Source: Nannocystis bainbridge
Lineage (GTDB): Bacteria > Myxococcota_A > Polyangia > Nannocystales > Nannocystaceae
Assembly (NCBI RefSeq): GCF_028368995.1
Contig: NZ_JAQNDL010000002.1
Coordinates: 64,001-128,000 of the forward strand
Reading direction: 5' to 3'
Length of the DNA: 64,000 bases
Positions 1 through 64,000 of this stretch are shown piece after piece (positions within the stretch are counted from its first letter, which is position 1; every line of letters starts with the position of its first letter). The notes under the pieces are model-generated. The model did not search any database. It was given only the letters and a program-made list of their open reading frames with translations, and was not told the origin of the DNA. Position numbers and translations under genes: made by a program.

Positions 1-134
1 GCAGGCGGGCGGTCGAAGGCCTCGGCGAGGGCGATCCCGCAGGAGCGGTGGGCGGTGAGCACGCCTTCGTAAAGGACGAGGGCCTTGCTGCGAATGGGGC
101 CGCGAATGGGGCCGCGAGGAGTGCTGCCGCTCAT
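1..134 (-). CDS. partial hypothetical protein (N-terminus; runs off the window)
   Basis: ATG at 134 reading MSGSTPRGPIRGPIRSKALVLYEG..., open to the edge, divergent from the amidohydrolase. Confidence 0.45.
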   Translation of the reverse strand, partial: MSGSTPRGPIRGPIRSKALVLYEGVLTAHRSCGIALAEAFDRPP

Positions 135-209
135 GAACCCCAGGATGCGCGCCGGGGCGGACGCGGGCAAGCGGTCGCGTCGGCGCGGAGGATGGATTAG
201 CTTGCTGCC

Positions 210-1394
210 ATGTCCTGGACCGACCCGCGCGCCGAGATCGAGGCGCTGACCGAGCGTCTGCGAGAGATCCGCCACGACCTCCATCGCCATCCGGAGCTCG
301 GCTTCGAGGAGGTTCGCACGCAAGCGCTGGTCCGCGCGTGGCTCGAGGAGCGCGGGTATCAGCCGCGCAATTGCGCGGAGACGGGGCTCGTCGCCGACCT
401 GCACCCGGGCGCGCAAGGACCGACGATCGCGCTGCGCGCCGACCTCGATTGCCTGCCGATGCTCGAGACCACCGACCTGCCGCATCGCTCGCTGCATTCA
501 GGGCGCGCGCACAAGTGCGGGCACGACGGGCACACGGCGATCCTGCTCGGGGTGGCCGACATCCTCGCGCGTCACCGCGAGTCGGTGGGCGGCAACATCC
601 GCCTGCTCTTTCAGCCAGCCGAGGAGGGGGTCCGCGGCGGCGGGGCCAAGGTGATGGTGGCAGAGGGCGCGCTGGCCGGGGTGCGCGAGATCTACGGGCT
701 CCACAACTGGCCGGCGTACCCCAAGGGCGAGCTGCGGGTGCAGGCCGGGCCGATGATGGCGCAGGTCCACATGCTGGCGCTCACGATCCGCGGCAAGGGC
801 GGGCACGGCAGTCAGCCGCAATTGTGTCGCGACCCGATCGTGGCCGGCGCTCACCTGGTGACGGCGCTGCAGACGGTGGTCTCGCGCGGGCTCGGCTACG
901 TCGGCGGGGCGGTGGTGTCGATCACCCAATTCTCGGCGGGCACGACGCACAACGTGATCCCCGACGTCGCGCGGCTGCAAGGCACGATTCGCACGTTCGA
1001 GCCGAGCATCACCGAGCGGGTGCTGGAGCGCGTGCGCGAGGTGGTGAGCGGCACGGCGGCGACGTTCGCGGTCGACATCGAACTCGAGGTCGAGGTCGGC
1101 TACCCGGTGACGATGAACGAGGCGAATTGCGCAGAGGCGGTGGCCCGCGTCGGCGCCGCCGTGCTCGGCCGCGAACGGGTGTCGAACGCGGGCCTGCCGC
1201 TGGCGGGCGGGGAGGACTTCGCCTACTTCGCGCAGGCCGTGCCGGCGGCGTACTTCTTCCTCGGGGCCCGCCGCGGCGACGAAGACACGCCAGTCTGCCA
1301 CCACCCCGACTTCGATTTCGACGACGACCTGATCCCGACGGGCGTGGCGATGTTCCTCGGCATCGTCCGCGATCGCCTCGCGGCGCTGGCATGA
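210..1394 (+). CDS. M20D family amidohydrolase (hippurate hydrolase-like)
   Basis: HRHPELGFEE, LRADLDCLP, HKCGHDGH, FQPAEEG, GGEDFAYF, HHPDFD motifs. Confidence 0.93.
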   Translation: MSWTDPRAEIEALTERLREIRHDLHRHPELGFEEVRTQALVRAWLEERGYQPRNCAETGLVADLHPGAQGPTIALRADLDCLPMLETTDLPHRSLHSGRAHKCGHDGHTAILLGVADILARHRESVGGNIRLLFQPAEEGVRGGGAKVMVAEGALAGVREIYGLHNWPAYPKGELRVQAGPMMAQVHMLALTIRGKGGHGSQPQLCRDPIVAGAHLVTALQTVVSRGLGYVGGAVVSITQFSAGTTHNVIPDVARLQGTIRTFEPSITERVLERVREVVSGTAATFAVDIELEVEVGYPVTMNEANCAEAVARVGAAVLGRERVSNAGLPLAGGEDFAYFAQAVPAAYFFLGARRGDEDTPVCHHPDFDFDDDLIPTGVAMFLGIVRDRLAALA

Positions 1395-2206
1395 CGGGGC
1401 GCCCGATCGCCATCGTGACAGGAGCGTCGGCGGGGCTCGGCGAGGCGTTCGCGCGGGCGATCGCAGCGCACCCGGCGTTCGCCGACCTGGCGCAGATCTG
1501 GCTGGTCGCACGCCGCGAGCAGCGCCTGCACGCGATCGCGCGCGAGCTGCCGCGCGGGCTCGGGGTGCCGCTCACGGCCGACCTGGCGGCGCCGGGCGGC
1601 GTCGAGGCCGTGCTCGCGCGGGTGCGTGACGAACGACCTGCGGTGCGCCTGTTCGTGGCCAGCGCCGGTGTCGGTCACCTCGGGCCATTCGCCGACCAGG
1701 ACGCCGAGTCGCTGGCGCGTTTGCTCGACCTGAACATTCGCGCACTTTCCTTGCTGACACACGGGCTTTTGCCGTCGATGTCGCGCGGCTCGAAAGTGGT
1801 GCTGGTGGCATCGGCGGCGGGGTATGTGCCTTCGCCCTATTTCACCGCCTATGCAGCCAGCAAGAGCTTCGTGATCTCGCTGGCGTATGCGCTGCGGGAG
1901 GAGCTGCGACCGCGTGGCATCGACGTGTGCGCGGTGTGTCCAGGGCCGGTGGCGACCGAGTTCTTCGCGGCCGCCGGCGTGCATGGGCCGATCTCCGGCG
2001 CCGCGGATCCCGAGCGGGTGGTGGCCCTAGCGCTGCGCGACGCCTTGCGAGGAAGGGCCGTATCGCACGACGGCGTGGCCTCGGCTGCGGTGGCGCTGCT
2101 CGCCCGCGTGTTGCCACGGCGGACGCTCGCCTGGCTCGCCGGGCGCCGCAATGTGCGACGTTCTCCCGTCGCTGGTGCCACCGGCGGCGGATCCGAGAGC
2201 GCGTAA
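1391..2206 (+). CDS. short-chain dehydrogenase/reductase
   Basis: TGASAGLG Rossmann motif, YAASK catalytic motif, CPGPVAT; ATGA overlap with the upstream stop. Confidence 0.9.
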   Translation: MTGRPIAIVTGASAGLGEAFARAIAAHPAFADLAQIWLVARREQRLHAIARELPRGLGVPLTADLAAPGGVEAVLARVRDERPAVRLFVASAGVGHLGPFADQDAESLARLLDLNIRALSLLTHGLLPSMSRGSKVVLVASAAGYVPSPYFTAYAASKSFVISLAYALREELRPRGIDVCAVCPGPVATEFFAAAGVHGPISGAADPERVVALALRDALRGRAVSHDGVASAAVALLARVLPRRTLAWLAGRRNVRRSPVAGATGGGSESA

Positions 2207-2306
2207 AATCCGGGGTCGGGCGAGAAAGCGAGCGGGCGAAAACCCCAGGATTGCCAAGCGCGAGGCCCCGTGCAAAAACCATATCCCCGAGGCCCTTCGG
2301 GCCTTC

Positions 2307-3671
2307 ATGTCTAACTTTCCCATGTCTTCTCTCCCCCAACTCGACGCGATCGCGACCCTGCTGAACCAGGGCGCCGCGGATTCGGCAGTCCGCTTGTTGC
2401 GAAGCTGTTGGGAGCCCGACCTCCCGCCGGACGACCTCGTGCGGATGTATTGCATGTGGGTCCGCGGGCTGTGCGAGACCGGTGAACTCGACCACGCGCT
2501 GACGCTCGCGCGACGGGCCGCCAACGAGTTCCCGCGCGAGGCCGATGTCCTGATCGCGCTCGGCAACGTGCAAGATTTGGTCGGCGATCTCGAGAAGGCC
2601 CGCGAGGCGTTCGAGGCGGCGATCGACAACGACCCGATCGGCGGCCTGCAGCACTACAACCTCGGCGCGGTGCTCGAGCGGCTCGGGCGCGAGATGGACG
2701 CCGAGGTCTGTTATCGCCGGGCCAACGAGTGCGACCCGCACGGCGGGATGTTCGAGGCGATCGCGGCGCTGGGGGCTCTGCTGCGCCGCCAGGGCCGGCT
2801 CGAAGAGGCCGAACAGATCTACGACCTGTACCTCAGCGACGATTCGATCAACGTCGAGATCCTGGTCGAGCACGGCATCTGTCTGTCCGACCTCGACCGC
2901 CTCGACGAGGCGATCGATCGCTTCGACTTCGCGCTCAGCCTCGACCCCGAGAACGCCGGGGCGCAGTACAACAAGGCGATCACGCTGTACCGCCTGGGCC
3001 GCTACGAGCAGGCCCTGGGCGCGCTCGAGCGGGCGCGTCAGCTCGACAAGGGCAACGCGCTGACGCTGGCGGTGCTCGGCGGGTGGCGGCTGTCGGCGGC
3101 CGACTGCGACCTCGACGAGGCGCTCGGGCTGCTGTACGGCGCGCTCGAGCTGCTCGAGCGGCGCTACGCGCAGGACCCGGGCCAGCTCGGCTACTGCAGC
3201 CTGGTGGCCGAGGAGATCTTCGAGGCGCTGTGGCAGAACGGGCGCCAGGGCGAGGCGCGCGAGGTGGCGCGGCTGGCCGGTCAGCGCGAGTGGATCACGC
3301 CGCACATCCTCGATTGCCTCAACGAGGCCGACCACGGGCGCTCGCCGCAGGTCAGCATGTACACGGTGGTCGCGCGCGCGGAGGCCGGCGAGCGGCCCGA
3401 GCACTGGCCCGAGAACACCGACGGCTACACCACGGGCCTGACGGTGCTGGCGACCGACGAGAACGAGGCGCGCGAGTTCTGCCTGCAATACCTGCGGTCG
3501 ATCGAGCCCTCGCCCAGCATTCGCTTCACCCTCGACGTCGTCCCCCCGCAGTCGCCGACCGATCCGAGCCCGACGCTCGAGATGATGGCCGAGCTGCGCG
3601 GGGCGATGCAGCCGCGGCCGCGCGGCGTCGCGCGAGTCCACGGCCAGCGGGCCTATACGTTCCGGACTTGA
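2307..3671 (+). CDS. tetratricopeptide repeat protein
   Basis: Several TPR-like helix pairs (HYNLGAVLERLGR, QYNKAITLYRLGRYEQA); start 2307 or 2322. Confidence 0.85.
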   Translation: MSNFPMSSLPQLDAIATLLNQGAADSAVRLLRSCWEPDLPPDDLVRMYCMWVRGLCETGELDHALTLARRAANEFPREADVLIALGNVQDLVGDLEKAREAFEAAIDNDPIGGLQHYNLGAVLERLGREMDAEVCYRRANECDPHGGMFEAIAALGALLRRQGRLEEAEQIYDLYLSDDSINVEILVEHGICLSDLDRLDEAIDRFDFALSLDPENAGAQYNKAITLYRLGRYEQALGALERARQLDKGNALTLAVLGGWRLSAADCDLDEALGLLYGALELLERRYAQDPGQLGYCSLVAEEIFEALWQNGRQGEAREVARLAGQREWITPHILDCLNEADHGRSPQVSMYTVVARAEAGERPEHWPENTDGYTTGLTVLATDENEAREFCLQYLRSIEPSPSIRFTLDVVPPQSPTDPSPTLEMMAELRGAMQPRPRGVARVHGQRAYTFRT

Positions 3672-3817
3672 GCCGGCCTGAGCCGCAGTCGGCTTCGCTT
3701 ATCGGCGTTCACACGGTCTTCGCATCGGGCAGGGCCGGCGGACGCTGGCGCGGGGGACACCCCTGTGCGACGCTGTCGCGGTCGACTGCTTTGATTTACG
3801 AGATGCGGAGATTGGCG

Positions 3818-5623
3818 ATGCGAAATTCACTACTGCTGACGGCGGCGCTCGGCGCTGCGTGGACCCTGGCGACGCCGCAGACGGCCGAGGCCTGTGGCGG
3901 CGTGTTCTGCGACGGCGGGCTGCCGAACTCGATGCCCGTCAACCAGGACGGCGAGAACGTGCTGTTCGTGCTCGACCAGAACGAGGTCGAGGTCCACATC
4001 CAGATCAGCATCGATCCCAACACCAACGCGCAGAAGTTCGCGTGGCTGATCCCGATCGCCCAGATCCCCGAGTTCGAGGTCGGCTCGCAGCCCTTGTTCG
4101 ACGCGCTGCTGAACTCGTCGGTGCCGACCTACCAGGTCCAGCAGACCTTCGAGGTGTGCGGCGAGGACGGCATCTCCGGCGGCATCACGACCAACGCGAC
4201 CGGCACCGGCGCGCCCGGTGACTCGGCCGGCGGTAGTACCAGCGGCGACGATTCGGACGGCGGCGAGGACCCGGTGCTGTTCAAGACCACCGCCGGCGCG
4301 TTCGAGATCGTGGTCCTGCAGGACAAGCAGATCGGGCCGATCAAGGACTGGCTGGTCAACAACGATTACCAGTGGATCGACGGCTCGGAGACGGTGCTGC
4401 AGCAGTACCTCGACGAGGGCCAGGTGATCGTCGCGCTCAAGCTGGCGGCCGGGTCCGACGGCGGTGACGTGCACCCGATCGTGCTGCGCTACCCGTCGAA
4501 CGAGAACTGCTTCCCGCTGCGGCTGACGCGGTTCGCGTCGATCGAGAACATGGACATCCGCGTGTTCGTGCTCGGCGACAAGCGGGCGGCGCCGACCAAC
4601 TACCGCCACGTCCTCGTCAACCCGCTGAAGATCGACTGGCTGTCGTTCGCGACCAACTACAAGGAGGTCATCACCAAGGCGGTCGACGACCTCGAGGCCG
4701 ACGGGCTGGCGTTCGTGACCGAGTTCGCCGGGGCGTCGAGCGTGGTCCAGCCGTTCGCGTTCAACTTCTACAGCACGTCGTGGAACGAGGCGGCGTTCAT
4801 CGGCATCCCGCCCGAGCAGGTGGTCCAGGTGCTGAACGAGCAGGGGCTGACGCAGTGCTTCGACCCCGAGTTCTGCTTCTACAACCACCCGCTGGTCGAG
4901 AGCCTGCTGAACGATTTCCTGCCGGTGCCCGACGGCCTGACGGCGGAGGAGTTCTACTGGAACCTGCCCGCCTACGTCGACCAGATCGACGCGATGGCGT
5001 GGGGCGACGGCAGCGCGTTCGCGCAGGCGCTCGACAGCCGGATCATCGCGCCGGGCGAGCACGCGCAGGAGCTGATCGACACGTATCCGTACCTGACGCG
5101 CATGTACACGGTGATCTCGCCCAACGAGATGATCGCGGACCCGATCTTCCACATCAACCCGGACCTGCCCGACGTGGCGAGCTTCCGCTCGGCGACCGAG
5201 TACAACCTGTGCGACGGCAACAGCGTGGTGACGCTGCCCGACGAGCGCGAGATCTTCGTGCCGAACGGCGGGCCGTGGCCGGAGTTCATCGGCGAGATGT
5301 GGTGGGCCGAGGAGGTCCAGCAGGTCGCCCTCAAGGGCAAGCCGATGCACCTCGTCAACAACACCGCGGCGATCAACAAGAAGATCGAGGAGTGGAACCT
5401 GGCCCACGGTTGGCCGCGCTTCCCCGACGCGCCGACGACCAGCGCCAGCGACACGGACACCGACGGCTCGGGCTCGAGCGGCGGGCCCGACTCTGCCACC
5501 GGCGGGGGACAGAACGACAGCAGCGGCTGCGGCTGCCGCAGCGACGGGACCCCGGGCGCCGGGATGCTGGCGCTCGTGGGGCTGGGGCTGCTGGCGCAGC
5601 GGCGCCGGCGAACCCGCGGCTGA
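3818..5623 (+). CDS. DUF2330-like exported protein with MYXO-CTERM sorting signal
   Basis: Signal peptide ending AEA-CGGVFC, FAWLIP, PLRLT motifs; C-terminal GCGCR, hydrophobic segment, RRRR; GGAG RBS. Confidence 0.85.
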   Translation: MRNSLLLTAALGAAWTLATPQTAEACGGVFCDGGLPNSMPVNQDGENVLFVLDQNEVEVHIQISIDPNTNAQKFAWLIPIAQIPEFEVGSQPLFDALLNSSVPTYQVQQTFEVCGEDGISGGITTNATGTGAPGDSAGGSTSGDDSDGGEDPVLFKTTAGAFEIVVLQDKQIGPIKDWLVNNDYQWIDGSETVLQQYLDEGQVIVALKLAAGSDGGDVHPIVLRYPSNENCFPLRLTRFASIENMDIRVFVLGDKRAAPTNYRHVLVNPLKIDWLSFATNYKEVITKAVDDLEADGLAFVTEFAGASSVVQPFAFNFYSTSWNEAAFIGIPPEQVVQVLNEQGLTQCFDPEFCFYNHPLVESLLNDFLPVPDGLTAEEFYWNLPAYVDQIDAMAWGDGSAFAQALDSRIIAPGEHAQELIDTYPYLTRMYTVISPNEMIADPIFHINPDLPDVASFRSATEYNLCDGNSVVTLPDEREIFVPNGGPWPEFIGEMWWAEEVQQVALKGKPMHLVNNTAAINKKIEEWNLAHGWPRFPDAPTTSASDTDTDGSGSSGGPDSATGGGQNDSSGCGCRSDGTPGAGMLALVGLGLLAQRRRRTRG

Positions 5624-5712
5624 GATCGATGACCGCGCAGGGCCGCCCTCGAAGCGGTCCTGCGCACGGTTCAGGCATGGCGGGCTCGTGAGACGTGGCC
5701 TTCAGTGAATCG

Positions 5713-5840
5713 CCGCGAACAAGGACCGACGCGCTGGGCCCTGACGGCCGCGCCGAACCCGTGACCCGGCGCCTCGGGCCGCGAAGAAGGGTCGACGCGC
5801 AGGGCCCCTGGCGACCGCGCCGAACCGTGACCGACACCTC
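5713..5840. repeat. imperfect 66-bp direct repeat, two copies
   Basis: ccgcgaa.aagg..cgacgcgc.gggccc...g.ccgcgccgaacc(c)gtgacc at 5713 and 5779. Confidence 0.7.
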
Positions 5841-5878
5841 ACGGCGGGTCCTTCGGCGAGCCGCCTGCCTGGCGCCTG

Positions 5879-5944
5879 GGGCATGTCCGTACGGACATGC
5901 CTTTTAGAGCATGTCTCTCCGGGCATGTCCGCGGGGACATGCCC
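5879..5944. repeat. 14-bp-period RRRCATGYYY array, 5 units
   Basis: CATG at 5882, 5896, 5910, 5924, 5938; between convergent genes. Confidence 0.9.
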
Positions 5945-5950
5945 CGGAGG

Positions 5951-6772
5951 TCAGCCGACCGGGGCGTTGGCGATCCGGTGGACCAGCCAGAACAGGTTGG
6001 GGCCGTGGCGGTCGGGCAGCTCGCGGCGGACCGCGCGGAGGCTGTCGCACAGGGTCTCGAGGCCGCGGTCGAGGACGGAGGCGCGGCGGGCCTCGAGGCG
6101 CTGACCGACGCCGATCGGCTGCCAGCTGGTGCCCCACGGGATCGCCCACGTCAGGACGCGGTCGCCTGCGCGCAGGGCCTGCGACAGGTTGCTGTCGGTG
6201 AGCGCGACCGGCTCGTCGCGCAGGAGGTCCTTGCCGCGCACGCGCTGCTTGCCGGGGTTCACGTCGTCGACGGTGACCAGCAGCAGTCGCGCCTGCAGGC
6301 AGGCGTCGAGGGCGGCGCGCTGGCGGCCGTCGAGCGGCAGGCCGGCGCTGGCGAACATGTCGACCAGGCGGATGCCCTTGGGGTCGCGGTAGCCGTAGAG
6401 GCAGAAGGTCTGGGCGGCCCGGCGCAGGTCGGCGTTGTTCTTCTCGGCCGGGGTGGCGGCGCCGAAGAAGCCGTTCATCACCTGGGTGACGAACGGGCCG
6501 AAGCGACGGGTGGCGAAGCTGCCGAGCATCGTCTCGACGCGCTCGAAGTCGCCGCGCTCGTAGCGGCCGAACTTCGGGGTGAGCGGCCGCTCGCTCGTCA
6601 GCGGCGCCGCGGGAGCGGGGTTGCGCGCGCGCGCGTCCACCTGCGCCTGCGCGAGCTCCTGCTCGGAGGTGAGGAACGGGCCGGTGCCGCGACGCTTGCG
6701 CCGCGAGTCCGAGCGAGTTGCGGCCGCGGCGGGCGGCTCCGGGGTGCCGGGTTGTTCGGGTGTGTCGGTCAT
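5951..6772 (-). CDS. hypothetical protein (C-terminal half resembles the beta-rich domain of SEC-C-associated proteins)
   Basis: ATG overlaps the upstream stop; pattern VDDVNPG..RGKDLL..EP.....LS..L..GD. Confidence 0.65.
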   Translation of the reverse strand: MTDTPEQPGTPEPPAAAATRSDSRRKRRGTGPFLTSEQELAQAQVDARARNPAPAAPLTSERPLTPKFGRYERGDFERVETMLGSFATRRFGPFVTQVMNGFFGAATPAEKNNADLRRAAQTFCLYGYRDPKGIRLVDMFASAGLPLDGRQRAALDACLQARLLLVTVDDVNPGKQRVRGKDLLRDEPVALTDSNLSQALRAGDRVLTWAIPWGTSWQPIGVGQRLEARRASVLDRGLETLCDSLRAVRRELPDRHGPNLFWLVHRIANAPVG

Positions 6773-8124
6773 GGTTGCATTCCAGCGCAGGCGCCGTCGA
6801 AGGCGAGCCGCGGCAGCGCGAGCCCCAGGCTGGCGTTCGGGGCGGCCAGCGCCGGCTCGTCGCCGTTGCCGTAGCAAGCGACGTCGGAGTCGGGCGCGAG
6901 CCCCTCGACGCGCAGATACAGCTCTTCGTGGGCCATCGGCGCGTCGTCCCACACCAGCGGCTCGATGCGGGGCAGACCGCCGAGGGTGGCGCAGGGGACG
7001 GTGGCGACGCCGTCGAGCACGATCGGCGGGTCGCCGCCGTCGCGCAACGCCGCGGTCGGGACGACCTCGAGGTCGGCGTCGAGCACGGTGACGCGGACGC
7101 GGTCGATCACGAGGCCCGGCTCCGGCTCGCAGGTCGTGAGGGGCAGCTGCTCGGAGCCGCTGAGGAACGCCAGCGAGAACTCGAAGCCAGCCTCGATCGG
7201 CGCGAGGAAGCTGGCGATCGTGAAGTCGGCGACGAGGTCGACGCTCTGGAAGCCCTCGGGCGCGAGGGTGAAGGTGGTGATGTCGAGGTCGAGCGTCGGG
7301 ACGGCGAGCACCTTGCCGCCCGGGCCGAGGCCGGTGACCGAGAGGGTGTAGTCGCCGGGATCGAGCGACTCGGTGAAGGTCTGGGCGGTGGTGGTGCAGG
7401 GGAAGCGGAGCTGCTTGGTCGTCGGCCCGGTGATGGCGAGCTCGATCTCGCTGAGGCCGAGGCCGTTGCAATAGGCGCTCGGGTTGCCGCCCATCAGCCG
7501 CGGGCGCACCACGACCTGCGCTCCGGCGCTGTCGCCGACCTCGAGGCCAGTGCGGTCGCCGGCGCACGAGGGGTCGGCGAGGTCGGTGTAGCCGTCGCGG
7601 TCGTTGTCGATGCCGTCGCTGCACTGCGGCGCGCCGACGATGACGAACTCGGGCAGCCGCTGGCCCTCGCCGGTCTCGCGGATCACGACGTCCTGGGCCG
7701 CGGAGGCGAGGACTTTTTTGCAGGAGGTGTCGATCTCGCTGCCGTCGGTGTCGGCGTCGGGATCGGCGGGCTCGTCGGCGCAGAACTGGACGCCGCGGCG
7801 ACCCAGGGCGGTGACGGTGACGCTGTAGGCGCCGGCTCCGACCTCCGGCCCCGGGGCGCGCGCTTCAGGGTCGTCGAAGCCGGCGGGGAAGCAGGGGAAC
7901 TCGCGCTCGTCGATCAGGGTGTCGGCGCCGTCGCGGGTGCTGATGCGGATCCGGCTGATGCCGAGCTGGGAGCACTGGTCGACGGAGACGAGCCCGCGGG
8001 GCTCGCGGACGTCGACGTCGGTGAGCGGCTGCAAGCGCCAGCGGACCCAGAAGCTGGGGTCCTCCGCGCAGCCGACCGCGGCGACGGACGCGAGCGCGAG
8101 GGGAGCGAGGCGGGCGCGGAGCAT
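6769..8124 (-). CDS. Cys-rich lipoprotein with repeated beta-sandwich-like domains and a CSDGIDNDxDG Ca/metal-binding motif
   Basis: Lipobox AVGC; repeated C..LG...I....FPC...GxY..V..LG; CSDGIDNDRDGYTDLADPSC. Confidence 0.75.
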   Translation of the reverse strand: MLRARLAPLALASVAAVGCAEDPSFWVRWRLQPLTDVDVREPRGLVSVDQCSQLGISRIRISTRDGADTLIDEREFPCFPAGFDDPEARAPGPEVGAGAYSVTVTALGRRGVQFCADEPADPDADTDGSEIDTSCKKVLASAAQDVVIRETGEGQRLPEFVIVGAPQCSDGIDNDRDGYTDLADPSCAGDRTGLEVGDSAGAQVVVRPRLMGGNPSAYCNGLGLSEIELAITGPTTKQLRFPCTTTAQTFTESLDPGDYTLSVTGLGPGGKVLAVPTLDLDITTFTLAPEGFQSVDLVADFTIASFLAPIEAGFEFSLAFLSGSEQLPLTTCEPEPGLVIDRVRVTVLDADLEVVPTAALRDGGDPPIVLDGVATVPCATLGGLPRIEPLVWDDAPMAHEELYLRVEGLAPDSDVACYGNGDEPALAAPNASLGLALPRLAFDGACAGMQP

Positions 8125-8134
8125 CAGGGCCGGT

Positions 8135-8893
8135 CTATCCGTCACAGGCGGGGTTTTCAAGGTCCAGGGCGATCTGGACGGGTGAGTCTTCGATGGCGAG
8201 GGCGCGCGAGCAGGTCCGGCCGTCGATCTCGAGATCGAGGCGGTAGCGCCCGGGGTCGAGGCCCTGCACGCGGTGGGCGCCCGCGAGGCCGGTGCAGGGC
8301 TGCGACTGACCGCCGAGGCGCAGGCCGCGATCGCTGGCGAGGGCCTGGCGATAGAGCGCGGGCGGCTCGTCGCCCTCGGCGAGGAACAGATCGGCAGCGG
8401 GGTCGGCGTAGCGCAGGGCGACGGTGAGGTCGCCGCACGCGCCGGTCAGGGCGAGGTCGAGCTGTTGCGGCGGGCGCTGCAGCTCGAGGTCGACGAGGGT
8501 GATCGCGTGGCTCTCGACCTCGCCGACGGCCAACGCGATGGCGAGCGGCGCGTCGTCGGTGGCCCGACCGCTGGCCGTCAGGTCGTAGGTGCCGGCCCGC
8601 AGGTCGAGGAAGATCTCCGGCGTCTCGACCGTCCGCGCCGCTGGCGAGATGTTGCCGGCCTCACACGCATAGGCGAACACGCGGTCGCGTGCGGGGTCGG
8701 CGGCGTCGACCACCTGCACGGCCACCCGGGACAGGCCCGTGCCGAGGCAGGTGCGCGCCCGGCGAGCTTCGGGGCCGTCGACGGCGTTGACCTCGCGCGC
8801 GCTCCACGTCAGCTCGAGGCCGGTGGCCCCGCCCGCGGGCAAGACGCACGCCGGCCCCAAGAGCCAGGTCCCTAGGAGCAACCGGCGCAGCAT
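8135..8893 (-). CDS. lipoprotein, same domain family as neighbours
   Basis: MLRRLLLGTWLLGPAC lipobox; TCLGTGLSRV..YACEAG..LRAGTYDL. Confidence 0.72.
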   Translation of the reverse strand: MLRRLLLGTWLLGPACVLPAGGATGLELTWSAREVNAVDGPEARRARTCLGTGLSRVAVQVVDAADPARDRVFAYACEAGNISPAARTVETPEIFLDLRAGTYDLTASGRATDDAPLAIALAVGEVESHAITLVDLELQRPPQQLDLALTGACGDLTVALRYADPAADLFLAEGDEPPALYRQALASDRGLRLGGQSQPCTGLAGAHRVQGLDPGRYRLDLEIDGRTCSRALAIEDSPVQIALDLENPACDG

Positions 8894-9534
8894 CCCACGA
8901 GGTCCATGACGGTGCGGCCCTGCTCGGACGGCTCCTGCACGCAGGCGTCGAGGCCGGTGAGCACGAACAGGTAGACTTGGAGGTCGGTGAGGAGGCCCGG
9001 CTCGACGGTGCGGCTGCGCGGGCCAGGGGTGAGGGCGCAGGCTGGGCCGAGCTCGCAGACGCATCCATCGGCGAATTGGGCGACCACGCCGACCTCGAAG
9101 TCGTAGGGCTCCTGCTCGCGGGCGGTGACGATGGAGAACCCGCGCGCGGCCTTGCAATCGTACGTGAGCACGTCGACCTGGCAAGATTCGTCGGTGGCGC
9201 AGGCCTGCGGGCAGTCCGGCTCGCACAGGCGGAGCTGGGCATGCAACTGATAGGGTTTGCGCGGGCCGTCGGCGGTGACGCGGCCGATGAAGCCGCACAG
9301 GTCGCCGAACCTGGCGGCGTCGGCGTCACAATTGTCGATGTCGTCCAGCTCGCCGGCGGGGAAGATCGAGCGGCCGGCGGCGTCGACGACGGTCCAGTTC
9401 AGCTCGACCTCGCCTTTGTCGCGCACGCAGGCGGCGATCGTGACGAGCGCGAGGATCGCTCCTACCGCCGGGCTCGGGCGCCGCCGCAGGGGCGAGGCGG
9501 GCGCGGGCGCGAGCGCGTGGGCGGGGCGAGGCAC
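8872..9534 (-). CDS. Cys-rich lipoprotein
   Basis: LVTIAAC lipobox, GEVELNW, many Cys; GTG start with TGcTATCCT 6 bp upstream. Confidence 0.7.
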   Translation of the reverse strand: MPRPAHALAPAPASPLRRRPSPAVGAILALVTIAACVRDKGEVELNWTVVDAAGRSIFPAGELDDIDNCDADAARFGDLCGFIGRVTADGPRKPYQLHAQLRLCEPDCPQACATDESCQVDVLTYDCKAARGFSIVTAREQEPYDFEVGVVAQFADGCVCELGPACALTPGPRSRTVEPGLLTDLQVYLFVLTGLDACVQEPSEQGRTVMDLVGCCAGCS

Positions 9535-9615
9535 GGCCGGAGGATAGCAAAACCGGCGTCGTCGGGGGCGGCCCGCGGTTTGACGGGGCCGGGCGGGGGC
9601 GTGTAGCCTGCCGGC
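9535..9615. promoter_or_regulatory. divergent promoter region, tolQ / lipoprotein operon
   Basis: Plus strand TTGACG(9580)-N18-TAGCCT(9604), 6 bp before GTG; minus strand extended -10 TGcTATCCT 6 bp before GTG. Confidence 0.5.
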
Positions 9616-10320
9616 GTGTTGCTCCCCGTGCCCAGCTTGCTCGCCGAGATCGACATCCTCCACCTGCTGTTCGGCGCCAAGGGCCTCGTGCTCGTGGTCG
9701 GCATCCTGCTGGTCATCTCGATCTTCACCACGGTCTTCGTGATTCTCTACAAGCTGATCCACATCAGCCAGGCGCAGTCGCAGTCGATCACGTTCCTCGA
9801 CCGGTTCTGGGAGTCGAAGCGCCTCGACGACATCTACCGGGTCGCCGAGCAGCTCAAGTACAGCCCGCTGGCGGCGATGTTCCGCGCCGGCTACATCGAG
9901 CTGTCGAAGGTCAAGAAGGGCCAGAACGAGGCCACCGGGTCGATGCACGAGAAGATGGACGGGCTCGAGAACATCGAGCGCGCGCTGGTCCGCGCCAGGG
10001 TCAGCGAGACGACCAAGCTCGAGAACCTGATGCCGCTGCTGGCCACCATCGGCTCGGCCGCGCCGTTCGTCGGTCTGCTCGGCACGGTGTGGGGCATCAT
10101 GGAGGCGTTCTCGGCCATCGCCGCGTCCGGTTCGGCCGACCTCGCGGTCGTCTCGGGCCCGATCGCCGAGGCGCTGGTGGCGACCGCGACCTCGCTGATG
10201 AGCGCGATCCCGGCGGTCATGGCGTACAACTACTTCAATCGCCGCATCAAGGTGCTCGGCGCCGAGATGACCACGTTCGGCAGCGACTACACCAACATCG
10301 TCAAGCGCCACTTCTTCTAG
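9616..10320 (+). CDS. tolQ: TolQ/ExbB proton channel
   Basis: LATIGSAAPFVGLLGTVWGIM, IAEALVATA, AIPAVMAYN. Confidence 0.92.
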   Translation: MLLPVPSLLAEIDILHLLFGAKGLVLVVGILLVISIFTTVFVILYKLIHISQAQSQSITFLDRFWESKRLDDIYRVAEQLKYSPLAAMFRAGYIELSKVKKGQNEATGSMHEKMDGLENIERALVRARVSETTKLENLMPLLATIGSAAPFVGLLGTVWGIMEAFSAIAASGSADLAVVSGPIAEALVATATSLMSAIPAVMAYNYFNRRIKVLGAEMTTFGSDYTNIVKRHFF

Positions 10321-10357
10321 GCCGCGACCGGTCGCCTGCTACGATCACGGTGTACGC

Positions 10358-10804
10358 ATGAGCAGCAAGGTCACAGCAGACGCGATCCAGGGCGAGGGCC
10401 CGGTCTCGGCGATCAACGTCACGCCGCTGGTCGACGTGATGTTGTGTCTGCTCATCATCTTCATGGTGTCGACGCCGTTGATGGCGCCGAAGCAGCCGCA
10501 GAAGATCGATGTGCCGAAGGCCAAGGCGCAGGCGATCGCGCAGGAGCAATTCCTGCTGGCGACGGTCTCGGTCGACGCCAAGGGCGACGTCTTCATGGGC
10601 ACGGTCGCGCTCTCGCGCGACCCCGCGACCATGACCAACGAGCTCAGCAGCAACGCGCGCCTCAAGCAGGAGGGCGTGGCCTTCATCCAGGGCGACTCGA
10701 ACATCGACTTCAGCCGGATCGTCGAGGTGCTCGTCGCGTTGCGTACGGCAGGGGTGTCCAAGGTCGGGTTCCTGACCGACCCGAAGGTCCCGCCGCGCAC
10801 CTGA
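10358..10804 (+). CDS. tolR: TolR/ExbD
   Basis: INVTPLVDVMLCLLIIFMV. Confidence 0.92.
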   Translation: MSSKVTADAIQGEGPVSAINVTPLVDVMLCLLIIFMVSTPLMAPKQPQKIDVPKAKAQAIAQEQFLLATVSVDAKGDVFMGTVALSRDPATMTNELSSNARLKQEGVAFIQGDSNIDFSRIVEVLVALRTAGVSKVGFLTDPKVPPRT

Positions 10805-10816
10805 GAGGGAACGAGC

Positions 10817-11671
10817 ATGTCCGAGATCAAAGTCCGCTCCGTGCCGATGCTGCTGACGCCGTTCGTCGAGCTGGGCCGCCAGTTCGGCGACATCCTCCGC
10901 AACCCGACGGCGTTCTTCGGCAGCCTGCTCGGTTCGGCGCTGCTGACCGGCGGCGTCGCGGCGCTGGTGATGTTCGGACCGACCTTCGAGGTCTCGGCCG
11001 AAGAGGACGACGACGAGCTCGAGATGGAGTTCGTCCCCGGTGAGCTGGTGCGGCTCGGGCCCAAGCTCGACCCGACCCAGATCCCGGAGAAGATCATCGT
11101 CGAGAAGACGGTCGCCGCCGAGGCCGCCGCCGAGACCACGGTGACGACGGACGAGAAGGCGCAGCCGACCACCGAGCCGAAGAAGAACGAGCCGAAGAAG
11201 ACCGACGCCAAGTCGACCGAGAAGCCCGATCCCACCAAGAAGGGCGCCAAGGAGTCGACCAAGAATCAGGACTCCAACACGCCGCACAACGATCTGCCGA
11301 CGGTCAAGGAGCTGCCCGGCGACCCGTTCGGCGACGCGGGCGGCTGGTCCGACACCTTCAAGGCCGGCGACCCGTGGGCCACCGAGGTCATGAAGGTGTT
11401 GAACGGCATGAAGGTCGGCACCTTCGGCGCCGAGGGCAAGGACGCGACCTTCAAGTTCCGCCTCGAGGTCTGCCCCGACGGCAAGCTGTCGGCGCAGCAG
11501 AAGCAGGGCACCGGCGACACCACGCTCGACTCGCGGATCAAGAGCACCATCGAGGGGCTCAAGGTCAGCGTGCCGGCGGGCGTGGCCGACCTGCTGAAGG
11601 GCAAGTGCAAGAAGATCCAGTACGAGTTCACGTGGCGCGGCAAGGGTGCCGGCGCCGGCGCGGTCAAGTAA
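10817..11671 (+). CDS. tolA: TolA/TonB-like energy transducer
   Basis: One TM, K/E/P/T-rich linker, TonB-C-like end (TGDTTLDSRI); between tolR and tolB. Confidence 0.7.
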   Translation: MSEIKVRSVPMLLTPFVELGRQFGDILRNPTAFFGSLLGSALLTGGVAALVMFGPTFEVSAEEDDDELEMEFVPGELVRLGPKLDPTQIPEKIIVEKTVAAEAAAETTVTTDEKAQPTTEPKKNEPKKTDAKSTEKPDPTKKGAKESTKNQDSNTPHNDLPTVKELPGDPFGDAGGWSDTFKAGDPWATEVMKVLNGMKVGTFGAEGKDATFKFRLEVCPDGKLSAQQKQGTGDTTLDSRIKSTIEGLKVSVPAGVADLLKGKCKKIQYEFTWRGKGAGAGAVK

Positions 11672-11866
11672 GTGGATCGCCGCCGCGTTGCGGCGGATCG
11701 GGGTGACAAATTGTCTGCCAGGGCTCGCTGGGCGGCTCGCGGCGGCCGGCCGGTGGGGCCGGCCCCCAGCGCGTCTGCGGGCCAAAGCGGCACAATTGGG
11801 GCGCGGGGGGTTCCCCCGGCCTTGACGGGCGGGTATGGTTGGCGCGCTCAGAAGGTGCCAACGCCC

Positions 11867-13141
11867 ATGAAGCGGACCCTGCTCGGAACTTCTTTCTTCG
11901 CCACCCTCCTGCTCGCCACCTCGTTCTACGCGGGCAAACAGCCGGCTCTGGCCAACGCGGCTCCGGCCGCGGGCTCCGAGGTCGACCTCGGCGGCGGGTT
12001 CACGCTGCTGCGTCTCGCGGTCCCGGCCGACGGCCGCATCGGCGACATCCTGCGCAAGAACGCGTTGATCTCGAGCGGCTTCGAGGTCATCGACCGCCGC
12101 AGCATCCCGGCCGCGCTGATCAAGGCCAACGACTTCGACCAGAAGGGCTGGCAGGACATCGGCGCCCAGGCCGTCATCCTCGCCGACGAGGTCGGCGGTC
12201 AGTTCAAGTTCCGCCTGTTCGACATGGGCGCCGGCGGCAAGCCGGTGCTGTCGCGCGGCTACGCGGCCAACGACCCGCTCAAGGCCGCCAACCGGTTCAT
12301 GAACGACGTCATCGAGCACTACACCAAGATCCCGGGTGTGTTCGGCTCGCGCATCGCGTTCGTCCGCACCAACCGGACGCCGACGGTGACCAAGAACGTG
12401 TTCACGATCGAGATGAACGGCGAGTCGCCGGCCTCGATCACCAACAACCGCTCGCTCAACATCTCGCCGTCGATCGGGCCGGGCGGGCAGGTGCTCTTCA
12501 CCTCCTACGCCAAGCGCAACCCCGACCTGTGGATGAGCTCGGGCGGCTCGCTGAGCCGGATCAGCACCCAGCGCGGCCTCAACCTCGGCGGCGTGATGAG
12601 CCCCGACGGCTCGAGCATCGCCCTGACGCTGTCGAAGGACGGCAACTCCGAGATCTACCTCATCGACACCGGCGGCACGATCAAGGCCCGCCTGACCAAC
12701 AACGCGGCGATCGACGGCTCGCCGACGTGGAGCCCGGGCTCGAACCAGCTCGCGTTCGTGTCGAGCCGCTCGGGCGGCCCGCAGGTGTTCCGCATGGGCT
12801 CCAACGGCGCCGGCGCGGCCCGCCTGACCAAGCAGGGCACCTACAACCAGACGCCCGACTGGAACCCCGGCCAGGGCGCGCGCGGCAACCTCGTCGCCTA
12901 CGCCGGCCGCGACAACTCCAACCGCTACGACATCTTCGCCATCGACGTCGGCAGCGGCAAGCTGTCCCGCCTGACCCAGAACCCGGGCCGCAACCTCGAC
13001 CCGAGCTGGTCGCCCGACGGCCGCATGATCGCCTTCCAGTCGACCGTCGGCGGCATCGTCGTCGCCAACGACAAGGGCAACAACCAGCAGGTCATCGCCA
13101 AGGCCGGCACCACGCCCGACTGGGGCCCGCGCAGCGAGTAG
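11867..13141 (+). CDS. tolB: TolB (PD40 beta-propeller)
   Basis: SRIAFV, SPDGSSIALTLSKDGNSEIY, PTWSP, PSWSPDG repeats; signal peptide. Confidence 0.88.
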   Translation: MKRTLLGTSFFATLLLATSFYAGKQPALANAAPAAGSEVDLGGGFTLLRLAVPADGRIGDILRKNALISSGFEVIDRRSIPAALIKANDFDQKGWQDIGAQAVILADEVGGQFKFRLFDMGAGGKPVLSRGYAANDPLKAANRFMNDVIEHYTKIPGVFGSRIAFVRTNRTPTVTKNVFTIEMNGESPASITNNRSLNISPSIGPGGQVLFTSYAKRNPDLWMSSGGSLSRISTQRGLNLGGVMSPDGSSIALTLSKDGNSEIYLIDTGGTIKARLTNNAAIDGSPTWSPGSNQLAFVSSRSGGPQVFRMGSNGAGAARLTKQGTYNQTPDWNPGQGARGNLVAYAGRDNSNRYDIFAIDVGSGKLSRLTQNPGRNLDPSWSPDGRMIAFQSTVGGIVVANDKGNNQQVIAKAGTTPDWGPRSE

Positions 13142-13153
13142 GTCCTTCGGGAC

Positions 13154-14104
13154 ATGTCCCAACAGTCAGGTGAGCCTGCGACGCCGCGCGCCGCGGATCC
13201 GCGAGGATCCTGGCGCGCGGTCATTGATATCGGGACCAACAGCGTCCTGCTGCTGATCGCGCGCTGGCACGGCGACGACCTCGAGATCGCGCTCGACCAG
13301 GCGACGATCACCCGCCTCGGCAAGGGCGTGGCCGCGTCGGGAGTGCTGGCGCCCGAGTCGATCGCGCGCACGCTCGCGGTGCTGAAGCAGTACCGCGAGA
13401 CGGCGGAGCGCCATGGGGCGACGCCGCTGGCCGTGACGACCGAGGGCGTGCGCCTGGCCAGCAACCGCGACGATTTCCTGACGCCCGCGGCCGCGGTGCT
13501 CGGGGCGCCGGTGCGGCTGCTCAGCGGCGCGGAGGAGGCCGAGCTGTCATACCGCTCGGTGGCGCAAGAGCTGGGCCCGACGACGGCGCTGCGCGTGCTC
13601 GACATCGGCGGCGGCTCGACCGAGCTGGCCGTCGGCGAGGGCGAGCGGCTGATCTCGTCGGTGTCGCACCCGATCGGCGCGGTGCGACTGTTCGAGCGGT
13701 TCGTGACCCAGGATCCGCCGGCGCCGAGCGAGGTGGCGCAGATCGAAAAAACGGCCCTGGAGACGCTGCAGCGCGGGCAGCCGCTCGATCCGGAGCCCGT
13801 GCTCACCGGCCTCGCGGGCACGGTCACGACCGCGGCGGCGATGCTGCTGGGGCTGACGCAGTACGACCGCGAGCAGGTCGACGGCTCGACCTTCACGATC
13901 GATCAGGTCCGCGACCTCCGCGATCGCGCGGCCCGGGTGACCGTCGCCGAGCGCTGCCAGATCTGGCCCACGCTCGAGCCTGCGCGCGCCGACGTGATCG
14001 TCGCCGGCATGACGATCCTGCTGGCGGCGATGCAGCACTGCGGGGCCACCAGCCTGGCGGTGCGCGACCGCGGGCTGCGTTACGCGCTGATCGAGAGGGA
14101 ATGA
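13154..14104 (+). CDS. ppx: Ppx/GppA family exopolyphosphatase (short form)
   Basis: IDIGTNS, SGAEEA, DIGGGSTE, RADVIVAG, GLR. Confidence 0.9.
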   Translation: MSQQSGEPATPRAADPRGSWRAVIDIGTNSVLLLIARWHGDDLEIALDQATITRLGKGVAASGVLAPESIARTLAVLKQYRETAERHGATPLAVTTEGVRLASNRDDFLTPAAAVLGAPVRLLSGAEEAELSYRSVAQELGPTTALRVLDIGGGSTELAVGEGERLISSVSHPIGAVRLFERFVTQDPPAPSEVAQIEKTALETLQRGQPLDPEPVLTGLAGTVTTAAAMLLGLTQYDREQVDGSTFTIDQVRDLRDRAARVTVAERCQIWPTLEPARADVIVAGMTILLAAMQHCGATSLAVRDRGLRYALIERE

Positions 14105-14931
14105 TGCGCGTCGACCTGCACTGCCACTCGACCTGCTCGGACGGCAGTCTGACGCCGACCGAGGTGGCGACGCGGGCCCAGGCCGAAGGGGTCGAGCTGT
14201 TCTGCCTGACCGACCACGACTCGGTCGCGGGCTACCAGGCGACCGCGGCTGCGCTGCCGGGAGCCCGCGTGCTGCGCGGGGTGGAGCTGAGCTGCCGCTT
14301 CGCCGACAAGACGGTCCACTTGCTGATCTACGGGATCCGCGACGGCTCCGGGCTGACGGCGCTGGAGGTCCGGCTCGAGAGCGTGCTCGAGGACAGGCGG
14401 ACGCGGCTCAAGGCGATCATCGCCCGCCTGCGCCGGCTCGGGGTCAAGCTCGACGGGGAGAAGATCCTCATCGCCACCCACGGCCACACGCCGGGTCGGC
14501 CCGATGTCGCGCGCGCGCTGGTCGAGGCGGGCGTGGTCCGTTCGCACCGCGAGGCGTTCGAGCGCTACCTCCGCGACGGTGGCCCGGCCGACGTGGCGCT
14601 CGAGCGGGTGTCGCTCGACGAGGGGCTGCGGCTCGGTCGCAACGCGGGGGCGAAGATGTCGCTGGCGCACCCGCACACGCTGCGCTCGCCGCAGCTGGTC
14701 GACGAGATGTACGCGCAGTACCGCTCGGCCGGGCTCGAGGGCATCGAGGCGTACTACGGCCGCTACGGGTCGCAGGAGCGCGGCCAGTGGCTGAACCTGG
14801 CCAAGCGGCGCGAGCTGGTGGTGACGGGCGGGTCGGACTTCCACGGGGCGGCGGTGCCGGAGATCCGGCAGCCGGGGATCGAGCTGCCGGAGCGCCACGC
14901 GGAGCGCCTGCAGGCCTGGCTGGCGGAGTGA
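14101..14931 (+). CDS. PHP domain metallophosphoesterase (TrpH/YciV-like)
   Basis: DLHCHSTCSDG, TDHD, AHP, GGSDFHG. Confidence 0.9.
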   Translation: MMRVDLHCHSTCSDGSLTPTEVATRAQAEGVELFCLTDHDSVAGYQATAAALPGARVLRGVELSCRFADKTVHLLIYGIRDGSGLTALEVRLESVLEDRRTRLKAIIARLRRLGVKLDGEKILIATHGHTPGRPDVARALVEAGVVRSHREAFERYLRDGGPADVALERVSLDEGLRLGRNAGAKMSLAHPHTLRSPQLVDEMYAQYRSAGLEGIEAYYGRYGSQERGQWLNLAKRRELVVTGGSDFHGAAVPEIRQPGIELPERHAERLQAWLAE

Positions 14932-14956
14932 GCCGGGGCGAGTGATGTGTCTGTTG

Positions 14957-15008
14957 CGACATGTGTGAAGCGCCAGGTCCGAAAGGACAGGTGCGAAGGG
15001 GCAGGTGA
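14957..15008. repeat. 14-bp-period array, 4 units
   Basis: CATG/CAGG at 14960, 14974, 14988, 15002. Confidence 0.8.
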
Positions 15009-16624
15009 GCGTGGACGCGGGGACCGGCGAGACCGAGGCGGAGCGGCGGGGCGACGAGCGGCCGGTGCTGCTGCGCGTCGAGGGGCTGGCGATCGCGCGG
15101 CCCGACGGCTCGCCGCTGGTCGAGGCGCTGACGCTGACGCTGCGCGCCGGCGAGACGGTGGCGGTGTTCGGGGCTAGCGGGGCCGGCAAGTCGACGCTGA
15201 TGGCGGCGCTGCACGACGCCGAGGGGCTGCGGGCGCGCGGCTTCGCGGTCCGTGCGGCCGCGTTCACGACGGCCGGCGCGGTCGGGATCGTGCCGCAGCG
15301 AGGGGCGCTGCTCGACCACCTCAGCGCGGCCGGTAACATCGCCCTGGCGCTGCGCAACGCCGACAAGCCGACGGCGGCCAGCGCGGCGGCGGTCGAGCGC
15401 TGGATCGCCGCGCTCGATCTGCCGCGGCGCTGGAGCGGGGGCGGGCAGGCGGTGGCGCACGTCAGCGGCGGCGAGGCGCAGCGGCTGGCGGTCGCGCGCA
15501 CGCTGGCGGGCGGGCGCCAGATCTTGCTGCTCGACGAGCCGTCGGTCGGGCTCGATCCGCTGCGCGTCGATCGGCTGGCGGCGGCGCTGCGCGGCCAGAT
15601 CGCTGGCCAGGGCGCGGCCGCGCTGGCGATCACCCACGACCTCGAATTCGCGGCGGGCTTCGCCGATCGCTTCCTCTACCTCGACCCGGCCGCGGGCCAG
15701 CTGGTCGAGCTGCCGATCGCCCGCGGCGAGTCGCCGGCGGCGACGGTCGCGGCGCTGGGGGCGGCGCTGCGCGAGCGCATGGCCCGAGAGACAGGTCATG
15801 CGGGCGGGGGCGCGCGCCGGCGCCTGGGGCCGCGGCTGCGAGCTGTCCTTCGGGACATGCTCGCTCCGTTCGCGGTGCTGGCCCGGGCGCTGGTGGCTGC
15901 CCCGGCGGCGCTGGTCCGGCCGCGCGATTTCTTCGAGGTGGCGCGGGTGACGTTCGCCCAGGGCCTGTGGCGGCCGCTCCTGTTCATCGCCGCGGTGTCG
16001 CTGCTGGTCGGGTTCACGCTGCTCTACATCTTCCACCGCGCGTTCTCGGGCGGCGGGGTGCCGGTGCGGCCGGACAAGATCTTCGCGCTGATCGGGTCGA
16101 TGCACGTGCTCGCGCTGGCGCCCCCGCTGTCGGGCATCCTGTTCGCGGCGACCTCGGGCAGCGCGGTCGCGGCCTGGCTCGGCGGGATGTCGCTGACGCG
16201 CCAGACGGCGGCGCTGCGCGGGCTCGGGATCGCCGAGGCGCGCTACCTGTGGCTGCCTGCGGTGCTCGGGCTGGCGCTGGCGTACGTGGTGCTGGCGGCG
16301 GTGTTCACCGGCGGGATGGTGCTCGGCGGGCTGCTCTACTTGAAGGTCCAGGTGCCGGCGCTCGCCGATCCGTGGGCCGTCGTCACCGCGGACTTGCTCG
16401 ATCCCCCGGCCGCGCGGGCGCCGTTCCGCGCGCGCGCGCTCGTGCTGGTCGCGCTGTACGCGGGCGGGATCGCGGCCGACGCGGTGGCGAAGGGGGCCAG
16501 CGACAAGGCCAGCGCAGACGCGGTGACGGCGGCGATGGTCCGCAGCGTGATGGCCTGTACGCTGTGGATCGTGGCGCTCGAGCTGGCGTCGCTGGTGGTG
16601 CTGTATGGCGCTCGCGGTGGATAA
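15005..16624 (+). CDS. ABC ATPase fused to MlaE-like permease
   Basis: GASGAGKS, VSGGEAQR, LLLDEP, THD; C-terminal APPLSGILFAATSGSAVAAWLGGM..TRQ..ALRGLGI (MlaE EAA-like). Confidence 0.82.
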   Translation: MSVDAGTGETEAERRGDERPVLLRVEGLAIARPDGSPLVEALTLTLRAGETVAVFGASGAGKSTLMAALHDAEGLRARGFAVRAAAFTTAGAVGIVPQRGALLDHLSAAGNIALALRNADKPTAASAAAVERWIAALDLPRRWSGGGQAVAHVSGGEAQRLAVARTLAGGRQILLLDEPSVGLDPLRVDRLAAALRGQIAGQGAAALAITHDLEFAAGFADRFLYLDPAAGQLVELPIARGESPAATVAALGAALRERMARETGHAGGGARRRLGPRLRAVLRDMLAPFAVLARALVAAPAALVRPRDFFEVARVTFAQGLWRPLLFIAAVSLLVGFTLLYIFHRAFSGGGVPVRPDKIFALIGSMHVLALAPPLSGILFAATSGSAVAAWLGGMSLTRQTAALRGLGIAEARYLWLPAVLGLALAYVVLAAVFTGGMVLGGLLYLKVQVPALADPWAVVTADLLDPPAARAPFRARALVLVALYAGGIAADAVAKGASDKASADAVTAAMVRSVMACTLWIVALELASLVVLYGARGG

Positions 16625-18326
16625 TTGGCGACTCGCGTCGATGGCCGGTCTGGCCGGGCTGGTGCTGGCGGGCGCGCTGCTGGCCGCCGGGCGCGGGGCG
16701 CTGATCGAGGCGGCGGCGATCGAGCCGTTCCGCGTCGAGGTGGCGTCGGCCCACGCGCCGGCCGCGGACGGGCGCTGGTCGGGGCGGGTGGTGCCGCCCG
16801 AGCTGACGGCGCGGACGGTCGTGCGCGTCGACGGGCAAGTCATCGATGATGCTTCTGGACATGTGCGAGAGGACATGTCCGATGGGACATTATCGGTCGC
16901 GCTGGGTGACGCGCCGGGGCTGCGGCTGATCGAGGTCGAGCTGCCGCGGCAGGGCGGCGCCGAGGTGGCGACCGACGCGGCGCTGATCGGGCCGTTCCGC
17001 GAGCGCTGGGGCGAGGGGCCGGAGTGTGGGGCGGGGGTGCGGGTCGCGGCGGCGGCGATCGATCGTCTGGTGCTGCCGCCGCTGCGGGCGAAGCTGCTGG
17101 CGGCGGCGCCGTCGATCGGGCTGCTCGGGCCGGCGACGACGATCGAGGAGGCGAGCGTGACGCTGCTCGGCGACGCGCTGTTCTTCCGGGTGGCGCTCGC
17201 GGGGGAGCACCGCATCGCGGTGGCAGGCAAGCTCGAGGTGCGGGTGGCCGGGTCGCGTCAGCTCGGCGTGCGGCTGGCTTCGCTCGGGCCGGTCGAGTTC
17301 TCCGGCACGCTGCGCACGCGGGCGACGCTCGGGGCCGCGGCGCTCGGGGCGGCCATCACCGGCCCGCTGGCGCCGCTCGGAGCGCTCGCCGGCTACGCGC
17401 TGGCGGACGGCTACATCGATCGGCGGGCGCGCCAGGAGGTCGAGACGCAGCTGACGGCGGCCCTGGCGGTGGCCAGCGCGATCCCGCTGATCCCGGAGCG
17501 CGCCGAGCTGATCGTCGGCGAGCCGCGCTCACGGGCGACGCTGGCGTTCTGCGCGGTGGCGATCGAGGCGGGCGGGATCGCGGCGCACCTGTCCGTTCGG
17601 CCAGATCGGCCGGAGCCGCGGACCGGCGAGGAGGCGGGCCGGGTGCGCACGCGCCTGGCGGCGATCCCGGGGCCGGCGCGGCACGGGCTGTCGCTGCCGC
17701 CGCTGCGGCCGGTGGCGCCGACGGCCGACGCGGAGGTCGAGCTCAGCCTCGACACGGTCGACGCGCTGCTCGACGCGTGGACGGCCAACGGGCTGCTCGG
17801 CGAATTGATGGGGCGGGCCCAGTGGGTCGAGCGGGTCGACGAGGAGCTGGGCGAGTGGACGACGCTCGGGCTGGAAGGCATCGAGGTGCGGCTGCCGCCG
17901 TCCCTGTCTCCGGGGACAGGTGACGGCTGGGCCCTGACGATCGCGGGGCTGCGGCTCGATCTGACGGGCAGCGAGGGCGACGATCCCGGCGAGGTGCTGG
18001 TGGCAGGGCGCGGGCTGGTGCGCCCGCACTACGACGGCGCGCGCGGGCGCATCGCCCTGGCGGGGACGATCGACCGCCTGCGCCTGTCCTGCGCCCGCGC
18101 GGGGGCGCTGTGGCCGTGCTTCGCGGCGCTGCTCGAGCTGGGCGACGTCGAGGCGAGGCTCGACGCGCTGCTGGCCCCGGGCGCGGCCGGGCTGCCGGGG
18201 ATCGACGTGCGGACGCTGCTGCGCGACGGGACGCAGGCGCTGCGCGAGGGCGGGCTGGAGCTGGCCGACCTGACGATCAGCTACCCGGCGCACGGGGTGC
18301 TGCGGGTGGCCGCCGAGGTGCGCTGA
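16605..18326 (+). CDS. hypothetical membrane-anchored protein, possible BPI/TULIP-like fold
   Basis: Overlaps the upstream gene; N-terminal TM; ELSLDTVDALLDAWTANGLL motif. Confidence 0.65.
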   Translation: MALAVDNWRLASMAGLAGLVLAGALLAAGRGALIEAAAIEPFRVEVASAHAPAADGRWSGRVVPPELTARTVVRVDGQVIDDASGHVREDMSDGTLSVALGDAPGLRLIEVELPRQGGAEVATDAALIGPFRERWGEGPECGAGVRVAAAAIDRLVLPPLRAKLLAAAPSIGLLGPATTIEEASVTLLGDALFFRVALAGEHRIAVAGKLEVRVAGSRQLGVRLASLGPVEFSGTLRTRATLGAAALGAAITGPLAPLGALAGYALADGYIDRRARQEVETQLTAALAVASAIPLIPERAELIVGEPRSRATLAFCAVAIEAGGIAAHLSVRPDRPEPRTGEEAGRVRTRLAAIPGPARHGLSLPPLRPVAPTADAEVELSLDTVDALLDAWTANGLLGELMGRAQWVERVDEELGEWTTLGLEGIEVRLPPSLSPGTGDGWALTIAGLRLDLTGSEGDDPGEVLVAGRGLVRPHYDGARGRIALAGTIDRLRLSCARAGALWPCFAALLELGDVEARLDALLAPGAAGLPGIDVRTLLRDGTQALREGGLELADLTISYPAHGVLRVAAEVR

Positions 18327-18388
18327 TCGGGGCGCCGGGCGGGTGACGAAGCAGGCGAGGCTGGCCGGGCACCCGTGCGGGGCCTGAG

Positions 18389-18482
18389 AGACATGGTCGA
18401 GACGACATGTCAAAGAGGACATGTCGAATGGCGCATGTTCATCGGGGCATGTCGCCAAGGACATGGCCCTCCAGACAGGCCG
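18389..18482. repeat. 14-bp-period array, 7 units
   Basis: CATG at 18392, 18406, 18420, 18434, 18448, 18462 and CAGG at 18476; between convergent genes. Confidence 0.92.
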
Positions 18483-18848
18483 TCAGTCTTGCTTGCGTGG
18501 GTCCTTGCGGTCGAAGCGCTCGCGGGCGCGGGCGATCTCGCCGCGGTGGCCGTCGGCCCAGGCGGCGAGCGCCTGCACCGGGTCGAGCAGGGTGCGGCCG
18601 AGGTCGGTCAGGTCGTAGTCGACGCGCGGGGGGTTCGTCGGGGTCACTGTCCGCGTCACCAGGCCGTCGCGCTCGAGGCCGCGGAGCGTCAGGGTCAGCA
18701 TTCGCTGCGAGATGCCGTCGATGGTCCGCCGCAGCTCGCTGAAGCGCAGCGGTCGGTCGCTCAACATGCTGACGACGAGCACGCTCCACTTGTCGCCGAC
18801 GCGGCTGAGGACGTCGCGCACCGCCAGGCAGGTCTCGTGCTGATGCAT
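18483..18848 (-). CDS. HxlR family winged-helix regulator
   Basis: [47 protein letters not shown]; start 18848 or 18872. Confidence 0.92.
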
Positions 18849-18923
18849 GTCGCGGGCTCGGTTCCCTTTCATAACCCAGGCTGCAAGCGGGATGAAGCCG
18901 TCCTGGACGGGCCCGGCGGCAGG

Positions 18924-20204
18924 TCAGCGGCGGCGCGGTCGCCTGGCTGCGCGCGCGCCGGGCAGCTCGGCCTCGGCGGCGACGGCCTCGAGGCGGCGGC
19001 CGATGTCCGCGATCGTGGCCGGGGCGACGTCGACCGCGCGGGCTTCACGAGGCCAGCGCGTCAGGGCCGCACGCACCTCGTCGACGATCGCCTGCGCGGC
19101 CTTCTCGTCGATGCCGGCGCGACGGGCGAGGCGCAGCAGGTGCTGCCAGGTCGGGCGGCGGCCCTCGCCGTCGAGCGTCATGGTGTGCTCGCCGCCGGGA
19201 CCGGCGACGAAGTTGAGGTCGTAGGCGGGGGACAGGCGCCAACCACCCTCGCGGTCCATGAGGAAGGAGAAGTTCTTGCCGTGGTCGTCGCGGTTGTGCG
19301 CGAGCACGTTGAACACCATCTGCCGGTAGGCCCGGCGCACGTCCGGCTGGGCGCGCGTGAGGTGCATGGTGACGCGCAGCAGCATGTCGTAGTCGAGGTT
19401 CGGCTCGCGGAAGTCGGCGTCGAGCAGGCCGGCGAGGGTGTGGACGTGGGTGCGCGCGCCGGCCTCGTCGCGGTCGAACCGGCGCACGCCGAAGAAGCGC
19501 TGGCCGCTTTTGGTAGCGAACAGCCGCGTGTCCGGGACCTCGAGCCCGGCGTGGCGCGCCAGGCGGGCGTAGACGTGCTCGATCGCCCCCGCGTCGCGCT
19601 GCTCGTCGCCGGCCCAGAACTTGATCAGCCACGGCTCGTGGTCGGGCGGCGGCACGGCTGTCCCAAAGACCATGCTGTCCCCGCGGACAGCCACGAGGAT
19701 CTTCGGCCGCGCGCCGCCGGGCGAACCACCGGCGTGCTGCAGTACCGGCAAGAGCTCGGACGGGTGGCCCCGGTAGACCTCCTCGGCGGCGGCGGCGAGC
19801 TTGTCGAGGGCGATCGATCGATCGGCGACCGGCTCGGCGTCGGTGCACGGGTGGAAGGTCAAGGCGCCCATGGTGCGGGCGCCGAGGTGGGCCAGGCGAT
19901 CGAGCGGCGACAGCTGCTCGGGGGCGAGGCCGCGCTTGCGAAACAGCCGGTCCATCAGCAACAGGCCCCAGCCGTCGGGCAGGGCGTCGGCGAACACGCC
20001 GTGCAGGCGGGTGGCCGCCGGGGCCTTGAAGATGCCTGGCTGAAGGGCCAGCTTGAGCGGCGAGATCGACGGGCCGCGGGCCAGCCAGGTCGGCTCGTAC
20101 TCGAAGTAGATCGCCCGCTCGTGCAGCAGCAGGTGGCCGACGATCGGCGTGTCCCCGGCGCCGAGCTCGAGCCGGACCTCGATCTTGTGGATCGCCGCGT
20201 TCAC
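18924..20204 (-). CDS. hipA: HipA family toxin kinase
   Basis: FADALPDGWG, SPGGARPK, WLIKF, RRFDR, HNRDDHGKNFS, LSPAYDL. Confidence 0.93.
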   Translation of the reverse strand: MNAAIHKIEVRLELGAGDTPIVGHLLLHERAIYFEYEPTWLARGPSISPLKLALQPGIFKAPAATRLHGVFADALPDGWGLLLMDRLFRKRGLAPEQLSPLDRLAHLGARTMGALTFHPCTDAEPVADRSIALDKLAAAAEEVYRGHPSELLPVLQHAGGSPGGARPKILVAVRGDSMVFGTAVPPPDHEPWLIKFWAGDEQRDAGAIEHVYARLARHAGLEVPDTRLFATKSGQRFFGVRRFDRDEAGARTHVHTLAGLLDADFREPNLDYDMLLRVTMHLTRAQPDVRRAYRQMVFNVLAHNRDDHGKNFSFLMDREGGWRLSPAYDLNFVAGPGGEHTMTLDGEGRRPTWQHLLRLARRAGIDEKAAQAIVDEVRAALTRWPREARAVDVAPATIADIGRRLEAVAAEAELPGARAARRPRRR

Positions 20205-20494
20205 CGGCGACCTCGCTGGCGCACGGGCGCCTGGCCGCGCTGCTCGAGCTCGGCCAGCGAGCGCGCGGGCGGCGGGGCGAACAGCGCCTCGAACTGCTCG
20301 AGGCAGCCGAGCGCGAGCGCCAGGCGGAGCAGGTTGTCGAGCGCGATCTGGCCGGTCGTCTCGAATCGCTTGACCGTGCCGGCGCTGATGCCGGCCCGCT
20401 CGGCCAGGGTCTCTCGCCGCCAGTCACGCGCCAGCCGGAGCTCTTTCAGCCGCCCCGCCAGCCGCTGCGCGACCTCCTCGGTAGTGAAGAGCAT
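20201..20494 (-). CDS. XRE HTH antitoxin (HipB-like)
   Basis: LKELRL...RRETLAERAGISAGTVKRFE; GTGA overlap with hipA. Confidence 0.88.
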   Translation of the reverse strand: MLFTTEEVAQRLAGRLKELRLARDWRRETLAERAGISAGTVKRFETTGQIALDNLLRLALALGCLEQFEALFAPPPARSLAELEQRGQAPVRQRGRR

Positions 20495-20501
20495 ACGGGG
20501 T

Positions 20502-20529
20502 ATTATATGCGCCTTTATGGGGCTGACAA
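20502..20529 (-). promoter_or_regulatory. sigma70-type promoter of hipBA (leaderless)
   Basis: TTGTCA-N16-TATAAT on the minus strand, 7 bp before the ATG. Confidence 0.7.
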
Positions 20530-20577
20530 CGAGGTTGAGGGTAGAATATTGGCTGTTCTGGCCGAGGCCCGGACGCG

Positions 20578-20612
20578 AAAAAGCCCGCCGCCTCGAGCGA
20601 GGGGCGGGCTTC
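20578..20612 (-). terminator. rho-independent terminator after pntB
   Basis: AAGCCCGCC...GGCGGGCTT stem ending in a T run on the minus strand. Confidence 0.7.
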
Positions 20613-20631
20613 ACCGCGGGCGCGGAGGAGC

Positions 20632-22044
20632 TCAGCCGCGCAGCTTGCCGAGCAGGGCGTCGACGTTCTTCTTGGCGTCGCCGTAGAGCATGCGGGTGTT
20701 TTCTTTGTAGAAGAGCGGGTTGTCGACGCCGGCGTAGCCGACGCCTTTGCCGCGCTTCATCACCACCACGGTCTTGGCCTTCCACACCTCGATCACGGGC
20801 ATGCCGGCGATCGGGCTCGACGGGTCGTCCTGGGCGCCAGGGTTGACGATGTCGTTGGCGCCGATCACCAGCACGAGGTCGGTGTTGGGGCAGTCGTGGT
20901 TGATCTCGTCCATCTCGAGGACGATGTCGTAGGGCACGTTGGCCTCGGCCAGCAGCACGTTCATGTGGCCGGGCAGGCGGCCCGCGACCGGGTGGATGGC
21001 GAAGCGGAAGTTGGCGCCGGCCTTGCGCAGGAGCTTGGCGATCTCGGCGACCGGGTGCTGCGCCTGGGCGACGGCCATGCCGTAGCCGGGCACGACCATG
21101 ATGTTGCGAGCGGAGCGCATCAGCTCGACGGTGCCGTCGAGGTCGACCTCGCGGCACTCGCCGACCGGCTGGGCCGCGGCGCCCTTGGGGACGGCCGCGC
21201 CGCCGTCGGAGCCGAAGCCGCCGGCGATGACGCTGATGAACGAGCGGTTCATCGCCCGGCACATGATGTACGAGAGGATCGCGCCCGAGCTGCCGACCAG
21301 CGCGCCGGTGACGATCAGGAGGTCGTTGTTCAGCATGAAGCCGGCGGCCGCGGCGGCCCAGCCGGAGTAGCTGTTGAGCATCGACACGACGACGGGCATG
21401 TCGGCGCCGCCGATGGCCATGACCATGTGCACGCCGATCACGCTGGCGATGCCGGTCATGATCAGCAGCGGGGTGAGGCCGTGGTGCGGGTCGGCCAGGA
21501 ACTGCCAGCCGAAGAACACGCAGCCGAGCAGCAGCGCCAGGTTGAGCAGGTGGCGGCCGGGCAGGGTCAGCGGCCGGCCGCCGATGCTGCCGCGCAGCTT
21601 GAGGAAGGCGATGATCGAGCCGGTGAAGGTGATCGCGCCGATGAACACGCCGATGTAGACCTCGACGTTGTGGATCGTGTCGGCGTGGTTGCCGGCGCCG
21701 AGGAACGACGAAAGGCCGACCAGCACCGCCGCGGCGCCGACGAAGCTGTGCAGCACGGCGACCAGCTCGGGCATCGCGGTCATGGCGACGCGCGCGGCCA
21801 GGACGGCGCCGATGAGCGCGCCGGGGACGATCGCGGCGGCGAGGATGGCGAAGCCGCTGCCGCTGATGTTCATCACCTTGTCGGCGTTCATGCCGATGGC
21901 GGTGGCGATGACGGCGAGCAGCATGCCGATCATGCCGTAGACGTTGCCGCGGCGGGCGGTGTCCTGGCGCGAGAGGCCGCCGAGGCTGAGGATGAACAGC
22001 GCGCTGGCGGCGATGTAGATGACGGTGAGGAGGCTGAACGACAT
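20632..22044 (-). CDS. pntB: NAD(P) transhydrogenase beta subunit
   Basis: [52 protein letters not shown]. Confidence 0.97.
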
Positions 22045-22062
22045 CGTGGTGGTCCCCGCCGC

Positions 22063-23658
22063 TTACTTGCGGAACATCTTCAGCATGCGCTGGGTGACGA
22101 GGAAGCCGCCGGCGACGTTGATCATCGCCAGCAAGATGGCAGCCGCGCCGAGCAAGGTCGCGGCCGAGGTCGGGGCGCCCGAGATCTGCAGCATGCCGCC
22201 GATGATGATGATGCCGCTGATCGCGTTGGTGACGCTCATCAGCGGGGTGTGCAGGGCCGGGGAGACGCTCCACACGACCTGGTAGCCGATGAAGCAGGCC
22301 AGGACGAACACGGTGAAGTGGCTGAGGAAGCTCGACTTGTCGTCGACGCCGAAGCCGATGCCGATCAGCAGGAGGCCGGCGAACAGCAGCGGCCACGGGC
22401 TCGACTCGCCCGCGGGCGGGCCGTGGCCGTGACCGTGGCTCCTCGGCGGCGGGGCCGAGGGGCGCGGGGGCTCGGGCGCGGGGGCGACCGGCGCGGCGGG
22501 CTTGGATGCAGCGGGAGCGGCGGCGGGCGCGGGCGCGGCGGCGGGGCGCGGCGGCGGCCACTTGATCTCGCCGTGGTGGGTGATGAGGCAGCCGCGCACG
22601 ACCTCGTCGTTCTCGTCGATGCGGAAGTTGGCGGCCTTGCCCATGTCGTCGAGCAGGTGGCACAGGTTGGTGCCGTAGAGCTGGCTCGACTGCGCGGCCA
22701 TGCGGCTCGGCAGGTCGGTGAAGCCGATGATCGTGACGCCGCCGTGCACGATCTTCTCGCCCGGCGAGGTCAGCTCGCAGTTGCCACCTGTCTCGGCGGC
22801 CAGGTCGACGATGACCGAGCCGGGCTTCATGCGCTCGACCATGTCGCGCAAGATCAGCTTGGGCGCCGGCTTGCCGGGGATCAGCGCCGTCGTGACGATG
22901 ATGTCGACCTCTTCGGCCTGGCGGCGGAACAGGTCCATCTCGGCGGCGATGAAGGCCGGGCTCATCTCCTTGGCGTAGCCGCCGACGCCGGTGCCGTCCT
23001 CGTGGAAGTCGAGCTCGAGGAACTCGGCGCCCATGCTCTCGACCTGCTCCTTGACGACGGGGCGGGTGTCGAAGGCGCGGACGATCGCACCGAGGCCGCG
23101 GCCGACGCCGATGACGGCGAGGCCGGCCACGCCGGCGCCGATGACCATGAGCTTGGCCGGCGGGACCTTGCCGGCGGCGGTGATCTGGCCGGTGAAGAAG
23201 CGGCCGAAGCTGTTGGCGGCCTCGATGACGGCGCGGTAGCCGGAGATGTTGCCCATCGACGACAGCGCGTCGAGCTTCTGCGCGCGAGAGATCCGCGGCA
23301 CCGCGTCCATGGCCAGCACCGTGACGCCGCGGCCGCGCAGGCGCTCGACCAGGTCGGGGTTCTGCGCCGGCCAGATGAAGCTGATGAGCACCTGGCCCTC
23401 GCGCGCGAGGTCGACCTCGAAGCTACTCGGCGCGCGGACCTTGAGGACGATGTCGACCTGGCCCCAAAGACCTTCGGCGTCGGCCGCGATGCCGCAGCCG
23501 ACGCTGGCGTAGGCGTCGTCGCCGAACTCGGCGGCCGCACCGGCACCGCTCTCGACCACCACGGAGAAGCCCTGGCTCTGCAGGCGCTTGGCGGTGTCTG
23601 GGGTGGCAGCCACCCGGCGCTCGCCAGGGTAGATCTCCTTCGGAATGCCGATCTTCAT
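22063..23658 (-). CDS. pntA: NAD(P) transhydrogenase alpha subunit
   Basis: [39 protein letters not shown]. Confidence 0.97.
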
Positions 23659-23853
23659 AGCTTTGCAGGCTTGCAAGGCGGACCCAACGAGGCCGCGGCA
23701 GCCGGGCCGAGAGATATCACGAGGGCCGGCGCGGCTCTACCGTTTCCTCGCCGGAGTCGGCAAATCTCGGCGCGCGGAGCCCGGCCGCGGGCGTGTGAGC
23801 TTGAGCGGCCCCGCTGTCGCACGACCTCGCCTCGGCCGAGGCTAGCCTCGGCC

Positions 23854-24338
<485 letters not shown>

Positions 24339-24342
<4 letters not shown>

Positions 24343-24947
24343 ACGAGCCGCGGGTCGAGGGCTTTCGCGGCGGGGCGACCGAGCTGCGCGGGCTGCTCGG
24401 GCGGGCCTTCTGCGACAACCCCGGGATGGTCGCGACGCTCGGCGACGCGCGGCCGCGACGGCTGGCGCGCGCGACCCGATTGATGGGCGGCATGACCGGC
24501 ACGGCGCTGGCGAGCGGGACGGTCGAGGTGGTCCGCGCGGGCGGCCGGGTGGCGGCGACGAGCCTGTCTTATGGGCCAGATCAGAAGCCGAGCGGGCGGG
24601 CGCTGGTGCCGATGTACCTGGCGGGTCTCTCGACGGGGCCGCGCTGCCTGATCCGGCTGCTGCGCCTCGACGAGTTCCTGCGCACGCATCACCCGCGGGT
24701 GCCGCACTTCTTCCTCGCGGTGCTCGGGGTCGAGCCGGAGATGCAGGGCCGTCAGCTCGGCTCGGCGCTGCTGCGGGCGCTGTCGGCCCGCGCCGACGCG
24801 GCCGGGCTGCCGTGTTACCTCGAGACCGACCGCGAGCCGGCCAAGCGGCTGTACATGCGCCACGGCTACGAGGTGGTCGGCGAGCACGAGCTCGAGAACC
24901 TCGGCGGGGTGCGGTTCTGGCGGATGCAGCGACCGCCGGCGCGGTAG
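24339..24947 (+). CDS. GNAT acetyltransferase
   Basis: LAVLGVEPEMQGRQLGSALL, YLET, LY.RHGY. Confidence 0.88.
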
Positions 24948-25067
24948 TGATTCGCCGTCACTCGTGCGACGGGGTCGCGCGCATCGCCGGCGCGCAGTGA
25001 TTCGCGTCCGTCGCCGGCGACGGATTTCACGAGTCGTGCGGAGCGCCGGCGCGGTGGTGATGCGCCG

Positions 25068-25074
<7 letters not shown>
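24934..25074. repeat. 31-bp direct repeats flanking an 18-bp palindrome at the GNAT/glmS convergent ends
   Basis: cgccggcgcggtRgtgatKcgccgtcactcg at 24934 and 25044, partial copy at 24985; tccgtcgccggcgacgga at 25007-25024. Confidence 0.75.
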
Positions 25075-26927
<1,853 letters not shown>

Positions 26928-27121
26928 GACTGGAATCTCCTGCCGAGAGAGGGGCGCGGGCCGTCCGGAGCGCCGGGGAGGCCGTGAGGCGAAACCCGGC
27001 GGGCCGTGGATCGAGTCCCGGAAAAGCTGCGGTGCTCGGCCCGCGGGCCCCGTACGCGCGAAGGGGGCCTCGCGCTTCCGCGGGGCCCCCCTGGGGTATC
27101 ACGAGCCGCTGCCGCGGTCGA

Positions 27122-28717
27122 TTACTTGGCCGGGGCGGGCGCGGGCGCCGGTGCGGCGCCAGCAGCCGCGAGGGCGTGGTTGGCGGCGCAGAAGGTGGTG
27201 TCCTTCTCGAGGCACTTGAGGTCGGTGTCGTAGTGGACGATCGTGGCGTCGGGCAGCGCGTCCTTGATCTGCTGCTCGGTCTTGTCGGCGCGGCCGACGA
27301 CGACCACCACCGGCACGTCGTTCATGAACTTGCGCGACATGGTCTTCATGTCGGCGATCTGGACCTTGCGGACCTCGTCGCGGTAGGTCTTGTAGTAGTC
27401 GGCCGGCAGGCCGTAGGTGAGGATCGTGCGCACGCGGCCGGCGACCTGGTCGGCGGTCTCGATGCTCAGCGGGAAGCTGCCGATCGCCTCGCGCGTGACG
27501 TCCTCGAACTCCTTCGCGGTGACGTCGGTGTCGCGCATCTTGTTGATGTGGCCGAACACGGCCTTGAGCATCTCGCCGGTGCTGGCGGTCTTGGTCTTGG
27601 TCCAGATCCGCCAGGTGCCCGGCGCGACGCCCGGCTCCATCTTGGTGTAGATGCCGTAGGTGAGGCCCTTCTCCTCGCGCACGTCGAGGAACAGGCGCCC
27701 GGTCGAGCCGCCGCCGAGGATGTCGGAGGCGAGGTCGAGCTTGATCCACTCGGGGTTCTTGCGCGCGAGCGCGAGGTTGCCGATGCGGATGTCCGACTGC
27801 GCCGAGCCGGGCCGATTGACCAGGTGGACGATCAGCTTGGGCGGGTGCTTGTACGACTTGAAGCCGTTGAGCGGGTTCGACGGGGCCTGGCCCTCGATCG
27901 GCTTCCACTTGGCGAACACCTCGTTGCCGAGCTTCTCCGCCTCGGCGACGGTGACGTCGCCGGAGAGGATCAGGTAGCTGTTGTTCGAGCGGTAGAAGGT
28001 GTCGTGGAACTTCTTGACCGCGTCGACGGTGACGGCGTCGATCCGGGCCTCGGTCGGCAGCGAGCGCCCGTACGGGTGGCCCGCCGGGTAGGCGGCCATG
28101 TCGAACAGCGCGTCGGCGAGGACGTCGGAGTTCGACTTCATCGCCTTGAGGCCGGTCTTGGCCTTCTCCTTGAGCTTGTCGAGCGCGGCCGGCGGGAACG
28201 CCGGGTTGACGACCTCGTCGGCCATCAGCGTCAGCGCCAGCTTGATGTCGCGCTTGAGCACCTGCGTGTAGACGCTGGTGTCGTGGACGCCGGCGCCGGC
28301 GCCGAGGCTGCCGCCGACGAACTCGATCTCCTCGTCGATCTTGGCCTTGGTGCGGGTCTTGGTGCCCTCGCCGAGCATGCTGGCGGTCATCTCGGCCAGC
28401 TGCTCGTCGTCCATGGTGCCGGCCTTGATCACCAGCTGGGCCGAGATCAGCGGGACCTCGTGGTTCTCGACGACGTAGATCTCGAGGCCGTTCTTGGTCT
28501 GGATCTTCTGCAGGTCGGGGAACTGGACCTCGCGCGGCTCGGTCGGCGGCGGCGGGTCCTGGTAGATGCGCGCGGGCTTGTCGGCGACCTGCGGCGCGTC
28601 GGCCGGCTTGTTGGCGTCGGGCGCGGTGGTCTCACCCTTGGGCTTGCCGCAGCCGGGGGCGGCGAGCGCGGCGACGACGAGGGCTGTGGCGAAGGAATGC
28701 GTGGTGCGCGTGAACAT
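27122..28717 (-). CDS. M16B peptidase, non-catalytic subunit (lipoprotein)
   Basis: AAPGC lipobox; no HxxEH; RLFLDVREEKGLTY motif. Confidence 0.88.
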   Translation of the reverse strand: MFTRTTHSFATALVVAALAAPGCGKPKGETTAPDANKPADAPQVADKPARIYQDPPPPTEPREVQFPDLQKIQTKNGLEIYVVENHEVPLISAQLVIKAGTMDDEQLAEMTASMLGEGTKTRTKAKIDEEIEFVGGSLGAGAGVHDTSVYTQVLKRDIKLALTLMADEVVNPAFPPAALDKLKEKAKTGLKAMKSNSDVLADALFDMAAYPAGHPYGRSLPTEARIDAVTVDAVKKFHDTFYRSNNSYLILSGDVTVAEAEKLGNEVFAKWKPIEGQAPSNPLNGFKSYKHPPKLIVHLVNRPGSAQSDIRIGNLALARKNPEWIKLDLASDILGGGSTGRLFLDVREEKGLTYGIYTKMEPGVAPGTWRIWTKTKTASTGEMLKAVFGHINKMRDTDVTAKEFEDVTREAIGSFPLSIETADQVAGRVRTILTYGLPADYYKTYRDEVRKVQIADMKTMSRKFMNDVPVVVVVGRADKTEQQIKDALPDATIVHYDTDLKCLEKDTTFCAANHALAAAGAAPAPAPAPAK

Positions 28718-28752
28718 GGTCTTTGGCTTCCTGTCCTGGAGGTCAGCGCTGC

Positions 28753-30222
28753 TCAGCCCGGGCCCATCATCGGCGCGCCGGTCGATCCGGGGTTGATCTC
28801 GAGGGTCAGCCAGTTGGCGCCCAGGTACTCGTTGGCGACCCGCTTGATGTCGGCGGGCTTGACCTGCTGGTACTTGTCCAGGTCGGTGAGGACGAACTTG
28901 GGGTCGTTGTGGAACAGCGCGCCGGTGGCGATCGAGTTGGCGCGGCCGGCGTTGGTGGCCAGCGTCTCGACCGTGTCCATCACCTGGCGGTTGATCGCCT
29001 TTTGCAGCTCCTTGGCGGTGATGCCGTTCTTCTGGACCTTGGCGACCTCGTCGCGCACGACCTGCTTGATGGCGTCGAACTTGACGTCCTTGTTGGGCAG
29101 GGCCTGGACGAACACGAGGCCGACGTCGCGCATGGCGAAGTGGGTGCCGCCGCTGACGGCGGTCAGCTTCTTCTCGTCCTGCAGGATCTTCGGGATGCGC
29201 GCCGACTCGCCGACGAGCAGGATGTTGCTCAGCAGGTCGAGGGCGTGGCGGTCGGGGTGGTTGGCGCCGACGGTGTGCCAGCCGAGCAGGAACAGCGACT
29301 GCTGGGCCAGCGGGTCCTCGACGATGGTCTCGATCGGCTTGCTGCGGTCGACCTGGCCGATCGCGGTCGGGGTGCGATCCGGGCCCTTCTTGATGTCGCC
29401 GAAGTACTTCTCGACCTTGGACTTGAGGTCGTTCAGCTCGACGTCGCCGACGAACACCAGCACCGCGTTGTTGGGCGCGTAGTACTTGTCGAAGAACGCC
29501 TGCACGTCGGGGGTCTTGGCGGCGTTGAGGTCCTCGAGGCTGCCGATGACCTCGTGGCCGTAGCCGGTGCCGGTCCAGGCGGCCGACAGCCACTTCTGGA
29601 CGGCGGCCGCGTACGGCACGTTGTCCATGCGCATGGCCTTCTCTTCCTTCACGGCCGAGCGCTGGTTCTCGAAGTTGGCGTCGGTGATCTCGAGCGAGCG
29701 CAGACGGTCCGCCTCCAACCACAAGCCGAGCTCCAGGTACTGGCTCGGCAGGTTGTTGTAGTAGATCGTCATGTCGTAGTTGGTGCCGGCGTTGTTGTTG
29801 CCGCCCACGCGCTGCACGAAGGTCAGGTGGCCCATCGGCGGCACGTTCTTGCTGCCCTCGAACATCATGTGCTCGAACAGGTGGGCGAAGCCGGTGCGGC
29901 CCTGGACCTCGTCGCGCGAGCCGACGTCGTACAGGAGCGTCATGTTGAACGCCGGGGTCGAGTGGTCCTCGACGACGTAGACGCGCAGGCCGTTGGCGAG
30001 CGAGAACTCCTGGACCGGGAGGTCGAAGGCGAGCCCGCCCTTGGCCGGCTTCTTGGCGGCCGTGGTCTTGCTTCCGGGCGCAGGATCCGCGGCGGGCGCG
30101 GCGTCAGCGGCGATCGAGGAGAGCGTCAGGCCACCGCAGAGGGTGAACAGGGCCAGGGTGCGGCCGGCGCGGCCGGAGAGGGTTCGGCGCGATCGTCCGT
30201 GAGACTTCAGCGTGGGCGACAT
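28753..30222 (-). CDS. M16B zinc peptidase, catalytic subunit
   Basis: GFAHLFEHMMFEGS, LWLEADR, V.EE; signal peptide. Confidence 0.92.
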   Translation of the reverse strand: MSPTLKSHGRSRRTLSGRAGRTLALFTLCGGLTLSSIAADAAPAADPAPGSKTTAAKKPAKGGLAFDLPVQEFSLANGLRVYVVEDHSTPAFNMTLLYDVGSRDEVQGRTGFAHLFEHMMFEGSKNVPPMGHLTFVQRVGGNNNAGTNYDMTIYYNNLPSQYLELGLWLEADRLRSLEITDANFENQRSAVKEEKAMRMDNVPYAAAVQKWLSAAWTGTGYGHEVIGSLEDLNAAKTPDVQAFFDKYYAPNNAVLVFVGDVELNDLKSKVEKYFGDIKKGPDRTPTAIGQVDRSKPIETIVEDPLAQQSLFLLGWHTVGANHPDRHALDLLSNILLVGESARIPKILQDEKKLTAVSGGTHFAMRDVGLVFVQALPNKDVKFDAIKQVVRDEVAKVQKNGITAKELQKAINRQVMDTVETLATNAGRANSIATGALFHNDPKFVLTDLDKYQQVKPADIKRVANEYLGANWLTLEINPGSTGAPMMGPG

Positions 30223-30558
30223 GGGATTTGGTCGTCTCCTGCGAGGGCCGCAACCTAGCACACGGCCCCAGTGGCGGTGGGACAAAGCGGGACCCTCGCA
30301 GGCGCCCGAGACCCATCCTCCCACCTGCTTTGTGCCGCGCTGCCGAGCAAGAGAACTCACGTGATTCGCGGGGCGCCCGCGCGGCAGGCCACGGGCTTCG
30401 GACCCCCAATTTCACCGCGATCGTCGCCAGACCCTCGGGCCAGGTCGTCAGGGGCAGGCGCCGGCGGCGCCTCGGCGGGAGCGGCCGGCGACGTCCGCGT
30501 GTGACCCCGCCTACGTGGCGCAGGGCCGCTGGCGTCGGGCTGAGCGCCGGTAGGACGG

Positions 30559-30588
30559 TTGACAGCGCCTTTGGGCTAATCCTATAAA
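30559..30588 (+). promoter_or_regulatory. sigma70 promoter for tRNA-Gln/prs
   Basis: TTGACA-N18-TATAAA followed by a GC-rich discriminator. Confidence 0.7.
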
Positions 30589-30670
30589 GCGCGCGCCCTG
30601 GGGCCCGCTCCTGCGATCCTCAGAGCACGGTCAATTCGCAGGGCTCGGCCCTTCGAGGCTGAACAAATGC

Positions 30671-30742
30671 TGGGGCGTCGGCAAGTGGTAAGCCAGCGGT
30701 TTTTGGTACCGCCATTCGTAGGTTCGAATCCTACCGCCCCAA
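30671..30742 (+). tRNA. tRNA-Gln(TTG), CCA not encoded
   Basis: TGGGGCG/CGCCCCA acceptor stem, GCGGT-TTTTGGT-ACCGC anticodon arm, GGTTCGAATCC; typical position before prs. Confidence 0.96.
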
Positions 30743-30777
30743 TTCATCTCCGCTGACCTTCGACCGAGGACCCGCGC

Positions 30778-31725
<948 letters not shown>

Positions 31726-31868
31726 CTCTACGGTCTCACGACCGACAATGGTCGCACCGACCGACCAAGACCTCTGCCCGACCGGCGGCGAGCCCGATGG
31801 TGTGGTTCCCACCCGGAGGCGAGACAAGAGGGTCCCGAACGGACCCGACGAGAGAAGAGACAATCACC

Positions 31869-32561
31869 ATGAATCAGCAACGCGAACTCACGGTTCAGAT
31901 CCGGACCGGCACTGGCAAGGGCGAGGCCCACAAGCTCCGCGCGTCCGGCAAGATCCCCGGCGTGATCTACGGCCACGGCGGCGAGCACCTGACGATCGCC
32001 CTCGACCCGCTGCTCCTGCGCAAGGCCGCCGACCCGGCCCGCAAGCGCAACACCTGGTACGCCATCCGCGTCCAGGAAGAGGGCAAGGCCGACCGCGTCG
32101 AGTCGTGCATCATCGTCGATCGCCAGCTCGACCTGGTCCGCGACGACATCTTGCACGTCGACTTCCTGCGCGTCGACCCGAACCGCGAGCTCGAGATCAA
32201 GCTGCCGCTCGAGTTCACGGGCCGCGCGGCGGGCGTGGCCGTCGGTGGCACGCTGAAGACCATCGCCCGCGAGGTCCGCGTCGCGGTCAAGCCGGCCGAC
32301 GTGCCGACCAGCTTCATCGTCGACGTGACGCCGCTCGAGGGCGGGCAGACGCTGCGCGTGCGCGACGTGAAGTTCCCGGAGGGTCGCCTGCTCGACCACC
32401 CGAACATCCCGCTCGTCCTCGTCGAGTCCGCCAAGGTCAAGCAGGACGAGGGCGCCGAGGCTGCGGCGGGCAAGAAGCCCGCTGCGGGCAAGGCTGCGCC
32501 GGCCAAGGCCGCTCCGGCCAAGGCGGCGGCCGCTCCGGCCAAGGACGCCAAGAAGAAGTGA
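31869..32561 (+). CDS. rplY: 50S ribosomal protein L25/Ctc
   Basis: GKG...LR..G.IPGVIYG, HVDF, Ctc C-terminal domain, K/A/P tail. Confidence 0.93.
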   Translation: MNQQRELTVQIRTGTGKGEAHKLRASGKIPGVIYGHGGEHLTIALDPLLLRKAADPARKRNTWYAIRVQEEGKADRVESCIIVDRQLDLVRDDILHVDFLRVDPNRELEIKLPLEFTGRAAGVAVGGTLKTIAREVRVAVKPADVPTSFIVDVTPLEGGQTLRVRDVKFPEGRLLDHPNIPLVLVESAKVKQDEGAEAAAGKKPAAGKAAPAKAAPAKAAAAPAKDAKKK

Positions 32562-32593
32562 GCCTCCACCGCCGATGTTGAGGGCGCGCGCAG

Positions 32594-33172
32594 ATGGCCG
32601 ACCAGGCGCCATGGCTCCTCGTGGGCCTCGGGAACCCCGGGGCCCGCTACGCGCGCACGCGCCACAACATCGGCTTCATGGCGGTCGACGCCTGGTGCGA
32701 CAAGGCCACGAGCTCACCGAGCTGGTCCGAGAAGTGGAAGGCGCAAGTCGCCACCCTCGGCACCGGCTCTTCGCGCGTCGTGGCCTTGAAGCCGCAGACC
32801 TTCATGAACCGGTCCGGCCAGAGCGTCGTCCCGGCCGCTCAATTCTTGCGCGTGCCGCCGCCGCAGATCCTCGTCGTCCACGACGAGGTCGACTTCCCGC
32901 TCGGTCGCCTGGCGGTCAAGAAGGGCGGGGGTCACGGGGGTCACAATGGCCTGCGTGATATCCTGCAGCTGCTCGGCAACGGCGATTTCCTGCGGATCCG
33001 CCTCGGCATCGGCAGGCCCGTGCACGGCGAGGTCGCCGATCACGTGCTTTCCGACTTCCGGCCCGACGAGGAGCCGGTCGTCGACGACCTGCTCGCCCGC
33101 GCCGTCGCGGCGATCACCAGCGTGACCCGCGAAGGCGTGGTCACGGCGATGAACAAGTTCAACACCACCTGA
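32594..33172 (+). CDS. pth: peptidyl-tRNA hydrolase
   Basis: GLGNPG..Y..TRHNIGF, KPQTFMN.SG, GGHNGL. Confidence 0.97.
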   Translation: MADQAPWLLVGLGNPGARYARTRHNIGFMAVDAWCDKATSSPSWSEKWKAQVATLGTGSSRVVALKPQTFMNRSGQSVVPAAQFLRVPPPQILVVHDEVDFPLGRLAVKKGGGHGGHNGLRDILQLLGNGDFLRIRLGIGRPVHGEVADHVLSDFRPDEEPVVDDLLARAVAAITSVTREGVVTAMNKFNTT

Positions 33173-33271
33173 CCCCTGGCGCCCGTCGCCAGCTCTCCCA
33201 TCCCAGCTTCCCGGCCCTCCGTGCCGGTTTTCCGGCCCCTTGGGGCCCGAGTAAGGACTCCCCCCGTGGAC

Positions 33272-35485
<2,214 letters not shown>

Positions 35486-35616
35486 TTTCCGCCGCGCGGC
35501 CCTCTTGCGGGGGGACGCGTTCGGGGGTACACCTCGCGGCCCGTCCGGATGTTCCGGGCGGGCCGTTTGCTTTGCGGCTCGTCCGCGGGCGAGCGACGAG
35601 GCCCTTCGGGGTCTCC

Positions 35617-35657
35617 CTCCTTGCTCCCATGGTGGGGGCCAGCAAGTCCACAAGGAG
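35617..35657 (+). promoter_or_regulatory. S6:S18 ribosomal leader
   Basis: CTCCTTG pairs with CAAGGAG (the SD); inner hairpin followed by CCA (CCG-like motif), as in known rpsF leaders. Confidence 0.75.
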
Positions 35658-35663
35658 ACTTAC

Positions 35664-36164
35664 ATGTCCGAAAGTACAGTCGGCCAGGTCGTCTCGGTCC
35701 AGTCGCGCAAGGGCACCAAGCGCGAGTACGAGACCGTCATCATCCTTCGGCCCAACGTCAACAAGACCGGCATCCTCGAGCTCGTGCACAAGATGCAGGG
35801 CGTGTTCGAGAAGTACGGCGCGCGTCTCATCAAGATCGAGAACTGGGGCAGCCGTACGCTGGCCTTCCCGATCAAGCGCTCGCCGACCGGCATCTACCTC
35901 TACTGGCGCTTCCTCGGCGGCTCCGACATCGTCCACGAGTTCGAGCGCATCCTGCAGATCGCCGAGTCCGTGCTCCGCTACTACACGGTGCGGGTCGAGG
36001 ACGACGTCGACCCCGACGCGCGGCCCTCGGAGATGACCGAGGACCTGCTGCAGGCGGTGGCCGAGCCGCCGCCCGAGCCGGAGCCGCAGCCAGAGCCGGT
36101 GCGTGAGGAAGAGGATCGCTTCGTCTCTGACGACGGCGATTTCGACGAGGAGAGGAGGCGCTAA
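35664..36164 (+). CDS. rpsF: 30S ribosomal protein S6
   Basis: [21 protein letters not shown], acidic tail. Confidence 0.95.
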
Positions 36165-36167
36165 GTC

Positions 36168-36404
36168 ATGAGCGAAGAGAAGACATCCCGCCCGAGCAAG
36201 GCCAGCCGTGCTTCGTTGCTCGCCAGCGACAAGACCCTGGTCATCGACTACAAGAACCCGCAGCTGCTGCGCGCCTTCCTCACGGATCGCGGCAAGATCG
36301 TCCCCGCCCGGATCTCCGGCGTGACGGCCAAGCAGCAGCGCCAGATCACCAAGGCGGTCAAGCGCGCGCGCATGCTCGCGTTGCTGCCGTACACGGTGGC
36401 CTGA
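36168..36404 (+). CDS. rpsR: 30S ribosomal protein S18
   Basis: [17 protein letters not shown]....AVKRAR..ALLPY. Confidence 0.96.
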
Positions 36405-36431
36405 CCTCGAGGACAGAAAGGTTAACCGCTC

Positions 36432-36878
36432 ATGTTGGAACTCATCCTTCGCAGCGACGTGCCCGGCCTCGGCCGCGCCGGCGAGGTGGTCAAGGTGCGC
36501 CCGGGTTACGGCCGCAACTACCTCATCCCGCGCGGGTTCGCGCTCGCCGCCACCCGCGGCAACATCGCCCAGCTCGAGCACCAGAAGCGCCTGATCGCCG
36601 CCGAGCAGGCCCGCGTGCTCGCCGAGCACAAGGCGATGGCGCAGAAGCTCAAGGGCGTGTCCGTCTCGATCGCCCGCAAGAAGGGCGGCGAGGGCAAGCT
36701 GTTCGGCTCGGTGTCCACCAAGGACATCGCCGAGGCGCTGGCCAACCAGAACATCACGATCGACCGCAAGCTGATCAAGCTCGACGAGCCGTTCAAGAAC
36801 ATCGGCACCTACGAGGTCCCGGTGCGCTTCAGCGGCGACATCACCGAGACGATCCGCGTCAACGTGGTCGGCGTGTGA
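36432..36878 (+). CDS. rplI: 50S ribosomal protein L9
   Basis: LG..GEVVKVRPGYGRNYLIP, GKLFGSV. Confidence 0.97.
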   Translation: MLELILRSDVPGLGRAGEVVKVRPGYGRNYLIPRGFALAATRGNIAQLEHQKRLIAAEQARVLAEHKAMAQKLKGVSVSIARKKGGEGKLFGSVSTKDIAEALANQNITIDRKLIKLDEPFKNIGTYEVPVRFSGDITETIRVNVVGV

Positions 36879-36921
36879 ACGCCGGGCCGGCCCGTCTCGG
36901 GTCGGTCACGTGAGAAGAAGA

Positions 36922-36956
36922 CGAGGGGTCCGCGATGCGGGCCCCTCGGCGCTTTC
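36922..36956 (+). terminator. hairpin terminator after rplI
   Basis: CGAGGGGTCCGC-GAT-GCGGGCCCCTCG then GCTTT. Confidence 0.6.
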
Positions 36957-37056
36957 GGGAGTCGGTGTGAGCGGCGTCGAGGACGCCGACGATGTCAGCC
37001 GTTCGTCCGCGATGCGGGCGCTCGCGTTGGGCGCCCCGACGAACGCCGCTCGCGGC

Positions 37057-37293
37057 TCACTCGCCTTGCAGGCGCTGGGCGCTGCAGTCGCCCATCAGGC
37101 ACTGGGCCGAGTACACGCCCTTCTGGCCGCAGCCGGCGACGTGATACTTGCCGTAGACCTCGTCGCCGCGGACCTTGAGCTTGTCGGCGTCGCACTTGAA
37201 GTCGGTGGCGGCCTGGGTGCGCGTGACTTTCTCCAGCTTGCCGGCGCAGGCCGAGAGCGTGAGGGCGGCGAGAGCGACGAAGACGTAGCGCAT
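37057..37293 (-). CDS. small Cys-rich lipoprotein
   Basis: MRYVFVALAALTLSAC lipobox; AATDFKC...GCG...Y..C. Confidence 0.7.
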   Translation of the reverse strand: MRYVFVALAALTLSACAGKLEKVTRTQAATDFKCDADKLKVRGDEVYGKYHVAGCGQKGVYSAQCLMGDCSAQRLQGE

Positions 37294-37340
37294 GCCGGTC
37301 ACCTTGCCACGACGGGCCCTGGCGTGAAAGTCTGCCGCAG

Positions 37341-37838
37341 ATGGAGCGCCACTACCTCGCCGACTACGACGCGCTCGGGCTGCCGCCCGACGAAGCGCTG
37401 CGCCGCGTGATCGCTCGCGCCGACGCCGACGCGCAATTCTTCGAAGACCTCGACCGCTTGATGTTCGAGCTCGCGCCGATGACTGCCGACCAGCTCGACT
37501 GTCACGCGCCCAAGTTCGTCGTGGTGGCGATGGACGGCGGAGGCAGCGCTTACGGGCGCTACGTCGACGCCAAGGTCGCACGCACCGTCGGCCTCCCGTG
37601 GGTGATGTGGGATCACGAGGATGACGCGCTCATCTACCTGGCCGACGACACCGCCGCCTTCTTCTCGGGCCTCATCGATTTTCGCCTCCATCACACGCCG
37701 AACGATCCGAGCGCTCGCCGCGTGCGCGCGGTGCTGACGGAGCTCGGGCTAGAGCTCGGCGCGCCGGGCAAGAGCATGCCGGGCTTCCTCGCCGGCAAGC
37801 CCGCCGCGTGGTTGCCGGCGGGCCCGCTGTCGCACTAG
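37341..37838 (+). CDS. SMI1/KNR4 (SUKH)-like protein
   Basis: VAMDGGGSAY ... VMWDHE ... LADDTAAFF pattern. Confidence 0.6.
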   Translation: MERHYLADYDALGLPPDEALRRVIARADADAQFFEDLDRLMFELAPMTADQLDCHAPKFVVVAMDGGGSAYGRYVDAKVARTVGLPWVMWDHEDDALIYLADDTAAFFSGLIDFRLHHTPNDPSARRVRAVLTELGLELGAPGKSMPGFLAGKPAAWLPAGPLSH

Positions 37839-37897
37839 TTGCGCCGCCCGCGTGCTCGACAGCGGGCGCGCGGCTCGTGCATCCTCCGGGGCTGACG

Positions 37898-39313
<1,416 letters not shown>

Positions 39314-39476
39314 GGCCCGCCGGGAGGCGGCCTGGGGGCCACGGGCCGGCGCGGGCCGGGCTGCGCCATCGCCGATCGATCGCCGCGCCGCCCGCAGGAT
39401 CGCCTGAAACGCCAGCAGGGGCCGTTTGTTCGCAACGTAGCGGCGCCGGCGCGGTCCGTGCTAGGTTGTGGGGGCG

Positions 39477-40523
39477 ATGTCGTCGGCACCGACTCAGATC
39501 GGCCCCTACAAGGTCAAAGGCCTCGTCGGCAAGGGGGCCATGGGGGAGGTCTATGAGGGCGTCGACGCCGGCCTCGGTCGGCGGGTGGCGATCAAGATCC
39601 TCGGCAAGAAGCACCGCGAGTCCGAGGAGTTCAAGACGCGGTTCCTCCGCGAGGGCAAGGCCCTGGCGCAGATGAATCACCCCAACGTCGTTGCGGTGTA
39701 CTTCATCGGCGAGCACGAGGACCGGCCCTTCCTGGCGATGGAGTTCCTCGACGGCGAGGACATCGGCGCGATGCTGAAGAAGCGGGGCGCGCTGCACCCG
39801 GGCGACGCGGCGGAGGTCATCCGCCAGGCGGCGATCGGGCTCGCCGAGACCCAGCGAGTGGGCGTCGTACACCGCGACGTGAAGCCGTCGAACCTGGTCG
39901 TGACCTCGACCGGCATCGTCAAGGTGACCGACTTCGGCCTGGCCAAGGCGCTGCAGGAGGACCTGTCGATCACCGCCACCGGCGTGTTCGTCGGCACCCC
40001 CGACTACCTCGCGCCCGAGCAGGCGATGGGCAAGGAGGTCGACGCGCGCGCCGACGTGTACGCGCTCGGCTGCTCGCTGTTTCACATGTGCAGCGGTCAC
40101 CCGCCGTTCCGCAAGGGCGGCCAGGACGACCACTACACCGCCGTGGTGCGCCGCCACCTGCGTTCCGAGCGGCCCGAGCTCAAGTACGAGATCAAGGGCT
40201 TCGACGAGCCGCTGTCCGACCTGTGCCGGCGGATGATGAGCCGCCGCCCCGACGTGCGCCCGTCGTTCGAGGAGCTCAAGGTCGGCCTCACCGAGATCTC
40301 GAAGCGGCTGGGCGGGCAGGTGCCGCCGCGCCACGCCGACGTCGAGCTGCGCTCGCCGGAGGAGATCAGCGAGAAGATCCGGCAAGAGCAGAAGAAGACG
40401 CCGACCGGCATCACGGCCGGGTCGCCGCCGAACGGGGCCACGCGCACGACGATGATCGCGGTCGGCGTCGGTGTGACGATCGGCATCGCCCTCGGCGTTG
40501 TGCTGGCGGTGATGAGCCTGTAG
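39477..40523 (+). CDS. Ser/Thr protein kinase with C-terminal TM anchor
   Basis: GKGAMGEVY, VAIK, HRDVKPSN, DFG, GTPDYLAPE. Confidence 0.93.
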   Translation: MSSAPTQIGPYKVKGLVGKGAMGEVYEGVDAGLGRRVAIKILGKKHRESEEFKTRFLREGKALAQMNHPNVVAVYFIGEHEDRPFLAMEFLDGEDIGAMLKKRGALHPGDAAEVIRQAAIGLAETQRVGVVHRDVKPSNLVVTSTGIVKVTDFGLAKALQEDLSITATGVFVGTPDYLAPEQAMGKEVDARADVYALGCSLFHMCSGHPPFRKGGQDDHYTAVVRRHLRSERPELKYEIKGFDEPLSDLCRRMMSRRPDVRPSFEELKVGLTEISKRLGGQVPPRHADVELRSPEEISEKIRQEQKKTPTGITAGSPPNGATRTTMIAVGVGVTIGIALGVVLAVMSL

Positions 40524-40536
40524 AGCTTGGCTCTGC

Positions 40537-41361
40537 ATGCTCCACTCCGACGACCCGCACTACCACCGCGCCGCCGAACACCTGCGTGAGCGCCTCGAGG
40601 GCGCCAAGATCGACTGGGTCGTAGTGTCCGGCTCCGGCTTCCTCGGCATGGCCGGCTCGGGGCCCGAGGGGCTCGGCTTGACGGTGGAGGGCTCGATCCC
40701 GCTGCGCGGCCTCGGCCTGCCGGTGCCCACGGTCGCCGGCCACGGCAACGCGGTGGTGTTCGGCACCCTCGGCAACCTGCGCGTCGCGGTGCAGACCGGA
40801 CGGATCCACCCCTACGAGGGCCACCCGATCAACGTCGTCACCGCGCCGCTGTGGGCGATGCTGGCCAACGGCGCCCGCGGCGTGTGCCTGACCTGCGCCG
40901 TCGGCGGGCTCGACCCGTCGCTGCGCACCGGCCAGGTGGTGCTGCTCAAGGACCAGATGAACCTGTTCGGCCCGACCCCGCTGGTCGGCGCCCGCTTCAT
41001 CGACATGAGCCAGCTCTACAGCCCGCAGCTGCGCGCGCGCCTGCAGGCGATCGACCCCGGGCTCGGCCCCAGCAGCCTGACCGAGGTGGTCTACGCCCAC
41101 GCCCGCGGGCCGCAGTACGAGACGGCGGCCGAGACGGCGGCCCTGCGCACGCTCGGCGGGCAGGTGGTCGGCATGTCGACGACGTACGAGGCGATCCTCG
41201 CGGCCGCCCACGGCGCGGCGGTGTGCGGCGTCGGCGTGGTCACCAACGCGGCCAGCCAGGTCGGGCTCAACCACGAGGAGGTCCAGGAGCGCACGCGCGC
41301 GGCCAGACCCCAGGTGGCGAGCCTGCTGCGCGGGCTGCTGGCCCAGCCGCCTGGCGCTTGA
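40537..41361 (+). CDS. purine-nucleoside phosphorylase (trimeric type)
   Basis: GRIHPYEG, GPQYET.AE, VGMST..E, VTN.A. Confidence 0.9.
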   Translation: MLHSDDPHYHRAAEHLRERLEGAKIDWVVVSGSGFLGMAGSGPEGLGLTVEGSIPLRGLGLPVPTVAGHGNAVVFGTLGNLRVAVQTGRIHPYEGHPINVVTAPLWAMLANGARGVCLTCAVGGLDPSLRTGQVVLLKDQMNLFGPTPLVGARFIDMSQLYSPQLRARLQAIDPGLGPSSLTEVVYAHARGPQYETAAETAALRTLGGQVVGMSTTYEAILAAAHGAAVCGVGVVTNAASQVGLNHEEVQERTRAARPQVASLLRGLLAQPPGA

Positions 41362-41440
41362 GGCATGTGCCTTCGGGCATGTTCCCTCGGGCATGTCTGA
41401 AGGGGCATGCTCGAGAGGGCATGTCCGAACGCGCAGGCTG
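41361..41440. repeat. 14-bp-period array, 6 units
   Basis: CATG at 41364, 41378, 41392, 41406, 41420 and CAGG at 41434. Confidence 0.9.
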
Positions 41441-41473
41441 CGGAGCGATGCGCGGCCGCCGGAAGGAGCCGCT

Positions 41474-41719
41474 GTGACCGACGAACCCGTGGCCCTGCCC
41501 CGCGCCGAAGCCTGGCGGCTCTATCGCCTGCTCGAGCACCTGAACGCGTTCGCCCACGACCCGATGCACTGGCGCGACCCGCAGGAGGTCGACGCGTGGA
41601 TCACCCCCGAGGTCTACGCGGAGCTGAGGCACGCCTATTACGAGGTCGCAGGCGCGTGGTTCCCCGTCGATCCGGAGACCGGCGAGGTCGTGGGGCCGGA
41701 GCCGGTCGAAGAGGAATGA
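41474..41719 (+). CDS. small hypothetical protein
   Basis: AAGGAG RBS, GTG start, GC3-biased codons. Confidence 0.6.
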   Translation: MTDEPVALPRAEAWRLYRLLEHLNAFAHDPMHWRDPQEVDAWITPEVYAELRHAYYEVAGAWFPVDPETGEVVGPEPVEEE

Positions 41720-41901
41720 CGGCCGCTGGTCGGACGTCGCTGGAGCCGCGCGCGAAGGTCGGCGCCCGCATCGGCGCACGGCGGTGAGCGGCCGTCGGCG
41801 AGGCGAGCGCGAGGTCGGTCCGCGTCGGGTGTATGCGGTGCGCGATGACGCGGCTTGCAGGGGCGGTCGTCGGCGAGCCGCGCGTGGTATGACCGATCGG
41901 C

Positions 41902-42963
41902 GTGAGCCTCAAGCCCGAGCGCATCGCCGCCGCAGCGCGGGCGCGCCAGGTCGCCTTGCTCGGGCTCCTGGCGGCCCGGGCCGACGCGATCGGCGACTCG
42001 CTGGCGCGCACGCACGGGATGGTCGCGTGGGACCGGCACAAGACGATCGGCAAGGTCCAGCGCGGGCTGTGGGGGCTCCGTGAGCAGCGCTTCCACGGGC
42101 TCGGCGGGCCGCCAGCGTGGGTGTGCGAGCGCAAGGACCAGCCGCTCGAGAGCCTGCTGATCGTCAGCTCGCTGCTGCGGCAGGGCCGGCGCGTGCACCT
42201 CGAGGTCGAGGCGGGCGCGAGCGCGGTGGTGCCGGAGCTGCTGACCGAGCTGCGCGACGAGCTGTCGCGCGAGCAGGCCGGCGAGGCGCTGACGATCGGG
42301 GCGGTCGGCGAGGCGAGCCCGGACGAGGTATGCGGGTGGGAGCGCGTCGGGGTGATGCCGGCGCGGCCGCGGGTGGCGGCGGTGCACGCCGACGCCGACC
42401 GCGAGCTGGCCGCGTACGCGCTGGCGCTGTCGGGGCTGCGGCGCGGCGGGGCCGACCCGCGGCGGGTGGTGCAGGCGTTCGTGGCCGGGCCGCTGGAGCG
42501 GCTGGAGCGGCACCTGCACCGGCTGTGGGTCGGGGCGGCGATCGGGCCGCCGGACGATCCGGAGATGTTCGCCGGGCCGGTCGAGCTGGCGCTGGCCGAG
42601 GTGTACCGGGTGGCGCTGGCGGCCTGGTCGGCTGTCCCCGGGGCCAGGGTGCTCTGTCCCGGAGGACAGCTCGAGCGGCCGGGTGACGCTCGCACGTACC
42701 TCGCGCCGGCGCTGCTGCGGGCGCCGCCGATCGAGCCGCCTCCCGCGCACGCGGGGGCGATAGGTCCGCTGGTGGTGCTGCACCCGTGCGAGCCGGCGAC
42801 GCTCGACGCGGCGCTGGCGGCCTGCCGGGCGCGTGGGGACGTGATCCAGCCGATCGGGCCGGAGGCGTGGCGGCAGCAGGTCGGCACGCCGCCGATGGCG
42901 CCGCTGCAGCCGCTGGCGCTGGGCCGCCTGCCGCCCGGGCTGCCCGAGCCGCGACCGACGTGA
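41902..42963 (+). CDS. hypothetical protein with degenerate aldehyde-dehydrogenase-like C-terminal region
   Basis: IGPPDDPEMFAGPV, VLCPGG, YLAPALL, IGPLVVL recall ALDH motifs; no catalytic Cys/Glu motifs. Confidence 0.55.
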   Translation: MSLKPERIAAAARARQVALLGLLAARADAIGDSLARTHGMVAWDRHKTIGKVQRGLWGLREQRFHGLGGPPAWVCERKDQPLESLLIVSSLLRQGRRVHLEVEAGASAVVPELLTELRDELSREQAGEALTIGAVGEASPDEVCGWERVGVMPARPRVAAVHADADRELAAYALALSGLRRGGADPRRVVQAFVAGPLERLERHLHRLWVGAAIGPPDDPEMFAGPVELALAEVYRVALAAWSAVPGARVLCPGGQLERPGDARTYLAPALLRAPPIEPPPAHAGAIGPLVVLHPCEPATLDAALAACRARGDVIQPIGPEAWRQQVGTPPMAPLQPLALGRLPPGLPEPRPT

Positions 42964-42976
42964 GCGACGACGGGCG

Positions 42977-43357
42977 CGAGCCGAGGCGACGGAGCGACGC
43001 GAGGTTGACACCGCGTGGCGGCTGCGCGTGCGCGACGAAGCGACGAAGCGACGAAGCGACGAGCGACGCGAGGATGAGGGGCGCGTCGCGGCTGCTCGTG
43101 CGAGCCGAAGCGACGAAGCGACGAAGCGACGAAGCGACGAGCGACGAAGCGACGAAGCGACGCGAGGATGAGGGGCGCGTCGCGGCTGCTCGTGCGAGCC
43201 GAAGCGACGAAGCGACGAAGCGACGAAGCGACGAAGCGACGAGCGACGAAGCGACGCGAGGATGAGGGGCGCGTCGCGGCTGCGCGCGCGAGCCGAAGCG
43301 ACGAAGCGACGAGCGACGACGCGACGCGAGGATGAAGCGCGAGTCGCGGCTGCGCGA
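42977..43357. repeat. two-tier repeat: GCGACGAA octamer runs separated by about 47-bp double-hairpin units
   Basis: gcgacgcgaggatgaggggcgcgtcgcggctgctcgtgcgagccgaa-type unit at about 43063, 43157, 43251; degenerate copies at about 42994 and 43321. Confidence 0.92.
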
Positions 43358-43560
43358 GGGTCGAAATCTCGAGGGAGGCGCGATCCTTTCGCACGGGACA
43401 GGCGGGCGAATCCGAGGTCGTGGGACGGGGGAGATTCGGGCCGCGCCGGCGGTCCGGGGCGGTCCGCGCGGGAGCGCCGCCGCGGGCCATGGGGCGGCCC
43501 TGCGGGCCCGTGCGGGCGAGCGGCTGACAGCGCAGCCCGGTCGTGCTAGGCGACCCGCCC

Positions 43561-46494
43561 GTGCGAGCCCTCCTCGACGCCGTGCGCGCCGCGTGCAGCC
43601 CCCGCGATTGGTCGCGCGGGGTCGAGCTCGCGCGGGTCGGGGCGGTCGCGGGGGTCCGGCGCGAGCGCGACGAGGTCGTGCTGCGGGTGGCGATCAAGGG
43701 CGCGGGCAAGAGCCCGACGGTCGCGCTCTACCCGGGTGACGCCGAGTGGAGCTGCGACTGCGACGACGCCGGCGAGTGCTGCTTCCACGTGGCGGCGGCG
43801 GCGATCGCCCTCCAGCGCGCGGTCGAGGCCGGCGAGGCGCTGCCGCGGGGCAGCGAGCGCGCGGGCCGGGTCGGCTACCGCCTGCGCCGGGCCGAGGGCG
43901 CGCTCGAGCTGGTGCGCATGCGGGTGTCCGAAGGGACAGGTCCCGAGAGCAAGGAGACGCCGCTCGGGTACAGCCTGGCGGCGATCACCGGCGGCAAGGT
44001 CGAGGGGCCGGGGATCGTGGCGACGGCGGCCGACTTCGAGGTCGAGAGCGCGCTCGGGATCTACAAGCGCGGGCCGCTGGCGCCGGTGATCACGCGCAAG
44101 CTGATCCCCGCGCTGGCCGGCTGCGAGGATGTCACGCTCGACGGCAAGAAGCTCACCGCGGGCGTCGAGCCGGCCGGCTACCACGGGCGGGTGGCGGCGT
44201 TCGAGGGCGGCAAGGGGTTCCGCCTCTACATCGTCCGCGACCCGACGATCACCGAGGTGTTCCCGGCCAGCGGGGTGGTGCTGTGCGGCGAGGTGCTGCG
44301 CTGCTTCGACAACGGCGGGATCGGGCCGAAGGAGGCGGCGGAGCTGCGCGTGGGGCTGCAGTTCACGCCCGAGCGCGCGGGCGAGCTGGTGGCCGAGGCC
44401 ATCCCGGCCCTGCGCGCGCGGGTCAAGGGCTTCCGCGAGAAGACCGACCGCCTGCCGGTGCTGTCCGACGCGCGGCCGCGGGTGGTGTTCGAGGTCGGGC
44501 GCGCGGGCACGGGCATGTCGGTGCTGCCGGTGCTGGTCTACGGGACGCCCGAGTCGGCGCGCGTCGAGGCCGGGCGGCTGGTGATCCACGGGCGCGAGGT
44601 GCCGCGCCGCGACGCGCTGGCCGAGGCCTCGCTGGTGCGGCGGCTCAGCGATCTGGGGCTGCAGTTCGGGCGCACGTCCAGCGCCGTCGGGCCGATGGCG
44701 GTCGGCATGGCCGAGGCGCTGCGCGGGTTCGAGGGCGGCGAGATCGCCGGCGAGTCGCACCGCGAGTTCGTGCGCAAGGGGCCGCTGCACGCCCGCATGA
44801 TCGACGGCGAAGGTGGCCGATTGGGCATTGCCTTCGAGACAGGTTCTTCGGGACATGTCTCGCAGGCCGACGCCCGCCGGGTGATCGAGGCGTGGCAGGC
44901 GGGCGCGAGCGAGGTGGTGCTCGACGACGGCGGGGTCGCGCCGCTGCCGGTCGACTGGCTGTCGCGGTTCGGCACCGAGGTGGCGCTGCTGCTGGCGGCG
45001 CGCGAGCAGGGCAGCACGCCGGCGGCGTGGGCGGGGCCAGCGCTGGCCGAGCTGTGCCGCGCGCTCAACCACCCGCCGCCGCCGGAGCTGGCCGGGCTGG
45101 CGGCGCTGGTCGAGGGCTTCGAGGCGATCCCCGAGACGCGGCTGCCGGACGACCTGCAGGTCGAGCTGCGCCCGTATCAGCGGCGCGGGGTCGACTGGCT
45201 GGCGTTCCTGCGCGAGGCCGGGCTCGGCGGGCTGCTGGCCGACGACATGGGCCTCGGCAAGACGCTGCAGGCGCTGTGCGCGGTGCGCGGGCGGACGCTG
45301 GTGGTCGCGCCGACCAGCGTGATCCACAACTGGGCGGCCGAGGCAGAGAAGTTCCGACCTGGCCTTCGGGTCAGCGTGTACCACGGGCCGAAGCGACGCC
45401 TCGATCCGCAGGCCGACCTCACGTTGACCAGCTACGCGCTGCTGCGACTCGACGCCGAGGCGCTGGCCGGCGAGCGCTGGGACGCGGTGATCCTCGACGA
45501 GGCGCAGGCGATCAAGAACCCCGAGAGCCAGGTCGCGCGGGCGGCGTTCGGGCTGCAGGCCGACTGGTGCCTGGCGATGACGGGCACGCCGGTGGAGAAC
45601 CGCCTCGACGAGCTGTGGAGCCAGATCCACTTCATCAACCCGGGGCTGCTGGGCGGGCGCGCGGACTTCCAGGAGCGGTTCGGGCGGCCGATCGGCGACG
45701 GCGATCAGGCGGCGGCCCGGGCGCTGCGGCGGCGGATCGCGCCGTTCGTGCTGCGCCGGCGCAAGCAAGAGGTGGCGCGCGAGCTGCCGCCGCGCACCGA
45801 GGTGGTGCTGCGCTGCACGCTCGACGCGCGCGAGCGGGCGGTCTACGACGCGGTGCGGGCGGCCACGCACGAGGAAGTGGTGGCCCAGCTGCAGGCCGGC
45901 GGCGGGGTGCTGGCGGCCCTCGAGGCGCTGCTGCGGCTGCGTCAGGCGGCGTGTCACGCGGCCCTGGTGCCGGGCCAGTCGGCGGCGCGCTCGTCGAAGC
46001 TCGACCTGCTGCTGGAGACGCTGGCCGAGGCGATCGCGGAGGGCCACAAGGCGCTGGTGTTCTCGCAGTGGACCAGCCTGCTCGACCTTTGCGAGCCGGG
46101 GCTGAAGGCCGCGGGCCTGTCGTTCTGCCGCCTCGACGGCTCGACGCGCGACCGCGCGGGGGTGGTGAACCGGTTCCAGGATCCGGACGGGCCGCCGGTG
46201 ATGCTGATCTCGCTCAAGGCCGGCGGCACGGGCCTCAACCTGACGGCCGCCGATCACGTGTTCCTGCTCGACCCGTGGTGGAACCCGGCGGTCGAGGACC
46301 AGGCGGCCGACCGGGCCCACCGGATCGGGCAGGAGCGCCCGGTGATCGTGCACCGCCTGGTCGCAGAGGACACGGTGGAGGAGCGGATCCTGGCCCTGCA
46401 GGGGCGCAAGCGGGCGATCGCCCAGGCGGCGCTCGAGGACGCGGCCGGGGCGGCGGCGATCACCCGCAGCGATCTGCTGGCGCTGCTCGAGTGA
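43561..46494 (+). CDS. SWIM zinc finger-SNF2 family helicase
   Basis: WSCDC...[53 protein letters not shown]. Confidence 0.94.
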
Positions 46495-46508
46495 TTGCTA
46501 GGTTTTCA

Positions 46509-46588
46509 GGACATGTCGCTCGGGGCATGTCCTTGAGGGCATGTCTCTTTGGAAATGTTTTAATGCGCATGTCCTGAAGGACATGCGC
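46509..46588. repeat. 14-bp-period array, 6 units
   Basis: CATG at 46512, 46526, 46540, (AATG 46554), 46568, 46582; between convergent genes. Confidence 0.9.
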
Positions 46589-46608
46589 ATGCTCGGTGTG
46601 TCCGGGGG

Positions 46609-47958
46609 TCACGGGCGGTTGTAGACGACCGAGATCCCGAGGCCCACGGCGGGGACGCCGACGATGTCGGGGCTGCCGTCACCCTCGAGGTCGGCGACGT
46701 GCAGCCCGTCGCCCTCGTTCAAGGCGCCGAGGAAGATCTGCAGGTGCTGGGCGAAGCCGCCCTGGCCGTCGCCGCGGCGGATCGACCCGGGGCCGGTGCC
46801 GGCGGTGACGAGGTCGAGGACGCCGTCGCTGTCGAGGTCCCCGACGGCGAGCACACGGGCGCCGCAGTGGACGGGGTAACGCGCGAAGCTCGGGAAATCG
46901 CCGCTGTCCTGCAGGAATACGACGAGCTCGCTGGTCTCGGTCGCGGTGTTGGTGCCGACGCCGGCGAGGTCGGTGACGCCGTCGCCGTCGAGGTCGGCGA
47001 GGATGAACTCGTGGAACCACACCTCGGCCGGCATGCCCGGGGCGAGCGTCTGCTGGACGAGCCCTTGATTGCGCACGATCACGGCGCTGCCGCCCTGGAC
47101 GAAGACGAAGTCGTCGGGGCGGCCGTCGCCGTCGAGGGCGCCGAGGACGTAGCCGGGCGTGGAGGGCTCGACGACGGGCCCCGTGGTCAGCGTGAAATTG
47201 CCGGTGCCGTCGCCGAGCAGGATGACGAGGGCGTCGAGGCTCGGGGTGTTGGCCAGGGTGACGATGTCGAGGTGGCCGTCGCCGTCCCAGTCGACGGCGT
47301 CGAGGGCGACGACGTTGTCGGCGGTGTGCACGATCTGGTCGGTCGCCAGGCCGCCGGCGCCGTCGAGGAACAGGGCGTGGATCTCGAGACCGGTGGGTCC
47401 GACGGTGTGGGCGAGCACGTCGAGCACGCCGTCCTCGTCGAAGTCGCCGCTGGCGCGCAAGATCGGCTGCGCGCCGATCGTCTGCGCCCATGTCAGCGAG
47501 GAGGTGGTCGCCGGGGCGAACAGCCGGGCCTCGACGCTGCCGTCGCCCGGAGTGAGGAGCAGGTCGGCGCCGTGGTGAGCGTCGAGCGGGAGGACGAGGC
47601 TCGAGGTCGCCGGCGTACCGAAGCCGAAGGTGCCGAGGATGCAGAGCTCGCCGGCCGTGAACTGGCCGTCGAAGCAGGTTTCGGCGAGGGGAATGTCGTC
47701 GACGATCTCGCAGGTCCCGAGCTCGTCGCCGCCGGTCGGATCGGTGCCGCCATCGGTGAGCTCGCCGGGGTCACCCGTGGTGACCGGGCCGGGGTTACCG
47801 TCGGTGGTCAGATCGCCGGTGGTGTCGGGGGTGGGATCGCCGGTCTGGGAGTCGCTGGCACCCTGAGTGCAGTCGCCGATGCAGTGCTTGATGTCGAGGT
47901 CGCAGGCGGCGATAGCGAAGAAGATGGGCAGGATCGAGAGTGATGGAGGAATGCGCAT
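46609..47958 (-). CDS. FG-GAP/VCBS repeat lipoprotein
   Basis: IAAC lipobox; repeated D(F/W/L)D.DG..D motifs; T/D/G linker. Confidence 0.88.
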   Translation of the reverse strand: MRIPPSLSILPIFFAIAACDLDIKHCIGDCTQGASDSQTGDPTPDTTGDLTTDGNPGPVTTGDPGELTDGGTDPTGGDELGTCEIVDDIPLAETCFDGQFTAGELCILGTFGFGTPATSSLVLPLDAHHGADLLLTPGDGSVEARLFAPATTSSLTWAQTIGAQPILRASGDFDEDGVLDVLAHTVGPTGLEIHALFLDGAGGLATDQIVHTADNVVALDAVDWDGDGHLDIVTLANTPSLDALVILLGDGTGNFTLTTGPVVEPSTPGYVLGALDGDGRPDDFVFVQGGSAVIVRNQGLVQQTLAPGMPAEVWFHEFILADLDGDGVTDLAGVGTNTATETSELVVFLQDSGDFPSFARYPVHCGARVLAVGDLDSDGVLDLVTAGTGPGSIRRGDGQGGFAQHLQIFLGALNEGDGLHVADLEGDGSPDIVGVPAVGLGISVVYNRP

Positions 47959-48057
47959 GTTGGCCTTTCGGCGAGTGAGTGCCGCGGGGGCCGGGGTCCC
48001 GTTCGCCGATTTTTCGCGGCGTTCGCGGCGCTGTTCGCGGGGGCGCTAGCGAGTGGT

Positions 48058-48170
48058 TCGAGCTGTCCCGGAGGACAGATCAAAGGGGCGCTTGGGTCGC
48101 GCTGTCCTTTAGGACAGATCGAAGGGGCGCTTGAATCGAGCTGTCCCTGAGGACAGATCGAAGGGGCGCG
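48058..48170. repeat. 39-bp tandem repeat, three copies, each with CTGTCC-N4-GGACAG
   Basis: Units start at 48058, 48097, 48136. Confidence 0.88.
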
Positions 48171-48201
48171 GAGATCCGAGGTGACCCCGGGGTCAGGTCG
48201 C

Positions 48202-49632
48202 TCAGGAGCGGCACAGGGCGCTGACGCGGGCGGCCAGGGCGGAGCCGGGCCAGCGGGCGACGAAGGCGGCGGCCTCGCGGCGGGCGCGATCAGCCTCGCC
48301 GAGGCGGCAACGCGCCTCGACGGCGGCGGCGGCGGCCTCCTGGACGAAAACACCGGTGGGGAAGCGCTGCTGGTGACGGGCGGCGAGGTCGAGGGCGGCG
48401 CGGTCGTCGGCGGCGAGCAAGGCGGCGCGCAGCGACTCGACGAGGGCGAGCTCGGCGGCCAGCGAGGGACCTTCGGCGGGTGGCGCAGCGGCGATGAGGG
48501 CGTGAGGCTCGGAGGTCGAAGCGGCTCGTGCGGGCACGGCGGCGAGGGAGGGACCGTCGGCGGGCGTAGCGGCGGCGAGGGCGTGAAGGTCGGAGGTCGG
48601 AGCGAGCTTGACGGACGGCGAGGGTTCGTCGGCGGGCGTAGCGGCGGCGAGGGCGTGAGGGGCGGAGGCCGGAGCGAGCTCGGAGGTCGGCGAGGGGTCG
48701 TCGGTTCGTGCCGACGAGGTGGCGGCGAGGAGGGCCTCGAGGGTGGACGGGGTCGGAGCCTTGAGGGCCGGACCGTCGGCTCGCGCGGGGGTTTGCAGCG
48801 ACGCGTGGGCCGAGGTGACGGGCGGCTCGGGTGGGGCGGCGCGGCCGAAGGCGAGCACGGCGGCGAGGCCGACGCCGGCGAGCGAGAGGCCGACGATCGG
48901 GCTGCTGCCGGCGGCGACGACGGGGACGATCGGGCCGCCGCCGGCGAGGGTGGTGGGAGCGGCTACATGGTCGATCGACCATGTCCTTGAGAGCATGTCC
49001 GATACGACATGTCCGTCGCGCGCGGCGGTGAGCTGCCACGGCGGAGCCTCCGGGGGGCCGACGACGACCAGGGCGGCGAGCACCTGGGAGCCGTGCCGCG
49101 GGCGGTGCCGGCGGTCGCGGGCGTCGAGGCGGCGGACCATGCGATCGAGCTCGCGGCGAGCGGCGCGCAGGCGCGAGTAGACGGTGTTGAGGTTGACGCC
49201 GAGCTCGGCGGCGATCTCGGGCGCCTGCCACTGCTCGAGCTCGGTCATGACGAAGACGACGGCCTGGTCGCGGTCGAGGCCGCCCAGGAAGCCCTGGAGG
49301 ATCGCGGCGGCTTCGGCCTGCTCGACCGGGGCCTCGGCGGCCGGGGTGACGCGCTCGGCCTCGTCGAGCGAGCAGCGTCGCGGTTGCTCGCGCGCGGCGC
49401 TGCGGCGGTAGCTGCTGGCGATCCGTCGCGCGATCTCGAACAGCCAGGTGCGCAGGGTGGCCCGGCCGGCGAACTCGGGCAGGCGGCGGTAGACGACCAG
49501 GAAGGCGTCCTGGACGGCGTCGTCGATCCGGGCCGGATCGACGCCCAGGCTCCGGATGGTGCGCCAGACGAAGCCGTGGTGGGCCCGGTAGACGGCGGCG
49601 AAGTCGGGGGGCGCTTCGAGGGAGAGCGGCAC
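48202..49632 (-). CDS. ECF sigma factor fused to a TM segment, repeat linker and TPR-like C-terminal domain
   Basis: DDAVQDAFL, RTWLFEIARR, EIAAELGVNLNTVYSRLRAAR; tail ELALVE...HQQRFPTG...WPGS. Confidence 0.85.
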   Translation of the reverse strand: MPLSLEAPPDFAAVYRAHHGFVWRTIRSLGVDPARIDDAVQDAFLVVYRRLPEFAGRATLRTWLFEIARRIASSYRRSAAREQPRRCSLDEAERVTPAAEAPVEQAEAAAILQGFLGGLDRDQAVVFVMTELEQWQAPEIAAELGVNLNTVYSRLRAARRELDRMVRRLDARDRRHRPRHGSQVLAALVVVGPPEAPPWQLTAARDGHVVSDMLSRTWSIDHVAAPTTLAGGGPIVPVVAAGSSPIVGLSLAGVGLAAVLAFGRAAPPEPPVTSAHASLQTPARADGPALKAPTPSTLEALLAATSSARTDDPSPTSELAPASAPHALAAATPADEPSPSVKLAPTSDLHALAAATPADGPSLAAVPARAASTSEPHALIAAAPPAEGPSLAAELALVESLRAALLAADDRAALDLAARHQQRFPTGVFVQEAAAAAVEARCRLGEADRARREAAAFVARWPGSALAARVSALCRS

Positions 49633-49653
49633 GATCGGGTCTGTCTCCGCGGG

Positions 49654-51015
49654 TCAGCGGTTCCGTGGCCCGAATTGCAGGTCGAGGCCGAAACCGATGC
49701 GCAGTCCCGCACGCCCGCTGCGGTACACCAGCTCGTCGGCGTGCACGGTGAAGCCCGGGCGGTTGACGGCGAGCAGGCCCTCGACGGACAGCCACAGGCC
49801 GACCGGGCCGCTGGCGCGCCAGCGCAGCGCGGGGCCGAGGGAGAAGCCGGCCCACGGGGCCCACCGCGGGTTGGGAGCGCTGACGGCGAGGGCGACGCCG
49901 CGGATCGCCCCGACCTCGGCGCCGGCGCACAGGAGGAAGGCGAGGGCCGGACGCGGGTGCCAGGTCGGACAGACCCGGATGACGGCGCCGAGGCGGTCGA
50001 AGCGGCCGCCGGCGCTGTCGCCCTGGACCGGGAGGATCCGCAGGGGCGTACCGACGATGCCGGCTTCGAGGCGGAGGCGCGGCAGGCTGACGCCGCCGAA
50101 CAGGCCGGCGAAGCCACCGGTGGTCGGGAGGACGCCGGCGTCGAGGCCGCCCTCGAGCCGGAGGTGGCCGAGCACGCGCGGGGTCGCGGCGGGGGCCGGA
50201 GGCCGGCGGGCGGCGGTGATTTCGGCTGTCTCTTCGAACAGGTCGTCGGAGCCGAGCGGGGGCGAGCGCGGGGCGACCGGCGGGCGAGGTGCGAGGAGGG
50301 GCGGGGTGAGCGAGCGAGCGGAGGGATCGGGCGCAGGGATCCCGGGGGACGGGTCGGGCGGCAGGACGGGCGGGGAGGATGTCCCTGGGGACATGTCACT
50401 CGGCGGCGGGGACGGGGAGGTCGAGGATGTCCCCGGGGACATGTCACTCGAGAGCGGTGGGTCGTTCGCGGAGGTCGAGGATGTCCTCGGGGACAGGTCG
50501 TCGGGCAGCGAGGATCGGTCGCCGGGGGAGGTCGAGGATGGCCTCGGGGACAGGTCGGGTGACGCGGCGGCGGATGGCCTCGGGGACAGGTCGGGTGACG
50601 CGGCGGAGGATGTCCTCGGGGACAGGTCGGCGGGCAGGCGGCGGCTGACGGACAGCGGGTCGAGGTGGATGGCGATCAGGAGGGCGGTGGCGCGCGCGAG
50701 GTCCTGGCAGCTCTCGGCGTGGATGGTGCGGCGGTAGTCGGCGCCGCGCCCTTGCCCGCGCGACACGAGTCGCAGCTGCCAGCGGGCGCCCGTGCGGGTG
50801 ACGACGGCGCGGGCGACGGCGCGGGCGGGCACGGCGTCGCCGGTCGGCTGGCGCAACAGCGCGCCGACCATGTCGACGACGGCGACGGCGGGCGGGCACT
50901 CGCGGGGGGCCTGCCAGTCGAGGTCGACCGGCGGCGCGGCGAACGAGAGGCGAGCGAACACCAGCGCGGGGAGGGCGAGCAAGCGAGGTCCTGAGCTCCG
51001 GCATCGTCGCCGCAC
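49654..51015 (-). CDS. exported hypothetical protein with repeat linker and beta-barrel-like C-terminus
   Basis: Signal peptide, W.APRECP...SC domain, DLSPR repeats, amphipathic beta-strands ending GLDLQF; start uncertain. Confidence 0.7.
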   Translation of the reverse strand: MRRRCRSSGPRLLALPALVFARLSFAAPPVDLDWQAPRECPPAVAVVDMVGALLRQPTGDAVPARAVARAVVTRTGARWQLRLVSRGQGRGADYRRTIHAESCQDLARATALLIAIHLDPLSVSRRLPADLSPRTSSAASPDLSPRPSAAASPDLSPRPSSTSPGDRSSLPDDLSPRTSSTSANDPPLSSDMSPGTSSTSPSPPPSDMSPGTSSPPVLPPDPSPGIPAPDPSARSLTPPLLAPRPPVAPRSPPLGSDDLFEETAEITAARRPPAPAATPRVLGHLRLEGGLDAGVLPTTGGFAGLFGGVSLPRLRLEAGIVGTPLRILPVQGDSAGGRFDRLGAVIRVCPTWHPRPALAFLLCAGAEVGAIRGVALAVSAPNPRWAPWAGFSLGPALRWRASGPVGLWLSVEGLLAVNRPGFTVHADELVYRSGRAGLRIGFGLDLQFGPRNR

Positions 51016-51183
51016 GCGGGGAGGGCGTCAACCGCTCCGTCGCAGCTCGACGCTCGCGCGCAGGCGTGCTCCAGAGCGCGGTCACGTGGCCAGGAGCAAG
51101 CCTGTCTCTCGGGACAGGCCATGGTGCCCGTTACGAGCGCGGAGGAGGTTCGGCGCCGCTCTTCGCCGGCGCTGGCGGCCCGC

Positions 51184-51675
51184 TCACGCCGCGCGGCGGT
51201 CGAAGTTCACGAGCACCAGAGAATCGACGGCGGGACCGCGGTGGAGCACGCCGAGCAGCCGTAGGTGGTGCGAGACCAGGCGGATGGCCTGGAGCTCGGA
51301 CAGGTCGGCGGAGAGGAACGCCGCGACCTCGGCGGCGCCGCTGTCCGGCCGGTCGAGGAACTGGCCGTAGAGCTTGCGCGTCATCGTGTTGTCGATGCTG
51401 CGGTCGAGCAGGAACACGCCGTCGCGGCCGCCGAGGCTGCGCGCGCGCGTCGGGTCGAAGCCGTAGCGGGCGTTTTTCAGGGTGATGGGCAGCGCCGGGG
51501 CTTGCCAGATCCGGGCGCGGCGGGTGAGCTTGAAGAAGCGGCGCGTGAGCACGACGCGCAGGGTCCGGCCGTCGCGCTCGACGGGCGGGAGCTCGGCGAA
51601 CGCGTCGGTCTGGAGCTGCGCGGCCGCGGCGTCGAGGGCCAGGCGCAGGGCGGCGAGTTCGTCGGTGCCGGTCAC
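51184..51675 (-). CDS. hypothetical protein
   Basis: GTG start overlaps the SBP stop (GTGA); GC3 bias. Confidence 0.65.
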   Translation of the reverse strand: MTGTDELAALRLALDAAAAQLQTDAFAELPPVERDGRTLRVVLTRRFFKLTRRARIWQAPALPITLKNARYGFDPTRARSLGGRDGVFLLDRSIDNTMTRKLYGQFLDRPDSGAAEVAAFLSADLSELQAIRLVSHHLRLLGVLHRGPAVDSLVLVNFDRRAA

Positions 51676-52670
51676 TTGGGCTTGCGGCCGATCTCGAGGT
51701 CGTAGGCGGTGGCGGGGTCGACGGCGCCGGCTTCGAGCAAGCCGAGCTTCACGAGCTGATCGGCGAGGGTCTTCCAGCGGGCCGGGTCCATCGCGCCGAT
51801 CGTGCCGCCCTCGGGTGCGGCGAGCGGCTTGAGGGCGGTGGCGCCTTTGGCCAGGATCTCGGGGCTGAGTTCGGTGTTGCGGGCGCGGATCTCGGCGTTG
51901 GCGGCGCTCGGGTCGCGCGCGTACTGCTCCCACCCGCGCAGGGTCGCCGCGGCGACGCGGTCGGCGAGCTCGCGGCGGTCCTTGAGCGTGGCTTCGGAGG
52001 TGACGAGCACGCTGGCGTAGGGGTTGAAGCCGAGGTCGGCGACGAGGATGCAGCGGACCTTGGCGCCCTCGGACTCGGCGATGATCGGCTCGCTGAAGAC
52101 GTAGGCCTGCTGCACGGCCTTGGGGTCGAGGAGGAAGGGGGCGATGCTGCCGCTGTACGGGACGACCTGGACCGCCTCGGGCCAGCGGTACTCGGCGCGC
52201 AGGAAGCTGGCGAACGGCTCGCGCACGCTCATCTGCACGCTGCCGGTCTGCAGGTCCTCGAGGTCGGTGATGCCGGAGGCCTCGTGCACCATCATGCAGC
52301 GCGGGCTCTTCTGCAGGCCAGCGACGATCGCCACGACCGGGGCGCCCTGGGCCCGCGCGAGCAGGACCTCGCTGGCGTCGGCGACCGCGAAATCGACGCG
52401 ACCGGCGGCGACCTGCGGCAGCACGGGAGCGTCGGGGCGGCCCGGCACGATCTCGACATCGAGGCCCTCCTCTTTGTAGTAGCCGTGCACGAGGGCGGCG
52501 AAGTAACCGCCGTGCTCGACCTCGGGGAACCAGTTGAGGGCGATCCGCACGCTCGGGTTCGCCTGCTCGCGGCCGCAGGCGGCGAGCAGCAGGGCGAAGC
52601 AGGCGGCCAGCAGGGGCAGGACGGCGCCGAGGCGCGGGCGCGGCGGGACCGGTCGGAGCGAGGCGCGCAT
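51672..52670 (-). CDS. NMT1/THI5-like ABC substrate-binding lipoprotein
   Basis: LAAC lipobox; LNWFPEVEHGGYFAA...GYY..EGLDVEI. Confidence 0.9.
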   Translation of the reverse strand: MRASLRPVPPRPRLGAVLPLLAACFALLLAACGREQANPSVRIALNWFPEVEHGGYFAALVHGYYKEEGLDVEIVPGRPDAPVLPQVAAGRVDFAVADASEVLLARAQGAPVVAIVAGLQKSPRCMMVHEASGITDLEDLQTGSVQMSVREPFASFLRAEYRWPEAVQVVPYSGSIAPFLLDPKAVQQAYVFSEPIIAESEGAKVRCILVADLGFNPYASVLVTSEATLKDRRELADRVAAATLRGWEQYARDPSAANAEIRARNTELSPEILAKGATALKPLAAPEGGTIGAMDPARWKTLADQLVKLGLLEAGAVDPATAYDLEIGRKPK

Positions 52671-52752
52671 GCCCACAGGGTATAACGGAGCGCGGCGGTC
52701 GTACCAGCGGACTCGACCGGCCGGGCGGCAGGATCCTGGCGGCTGGACTTCG

Positions 52753-52790
52753 GGACATGGTGAAAGGGCCATGTCCTCGAGGTCATGTCG
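52753..52790. repeat. 14-bp-period array, 3 units
   Basis: CATG at 52756, 52770, 52784. Confidence 0.75.
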
Positions 52791-52825
52791 CACCTCGGCT
52801 CGGGCGGAGCACGGGGTAGGCGGAA

Positions 52826-53875
52826 TCAGGCGACCGGGATCGGCAGCGGTAGGATGCTGTCGGGCTGGCCGCCGGCGATCCGGGCCCGGCTGTCGTGGAC
52901 CTGCCGGTGCGGGGTGTCGAGGGGGATCGCGCTGGCGTCGTCGAGGCGCGCGCGCTGGGCCGGCGAGAGCTCGAGGGTGAGGGCGGCGAGGGCGGCGTCG
53001 AGCTGTTCGCGGGTGCGCGGGCCGAGGATCGGGACGCGGGCGCTGGTGGAGGCGGCGGCGTGGGCCAGCGACCAGGCGAGGGCGACCTGGGTCGGCGCGA
53101 CGCCGGCCTCGGCGGCGACGGCGAGGACGGCGTCGAGGACGGCGGTCTCGCGGGCGCTCTTCTCGGTGTGGACCAGCATGCCGAGGCCGGTGAGGCGGCC
53201 CTCGTCGCCGGTGCGGTACTTGCCGGTCAGGAAGCCGCCGCCGAGCGGCGACCACAAGGCCGCGCCGAGCCCCAGCGCCTCGGCCATCGGCAGCAGCTCG
53301 CGCTCGCCGGTGCGCTCGACCAGGCTGTGCTCGATCTGGATGCCGGCGAGCGGGGTCCAGCCGCGTAGCTCGGCGATCGCGTCGCCCCGCGCGACCCGCC
53401 AGGCGGGGAAGTTGGAGAGGCCGCCGTGGAGGATCTTGCCGGCGCGGGCGAGGTCGTCGAGGCCGCGCACGATCTCGTCGATCGGCGTCAGGCCGTCGGG
53501 GAAGTGGACCCAGTACAGCTCGAGGCGATCGGTCTTGAGCCGGCGCAGGCTGGCCTCGAGGGCGGCGATCATGGTGCGGCGGCTGTTGCCGGTGGCGTGC
53601 AGACCACCCTGGACGCCGAGGGTGTACTTGCTGGCGACGACGAAGCGGTCGCGCTCGGCGGCGAGGAACTCACCGAGGAGCTGCTCCGACTGACCGACCT
53701 GGTAGGCGTCGGCGGTGTCGATGAAATTGCCGCCCGCCTCGGCGTAGGCGTCGAAGATCCGCCGCGCCTCGGCAGGCTCGCTGCCGTGACCCCAACCCGT
53801 GCCGAAGTTGCCGGTGCCGAGCGCGAGCTCGGAGACGCGTAGACCCGTACGACGACCGAATGGCTTGTAACGCAT
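52826..53875 (-). CDS. aldo/keto reductase
   Basis: GLRVSELALGT, GGNFIDTADAY, SKY, SLRRLKTD, WSPLGGG.LTGKY. Confidence 0.94.
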   Translation of the reverse strand: MRYKPFGRRTGLRVSELALGTGNFGTGWGHGSEPAEARRIFDAYAEAGGNFIDTADAYQVGQSEQLLGEFLAAERDRFVVASKYTLGVQGGLHATGNSRRTMIAALEASLRRLKTDRLELYWVHFPDGLTPIDEIVRGLDDLARAGKILHGGLSNFPAWRVARGDAIAELRGWTPLAGIQIEHSLVERTGERELLPMAEALGLGAALWSPLGGGFLTGKYRTGDEGRLTGLGMLVHTEKSARETAVLDAVLAVAAEAGVAPTQVALAWSLAHAAASTSARVPILGPRTREQLDAALAALTLELSPAQRARLDDASAIPLDTPHRQVHDSRARIAGGQPDSILPLPIPVA

Positions 53876-53995
53876 GGTTCGTTCCTGGTTCTATATTATG
53901 GTCGTCATATGAAATAGGCAAGGGACCGTTTGTGAGATCGGTTGAGTCGGTGCGGGCGGATCCGCTCGGCCGGCGCTTGCGATCGGATCGGTGTT

Positions 53996-54012
53996 CGTTC
54001 AATGATTGAACG
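53996..54012. promoter_or_regulatory. palindromic operator candidate at the MFS start
   Basis: CGTTCAAT-G-ATTGAACG perfect inverted repeat. Confidence 0.55.
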
Positions 54013-55378
54013 CATGCATGTTCGCCTGTCGCCGTTGGTCGTGGCCAGCCTCGCCGTGTTCGCGGTGTTCCTCGACACGACGGTCCTGTTCGTGGCGTTC
54101 CCGTCGATCGTGGCGTCGTTCCCGGCGGTGCCGACGGCCGAGCTGTCGTGGGTGCTGAACGCGTACACGATCGTGTTCGCGGCTGCGCTGGTGCCGTTCG
54201 GGCGGCTGGCCGATCGCTGGGGTCATCGGGCGACGTTCCTCGCGGGCTCGGTCGCGTTCACGCTGGCGTCGCTGCTGTGCGCGGCGGCGCCGACACCGGG
54301 GCTGCTGGTGGCCGCGCGCGTGCTGCAGGCGGCCGGCGGCGCGGCGCTGGTGCCGTCGTCGCTGGCGCTGGTGATGCGGGCGACGCCGCGCGAGCAGCTG
54401 CCGGTGGCGCTGGCGGTGTGGGGCGCGACGGGGGCGGTGGCGGGGGCGGTCGGGCCGACGCTCGGCGCTGCGCTGATCGAGGCGTGCGGCTGGCGCTGGG
54501 TGTTCGTCATCAACCTGCCGGTCGGGCTGGTGACGGTGCTGCTCGGCCGTCGGCGGCTGGCCGAGTCGCGCGACCCGGACAGCGTGCTGCCGGCGCCGCT
54601 CGGGGTGGTGCTGCTGGTGTCCGCGGCGGTGCTGGTGACGCTGGCGCTGGTGCTCGGGGAGGCGTGGGGCTGGACGTCGCGGAGGACGATGGCGACGCTG
54701 GTGGCCGGGCTGGCGACGCTGGCGGCGTTCGTGATCCATCAGGCGCGCACGCGGGCGCCGACGATCGATCCGTCGCTGTTCGCGTCCCGCAACTTCCGCT
54801 GGGCCAACGCGGCGACGTTGACCTTCGGCGCGGCGTTCACGGCGATGTTCCTGGCCAGCGTCCTGTTCCTCACCGCGGTGTGGGGCTGGTCGATCCTCGC
54901 GGCGGGCTTCGGCGTCGCGCCCGGGCCGCTGCTGGTGGCCGTGATGTCGCCGCGGTTCGGGCGGCTGGCGGCGCGGATCGGCCAGCGGCCGCTGCTGATC
55001 GCCGGCGGGCTGGCGTTCGCGCTCGGCGGGCTGTGGCGCCTGGTGATGCTGTCGGCCGAGGTCGACTACGCGGTCGACTACCTGCCGTCGATGCTGCTGA
55101 CGGGGACGGGGGTGGCGCTGTGCCTGCCGCAGCTGTCGAGCGTGGTCGGCCAGGCGCTGCCGGCCAACCGGCTCGGGGTCGGCGGGGCGGTGCATCAGGC
55201 GCTGCGCCAGTTCGCGGGGACGCTCGGGGTGGCGCTGGCGATCGGGCTGACGGCCGGGGCGAGCGGACCGACCGACGCGCTGGCGCGGTTCGATCAGGTG
55301 TGGTGGGTGCTGATCGCGGGCGGGGTGGCGACGGCGCTGTGCTCGCTGCCCCTTCGGACAGGTCCGGCCCGGCCGTGA
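54002..55378 (+). CDS. DHA2 (14-TM) MFS efflux transporter
   Basis: LDTTV...AFPSI, SWVLNAY, GRLADRWG, WRWVFVINLPVG; start 54002 or 54014. Confidence 0.92.
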   Translation: MIERMHVRLSPLVVASLAVFAVFLDTTVLFVAFPSIVASFPAVPTAELSWVLNAYTIVFAAALVPFGRLADRWGHRATFLAGSVAFTLASLLCAAAPTPGLLVAARVLQAAGGAALVPSSLALVMRATPREQLPVALAVWGATGAVAGAVGPTLGAALIEACGWRWVFVINLPVGLVTVLLGRRRLAESRDPDSVLPAPLGVVLLVSAAVLVTLALVLGEAWGWTSRRTMATLVAGLATLAAFVIHQARTRAPTIDPSLFASRNFRWANAATLTFGAAFTAMFLASVLFLTAVWGWSILAAGFGVAPGPLLVAVMSPRFGRLAARIGQRPLLIAGGLAFALGGLWRLVMLSAEVDYAVDYLPSMLLTGTGVALCLPQLSSVVGQALPANRLGVGGAVHQALRQFAGTLGVALAIGLTAGASGPTDALARFDQVWWVLIAGGVATALCSLPLRTGPARP

Positions 55379-55391
55379 TACAAGGTGCCCC

Positions 55392-55847
55392 GTGCGGCGC
55401 AAGCGGCTCGACCGGATGCAGTGCTCGATCGCGCGGGCGCTCGATGTCGTCGGCGATCCGTGGACGCTGCTGCTCGTGCGCGACGCGCTGCTCGGGGTGA
55501 CCCGCTTCGAGGCGTTCCAGGCGCGGCTGCAGATCCCGCGGGCCACGCTGACGGCCCGGCTGGAGCACCTGGTCCGCGCCGGGATCCTGGAGCGCCGGTC
55601 CTACCAGGACCACCCGCCGCGCGAGGAGTACGTGCCGACGGCGAAGGGCCGCGGGCTGCGGCCGGTGATCATCACGCTGATGCAGTGGGGCGACGAGTTC
55701 GCCCGCGACGATCCGCCGCCGACCGTCCTCGAGGACGCGAGCACGGGGCTGCCGATCGAGCCGACCCTGGTCGACCGCGTCAGCGGGGCGCCGCTCACGG
55801 CGCTGCGCGTGCGCGCGGTCGGACCGCTGGTGCCGCGGCGGGGCTGA
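55392..55847 (+). CDS. HxlR family regulator
   Basis: CSIARALDVVGDPWTLLLVRD, YQDHPPREEY.PT.KGR.L. Confidence 0.92.
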   Translation: MRRKRLDRMQCSIARALDVVGDPWTLLLVRDALLGVTRFEAFQARLQIPRATLTARLEHLVRAGILERRSYQDHPPREEYVPTAKGRGLRPVIITLMQWGDEFARDDPPPTVLEDASTGLPIEPTLVDRVSGAPLTALRVRAVGPLVPRRG

Positions 55848-55855
55848 TGGGAGCG

Positions 55856-55921
55856 AGACATGCTCGATGGGGCATGTCTGTCGGGACATGAACGATGGGG
55901 CATGTCGAAGAGGACATGCCC
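55856..55921. repeat. 14-bp-period array, 5 units
   Basis: CATG at 55859, 55873, 55887, 55901, 55915; between convergent genes. Confidence 0.9.
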
Positions 55922-55925
55922 GAGG

Positions 55926-56714
55926 TCAGTGGACAGACAGCTCGCGGCCGCGCCAGCGGCGGAGGGCGAGCTCGCCGAGCAGGGCGACGGCGCCGAACAG
56001 GACCAGGCCGAGCAGGGTGGCGGCGAAGATCGCGGCGAACAGGTAGGCCGTCTGCAGGCGGCCGCTGGTCTGGAGGATCAGGGCGCCGAGGCCGAGGTCG
56101 TCGGCCCCGAAGCCGGCGAAGAACTCGCCGACGATGGCGCCGATGACGGCGAGGCCGCCGCTGATCTTGGCGCCGGCGACGAAGTAGGGCAGCGACCCGG
56201 GCAGCCTGAGCTTGAGCAGCAGCTGCAGGCGCGAGGCGTCGCTCATGGCGAACAGCTCGAGCAGCTGCGGGTCGACGCGCACGAGGCCGGTGGTGCCGTT
56301 GGTGATGATCGGGAAGACGCTGAGGATCGCGGCGGTGAGGATGACGCTCTGCAGGCCGGTGCCGAACCACACGACGATCAGCGGGGCGACGGCGACGATC
56401 GGGACGGTCTGCAGGAAGATGGCGTAGGGGTAGAGGCTGCGCGCCGCGGTCCGCGACTGCGAGAAGAGGACGGCGACCAGGCCGCCGACGAGGAGGCTGG
56501 CCCCGAGCCCGCCGAGCGCGCCGATGGCGGTGAGCAGCGCGGCCTGGGCCAGCTCGCCGGCGTGCTCGACGGCCTGGCGCGCGACCTCGGCCGGGGTGGG
56601 CACGAGGTAGGTCGGCAGGGCCAGCGCAGCGCAGGCGAGCTGCCACAGGCCGAGGAAGCCGAGGAAGACGAGGAGCGGCGGATACGCGGCGCGAGCGGCC
56701 GATGCGAGCTTCAT
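55926..56714 (-). CDS. ABC permease (NitT/TauT family)
   Basis: LQTVPIVAVAPL, KLRLP..LPY, GAIVGEF. Confidence 0.92.
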   Translation of the reverse strand: MKLASAARAAYPPLLVFLGFLGLWQLACAALALPTYLVPTPAEVARQAVEHAGELAQAALLTAIGALGGLGASLLVGGLVAVLFSQSRTAARSLYPYAIFLQTVPIVAVAPLIVVWFGTGLQSVILTAAILSVFPIITNGTTGLVRVDPQLLELFAMSDASRLQLLLKLRLPGSLPYFVAGAKISGGLAVIGAIVGEFFAGFGADDLGLGALILQTSGRLQTAYLFAAIFAATLLGLVLFGAVALLGELALRRWRGRELSVH

Positions 56715-56786
56715 GCGGGGGACGGCGGGAAGAGCGGGCTAGACGAGCGGAGGAGGGGACCGGAGGGCAAGGCGAGAAGGAGATCG

Positions 56787-56893
56787 TAACAGGTCTGAAG
56801 GACAGGTCTAAAGGGACAGGCTCGATCGGACAGGTTCGAAAGCACAGGTCCCGAGGGTCAGGTCCGAACGGACAGGTCCGATGGGTCAGGTGG
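56787..56893. repeat. 14-bp-period array, 8 units (CAGG variant)
   Basis: CAGG at 56790, 56803, 56817, 56831, 56845, 56859, 56873, 56887; overlaps the 3' end of the ATPase. Confidence 0.9.
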
Positions 56894-57664
56894 TGCGGCG
56901 GCGCGCAGGCGGGCGCGGACCTCGGCGGCGACGGCGGCGAACTCGGGGCTGCCGACCAGCGCGGCGCGGCGCGGGCGGGGCAGCTCGACGCGGATGTCGG
57001 CGACGATCCGGCCGGGGCGGGCCGAGAGCACGAGGACGCGGTCGCCGAGCAGGACGGCCTCGGCGACGCTGTGGGTGACGGCGAGGGCGGTGAAGCGGTC
57101 GCGCTCCCACAGGCGCAGCAGCTCGTCGTTGAGGCGCTCGCGGGTGAGCTCGTCGAGGGCGCCGAACGGCTCGTCGAGCAGCAGCAGCTCGGGCCGGCCG
57201 ACGAGCGCGCGCGCGAGCGAGGCCCGCATCTTCATGCCGCCCGAGAGCGCGGAGGGGGCGGCGGCGGCGAATTCGGAGAGGCCGACGAGGGCGAGCGCGG
57301 CGTCGGCGGCGAGGTCCTGCTCGGCCCGGGGGACGCGCGCGAGCTCGAGCGGGAGGCGGACGTTGGCGTGCAGGCTGCGCCACGGCAGCAAGGTCGGGTC
57401 CTGAAACACGAAGGCGACGGCGCGGCGAGCCCGGGCGCGCTCGGGGGGCTCGCCGGCGACGGTCAGGAGGCCGGCGCTGGCGGGCGCGAGGCCGGCGGCG
57501 ACGCGCAGGAGGGTCGACTTGCCGCAGCCGGAGGGGCCGATGATGGCGAGCAGCTCGCCGCGGCGGACGACGAGGTCGAGGTCGCTCAGGGCCTGGACGC
57601 CGCCGGGGAAGCGCACGCCGAGGCCGCGGGCCTCGAGGTGGGGGGCTGGGACCGGCTCGGTCAC
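56858..57664 (-). CDS. ABC ATP-binding protein (NitT/TauT family)
   Basis: GPSGCGKS, LSGGMKMR, LLDEPFGALD, VTH. Confidence 0.93.
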   Translation of the reverse strand: MTEPVPAPHLEARGLGVRFPGGVQALSDLDLVVRRGELLAIIGPSGCGKSTLLRVAAGLAPASAGLLTVAGEPPERARARRAVAFVFQDPTLLPWRSLHANVRLPLELARVPRAEQDLAADAALALVGLSEFAAAAPSALSGGMKMRASLARALVGRPELLLLDEPFGALDELTRERLNDELLRLWERDRFTALAVTHSVAEAVLLGDRVLVLSARPGRIVADIRVELPRPRRAALVGSPEFAAVAAEVRARLRAAAPPDPSDLSVRT

Positions 57665-57980
57665 GCGGCGGACGCTAACACAGGCGCGGACGCGCTGCGC
57701 GGGCGCTGGGGCTTCGAGGCCGCGGCCCGGGCGGAGGGAGCGAAGACCGACGGTGAGGTCGAGGTCGGTCGCTGCGGGGGCTCCGAGGTTGCGCGAGATG
57801 CACGACGTGGGGTTCGGGGGTGCTTCGCTAGCGACCTGTCTCGAGGGACAGCTCGATCGAGCGCTCGCGTCCGATCGAGCGCCGCGTGACGAGGGGCCGG
57901 GCGCGTGAGACTGTGACCGTCGGGCGGCGCGCGGACGCCCTGCGGAGGACGGGGCCCGCGACGGGGCAGGAAGTTGGCGG

Positions 57981-59606
57981 ATGGTGACGAATCCACCTGA
58001 AGACATCACCGAGACGGTGCTCGAGGGCCGCTACCGGGTGCTGCAGCAGATCGGCCACGGCGGGATGAGCAGCGTGTACGCCGGCGAGGACACGCGGCTG
58101 CGGCGGCGCTGCGCGATCAAGGTGCTGAGCCCGCGGCTGGCGGCGGAGCCGGAGCACGTCGAACGCTTCCTGCGCGAGGCGCAGATGATCGCGTCGCTGC
58201 AGCACCCGAACATCGTCGACATCTATTCGTACGGCGAGGATCCAGCAGGGTGGGTGTATTTCGTGATGGAGCTGCTGACCGGCGAGGACCTCGATTCGCG
58301 GCTGCAGGCGCGCGCGGAGCGGCCGTTCGGGGTGGCGCATTGCTGCCTGTGGGCGCTGCAGGTGGCGGAGGCGGTGGCGGTGGTCCACGAGGCGGGGCTG
58401 GTGCACCGCGACCTCAAGGCCGCGAACGTGTTCCTGGCCCGGCGACGCGACGGGACCGAGGTGTGCAAGCTGCTCGACTTCGGCATCGCGCGGGTGGAGG
58501 ACGGGCCGAAGCTGACGCGCACGGGCGTGACGCTGGGGACGCCGAGCTACATGTCGCCGGAGCAGGTCCGCAACGATCGCCTCGACGGCCGCAGCGATGT
58601 CTATTCGTTCGGGGTGCTGCTGTTCAAGCTGCTGACGGGGCGAGTGCCGTTCGTCGGCGCGCCGATGCAGGTGGCGATGGCGCAGTGCGAGTCGCCGCCG
58701 CCGCGGCCGACGACGCTGGCGAGCGGCATCCCGCCGAACCTCGAGGACATCGTGCTGACGGCCCTGGCCAAGCGGCCCGAGGAGCGGTTCCAGTCGATGC
58801 GCGCGCTGGCGTCGGCGCTGCGCTCGGTGCTGGCCGAGGAGGCGCCCGAGCTGGCAGGGGCCCTGCAATCGGCGGTGAGCGTGACGCTGGCGGGTGAGAG
58901 CGCGCGGGCGGTGCAGGCGGCGACGGCGACGCTGCAGGACGGGCCGACGCCGGGGTCGCCAGCGCGCCAAGGGAGCATGACGGCGGCGATGTCACCGCGC
59001 GGGCGCATGCGGCCCCTGCTGTGGGTGACGGCGAGCGTGGGGGTGGCGACGGTGGCGGTGCTGGTGACGGCGGCGCTGCGCGCTCGAGCGGTGGTGGCGG
59101 AGCCGGGGCCTGCGGAGGCCGGGTCCATCGTCGAGGCGCCGCGGGAGCCGTCAACGGCTGCGAGCGCCGTGCCGGCGATCCACATGCCGCGAGTATCGCC
59201 GACGGATCCGGGCGCCGCGCCGGTGCCGGCCGAGGCGCCGGCTGAGCCGCAGAACTCCGCCACCGCGATCGAGCGCGAAGGGCCGCAGGAGCCACCGCCG
59301 AATTTCGAAGAGGCCTTGCCGCCGCTGTCGCCCGAGCTGCCCGCGTCGCGCGAGGCGACGGGGCAGCCGTCGCGGCCGGCCTCCGATCCGCTGCGGCAGA
59401 TCGAGGTCGCGGCGAAGAAATGTCGCAAGAAGCACAAGGCGGTCGGGGGGCCGAAGATCGAGGTCGACTACGCGGTCGGATCGAGCGGCGAGGTGATTCG
59501 CGCCGTGCCTGCGACCGCCGATCCGCTGGGCCGTTGTCTGGCTGATGCGGTGCGGGCGACCCGGTTCGCCGCCAAGATCGTGCTGGGTCGCAAGGTCTCG
59601 CTGTGA
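57981..59606 (+). CDS. transmembrane Ser/Thr protein kinase
   Basis: GHGGMSSVY, AIK, HRDLKAAN, DFG, GTPSYMSPE; TM; two-Cys C-terminal domain. Confidence 0.93.
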   Translation: MVTNPPEDITETVLEGRYRVLQQIGHGGMSSVYAGEDTRLRRRCAIKVLSPRLAAEPEHVERFLREAQMIASLQHPNIVDIYSYGEDPAGWVYFVMELLTGEDLDSRLQARAERPFGVAHCCLWALQVAEAVAVVHEAGLVHRDLKAANVFLARRRDGTEVCKLLDFGIARVEDGPKLTRTGVTLGTPSYMSPEQVRNDRLDGRSDVYSFGVLLFKLLTGRVPFVGAPMQVAMAQCESPPPRPTTLASGIPPNLEDIVLTALAKRPEERFQSMRALASALRSVLAEEAPELAGALQSAVSVTLAGESARAVQAATATLQDGPTPGSPARQGSMTAAMSPRGRMRPLLWVTASVGVATVAVLVTAALRARAVVAEPGPAEAGSIVEAPREPSTAASAVPAIHMPRVSPTDPGAAPVPAEAPAEPQNSATAIEREGPQEPPPNFEEALPPLSPELPASREATGQPSRPASDPLRQIEVAAKKCRKKHKAVGGPKIEVDYAVGSSGEVIRAVPATADPLGRCLADAVRATRFAAKIVLGRKVSL

Positions 59607-59899
59607 CGCGCGTCGCTGCGGGTCCGCGAGGGTCGACGCGAGCGGAGCGCGGGGTCCTCGCGCGCGCGCGTCGGCGCGAACAGGGCCGGCGTCGCTGTCG
59701 CCGCGAGCGCGGCGATGCGGGCTGCACCGCCACGATCGGCCGCGTCGTGGCAGCACGCAGGGCACGGGCGTGTCCGCGCGATCGGGACGTGGATCGGCGG
59801 TAGCACGATTTTCGCGAGTGGGTCGCGCGGCCCGGCGATCGGCGAGGCCGCGTGTGGGTGGAGAGTGGTGGCTCGGCGGGCCGATGCTACAGACCGGAT

Positions 59900-61516
59900 G
59901 TGACGGACGATGGGGCCGACGATGTCCTCGGATCGCTGCTGGAGGGCCGCTATCGAGTGCTGCGGCGGCTCGGGGGCGCGGGGGTGGGCAGCGTGTTCGT
60001 CGGCGAGGACGAGGTGCTGCGCCGGCGCTGCGCGCTCAAGCTGCTGCACCCGGCGCTGGCCGCCGACGCAGAACGAGCGGCGCGGTTCCTGCGTGAGGCG
60101 CAGACGATCGCGGCGCTCGATCACCCGAACATCGTCGACATCCATTCGTACGGCCAGGACCCGCGCGGCACCGTCTACTTCGTGATGGAGCTGCTCGCGG
60201 GCGAGGACCTCGATGCGCGCCTGCGCGACCGCGCGGCCAGGCCGGTCACGGTGCGCGACGCGTGCCGGTGGGGCCTGCAGATCGCCGCGGCGATGGCGGT
60301 GGTCCACGAGGCCGGGTTCGTGCACCGCGACCTCGAGGCGTCGAACGTGTTCCTGGCCCGCCGCCGCGACGGCAAGCAGGTGTGCAAGCTGCTCGATTTC
60401 GGCATCGCCCGCGCGGTCGAGCGCTCGGAGCTGACGCGCGCGGGGGTGCGGCTGGGGACGCCGGGCTCGATGTCGCCGGAGCAGATCCGCGGCGAGCAGC
60501 TCGACGGTCGCAGCGACGTGTACGCGTTCGGGGTGCTGCTGTTCAAGCTGCTGACCGGGCGGCTGCCGTTCGCCGGGGATGCGCTGGCCGTGGCGCATCA
60601 GCACTGCGAGGCGCCGGCGCCGGCCCCGTCGTCGCTGGCGCCGACGGCGAACATCTCGCCGCGGCTGGACGCGCTGGTCCTCAAGGCCATGGCCAAGCGG
60701 CCGGCCGATCGGTTTGCGACGATGTCGGCGGTGGCGGCGGCGCTGTGCGTCGTGCTGGACGCGCCGGCCCTCGAGTCGACGGTGCGCGGGGTGGTGCCGG
60801 ACGTGATGGCGGAGATGACGCTGCGCGCGGGGGTGCCGGAGCCGGCGGCGCCACGGGAGATCCGTGGGCGCACCGCGGCGACGGCGTCGATGCGCGTGCC
60901 GACGCCGCGCGGGGTGCAAGGGCTCGGGCTGGCGTTCACGGCGCTGCTGGCGGCGACTTCGCTGGCGGTGCTGCGCGCGAGCGGCGGTGCGGGCGTCGGG
61001 GGCGCGGCGCTCGGGCCGGCGCCGGCCGAGGCTGTTCCTCTGGACCTGTCGCATGGGACGACCGCGGCTTGGGGTGATGCTGTCCCGGGGGACAGGTCGC
61101 GCGGGGCGGCGAGGGGTGATGCTGTCCCGGGGGACAGGTCACGCGAGGCGGGGACCGGAGCGTCGCCTGTCCCGGGGCACAGGTCGACGAAGGTGGCGGC
61201 TGCGCCTGTCCCGGCGGACATGCCCGAGCCGGAGGTCGAGCTGCCGCCGCTCGAGGACGAGTTCGCCGGCGCGCGCGCGAGGCAGCGGGCGGACCGGATC
61301 TTGCGCCGGCTGGAGGCCGAGGCGAGGCGTTGCCGGCAGGTCCACGGCGCGGTCGACGGGCCCGAGATCGAGGTCGACTATACGGTCGGTCCGAACGGGG
61401 CGGTGACGGCGGCGACGGCGGCGACGAGGGACGCGCTCGGGGCGTGTCTGGCGGCGGCGGTGCGACGGACCCGGTTCGCGCCGAGGGCCGCGCCCGGGCG
61501 GAAGATCTGGCTGTGA
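59900..61516 (+). CDS. paralogous transmembrane kinase, probable pseudokinase
   Basis: Same architecture as the neighbour but HRDLEASN and GTPGSMSPE. Confidence 0.85.
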   Translation: MTDDGADDVLGSLLEGRYRVLRRLGGAGVGSVFVGEDEVLRRRCALKLLHPALAADAERAARFLREAQTIAALDHPNIVDIHSYGQDPRGTVYFVMELLAGEDLDARLRDRAARPVTVRDACRWGLQIAAAMAVVHEAGFVHRDLEASNVFLARRRDGKQVCKLLDFGIARAVERSELTRAGVRLGTPGSMSPEQIRGEQLDGRSDVYAFGVLLFKLLTGRLPFAGDALAVAHQHCEAPAPAPSSLAPTANISPRLDALVLKAMAKRPADRFATMSAVAAALCVVLDAPALESTVRGVVPDVMAEMTLRAGVPEPAAPREIRGRTAATASMRVPTPRGVQGLGLAFTALLAATSLAVLRASGGAGVGGAALGPAPAEAVPLDLSHGTTAAWGDAVPGDRSRGAARGDAVPGDRSREAGTGASPVPGHRSTKVAAAPVPADMPEPEVELPPLEDEFAGARARQRADRILRRLEAEARRCRQVHGAVDGPEIEVDYTVGPNGAVTAATAATRDALGACLAAAVRRTRFAPRAAPGRKIWL

Positions 61517-61681
61517 GCCCGGGCCGATCGAGCGCGCTGCCGACGAGAGACCGTCTCGGGGATCGGGTCGTGGGTGACCCGCGGGACCGCCTCGGTCCGC
61601 TCGAGCGCCGCACGCTGCTGCGCCTGCAAGCGTCGCAGAACGAGCGCTGCGCCTCCTGAGCCCGCTCGAGCGGCGCGGGCG

Positions 61682-62431
61682 CTAGGCTCGCCGGCTGCGG
61701 GGCTTGCGGGTGCGGGCGGGCTTGGCCGGGAGGGCCGGGGGCGGCTCGGGTTCGGGCGCCGATTCGCCTGTCTCTGCGGGCATGTCCGTGAGGACCTGTG
61801 CTTCGGGACCGGTCGCTTCGGACATGCCCTCGGCGTCACCCGGGTCGAGGCCGCCGCTGCGGAGGGTGCGGGGCGGCAGCAGCTCGGGCTCGCTGACGAC
61901 CTTCTTGGCCAGGAAGATGGCGGCGTCGATCTGGGAGAAGCTGCGGGCGCGGTAGAACTGGAGCGCGCGCCGGTTGTTGGCGGCGACCTCGAGCACGAGG
62001 TGGGTGCAGCCGCGGACGCGGGCGAGGTGCTCTAACTGCTCGATGACGAAGCTGCCGATCCCGCGGCCCTGGAAGTCGGGGTGGATGGCGATCTCCTCGA
62101 CGAACAGCGGGCGCATGTCGCGGCTCTCGAAGTAGCGCTCGTTGATCCAATTGTCGGAGCCGATGACCTCGTAGGCGCACTCGGCGTAGCCGACGATCAC
62201 AGGGGCTTCGCCCTCGTGGATCTCGAACAGCAGCTGCTCGATGCCCTCCTCCTCGTAGATCTCGAGGAAGCGGGTCTTGGTGCGGGGGCGCTGGTATTCG
62301 ACGGTCTCGCGGTTGACCGAGCGGAACACGCGCTTGAGGAACTCCCACACCTTGTTGAGGTCGCGGCGGTGGATCCGGCGGACACGGATGGTCGGCTCCG
62401 TGACGGCGAGCGCGGGCTTGCGAGAGGCCAC
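61682..62431 (-). CDS. GNAT acetyltransferase
   Basis: IAIHPDFQGRGIG, LEV...NRRALQFY; TAGACT 6 bp before the GTG. Confidence 0.88.
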   Translation of the reverse strand: MASRKPALAVTEPTIRVRRIHRRDLNKVWEFLKRVFRSVNRETVEYQRPRTKTRFLEIYEEEGIEQLLFEIHEGEAPVIVGYAECAYEVIGSDNWINERYFESRDMRPLFVEEIAIHPDFQGRGIGSFVIEQLEHLARVRGCTHLVLEVAANNRRALQFYRARSFSQIDAAIFLAKKVVSEPELLPPRTLRSGGLDPGDAEGMSEATGPEAQVLTDMPAETGESAPEPEPPPALPAKPARTRKPRSRRA

Positions 62432-62506
62432 GGCCGGAGTCTAGCACCGGCCGGCGGGCGCTCGTCCGGCTTGCGGGGCCGCACGCGCGCGTGGCATGCT
62501 CGGCCG

Positions 62507-64000
62507 ATGCGTCCCCGCGCCGCCGCGTCCGCTGCCCTGTCTGCGCGTCGCCGTGGTCGAGATCGCAGCGCGAGGCTGCGCGGGCTCGGGCTCGGGTGCG
62601 TGGCCGTCGCGCTCGCTTGCGGGGCCGACGAGCAGAAGTCGGTCAAGGCCGAGGCGAACCCGAACATGCCCGACCGCGTGCACGCGCCCGAGCCCGCGCA
62701 GGAGCGGCCGGCGATCCGCGACTGCCCGGAGGCGCTGCAGGGGGTGGAGCAGGTCGACCGCGTGATCGGCTCCGGCTGCAAGCCGGTGACGGTCCACCCC
62801 GGGTATAGGGTCGAGAACGGGTCGCTGACGATCGAGGCCGGGGTCACGCTGCAGTTCATGCCGGGGGCCGAGCTGGGGGTCGGCTTCGAGCGGCCGGCGA
62901 CGCTCCACGTGCGCGGCACGCCCGAGTCGCCGGTGCGCTTCACGGCCACCGGCGAGGGGGCGAAGCCCGGGGCGTGGAAGGGGGTCGCGCTGTACGAGCA
63001 CGCGGACGAGTCGGAGATCGCCGGGCTGGTGCTCGAGTTCGCCGGCACCGACCTGCGCGGGGCGATCTTCGTCCAGGCGGTCGACGTCAAGATCGACGGC
63101 TCGACCGTGCGCGACAGCCAGAACGTGGCGGTCCACGTGACTTCGCAAGGCCACGTCAGCAGCTTCAAGGGCAACCGGCTCGAGCGCGTGAGCTCGCCGG
63201 CGCTGCTGCTGCCGGCCCGCTCGGCGGGCTCGGTGGCGCCCGACAACACGTTCCCGCCCGACTCGGTGATCCACGTGCTCGGCGGGATGATCCGCGATCG
63301 GGCCCGCTGGGACGTGCCGAAGGTGCCGCTCGTGATCGGCGGGGTGATCGAGATCGAGGGCCCCGACGACAAGCACGAGGCGCTGCTCGAGCTGGCGCCG
63401 GGGACAGTGCTCAAGTTCGACGACGACGCCTACTTCACGGTCGGCTACGACCACCCGGCGTCGCTGGTGGCCGAGGCGGCGGGCAAGGAGCCGATCGTGC
63501 TGACGACGGCGACGGAGCCGCGATCGCAGGCGTGGCGCGGGGTCAACCTGTACCGCTCGGCGACGGCGAGCTTCAGCAACGTGGTGTTCGAGTACGGCGG
63601 CCAGCGCTCGGACCGCGGGGTGGTGTACGCCAACAACGAGGCGCGCCTCAGCGTGAAGGGCTGCACGTTCCACGACAACGGCGGCGGGGTGACGCTGCAG
63701 GGCGCGGCGGTCCGCCTCGGCGAGTTCAGCGGCAACACGTTCGAGCGCTCGCACCCGGCCTTCGACGTGAGCCCGCAGCTGTACGGGATGATCGGGCCCG
63801 ACAACAAGCTCGACGCCGAGACGACGGTGCAGGTCGAGGGCGGCGAGATCGACAAGGACGCGGTGTGGCAAGACTTCGGGGTCCCGATCGAGCTCAAGCG
63901 CCCGATCGCGGTCGACGGCGAGGCGACGCTGACGATCCGCGCGGGGGCCAAGCTGCGCGTGCACGACGGGTTCTCGCTCGGGGTCGGAGAGTTCGGCGGC
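62507..64000 (+). CDS. partial beta-helix-like lipoprotein with internal repeats (not in the ORF track; runs off the window)
   Basis: Open frame from ATG 62507 with VAVALAC lipobox; repeats GSLTIEAGVTLQF..GTPESPVRFT..PGAWKGV / LELAPGTVLKF..EPIVLT..AWRGV / LTIRAGAKL. Confidence 0.8.
   Translation, partial: MRPRAAASAALSARRRGRDRSARLRGLGLGCVAVALACGADEQKSVKAEANPNMPDRVHAPEPAQERPAIRDCPEALQGVEQVDRVIGSGCKPVTVHPGYRVENGSLTIEAGVTLQFMPGAELGVGFERPATLHVRGTPESPVRFTATGEGAKPGAWKGVALYEHADESEIAGLVLEFAGTDLRGAIFVQAVDVKIDGSTVRDSQNVAVHVTSQGHVSSFKGNRLERVSSPALLLPARSAGSVAPDNTFPPDSVIHVLGGMIRDRARWDVPKVPLVIGGVIEIEGPDDKHEALLELAPGTVLKFDDDAYFTVGYDHPASLVAEAAGKEPIVLTTATEPRSQAWRGVNLYRSATASFSNVVFEYGGQRSDRGVVYANNEARLSVKGCTFHDNGGGVTLQGAAVRLGEFSGNTFERSHPAFDVSPQLYGMIGPDNKLDAETTVQVEGGEIDKDAVWQDFGVPIELKRPIAVDGEATLTIRAGAKLRVHDGFSLGVGEFGG

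Follow-up and report, generated by a model that had tools for sequence, protein, structure and literature searches.

A 14-bp interrupted palindrome, TGTCC-N4-GGACA, forms phased arrays past gene ends in Nannocystis

The phased repeats of the window (the 64-kb stretch of DNA analyzed here) and of the 11-Mb genome are built from one elementary element, the 14-bp interrupted palindrome TGTCC-N4-GGACA, in which two fixed 5-bp arms enclose four free, rather A+T-rich bases at an exact spacing. The element is found singly, both in gaps and in ORF interiors, and as head-to-tail runs, and it appears to be undescribed. We propose, with a probability of roughly 0.45, that the runs are REP/BIME-like transcript-end hairpin arrays and that their fixed sequence implies a specific factor.

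Exact copies of TGTCC-N4-GGACA number 1,987 in the genome, versus 0 to 16 for each of the other spacings from N0 to N10. With up to one mismatch there are 6,245 copies (~6,200), versus 98 to 322 for other spacings, and over-representation of the element relative to other spacings exceeds 100-fold. The 4-bp spacing is thus essentially absolute, in support of the nearly invariant phasing of the preliminary description. The unit defined there, a 10-bp palindrome plus a 4-bp spacer, is shifted by one register relative to the element found as single copies. Its GGACATGTCC/CATG core is the joint of two adjoining TGTCC-N4-GGACA elements. A single unit spans 14 bp (5+4+5), and two joined units make a 24-bp dyad.

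CATG-CATG pairs in the window lie 14, 28, and 42 bp apart in 26, 18, and 14 cases, versus 0 to 4 at other lags. The genome holds 3,736, 2,073, and 1,586 pairs at these lags, with ~80 expected at lag 14; lags 13 and 16 give 72 and 79. CATG steps of 13 and 15 bp show no surplus over the genomic background (72 and 262 versus about 80 and 280). A PWM caller found 2,185 arrays of at least three units and 1,178 of at least four units in the genome, versus 65 and 7 in locally shuffled DNA. The lag-14 excess, which the preliminary description had named as a check, is present in the CATG pairs relative to other lags and in the array counts relative to shuffled DNA. Arrays of 3, 4, 5, 6, and 7 units number 1,007, 430, 331, 246, and 127, with no preference for even unit numbers in these genome-wide counts, and steps within arrays are 14 bp in 4,773 cases, 13 bp in 123, and 15 bp in 75. 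The unit is nearly symmetric, and its weak polarity alternates 1.15- to 1.35-fold above expectation. End units have more degenerate outer halves (1.72 and 1.52 mismatches versus 1.03).

Within the window, the PWM caller found 12 arrays of at least three units (Table 1). All eight intergenic arrays named in the preliminary description were found in place; its unit counts held at 5879, 14957 (called at 14943 here), 18389, 46509, 52753, and 55856 and were one too high at 41361 (5, not 6) and 56787 (7, not 8), and the single 13-bp step in the 56787 array was seen again. Further arrays lie at 16857 (3 units), 44809 (4), 48963 (4), and 61764 (5). The loci that had been listed as pairs at 13139, 15842, 17903, 19657, 42631, 43923, 48062, 51101, 55345, 57835, and 61031 proved to be genuine inverted pairs of CTGTCC-N4-GGACAG type.

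Table 1. Arrays, pairs, and lone copies of the element in the window, with their surroundings
Position	Feature	Context
5879..5948	5-unit array	Convergent genes; ends 2 nt short of the minus-strand gene's stop at 5951
13136..13163	Two-unit pair	Short gap separating two plus-strand genes
14943..14998	4-unit array, two CATG-type and two CAGG-type	12 nt past the stop of a PHP-domain gene; adjoins the next start
15839..15866	Inverted pair, exact TGTCC-N4-GGACA at 15844	Within an ABC/MlaE ORF, between two Pfam domains
16857..16898	3-unit array	Expanded in G010 and G007, where it forms two blocks
17903..17920	Lone hairpin element CTGTCT-CCGG-GGACAG	Within an ORF
18389..18486	7-unit array	Fills a convergent gap; abuts the stop of an HxlR gene; fold z -4.4 and -4.3
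19676..19689	Exact TGTCC-N4-GGACA	Within a HipA-like ORF, where the HipA_C domain starts
41361..41430	5-unit array	Begins on the stop codon of a phosphorylase-family gene; fold z -7.1
42655..42668	Exact lone element	Within an ORF
43925..43938	Exact lone element	Within an SNF2-helicase ORF
44809..44864	Degenerate 4-unit array	Within an SNF2-helicase ORF; near-identical in G010 and G007
46509..46592	6-unit array	Convergent gap; fold z -5.8
48054..48169	39-bp repeat in three copies, one CTGTCC-N4-GGACAG per copy	
48963..49018	4-unit array	Long open frame after sigma-70 domains; coding score low there
50375..50633	Four two-unit pairs on 54-57-bp repeats	Within a predicted ORF of low coding score
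51101..51118	Lone hairpin element CCTGTCT-CTCG-GGACAGG	Intergenic gap
52753..52794	3-unit array	Past the stop of an aldo/keto-reductase gene
55856..55925	5-unit array	Fills the HxlR/permease convergent gap; fold z -4.9 and -4.1
56787..56883	7-unit array, every core CAGG (non-palindromic)	Within an ABC-transporter operon, ATPase then permease
57835..57851	Lone hairpin element CCTGTCT-CGAG-GGACAG	
61028..61229	Pairs and exact lone elements (61081, 61123, 61207)	C-terminal part of a Ser/Thr-kinase ORF
61764..61833	5-unit array, CATG and CCTG cores mixed	Fold z -3.2

Arrays of at least four units start at a median of 15 nt (tandem gaps) or 18 nt (convergent gaps) past the stop codon, and their median distance to the next start is 175 nt. 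By gap type, arrays of at least three units number 680 in 1,397 convergent gaps, 712 in 4,109 tandem gaps, and 140 in 1,421 divergent gaps. An element lies within 120 nt past the stop in 27% of genes, versus within 120 nt ahead of the start in 8%. All of these positions depend on gene calls from our own crude GC3-based caller, whose starts are imprecise. Element-free gaps of 50 to 250 nt (samples of 120 for each type) had median folding z scores of -1.87 when convergent, -0.13 when divergent, and -0.16 when tandem, with 48%, 7%, and 15% of them below -2. The 16 element-free convergent gaps that we viewed held mostly unique G+C-rich hairpins. The arrays occupy the same niche as these ordinary hairpins.

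CATG arrays gave folding z scores of -3.2 to -8.7 in 9 of 10 folds; the two strands of the array at 5879 scored -7.5 and -8.7. Cores of the CAGG or CCTG type make up 8.8% of the total in convergent gaps and 9.0% in those tandem gaps whose next start lies more than 150 nt away, a share that rises to 28.6% where the next start of a tandem gap is within 60 nt (Fisher P = 1.7e-21) and to 29 to 36% within ORFs. The palindrome is spoiled in contexts that need read-through, and the operon-internal array at 56787, which has CAGG cores throughout and does not fold, follows this pattern.

Some strand signals hint at a role at the RNA level. On the sense strand, a wobble-compatible G at position 3 (591 cases) exceeds the mirror C at position 8 (472; P = 8.7e-7), an asymmetry that could equally stem from transcription-linked mutation bias. 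TTCG or CGAA is found at 1,007 of 4,773 junctions, versus 284 ± 15 in column shuffles, with TTCG favored on the sense strand (188 versus 141; P = 0.011). The sense strand folds slightly better in arrays of at least five units (-1.9 kcal/mol; P = 0.04), and across all 669 tandem-context arrays the difference between sense and antisense folding was not significant (P = 0.35). Spacers had no strand skew (1,679 A and 1,701 T on the sense strand), and the edge profiles contained neither a T-rich stretch past the last unit nor an A-then-T alternation. Because their stems are not followed by a T-run, the arrays, although they hold hairpins, are not canonical intrinsic (Rho-independent) terminators.

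In the transcript or in unwound DNA, any two neighboring arms would pair into a 5- to 10-bp stem with a 4-nt loop, making an array a hairpin stack that reads alike on both strands. Such arrays would most likely terminate or pause transcription and protect 3' ends against exonucleases, and one array would serve both genes of a convergent pair. They probably lengthen as the 14-bp element duplicates in tandem, a process that would fix the period; core variants shared along arrays, the more degenerate outer halves of end units, a perfect young satellite at C3:552675, and a 42-bp higher-order repeat at C3:1347900 fit this origin. Since a need for hairpins alone leaves the constant arms, the exact N4, and the conserved in-ORF copies unexplained, a sequence-specific factor or molecular drive would have to keep the word. 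Several results fit transcript-end hairpins poorly. Arm conservation in ORFs is not explained by them, and an exact N4 is stricter than a hairpin loop needs (1,987 copies, versus 16 for N3 and 5 for N5). The all-CAGG array at 56787 does not fold (z = -0.28) and is nevertheless kept, as CAGG type, in G010 and G007; the corresponding gap in G009 and G006 has no array. In addition, pairing between neighboring units is just 2 to 3 percentage points above that of shuffled pairs (z = 3 to 5), orientation alternates weakly, even unit numbers are not preferred, and the T-run is missing.

REP/BIME repeats, according to excerpts of PMC3733652 and PMC2817692, are hairpin-forming sequences with hundreds to thousands of copies, located mostly past ORFs between convergent or unidirectional genes, in regularly spaced clusters and with few copies in genes; they have been proposed to terminate transcription, protect mRNA, and control supercoiling. 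One of them, REP325, was shown to be a partly Rho-dependent terminator and mRNA stabilizer (excerpt of preprint 10.64898/2026.03.23.713779). The element described here resembles the REP/BIME repeats of Enterobacteria, Pseudomonas, and Stenotrophomonas in copy number, hairpins, regular clusters, and post-ORF location, the last of which holds for arrays but not for single copies, 653 of 1,385 exact ones lying within predicted ORFs. The differences concern the unit and its partner. REP/BIME units are imperfect palindromes of 20 to 40 bp with a GTAG or CGTC tag and a cognate RAYT, whereas here the unit is 14 bp, with 5-bp arms and an exact 4-bp gap, and neither tag nor RAYT was found. REP/BIME clusters alternate head and tail, whereas our unit is two-fold symmetric without clear alternation, and in place of few genic copies we counted about 1,860 to 1,900 elements (at most one mismatch) within predicted ORFs, spread along genes. 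Neither tag occurs in the position matrix or the edge profiles. The RAYT search (Y1 transposase, PF01797) gave no match in G000 (three candidates scored; 90% complete) or in two other genomes of the genus; it did give matches in 6 of 14 control genomes. The REP-like option of the preliminary description consequently survives for array location and fails for the tag and, in G000, the RAYT gene.

No paper describing a TGTCC-N4-GGACA element was found in our literature search, and the sole Rfam match in the 64-kb window at the gathering score was a tRNA at 30671-30742. The earlier statement that no named element has this structure holds within these searches. A CRISPR array was considered and rejected: CRISPRs combine 23- to 50-bp repeats with unique spacers of similar length, whereas here the whole unit measures 14 bp, has four free bases, and gave no Rfam match. 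STRR-type heptamers of cyanobacteria and Xanthomonas are likewise very short units whose arrays are scattered through intergenic DNA, often in inverted blocks that converge (excerpt of PMC4692102). Their unit, however, is 7 nt, G-rich, and direct, with near-identical neighbors and no single in-ORF copies, whereas ours is a dyad that is diverged and present in ORFs.

Array positions persist from one species to another even as the units within the arrays turn over. In two related species that are ~10% diverged, arrays lay at the same orthologous gap in 37 of 37 comparisons, in agreement with the earlier claim that something besides recent slippage keeps the core and its phasing. No gap was filled in one species and empty in the other except for two gaps with extra sequence in the relative (one a whole ORF). 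G010, G007, and G003 also have the array at 55856, with units that differ. Orthologous arrays often differ in length, only three pairs being of the same length. Cross-species identity, in values biased by the alignment, was 0.91 to 0.94 for CATG versus 0.59 to 0.66 for spacers, which fits the claim of a kept core and free spacers; the benchmarks are 0.86 for third codon positions and 0.81 to 0.83 for other intergenic DNA. Core variants are shared along an array, the z scores for direct identity being 13 to 16 at core positions 5 and 6.

Conservation extends into ORFs. Across 25 cross-species comparisons of 19 in-ORF elements, arms were 0.948 identical versus 0.856 for flanks (Fisher P = 1.3e-4), and the motif was intact in the relative in 17 comparisons. 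The in-ORF copies are divided among reading frames as 375, 217, and 57, with frames that give good codons favored. These copies would have arisen by substitution and not by insertion, because a 14-bp insertion would break the frame. Among the options raised in the preliminary description, a binding site or a methylation or uptake mark is favored by the in-ORF copies. The survey of relatives that it had suggested found the element in all ten genomes searched of Nannocystis, a genus of soil myxobacteria, and traces of it in two sister genera, where 39 and 8 copies compare with 0 to 3 for controls; it was not found in the remaining genera searched. Near-consensus double units range from 7 to 116 in five Nannocystis genomes and from 366 to 848 in six.

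An alternative that we regard as possible, if rather doubtful, is that a dimeric DNA-binding protein specific to the genus uses TGTCC-N4-GGACA as its operator, with one monomer on each 5-bp arm (arm centers 9 bp apart), and that the arrays at gene ends are platforms where it binds cooperatively and with high occupancy. Such platforms could be roadblock terminators, nucleoid anchors, or, between convergent genes, topological barriers or gyrase-type sites, and hairpin potential would be a by-product of two-fold symmetry. Escherichia coli BIME-2 clusters bind gyrase. The 5-4-5 geometry is that of FNR-type sites, and both met boxes and the FNR site TTGAT-N4-ATCAA are short two-fold symmetric sites with a free middle, arrayed in exact phase so that binding is cooperative. 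Ribbon-helix-helix and CRP/FNR-type operator arrays share this symmetry, free middle, and phase with our element, but they are few per genome and lie in promoters, whereas the element has thousands of copies and avoids promoters. An operator would account for the exact spacing, for conserved arms around a free middle, for the conserved arms of in-ORF copies, for 13- and 15-bp steps at background level, and for the retention of the non-folding CAGG array between species; the spoiled palindromes in operons and ORFs fit weakened roadblocks equally well. Units within an array are, moreover, approximately independent draws from one matrix (3.36 mismatches in 10, versus 3.65 for random units), in keeping with the earlier observation that adjacent units diverge, unlike those of slippage satellites. 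However, an operator predicts neither the sense-strand-specific signals nor the ordinary hairpins of element-free convergent gaps, and the families tried as protein candidates (Y1 transposase, D12 methyltransferase, and HxlR) do not track the element. D12 methyltransferases are present in 34 of 41 relatives irrespective of the element and are not genus specific, and the genome holds only five HxlR genes.

Molecular drive, in which biased point changes write the word in, as for HIP1 or uptake sequences, is in our view unlikely. Its cause would be preferential uptake and recombination of DNA with the word, methylation-linked bias, or repair bias, and the pile-up of arrays at gene ends would reflect where they are tolerated. 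The uptake sequences of Neisseria (DUS) and Pasteurellaceae (USS) are 9- to 12-bp words present in thousands of copies, in ORFs and gaps, within one clade, and their inverted pairs double as terminators past genes. They are not palindromes and lack a fixed-gap dyad and 14-bp-phased arrays, whereas the element here has all three; an intragenic distribution is described for them in an excerpt of PMC2346458. HIP1 (GCGATCGC) of cyanobacteria is, like our element, a short palindromic word in coding and noncoding DNA, and it is more than 15-fold over-represented and conserved beyond neutral expectation (excerpts of PMC5861425 and PMC4390886; 15- to 300-fold in the former). The same features recur here: at least 15-fold over-representation, presence in coding and noncoding DNA, and conservation at orthologous sites, the last from the 19 in-ORF elements in 25 comparisons. 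HIP1 differs in being an uninterrupted octamer without the N4 and in having cognate orphan methylases, for which our D12-class search was not discriminating (34 of 41 relatives). We know of no report that HIP1 forms phased head-to-tail arrays or is concentrated past stop codons. Drive would suit the nearly half of exact single copies that lie in predicted ORFs, necessarily by substitution, as well as the favored good-codon frames, the 17 intact motifs, and a more than 100-fold over-representation, comparable to that of HIP1, that is genus-wide with traces in two sister genera. It leaves unexplained the tight placement 15 to 18 nt past stops, the gradient of core types by context, and the exact-period head-to-tail arrays, and its orphan-methylase lead, the D12 family, lacks genus specificity.

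It is very improbable that the element is a selfish MITE- or REP-type mobile element, spread by a putative transposase and without host function. Its high copy number, its restriction to one genus, and its unequal abundance between clades would be expected of such an element, as would arrays within ORFs, which some REPs also form (excerpt of PMC3733652). Nevertheless, array edges carry no terminal motif or target duplication, PF01797 is unmatched in the three genomes of the genus sampled, arrays keep the same gap across ~10% divergence in every comparison, and insertion cannot account for the single 14-bp copies within ORFs.

Ordinary slippage minisatellites, or an artifact of composition or codon periodicity, might be suggested by the perfect young 13-bp satellite at C3:552675 and by the variable lengths of orthologous arrays, but this explanation, to which we give next to no weight, is refuted by the lag counts, the shuffled control (65 arrays versus 2,185), the N-spacing counts, and the presence of one word at thousands of unlinked loci in ten genomes, with diverged neighboring units and a period that is not a multiple of 3.

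The preliminary description reported arrays and pairs of a short palindrome, and these proved real: all named arrays lie at their reported positions in the window, and the named pairs are inverted pairs of the form CTGTCC-N4-GGACAG. The window spans positions 64001 to 128000 of contig C3. Tandem Repeats Finder gave rows of period 14 and period 28 at most of the arrays. In the window, one CATG is followed by another at a lag of 14 bp 26 times, 18 times at lag 28 and 14 times at lag 42, while every other lag up to 60 gives 0 to 4 pairs. Across the genome of Nannocystis bainbridge (11.05 Mb in five contigs, 71.5% G+C), the corresponding counts are 3,736, 2,073 and 1,586, against a background of 72 at lag 13 and 79 at lag 16, with no excess over background at lags 13 or 15.

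To call arrays, a position matrix was derived from phased units and its hits were chained in phase; its consensus is GGACATGTCC plus four free bases, 55% A+T. The genome contains 2,185 arrays of at least three units and 1,178 of at least four, compared with 65 and 7 in DNA shuffled in 100-base blocks. The nearly exceptionless 14-bp phasing noted previously holds throughout: in arrays of at least four units, steps of 14 bp occur 4,773 times, of 13 bp 123 times and of 15 bp 75 times. Neighboring units had also been described as diverged, and they differ at 3.36 of 10 core positions, compared with 3.65 of 10 for random units of different arrays. Because neighbors differ nearly as much as random units, the arrays are not young slippage satellites. 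A 28-bp super-period of paired units was not supported, since direct likeness exceeded inverted likeness at lags 2 and 3. The array observation is thus confirmed, and it is both genome-wide and genus-wide. Four soil-metagenome DNA runs over window positions 41001 to 61000 yielded short contigs of mixed relatives only and were uninformative on the arrays, and among the sequencing runs searched, none of RNA covered the region.

The unit had been read as a 10-bp palindrome with a 4-bp spacer. That reading identifies the same arrays but is half a unit out of register with TGTCC-N4-GGACA, which we take as the elementary element. With exact arms, this dyad occurs 1,987 times in the genome at a gap of four bases and 0 to 16 times at each other gap from 0 to 10; when up to one arm mismatch is allowed, there are 6,245 copies at a gap of four and 98 to 322 at gaps of 2, 3, 5, 6 and 7. 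Outside arrays of at least three units there are 1,385 exact copies, most of which stand alone without flanking CATG, often with the stem extended to 6 to 8 bp. At array ends, the outer halves of the first and last units are more degenerate (1.72 and 1.52 mismatches per 5 positions, respectively, versus 1.03 in the inner half). Given the count at a gap of four, the stand-alone copies and the degenerate outer end halves, the simplest description is a 14-bp interrupted palindrome whose head-to-tail duplication created both the CATG joint and the 14-bp period.

Units set by CATG phase alone are slightly asymmetric, with GCATGT (362) and ACATGC (452) over-represented and ACATGT (376) and GCATGC (147) under-represented (P = 9e-16). 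The spacers are weakly palindromic at most: their outer bases are complementary at a frequency of 0.314 versus 0.281 expected, and the inner ones at 0.266 versus 0.269. Array edges showed neither a terminal motif nor a target duplication. A convergent gap at 177621 to 177732 of contig C5, outside the window, contains a 38-bp repeat in three copies, based on GCGCCTGCCC-N4-GGACAGGCGC, which is a CCTG/CAGG inverted form of the dyad. The array caller missed this form, and the family counts are therefore lower bounds.

Genes were predicted with a rough caller that uses the G+C content of codon positions (7,783 genes; stop codons are exact and starts approximate). Among arrays of at least three units, overlap with predicted open reading frames (ORFs) is below 20% for 1,421 and at least 80% for 593. 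Of the intergenic ones, 680 are in convergent gaps, 712 in tandem gaps and 140 in divergent gaps; the genome has 1,397, 4,109 and 1,421 such gaps, respectively. Arrays of at least six units are overwhelmingly intergenic (367, against 25 partly in an ORF and 25 in predicted ORFs), and 560 of the 826 convergent gaps of 50 to 250 nt hold an element of at least two units. Arrays of at least four units begin a median of 15 nt (tandem) or 18 nt (convergent) past the stop codon, and the next start is a median of 175 nt away. The stop codon often falls within the first unit, with peaks for TGA at unit positions 6 to 8 and at the first bases of the unit. An element with up to one mismatch is present within 120 nt past the stop in 27% of genes and within 120 nt before the start in 8%.

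Single copies are also common inside genes. Predicted ORFs contain 653 of the exact single copies (1,385 in all), and when one mismatch is allowed, the number of copies in ORFs is about 1,860, distributed along the genes; by frame, the in-ORF single copies number 375, 217 and 57, and frames with good codons are favored. Some ORFs carry in-frame arrays, located in proline-, glutamate- and glycine-rich linkers, and one in-ORF array is in frame in five genomes; the rows of two genomes (G001 and G003) were excluded from alignment A1 for wrong orientation. The genes of the window are ordinary housekeeping genes, and no array of at least three units lies between 20 and 41 kb, a 21-kb stretch that carries ribosomal-protein, dnaB and pyrophosphatase genes.

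Other features of the window (positions are those of the window)
Position	Feature	Remark
18927-20494	hipBA-like toxin-antitoxin pair (HipA_C + Couple_hipA, HTH_3 partner)	Exact dyad at 19676, in the HipA coding region (part encoding the HipA_C domain)
30671-30742	tRNA gene	Sole Rfam match in the window
43032-43356	Complex repeat: GCGACGAA octamers in higher-order units of 70 and 94 bp	Just upstream of SNF2-helicase gene; unrelated to the dyad
48054-48169	Three copies of a 39-bp tandem repeat, one CTGTCC-N4-GGACAG hairpin each	Dyad borne on a longer repeat unit
50375-50633	Tandem repeats of 54-57 bp and 36 bp, all bearing a GAGGATGTCC-N4-GGACA(T/G)GTC pair	Within a 442-aa predicted ORF of low coding score and zero Pfam matches, which may not be a gene or may be a repeat-protein gene

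Evolution between species was followed in 200 kb of syntenic DNA from each of two related species (G010 and G007), with a coding identity to N. bainbridge of about 90% (0.93, 0.95 and 0.86 at the three codon positions). Where a gap in N. bainbridge held an array of at least three units and both flanks were anchored, an array of at least two units was also present in 20 of 20 gaps in G007 and 17 of 17 in G010. Gaps with three or more units in one species and none or one in the other were found only in the reverse direction, in two cases, where the gap of the relative has extra sequence (in one case, a whole extra ORF). Array density is similar across the compared species, at 14 to 19 per 100 kb. 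Over 117 aligned units, identity was 0.91 to 0.94 at CATG, 0.70 to 0.80 in the outer core and 0.59 to 0.66 at the free bases, values biased by an aligner that matches core to core; it was 0.81 to 0.83 in other intergenic DNA. Just three orthologous array pairs were equal in length, too few for an alignment-free rate, so that register shifts and unit turnover surely lower the spacer identity. Alignment is unambiguous for 19 single elements in ORFs, whose arms are 0.948 identical, compared with 0.856 for their 10-base flanks (Fisher P = 1.3e-4) and 0.81 for their loops; the motif was intact in the relative in 17 of 25 such comparisons. Together, gap retention and the array and in-ORF identities indicate conservation of array position and arm sequence but not of the middle bases or the unit number.

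A double unit within two mismatches of consensus occurs 848 times in N. bainbridge and 7 to 532 times in each of the genus's ten other genomes. One sister genus has two copies and 29 further relatives have none; a reversed control pattern gave one match in one relative and zero elsewhere. An exact scan of bacteria and archaea, with one genome per species, returned 78 loci, 75 of them in records whose titles name Nannocystis, Nannocystaceae or Myxococcales; the other 3 are isolated matches in unrelated records. Every genome of the genus carries the stand-alone dyad CTGTCC-N4-GGACAG, in 23 to 567 copies. Two sister genera have 39 and 8 copies, and counts elsewhere are 0 to 4 (controls, 0 to 3). 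The dyad is relatively commonest in the clade poor in CATG arrays (567 copies in the 9.1 Mb of G009, a distant member of the genus). This distribution suggests that the single dyad is the older form, shared by the whole genus, and that the phased arrays expanded later, within the large-genome clade. No peak at lags 7 to 45, as expected of short-period arrays with another core, appeared in 100 kb from each of two other genera of the family (G019 and G024). The operon-internal array at window position 56787 is not at the orthologous gap in G009 or G006; in G009 (locus L090, about 2227 to 2397), that gap has a different repeat of about 36 bp containing GCGGGTCATGCGGACTCCTGGACGCGG.

We postulate that the arrays, formed by tandem duplication of the 14-bp dyad, act as predicted hairpins at transcript ends; this is the best-supported mechanism, to which we assign a probability of roughly 0.45. 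On either strand, CATG arrays fold far more stably than their dinucleotide-shuffled versions (z = -3.2 to -8.7). In samples of 120 gaps, element-free convergent gaps also fold well (median z = -1.87, with 48% below -2), while medians were -0.13 in divergent gaps (7% below -2) and -0.16 in element-free tandem gaps (15% below -2). Most of the 16 element-free convergent gaps that we inspected hold ordinary, unique G+C-rich hairpins, and the arrays thus occupy a place taken by plain hairpins at other sites of the same genome.

The distribution of the nonpalindromic CAGG and CCTG cores is also in line with hairpins at transcript ends. Their share is 8.8% in convergent gaps and 29 to 36% in ORFs; in tandem gaps, it is 28.6% at up to 60 nt from the next start (P = 1.7e-21) versus 9.0% at more than 150 nt. 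The palindrome is thus spoiled at sites that require read-through. For example, the window array at 56787, within an ABC-transporter operon, consists entirely of CAGG units and does not fold (z = -0.28). Strand-specific signals are modest. In tandem contexts, the substitution preserving a G-U pair was counted 591 times on the sense strand versus 472 for its mirror image (P = 8.7e-7). Junctions with TTCG or CGAA are 3.5-fold enriched (1,007 versus 284 +/- 15), and TTCG is preferred on the sense strand (188 versus 141; P = 0.011). The sense strand folds 1.9 kcal/mol better in arrays of at least five units (P = 0.04), a difference that is not significant across all 669 arrays (P = 0.35), and the free bases show no strand skew.

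Several observations limit how much hairpins can explain. The complementarity of neighboring units is only 2 to 3 points above that of shuffled pairs, arrays show no preference for even unit numbers, and the stems are not followed by a U-tract. The pattern of a bidirectional terminator, A-rich spacers two steps before T-rich ones, was not detected (correlation at lag 2, -0.02). The nonfolding CAGG array is kept as an array across species. A need for hairpins alone would permit compensatory drift and loops of 3 or 5 bases. Most tellingly, the arms recur unchanged across thousands of loci, with a gap of exactly four bases, and the in-ORF copies are conserved, which calls for a sequence-reading agent as well. 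Such an agent might be a dimeric factor that binds DNA or RNA, or a drive like that suggested for HIP1 and uptake sequences.

We tentatively speculate that TGTCC-N4-GGACA is the site of a putative genus-specific dimeric factor, that selection or drive placed some 6,000 copies in ORFs and at gene ends, and that the arrays are high-avidity platforms co-opted as two-way transcription stops between convergent genes. A DNA-uptake receptor is one candidate for the factor; an orphan methylase partner and an abundant nucleoid or roadblock protein are others. The preliminary description had likewise named a DNA-binding or nucleoid protein and a methylation or uptake mark as options. If true, this would be a bacterial word system joining the properties of HIP1 and uptake sequences to those of REP/BIME. 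Less probable alternatives, though serious ones, are a platform for proteins at the DNA level and, with lower probability, sequence drive; both are compatible with the hairpin mechanism. A mobile element is argued against by the stable positions, the lack of edge motifs, the failure to find a RAYT (REP-associated tyrosine, or Y1, transposase) in the N. bainbridge genome and the in-ORF copies, which we infer arose by substitution, since a 14-bp copy in an ORF cannot be an insertion.

Among possible co-occurring genes, a D12 adenine methylase does not discriminate, being found in 34 of 41 relatives, and HxlR regulators were dropped as a lead, as the genome has only 5 HxlR genes. Both HxlR genes of the window (18486 to 18872 and 55392 to 55844) have an array directly at the 3' end. 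The core is the best p53 half-site, and the literature matches to the 10-mer are all p53 papers; the p53-like domain PF00870 had no match in the N. bainbridge genome, but a control matched nowhere either, so the search is uninformative.

The earlier suggestion of a REP-like element holds for placement and probable role, in which the arrays resemble REP/BIME clusters (PMC3733652; preprint 10.64898/2026.03.23.713779). It fails on the defining features of that class: the unit size differs, and neither the GTAG or CGTC tag nor the transposase was found. The single copies are like HIP1 in being over-represented, conserved and present in ORFs (PMC5861425, PMC4390886). The element combines extragenic palindromic repeats with a hyperabundant palindromic word. 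It is apparently undescribed, in agreement with the earlier statement that no named element has this structure: Rfam had no match to the arrays, and full-text literature on Nannocystis or myxobacterial repeats or the 10-mer contained no description, which is not proof, as most subscription journals fall outside that coverage.

How transcripts end in G+C-rich bacteria without U-tract terminators is poorly understood, as is the reason that certain lineages carry one short palindrome throughout the genome, as in REP, HIP1 and uptake sequences. Nannocystis offers a clean case, with an exact 5-4-5 dyad in about 6,000 copies, a single cultivable genus and a useful mix of single ORF copies alongside phased arrays at 27% of gene ends. 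Operon-internal, nonfolding CAGG arrays and sister genera that lack the element are natural controls, making direct tests of hairpin versus protein recognition and of function versus drive feasible. The arrays have practical value for annotating and engineering this natural-product producer: they mark the ends of transcription units and are likely to hamper PCR, cloning and assembly.

Three arrays on contig C3, outside the window, are unusual in structure. The longest (1237899 to 1238192) has 21 units, is unusually A+T-rich and lies in a 525-bp gap between two plus-strand genes. A 20-unit array at 552675 to 552942 has a perfect satellite of the 13-bp unit GGAGCATGTCCTC at its center. This satellite is a recent expansion by slippage, its period falls one base below that of the family, and it illustrates the appearance of a young one. 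An 11-unit array at 1347900 to 1348053, in a 754-aa predicted ORF, consists of three copies of a 42-bp higher-order repeat, equal to three units or 14 codons.

Follow-up and report, generated by a model that had tools for sequence, protein, structure and literature searches.

The closest parallels to the repeat described here, a 14-bp lattice of palindromic units, are the uptake sequences and the HIP1 element. Outside genes, the uptake sequences of Pasteurellaceae and Neisseriaceae (USS and DUS) often occur as inverted pairs at gene ends, a likeness to the lattice; for the lattice itself, we know of no link to competence. Uptake sequences have also been studied inside coding regions (Findlay and Redfield 2009, PMC2817400), and in the excerpt of that report on which we draw, the resemblance goes further: both are short, lineage-specific words that number in the hundreds to thousands; between one and two thirds of the copies lie in open reading frames (ORFs); the encoded peptides are about twice as common; codon cost sets the use of reading frames; and poorly conserved positions are preferred. 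Unlike uptake sequences as the excerpt presents them, the lattice word is a palindrome with a strict 14-bp tandem period and arrays of up to eight units, and it uses rare codons instead of avoiding them.

HIP1 (GCGATCGC) of cyanobacteria resembles the lattice as a short, over-represented palindrome (15- to 300-fold) that is conserved within and between ORFs; a peptide or RNA role was not found, and a function at the level of the chromosome is suspected (Xu, Lawrence and Durand 2018, PMC5861425). It differs in being a single 8-mer without spacer or tandem lattice, and the abstract of that paper does not report a gene-end niche. HIP1 has been tied to two methyltransferases (PMC13756078, in excerpt).

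Other systems share parts of this picture. According to excerpts of the relevant reports, REP/BIME and REPIN-RAYT elements are, like the lattice, short imperfect palindromes in hundreds of copies; they likewise cluster past genes and between convergent genes, form very stable hairpins and are inherited vertically in a lineage (Bertels and Rainey 2011, PMC3116915; PMC3337134). Unlike them, the lattice has no RAYT gene (0 of 11 genus genomes) and no conserved head or loop; its copies are unrelated by descent beyond 10 bases, and more than a third of them lie inside genes. The GGGNATC heptamer arrays of Xanthomonas and Nostoc, as excerpted, are likewise genome-wide tandem arrays of a short unit that favor positions within 50 bp of a stop codon, are scarce between divergent ORFs and prefer four units (Rehm et al. 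2015, PMC4692102). The lattice units differ from those heptamers in being palindromic, in their 14-bp period and in their frequent occurrence in coding regions. Finally, Rickettsia palindromic elements (RPEs), each about 100-150 bp long, are conserved and are inserted as units. Like the lattice, they are nucleic-acid-level repeats that stand in frame in genes and add residues at tolerant surface positions. The first-pass annotation had likened the lattice patches to RPEs, and this comparison is not supported: lattice copies recur in only about 10 bases, with unrelated spacers and flanks, sites also arise by substitution, and a Y1 transposase was found in none of 11 genus genomes.

A 14-bp lattice in the window and the genus

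The motif noted in the window (the whole 64-kb stretch of DNA analyzed) is TGTCC-N4-GGACA. It is the joint between two units of a 14-bp lattice, each unit consisting of the 10-bp palindrome GGACATGTCC and four free bases. The lattice is genus-specific, and its units are solitary, paired or arrayed, with at most eight units per array. Its presence is confirmed in both the window and the genome. The window holds 18 exact copies of TGTCC-N4-GGACA (mean 0.04 and maximum 1 in 100 shuffles), and 23 copies of GGACATGTCC with at most one mismatch, against 1.98 expected. The 11-Mb genome (G000) holds 1,987 exact copies; spacers of 0-3 and 5-12 bases yield only 0-16. Autocorrelation of half-sites peaks at 14, 28, 42, 56 and 70 bp (639, 322, 288, 146 and 73 pairs; background about 5-30), and CATG-N10-CATG occurs 3,736 times, compared with about 70-400 at other spacings. 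Arrays of two or more units number 2,011, as opposed to 8-10 chains at a period of 13 or 15.

The copies have only about 10 fixed bases in common, and their flanks are unrelated. The spacers, also unrelated, carry a symmetric YYRR bias, with bases that lack complementarity, and no T-run follows the motif. Stretches of low GC content, which are probably foreign DNA, are poor in sites (2.7-4 per 50 kb versus 9.8-14; rho = 0.475).

All 10 other genomes of the genus that were searched contain the motif, in 114-2,090 copies each. Two sister genera have 87 and 161 copies. Six further genera of the family have 3-5 copies each, and genomes of other families 0-7; most other genera of the family are at the background level.

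The DNA downstream of stop codons

The main habitat of the motif is the DNA directly 3' of stop codons. Of the 1,429 convergent gaps, 716 contain a site or array; for tandem gaps the figure is 828 of 4,404, and for divergent gaps it is 154 of 1,455. These class counts are approximate because the gene caller was crude and home-made. Exact sites occur at 15.4 per 10 kb in convergent gaps, 6.3 in tandem gaps, 2.3 in divergent gaps and 0.82 in genes. Density is greatest 0-20 nt past stops, reaching 1.8-1.9 per kb where the gap is tandem and 3.4-4.8 per kb where it is convergent; in divergent gaps, the 50 nt next to a start carry no more than 0.11 per kb. In all, 905 copies fall outside every ORF. 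ORFs hold about 38-53% of the copies, a share that varies with the counting of possible N-terminal extensions. The first-pass annotation, which dealt with coding sequence, had missed this habitat.

Six of the 18 exact sites in the window are intergenic. The intergenic arrays are:

5879..5944, no strand assigned: two 24-nt two-unit palindromes, 42 bp apart and in register
46509..46588, no strand assigned: six-unit 14-bp array filling the gap of the convergent SNF2 and FG-GAP genes
48060..48175, no strand assigned: three 39-bp tandem repeats with one exact site each

The first array, with exact sites at 5884 and 5926, stops a few bases short of the stop codon of the minus-strand gene 5951-6772, and its predicted RNA fold has z = -7.5 on either strand. 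At 5926 the arms are conserved and the spacer is changed in four congeners. Similarly, four congeners carry an array at the place of 46509..46588 with unrelated spacers (fold z = -6.0 and -5.4 in the window). The 39-bp repeats (fold z = -5.4) lie past the stop of the minus-strand ECF sigma gene and upstream of the divergent FG-GAP start.

Copies inside genes

The other 12 exact sites of the window are in ORFs. Four of these (50380-50611) were omitted by the gene caller; a GC3 frame plot and the conserved domains on either side show the stretch to be coding. Exact and near sites in genes are:

15844..15857, plus strand: exact site, read VLRD, in the inter-half linker (about residue 280) of an ABC ATPase-MlaE permease fusion protein
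16857..16889, plus strand: GHVREDMSDGT, two to three lattice units, in the BPI-like (TULIP-fold) 16605 protein
19676..19689, minus strand: exact site in HipA, about residues 172-176, within the HipA_C envelope
42655..42668, plus strand: exact site in protein 41902-42963, without Pfam match
43925..43943, plus strand: exact site and a 9/10 unit, read VSEGTGPE, in a beta-hairpin loop of SNF2
44851..44860, plus strand: lone 9/10 unit GGACATGTCT, read GHV, in SNF2
48964..49014, minus strand: GHVVSDMLSRTWSIDHV, three consecutive units at a 14-nt spacing, in the C-terminal extension of the ECF sigma factor
50380..50628, minus strand: DLSPRT/DMSPGT, four exact and two near sites, in ORF 49654-51015
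61079..61222, plus strand: AVPGDRS (twice), PVPGHRS and PVPADM, three exact sites and one near site, in kinase 2
61766..61828, minus strand: GMSEATGPEAQVLTDMPAETG, a degenerate 14-nt-lattice array, in the C-terminal tail of a GNAT acetyltransferase

The first-pass annotation had reported the motif within coding sequence, in several frames and on both strands, and we found all six peptides that it cited; the 10-residue SNF2 peptide lies at 44833-44862 (plus strand), rather than at 44826. Its view that the patches are rich in rare A/T-ending codons is also borne out: such codons make up 5/11, 5/10, 7/17, 13/83, 16/65 and 6/21 of the six cited patches, 3-8% elsewhere in the same genes and 5% genome-wide. 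The claim of common DNA phasing is true of the ECF sigma factor, the 16605 protein and the GNAT tail, which keep a strict 14-nt lattice. It does not extend to ORF 49654 and kinase 2, in which copies 36-54 nt apart are in-frame peptide repeats.

Genome-wide, called genes contain at least 755 exact sites in 579 genes, with every codon phase and either strand represented. Codon usage, given the peptides present, predicts about 11.4; chance frequency, which the first-pass annotation had set against its own reading, is excluded for the in-gene copies. Phase 3 accounts for 428 sites, phase 2 for 263 and phase 1 for 64, an ordering that tracks codon cost. Phase 3 yields xV(P/L/..)xD(..), and the motif encodes 428 of 1,556 xV[PLQHR]xD[IMTNKSR] peptides (10.7 predicted); phase 2 yields (L/M/V)Sx(G/R/W)T, encoded by the motif in 263 of 593 peptides (0.31 predicted); phase 1 yields CPxG(Q/H), in 64 of 148 (0.38 predicted). 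Given the peptides, the excess is 40- to 840-fold. The codons used are rare elsewhere, at 2-9% of their class: ACA supplies 1.9% of Thr codons, GGA 2.2% of those for Gly, TGT 9% of those for Cys and CAT 8.5% of those for His. One pentapeptide class is almost doubled (593 versus 314 in a reversed-order control).

The in-gene sites are evenly distributed over gene length, and 550 of the 755 have in-frame GC3 above 0.85 on either side. At 600 of the 755, the flanks match no other site. Two clusters of sites fall in real peptide repeats, one of them in P/A/E-rich linkers (63 sites) and the other in Cys-rich CPxGQ repeats (22 sites). Among 71 close genic pairs, the spacing is a multiple of 3 in 60 and of 14 in 13.

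Conservation follows the DNA word. Two overlapping sets were compared: 10 genic window sites in five congeners, and 12 genic sites mapped in G007. Across the five congeners, arm identity is 92-94% at each of the three codon positions; spacer identity is 61-63% at positions 1 and 3, flank identity is 73-85%, and third positions in the background are 85.6% identical. In G007 alone, over 137 kb including the window, the arms match at 116 of 120 positions. In more distant congeners, sites turn over. Together with the codon-usage excess, the constancy of the arms at every codon position while the spacer drifts upholds the earlier proposal that the signal resides in nucleic acid and not in peptide.

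Alignments and domain models indicate how these patches relate to their proteins. In the fusion protein, the site at 15844 lies between Pfam domains at 40-214 and 323-528; its arms are conserved in four of five congeners (G010 has one mismatch), and its spacer is changed in all five. The HipA site, the only one in the window within a Pfam domain, has exact arms in four of five congeners and one arm mismatch in G005; site 42655 is identical in all five. The 16605 patch is a loop insertion of 8-11 residues relative to 11 orthologues, and congeners are longer there in frame (+123 nt or 41 residues in G005 and G007, +57 nt or 19 residues in G010). Its AlphaFold model has a mean pLDDT of 56 at residues 81-90, between blocks with pLDDT 90 and 82. 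The SNF2 patch at 43925 is a 4-residue insertion relative to G006, G008 and G009, between modeled strands 114-123 and 131-134, with pLDDT below 50 at residues 126-129. The SNF2 unit at 44851 is the weakest of the cited cases; it sits in a modeled loop (428-433) between strands 421-427 and 434-436, at an indel-prone alignment position.

The ECF sigma units fall in codon phases 1, 3 and 2, reading GHV, DML and RTW, at residues 207-223, past the end of region 4 at residue 162. ORF 49654-51015 contains DLSPRT twice and DMSPGT twice as exact matches plus two further DLSP units, in a P/S/T-rich linker that joins two conserved domains and varies in length and repeat number among five congeners. The kinase 2 patch (residues 410-457) is past the Pkinase domain (34-294) and has no aligned counterpart in the congeners. 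The GNAT tail is, by ortholog comparison, genus-specific: it is present in all five congeners, and orthologs from another genus (G031, G043) end before it, at about residue 185-193. Its array has three units matching at 8/10 or better in G000 and five in-register positions in G005.

New protein sequence is thus generated, as the first-pass annotation had held, in the 16605 loop, the SNF2 insertion, the ORF 49654 linker and the GNAT tail, and in the near-doubling of the pentapeptide. Its accompanying claim that permissive loops and linkers are colonized suits the patches in the window, with their hairpin or low-confidence loops in two AlphaFold models and flanks that diverge faster than the gene average; as a genome-wide rule it is not supported, since flank composition differs little from that of random places in the same proteins (0.626 versus 0.613). 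Nor is insertion the sole route. At least one site, 15844, arose without length change, the region in G002 having the same length and no site. In-gene copies come about in three ways: by substitution in tolerant segments; by the insertion or duplication, in frame, of segments with the motif, in loops and linkers; and, apparently, by the capture of a post-stop array when an ORF is extended or two ORFs fuse. Overall, the earlier interpretation is partly supported.

What may read the lattice

We propose that the lattice is read as duplex DNA, that gene ends are its working place and that the same pressure for the word acts inside genes; we regard this as an even bet. Symmetric double-stranded DNA would be recognized, most likely by a putative dimeric protein bound side by side along arrays. 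It would act in the first 20-100 bases past stops and in convergent gaps. That niche is the one occupied by enterobacterial REP/BIME elements, a parallel suggesting that the lattice helps to delimit transcription units or acts on local DNA topology. The same pressure, whether site selection or sequence-biased drive, would operate in genes wherever the protein tolerates it, overriding codon preference and dictating the encoded residues; the codon figures above display part of this account. A protein roadblock within some 750 genes would seem costly, which counts against the proposal.

A possible but doubtful alternative is that the lattice works as RNA, paired units forming 3' UTR hairpins with a 10-bp stem and a 4-nt loop that end transcription or shield mRNA 3' ends. 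Copies in genes would be harmless because translating ribosomes melt hairpins, and would be maintained by the same factor, one that binds or processes RNA in a sequence-specific way. The density maximum just past stops and in convergent gaps agrees with this, and several features fit a folded strand better than a duplex: the folds of intergenic arrays are far more stable than those of shuffled sequence (z = -5.4 to -7.5), four-unit arrays are in excess outside genes (619, 200, 167 and 49 arrays of 2, 3, 4 and 5 units), and flanking pairs show a small Watson-Crick excess, outside genes only (530 versus 445 expected). Further, positions 41000-52000 contain one canonical hairpin and T-run terminator, against 1.2 in shuffles. 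Yet the arms vary independently, with few compensatory changes (at pair 5/10, the TA double variant is seen 127 times, and independence predicts about 101), which speaks for a duplex. G.U-compatible variants are not in excess on the sense strand (222 versus 192), and stable tetraloops show no sense-strand preference (UUCG 23 versus CGAA 22; GNRA 24 versus 16). Of 102 tRNA genes, only 6 are followed by a site or array within 120 nt, and several tRNAs have ordinary GC-hairpin and T-run terminators instead; the motif has no trailing T-run, and arms are conserved in genes, where a hairpin has no obvious use.

We consider it improbable that the word spreads by molecular drive without function at each site, through biased uptake, repair or gene conversion, accumulating where selection permits: most past stops, least in promoters, and in those parts of genes that tolerate it. 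The share of copies in ORFs, the dependence of phase use on codon cost and the near-doubled pentapeptide all recall uptake sequences (PMC2817400, in excerpt), and site turnover between distant congeners and the site-poor, probably foreign stretches are in keeping with drive. Uptake sequences, however, are not known as palindromes on a fixed 14-bp tandem lattice, and the sharp post-stop maximum and 7-fold convergent/divergent excess exceed what relaxed constraint alone predicts.

A miniature mobile element, either REP/REPIN with a RAYT transposase or an RPE- or MITE-like in-frame insertion, is very improbable, in spite of the in-frame insertions, the copy-number variation among congeners and the REP-like niche. 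We judge the lattice not to be a transposed element like RPE or REP because only 10 bases are shared and a search for the Y1 transposase (PF01797), positive in 6 of 14 control genomes, gave no hit in any of the 11 genus genomes (64-91% complete). The site gained without length change and the 600 unrelated genic flanks also argue against it. Lastly, a protein-level repeat or a by-product of composition, to which the 63 linker sites, the 22 Cys-rich sites and the 60 in-frame pairs might have pointed, has a negligible probability: one and the same DNA word is translated in three phases and from either strand, and the shuffles, the 905 non-ORF copies and the codon-usage expectation refute it.

A 14-bp palindromic lattice at gene ends in one genus

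The exact site, TGTCC-N4-GGACA, occurs 18 times in the window, compared with a mean of 0.04 and a maximum of 1 in 100 dinucleotide-preserving shuffles. Throughout the studied genome (G000; 11.05 Mb in 5 contigs, 71.5% G+C) there are 1,987 exact copies, an excess of about 200-fold, versus 0-16 copies for each spacer of 0-3 or 5-12 bases. The opposite junction, GGACA abutting TGTCC, is found 956 times, versus 4-19 times at other spacers. These two junctions are faces of one lattice, as three results demonstrate. Distances from one GGACA to another peak at 14, 28, 42, 56 and 70 bp (639, 322, 288, 146 and 73 pairs); CATG-N10-CATG occurs 3,736 times versus approximately 70-400 at other spacings; and the chaining of units that match GGACATGTCC in at least 8 of 10 positions gives 2,011 arrays of 2-8 units at a period of 14, with periods of 13 and 15 giving 8-10 chains. 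Neither the 4-base spacer nor the wider flanks are conserved between copies, and the logo of the 1,987 sites consists of 10 fixed bases with half-conserved neighboring half-sites and no GTAG head. The resemblance of GGACATGTCC to a p53 site is a coincidence. Further, a very-short-patch repair bias is unlikely: the half-site GGACA has 11,418 occurrences, a middling rank among 5-mers of equal composition, and so is not over-represented by itself. At 48060-48175, the unit is longer than elsewhere: three 39-bp tandem repeats each comprise one exact site followed by GATCGAAGGGGCGC, and they have no alignment in any of five syntenic congeners. An Rfam search of the window at gathering scores returned a tRNA (30671-30742) as its sole match and no family for the motif.

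The copy counts in related genomes identify the motif as a lineage trait and exclude an assembly artefact. Ten other genomes of the genus carry 114-2,090 exact copies each, the lowest counts coming from smaller, less complete assemblies. Two sister genera (G011 and G013) have 87 and 161 copies, six further genera of the family have 3-5, and 12 genomes of other families have 0-7, with 0-10 for a control pattern. Two-unit matches with at most 3 mismatches number 11 in G011 and 17 in G013 (control, 0). At 16 loci inspected in the sister genera, sites lie within and between ORFs alike; the filter on third-position G+C (GC3) fails at 60% G+C. The low numbers in these two genera may represent an early stage of motif expansion. 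By protein similarity G000 falls in the Myxococcota, and relatives at about 50% identity belong to Byssovorax, Sorangium, Labilithrix and Enhygromyxa. The taxonomic boundary is sharp: the motif is found throughout the genus, weakly in two sister genera, and at background level in the remainder of the family. A comparison of gene content across this boundary, or a pull-down with arrays, could identify whatever reads the lattice.

Genes were called with a crude, home-made codon-usage caller; its calls span 82-85% of the genome, and starts rich in rare codons are truncated.

Exact sites in G000 by location
Intergenic: 905 sites, 7.6 per 10 kb
Inside called genes: 755 sites, 0.82 per 10 kb
In possible N-terminal extensions: 291 sites, 4.4 per 10 kb
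Across a gene boundary: 36 sites

Among gaps, the density of exact sites is 15.4 per 10 kb in convergent, 6.3 in tandem and 2.3 in divergent ones. Sites or arrays occupy 716 of 1,429 convergent, 828 of 4,404 tandem and 154 of 1,455 divergent gaps, and 59-65% of convergent gaps of 50-400 bp. When normalized for available sequence, density peaks in the first 20 nt past the stop codon (tandem gaps, 1.8-1.9 per kb; convergent gaps, 3.4-4.8 per kb) and drops to 0.3-0.7 per kb at 300-400 nt; within 50 nt of the starts in divergent gaps, it is at most 0.11 per kb. The habitat is clear: half of the convergent gaps are occupied, beginning within about 20 bases of the stop. After the SNF2 stop codon, each of four congeners has an in-register array with unrelated spacers. 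Site density also rises with local G+C (rho = 0.475): per 50 kb, there are 2.7-4 sites in bins below 70% G+C and 9.8-14 elsewhere.

Coding sequence written by the motif

The first-pass annotation had reported that the motif encodes peptides in six genes, in different frames and on both strands. All six were found as described: in the 16605-18326 protein, SNF2, the ECF sigma factor, ORF 49654-51015, the second of two kinases and the tail of a GNAT protein. Its observation that the patches use rare A/T-ending codons was also borne out, with 16-50% of such codons in the patches, compared with 3-8% elsewhere in these genes and 5% across the genome. ACA accounts for 1.9% of the codons for Thr, GGA for 2.2% of those for Gly, TGT for 9% of those for Cys and CAT for 8.5% of those for His. 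The further contention, that the DNA phasing is the same where the peptides differ, held in part. Arrays of at least three units on the 14-nt lattice lie wholly within genes in 94 cases, and in the ECF sigma gene three units 14 nt apart take codon phases 1, 3 and 2 and yield GHV, DML and RTW. Most close pairs of exact genic sites, however, are in-frame repeats, with spacings that are multiples of 3 in 60 of 71 cases and multiples of 14 in 13 of 71.

Genic sites are spread evenly along genes, and 550 of the 755 have in-frame GC3 above 0.85 on both flanks. The flanks of 600 are unrelated to those of any other site; two clusters comprise 63 sites in P/A/E-rich linker and 22 in Cys-rich CPxGQ repeat. 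The CPxGQ repeats look secreted (e.g., C1 2015393 and C1 3163508, on contig C1), and 64 of 148 such peptides use the rare codons TGT and GGA, which complete the motif. The motif begins at codon position 3 in 428 sites, at position 2 in 263 and at position 1 in 64, a ranking that would be predicted from the cost of the codons that each phase requires.

Peptides encoded by the exact motif, with codon-usage expectation and reversed-order control
xV[PLQHR]xD[IMTNKSR]: 428 of 1,556 encoded by the motif, 10.7 expected; 1,571 occurrences versus 1,268 for the control
[LMV]Sx[GRW]T: 263 of 593 encoded by the motif, 0.31 expected; 593 versus 314
CPxG[QH]: 64 of 148 encoded by the motif, 0.38 expected; 148 versus 10

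The excess of motif-encoded peptides over codon usage, together with the raised peptide counts, means that the signal is not at the peptide level and that it has altered the proteome.

Conservation was assessed in the syntenic 64 kb from five congeners, at approximately 90% DNA identity.

Identity at about a dozen genic sites (codon positions 1, 2 and 3)
Arms: 93.8%, 92.4%, 92.2%
Spacer: 61%, 92%, 63%
10-nt flanks: 75%, 85%, 73%
Background, all genes: 92.9%, 94.9%, 85.6%

At third positions, the arms exceed the background (92.2% versus 85.6%). The arms are kept while the spacer and flanks drift; the sites therefore lie in fast-evolving protein segments in which the arms are maintained. At sites in gaps, the arms are 96%, the spacer 32% and the flanks 68% identical. 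Another 400 kb of one congener, G007, was also compared; synteny ends near position 165,000 of G000 contig C3, leaving 137 kb mapped in all, the window included. Within it, the arms of 12 genic sites match at 116 of 120 positions, with third positions at 95.7% (background, 84.8%) and spacer third positions at 61.5%.

Readings of the lattice and known repeat systems

We favor recognition of duplex DNA by a symmetric factor, at even odds or slightly less, the reader itself being a supposed protein. It is rather unlikely that the lattice acts instead as RNA. In favor of a folded strand, arrays in gaps fold well (z = -5.4 to -7.5, compared with -1.8 to -4.3 for genic patches), four-unit arrays are in excess there (619, 200, 167 and 49 arrays of 2, 3, 4 and 5 units), and, in gaps alone, there is a slight Watson-Crick excess among the flanking pairs. 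But the two arms vary independently: G2/C13 is almost invariant, T3/A12 is loose, and pairing-preserving double variants are hardly commoner than independence would predict. On the sense strand, there is no preference for variants able to form G.U pairs (222 versus 192), sense-strand loops have no preference for UUCG or GNRA, and the spacer has a symmetric YYRR bias with no complementarity. Nor do arrays follow tRNA genes: sites or arrays lie in the 120 nt downstream of just 6 of 102. Behind several tRNA genes there is an ordinary GC-hairpin and T-run terminator (e.g., G000 C1 ~21050, C2 ~628298 and C2 ~1491107); the organism thus relies on canonical terminators at these places and on the lattice elsewhere.

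Recognition of duplex DNA could be elaborated into a fuller proposal, in which the lattice would be a docking array for a genus-specific DNA-binding protein at gene ends, serving as a sequence-specific transcription roadblock or supercoil insulator between convergent genes. The genic copies would be selected as parts of a chromosome-level code that co-evolves with protein loops and linkers. Taken whole, this proposal is unlikely to be right.

A drive like that of uptake sequences is quite improbable. A genome-wide excess, many copies in ORFs and raised counts of encoded peptides (593 versus 314 for the control) are properties that the motif shares with those sequences. In one account, uptake sequences double their encoded peptides in proteomes and prefer poorly conserved places (PMC2817400), as the motif also does. 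HIP1 is likewise a hyper-abundant short palindrome; its conservation within and between ORFs and its suspected chromosome-level role (PMC5861425) have parallels in the motif, whose arms are kept in genes and in gaps. It differs from the motif in sequence and lineage, and is therefore an analogue and not a fellow member. Stop-proximal tandem arrays, like those of the lattice, are formed by Xanthomonas heptamers (PMC4692102).

The lattice and REP/BIME elements have a niche in common, but the lattice is not a REP/RAYT system. The Y1 transposase (PF01797) was absent from all 11 genus genomes searched (64-91% complete), and the same search was positive in 6 of 14 control genomes. A conserved palindrome of 20-40 nt is common to REP copies, and many families have a GTAG-like head; here, in contrast, only 10 bases are fixed. 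Gene 3' ends and convergent gaps match the REP niche, but 755 of the 1,987 exact sites are inside called genes. Nor is the motif an intrinsic, Rho-independent terminator: no T enrichment follows it, and a scan of 41000-52000 for a hairpin and T-run consensus found one site (1.2 in shuffles), which is not at an array.

In none of the known systems compared here do a palindromic unit, a fixed 14-bp lattice, occupation of half of the convergent gaps and heavy genic use occur together. We found no description of the element in the literature covered, which took in few subscription journals. It is a new case, beyond Pasteurellaceae, Neisseriaceae and cyanobacteria, of a short DNA word that is held strongly enough to override codon preference, here at 71.5% G+C, and to write residues into hundreds of proteins. 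With its clear habitat, strict 14-bp lattice and sharp taxonomic boundary, it should be easier to dissect than HIP1.

Proteins altered at individual loci

A signal that is not about protein can evidently be a source of loop insertions, variable-length linkers and new C-terminal tails. In the 16605-18326 protein, the patch is an insertion of 8-11 residues in a variable loop relative to 11 orthologues, among them G018, in which the motif is at background. Congeners have a further 123 nt (G005, G007) or 57 nt (G010) in frame, built of more units. One SNF2 site includes a 4-residue insertion relative to G006, G008 and G009, and the residues at that place differ in the motif-poor G021 and G024. When mapped on AlphaFold models of these two proteins, the patches fall in low-confidence or β-hairpin loops, in keeping with the permissive loops that had been proposed. 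In the 16605 model (mean pLDDT 77.0), the average is 56 over residues 81-90, flanked by blocks at 90 and 82; in the SNF2 model (mean 83.3), both patches are β-hairpin loops, and residues 126-129 are below 50. As a genome-wide proxy for permissiveness, flank amino-acid composition has a tiny effect (0.626 versus 0.613).

Insertion is not the only route. Site 15844 equals the corresponding motif-free stretch of G002 in length, and thus arose by substitution. The likeness to Rickettsia palindromic elements drawn by the first-pass annotation is not supported. Those elements are conserved units of about 100-150 bp inserted in frame, whereas here only some 10 bases recur, spacers and flanks are unrelated between copies, and 15844 involved no change in length; the motif is not a unit insertion of that type.

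An ABC ATPase and an MlaE permease form one ORF (15005-16624) here and in 7 relatives, with motif site 15844 at the junction; in 5 other family genomes searched, the halves are split by a stop or give separate matches. The linker varies in length across the family, and a second site in it (LSRET) is kept in G002, G008 and G048 and decayed in G000. The linker of ORF 49654-51015 varies in repeat number among congeners, in which its N- and C-terminal domains are conserved. Our caller cut this ORF short, although third-position G+C remains the highest (0.80-1.0) through the patch and strongly coding stretches lie on either side. Gene finders that rely on codon bias will split genes at motif patches, as our own did at 50176-51015. 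In the frame that encodes the C-terminal domain, the N-terminal part of the G007 and G010 proteins fails to align, which reflects either frameshifts within the repeat linker or assembly errors; the gain or loss of one 14-nt unit would shift the reading frame.

GNAT orthologues of another genus end at about residue 185-193, and the ORF in the studied genus runs 55-70 residues further, across a degenerate array (5 in-register lattice positions in G005). From sequence comparison, this tail looks like a post-stop array captured through loss of the stop. Two adjacent Ser/Thr kinase genes (57981-61516) have no counterpart in G005, G007 and G010, and both N-terminal halves match one single gene in G001 and G003; the pair has the look of a recent tandem duplication, with motif patches already in it. 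In the ECF sigma ORF, the sigma domains align with the five congeners, and the C-terminal half (48202-48800, approximately residues 277-476) has no DNA alignment in them.

The 16605-18326 protein has no Pfam match. Its gene directly follows the ABC-MlaE gene, and the two have an identical distribution, 14 of 31 family genomes. Its AlphaFold model (pTM 0.76) is matched by Foldseek to BPI, LBP and CETP, of the TULIP lipid-transfer fold (E = 5e-14). An MlaD (MCE) partner is expected beside an Mla-like transporter; judging from the model, a BPI-like lipid carrier may take that place as the partner of this one.
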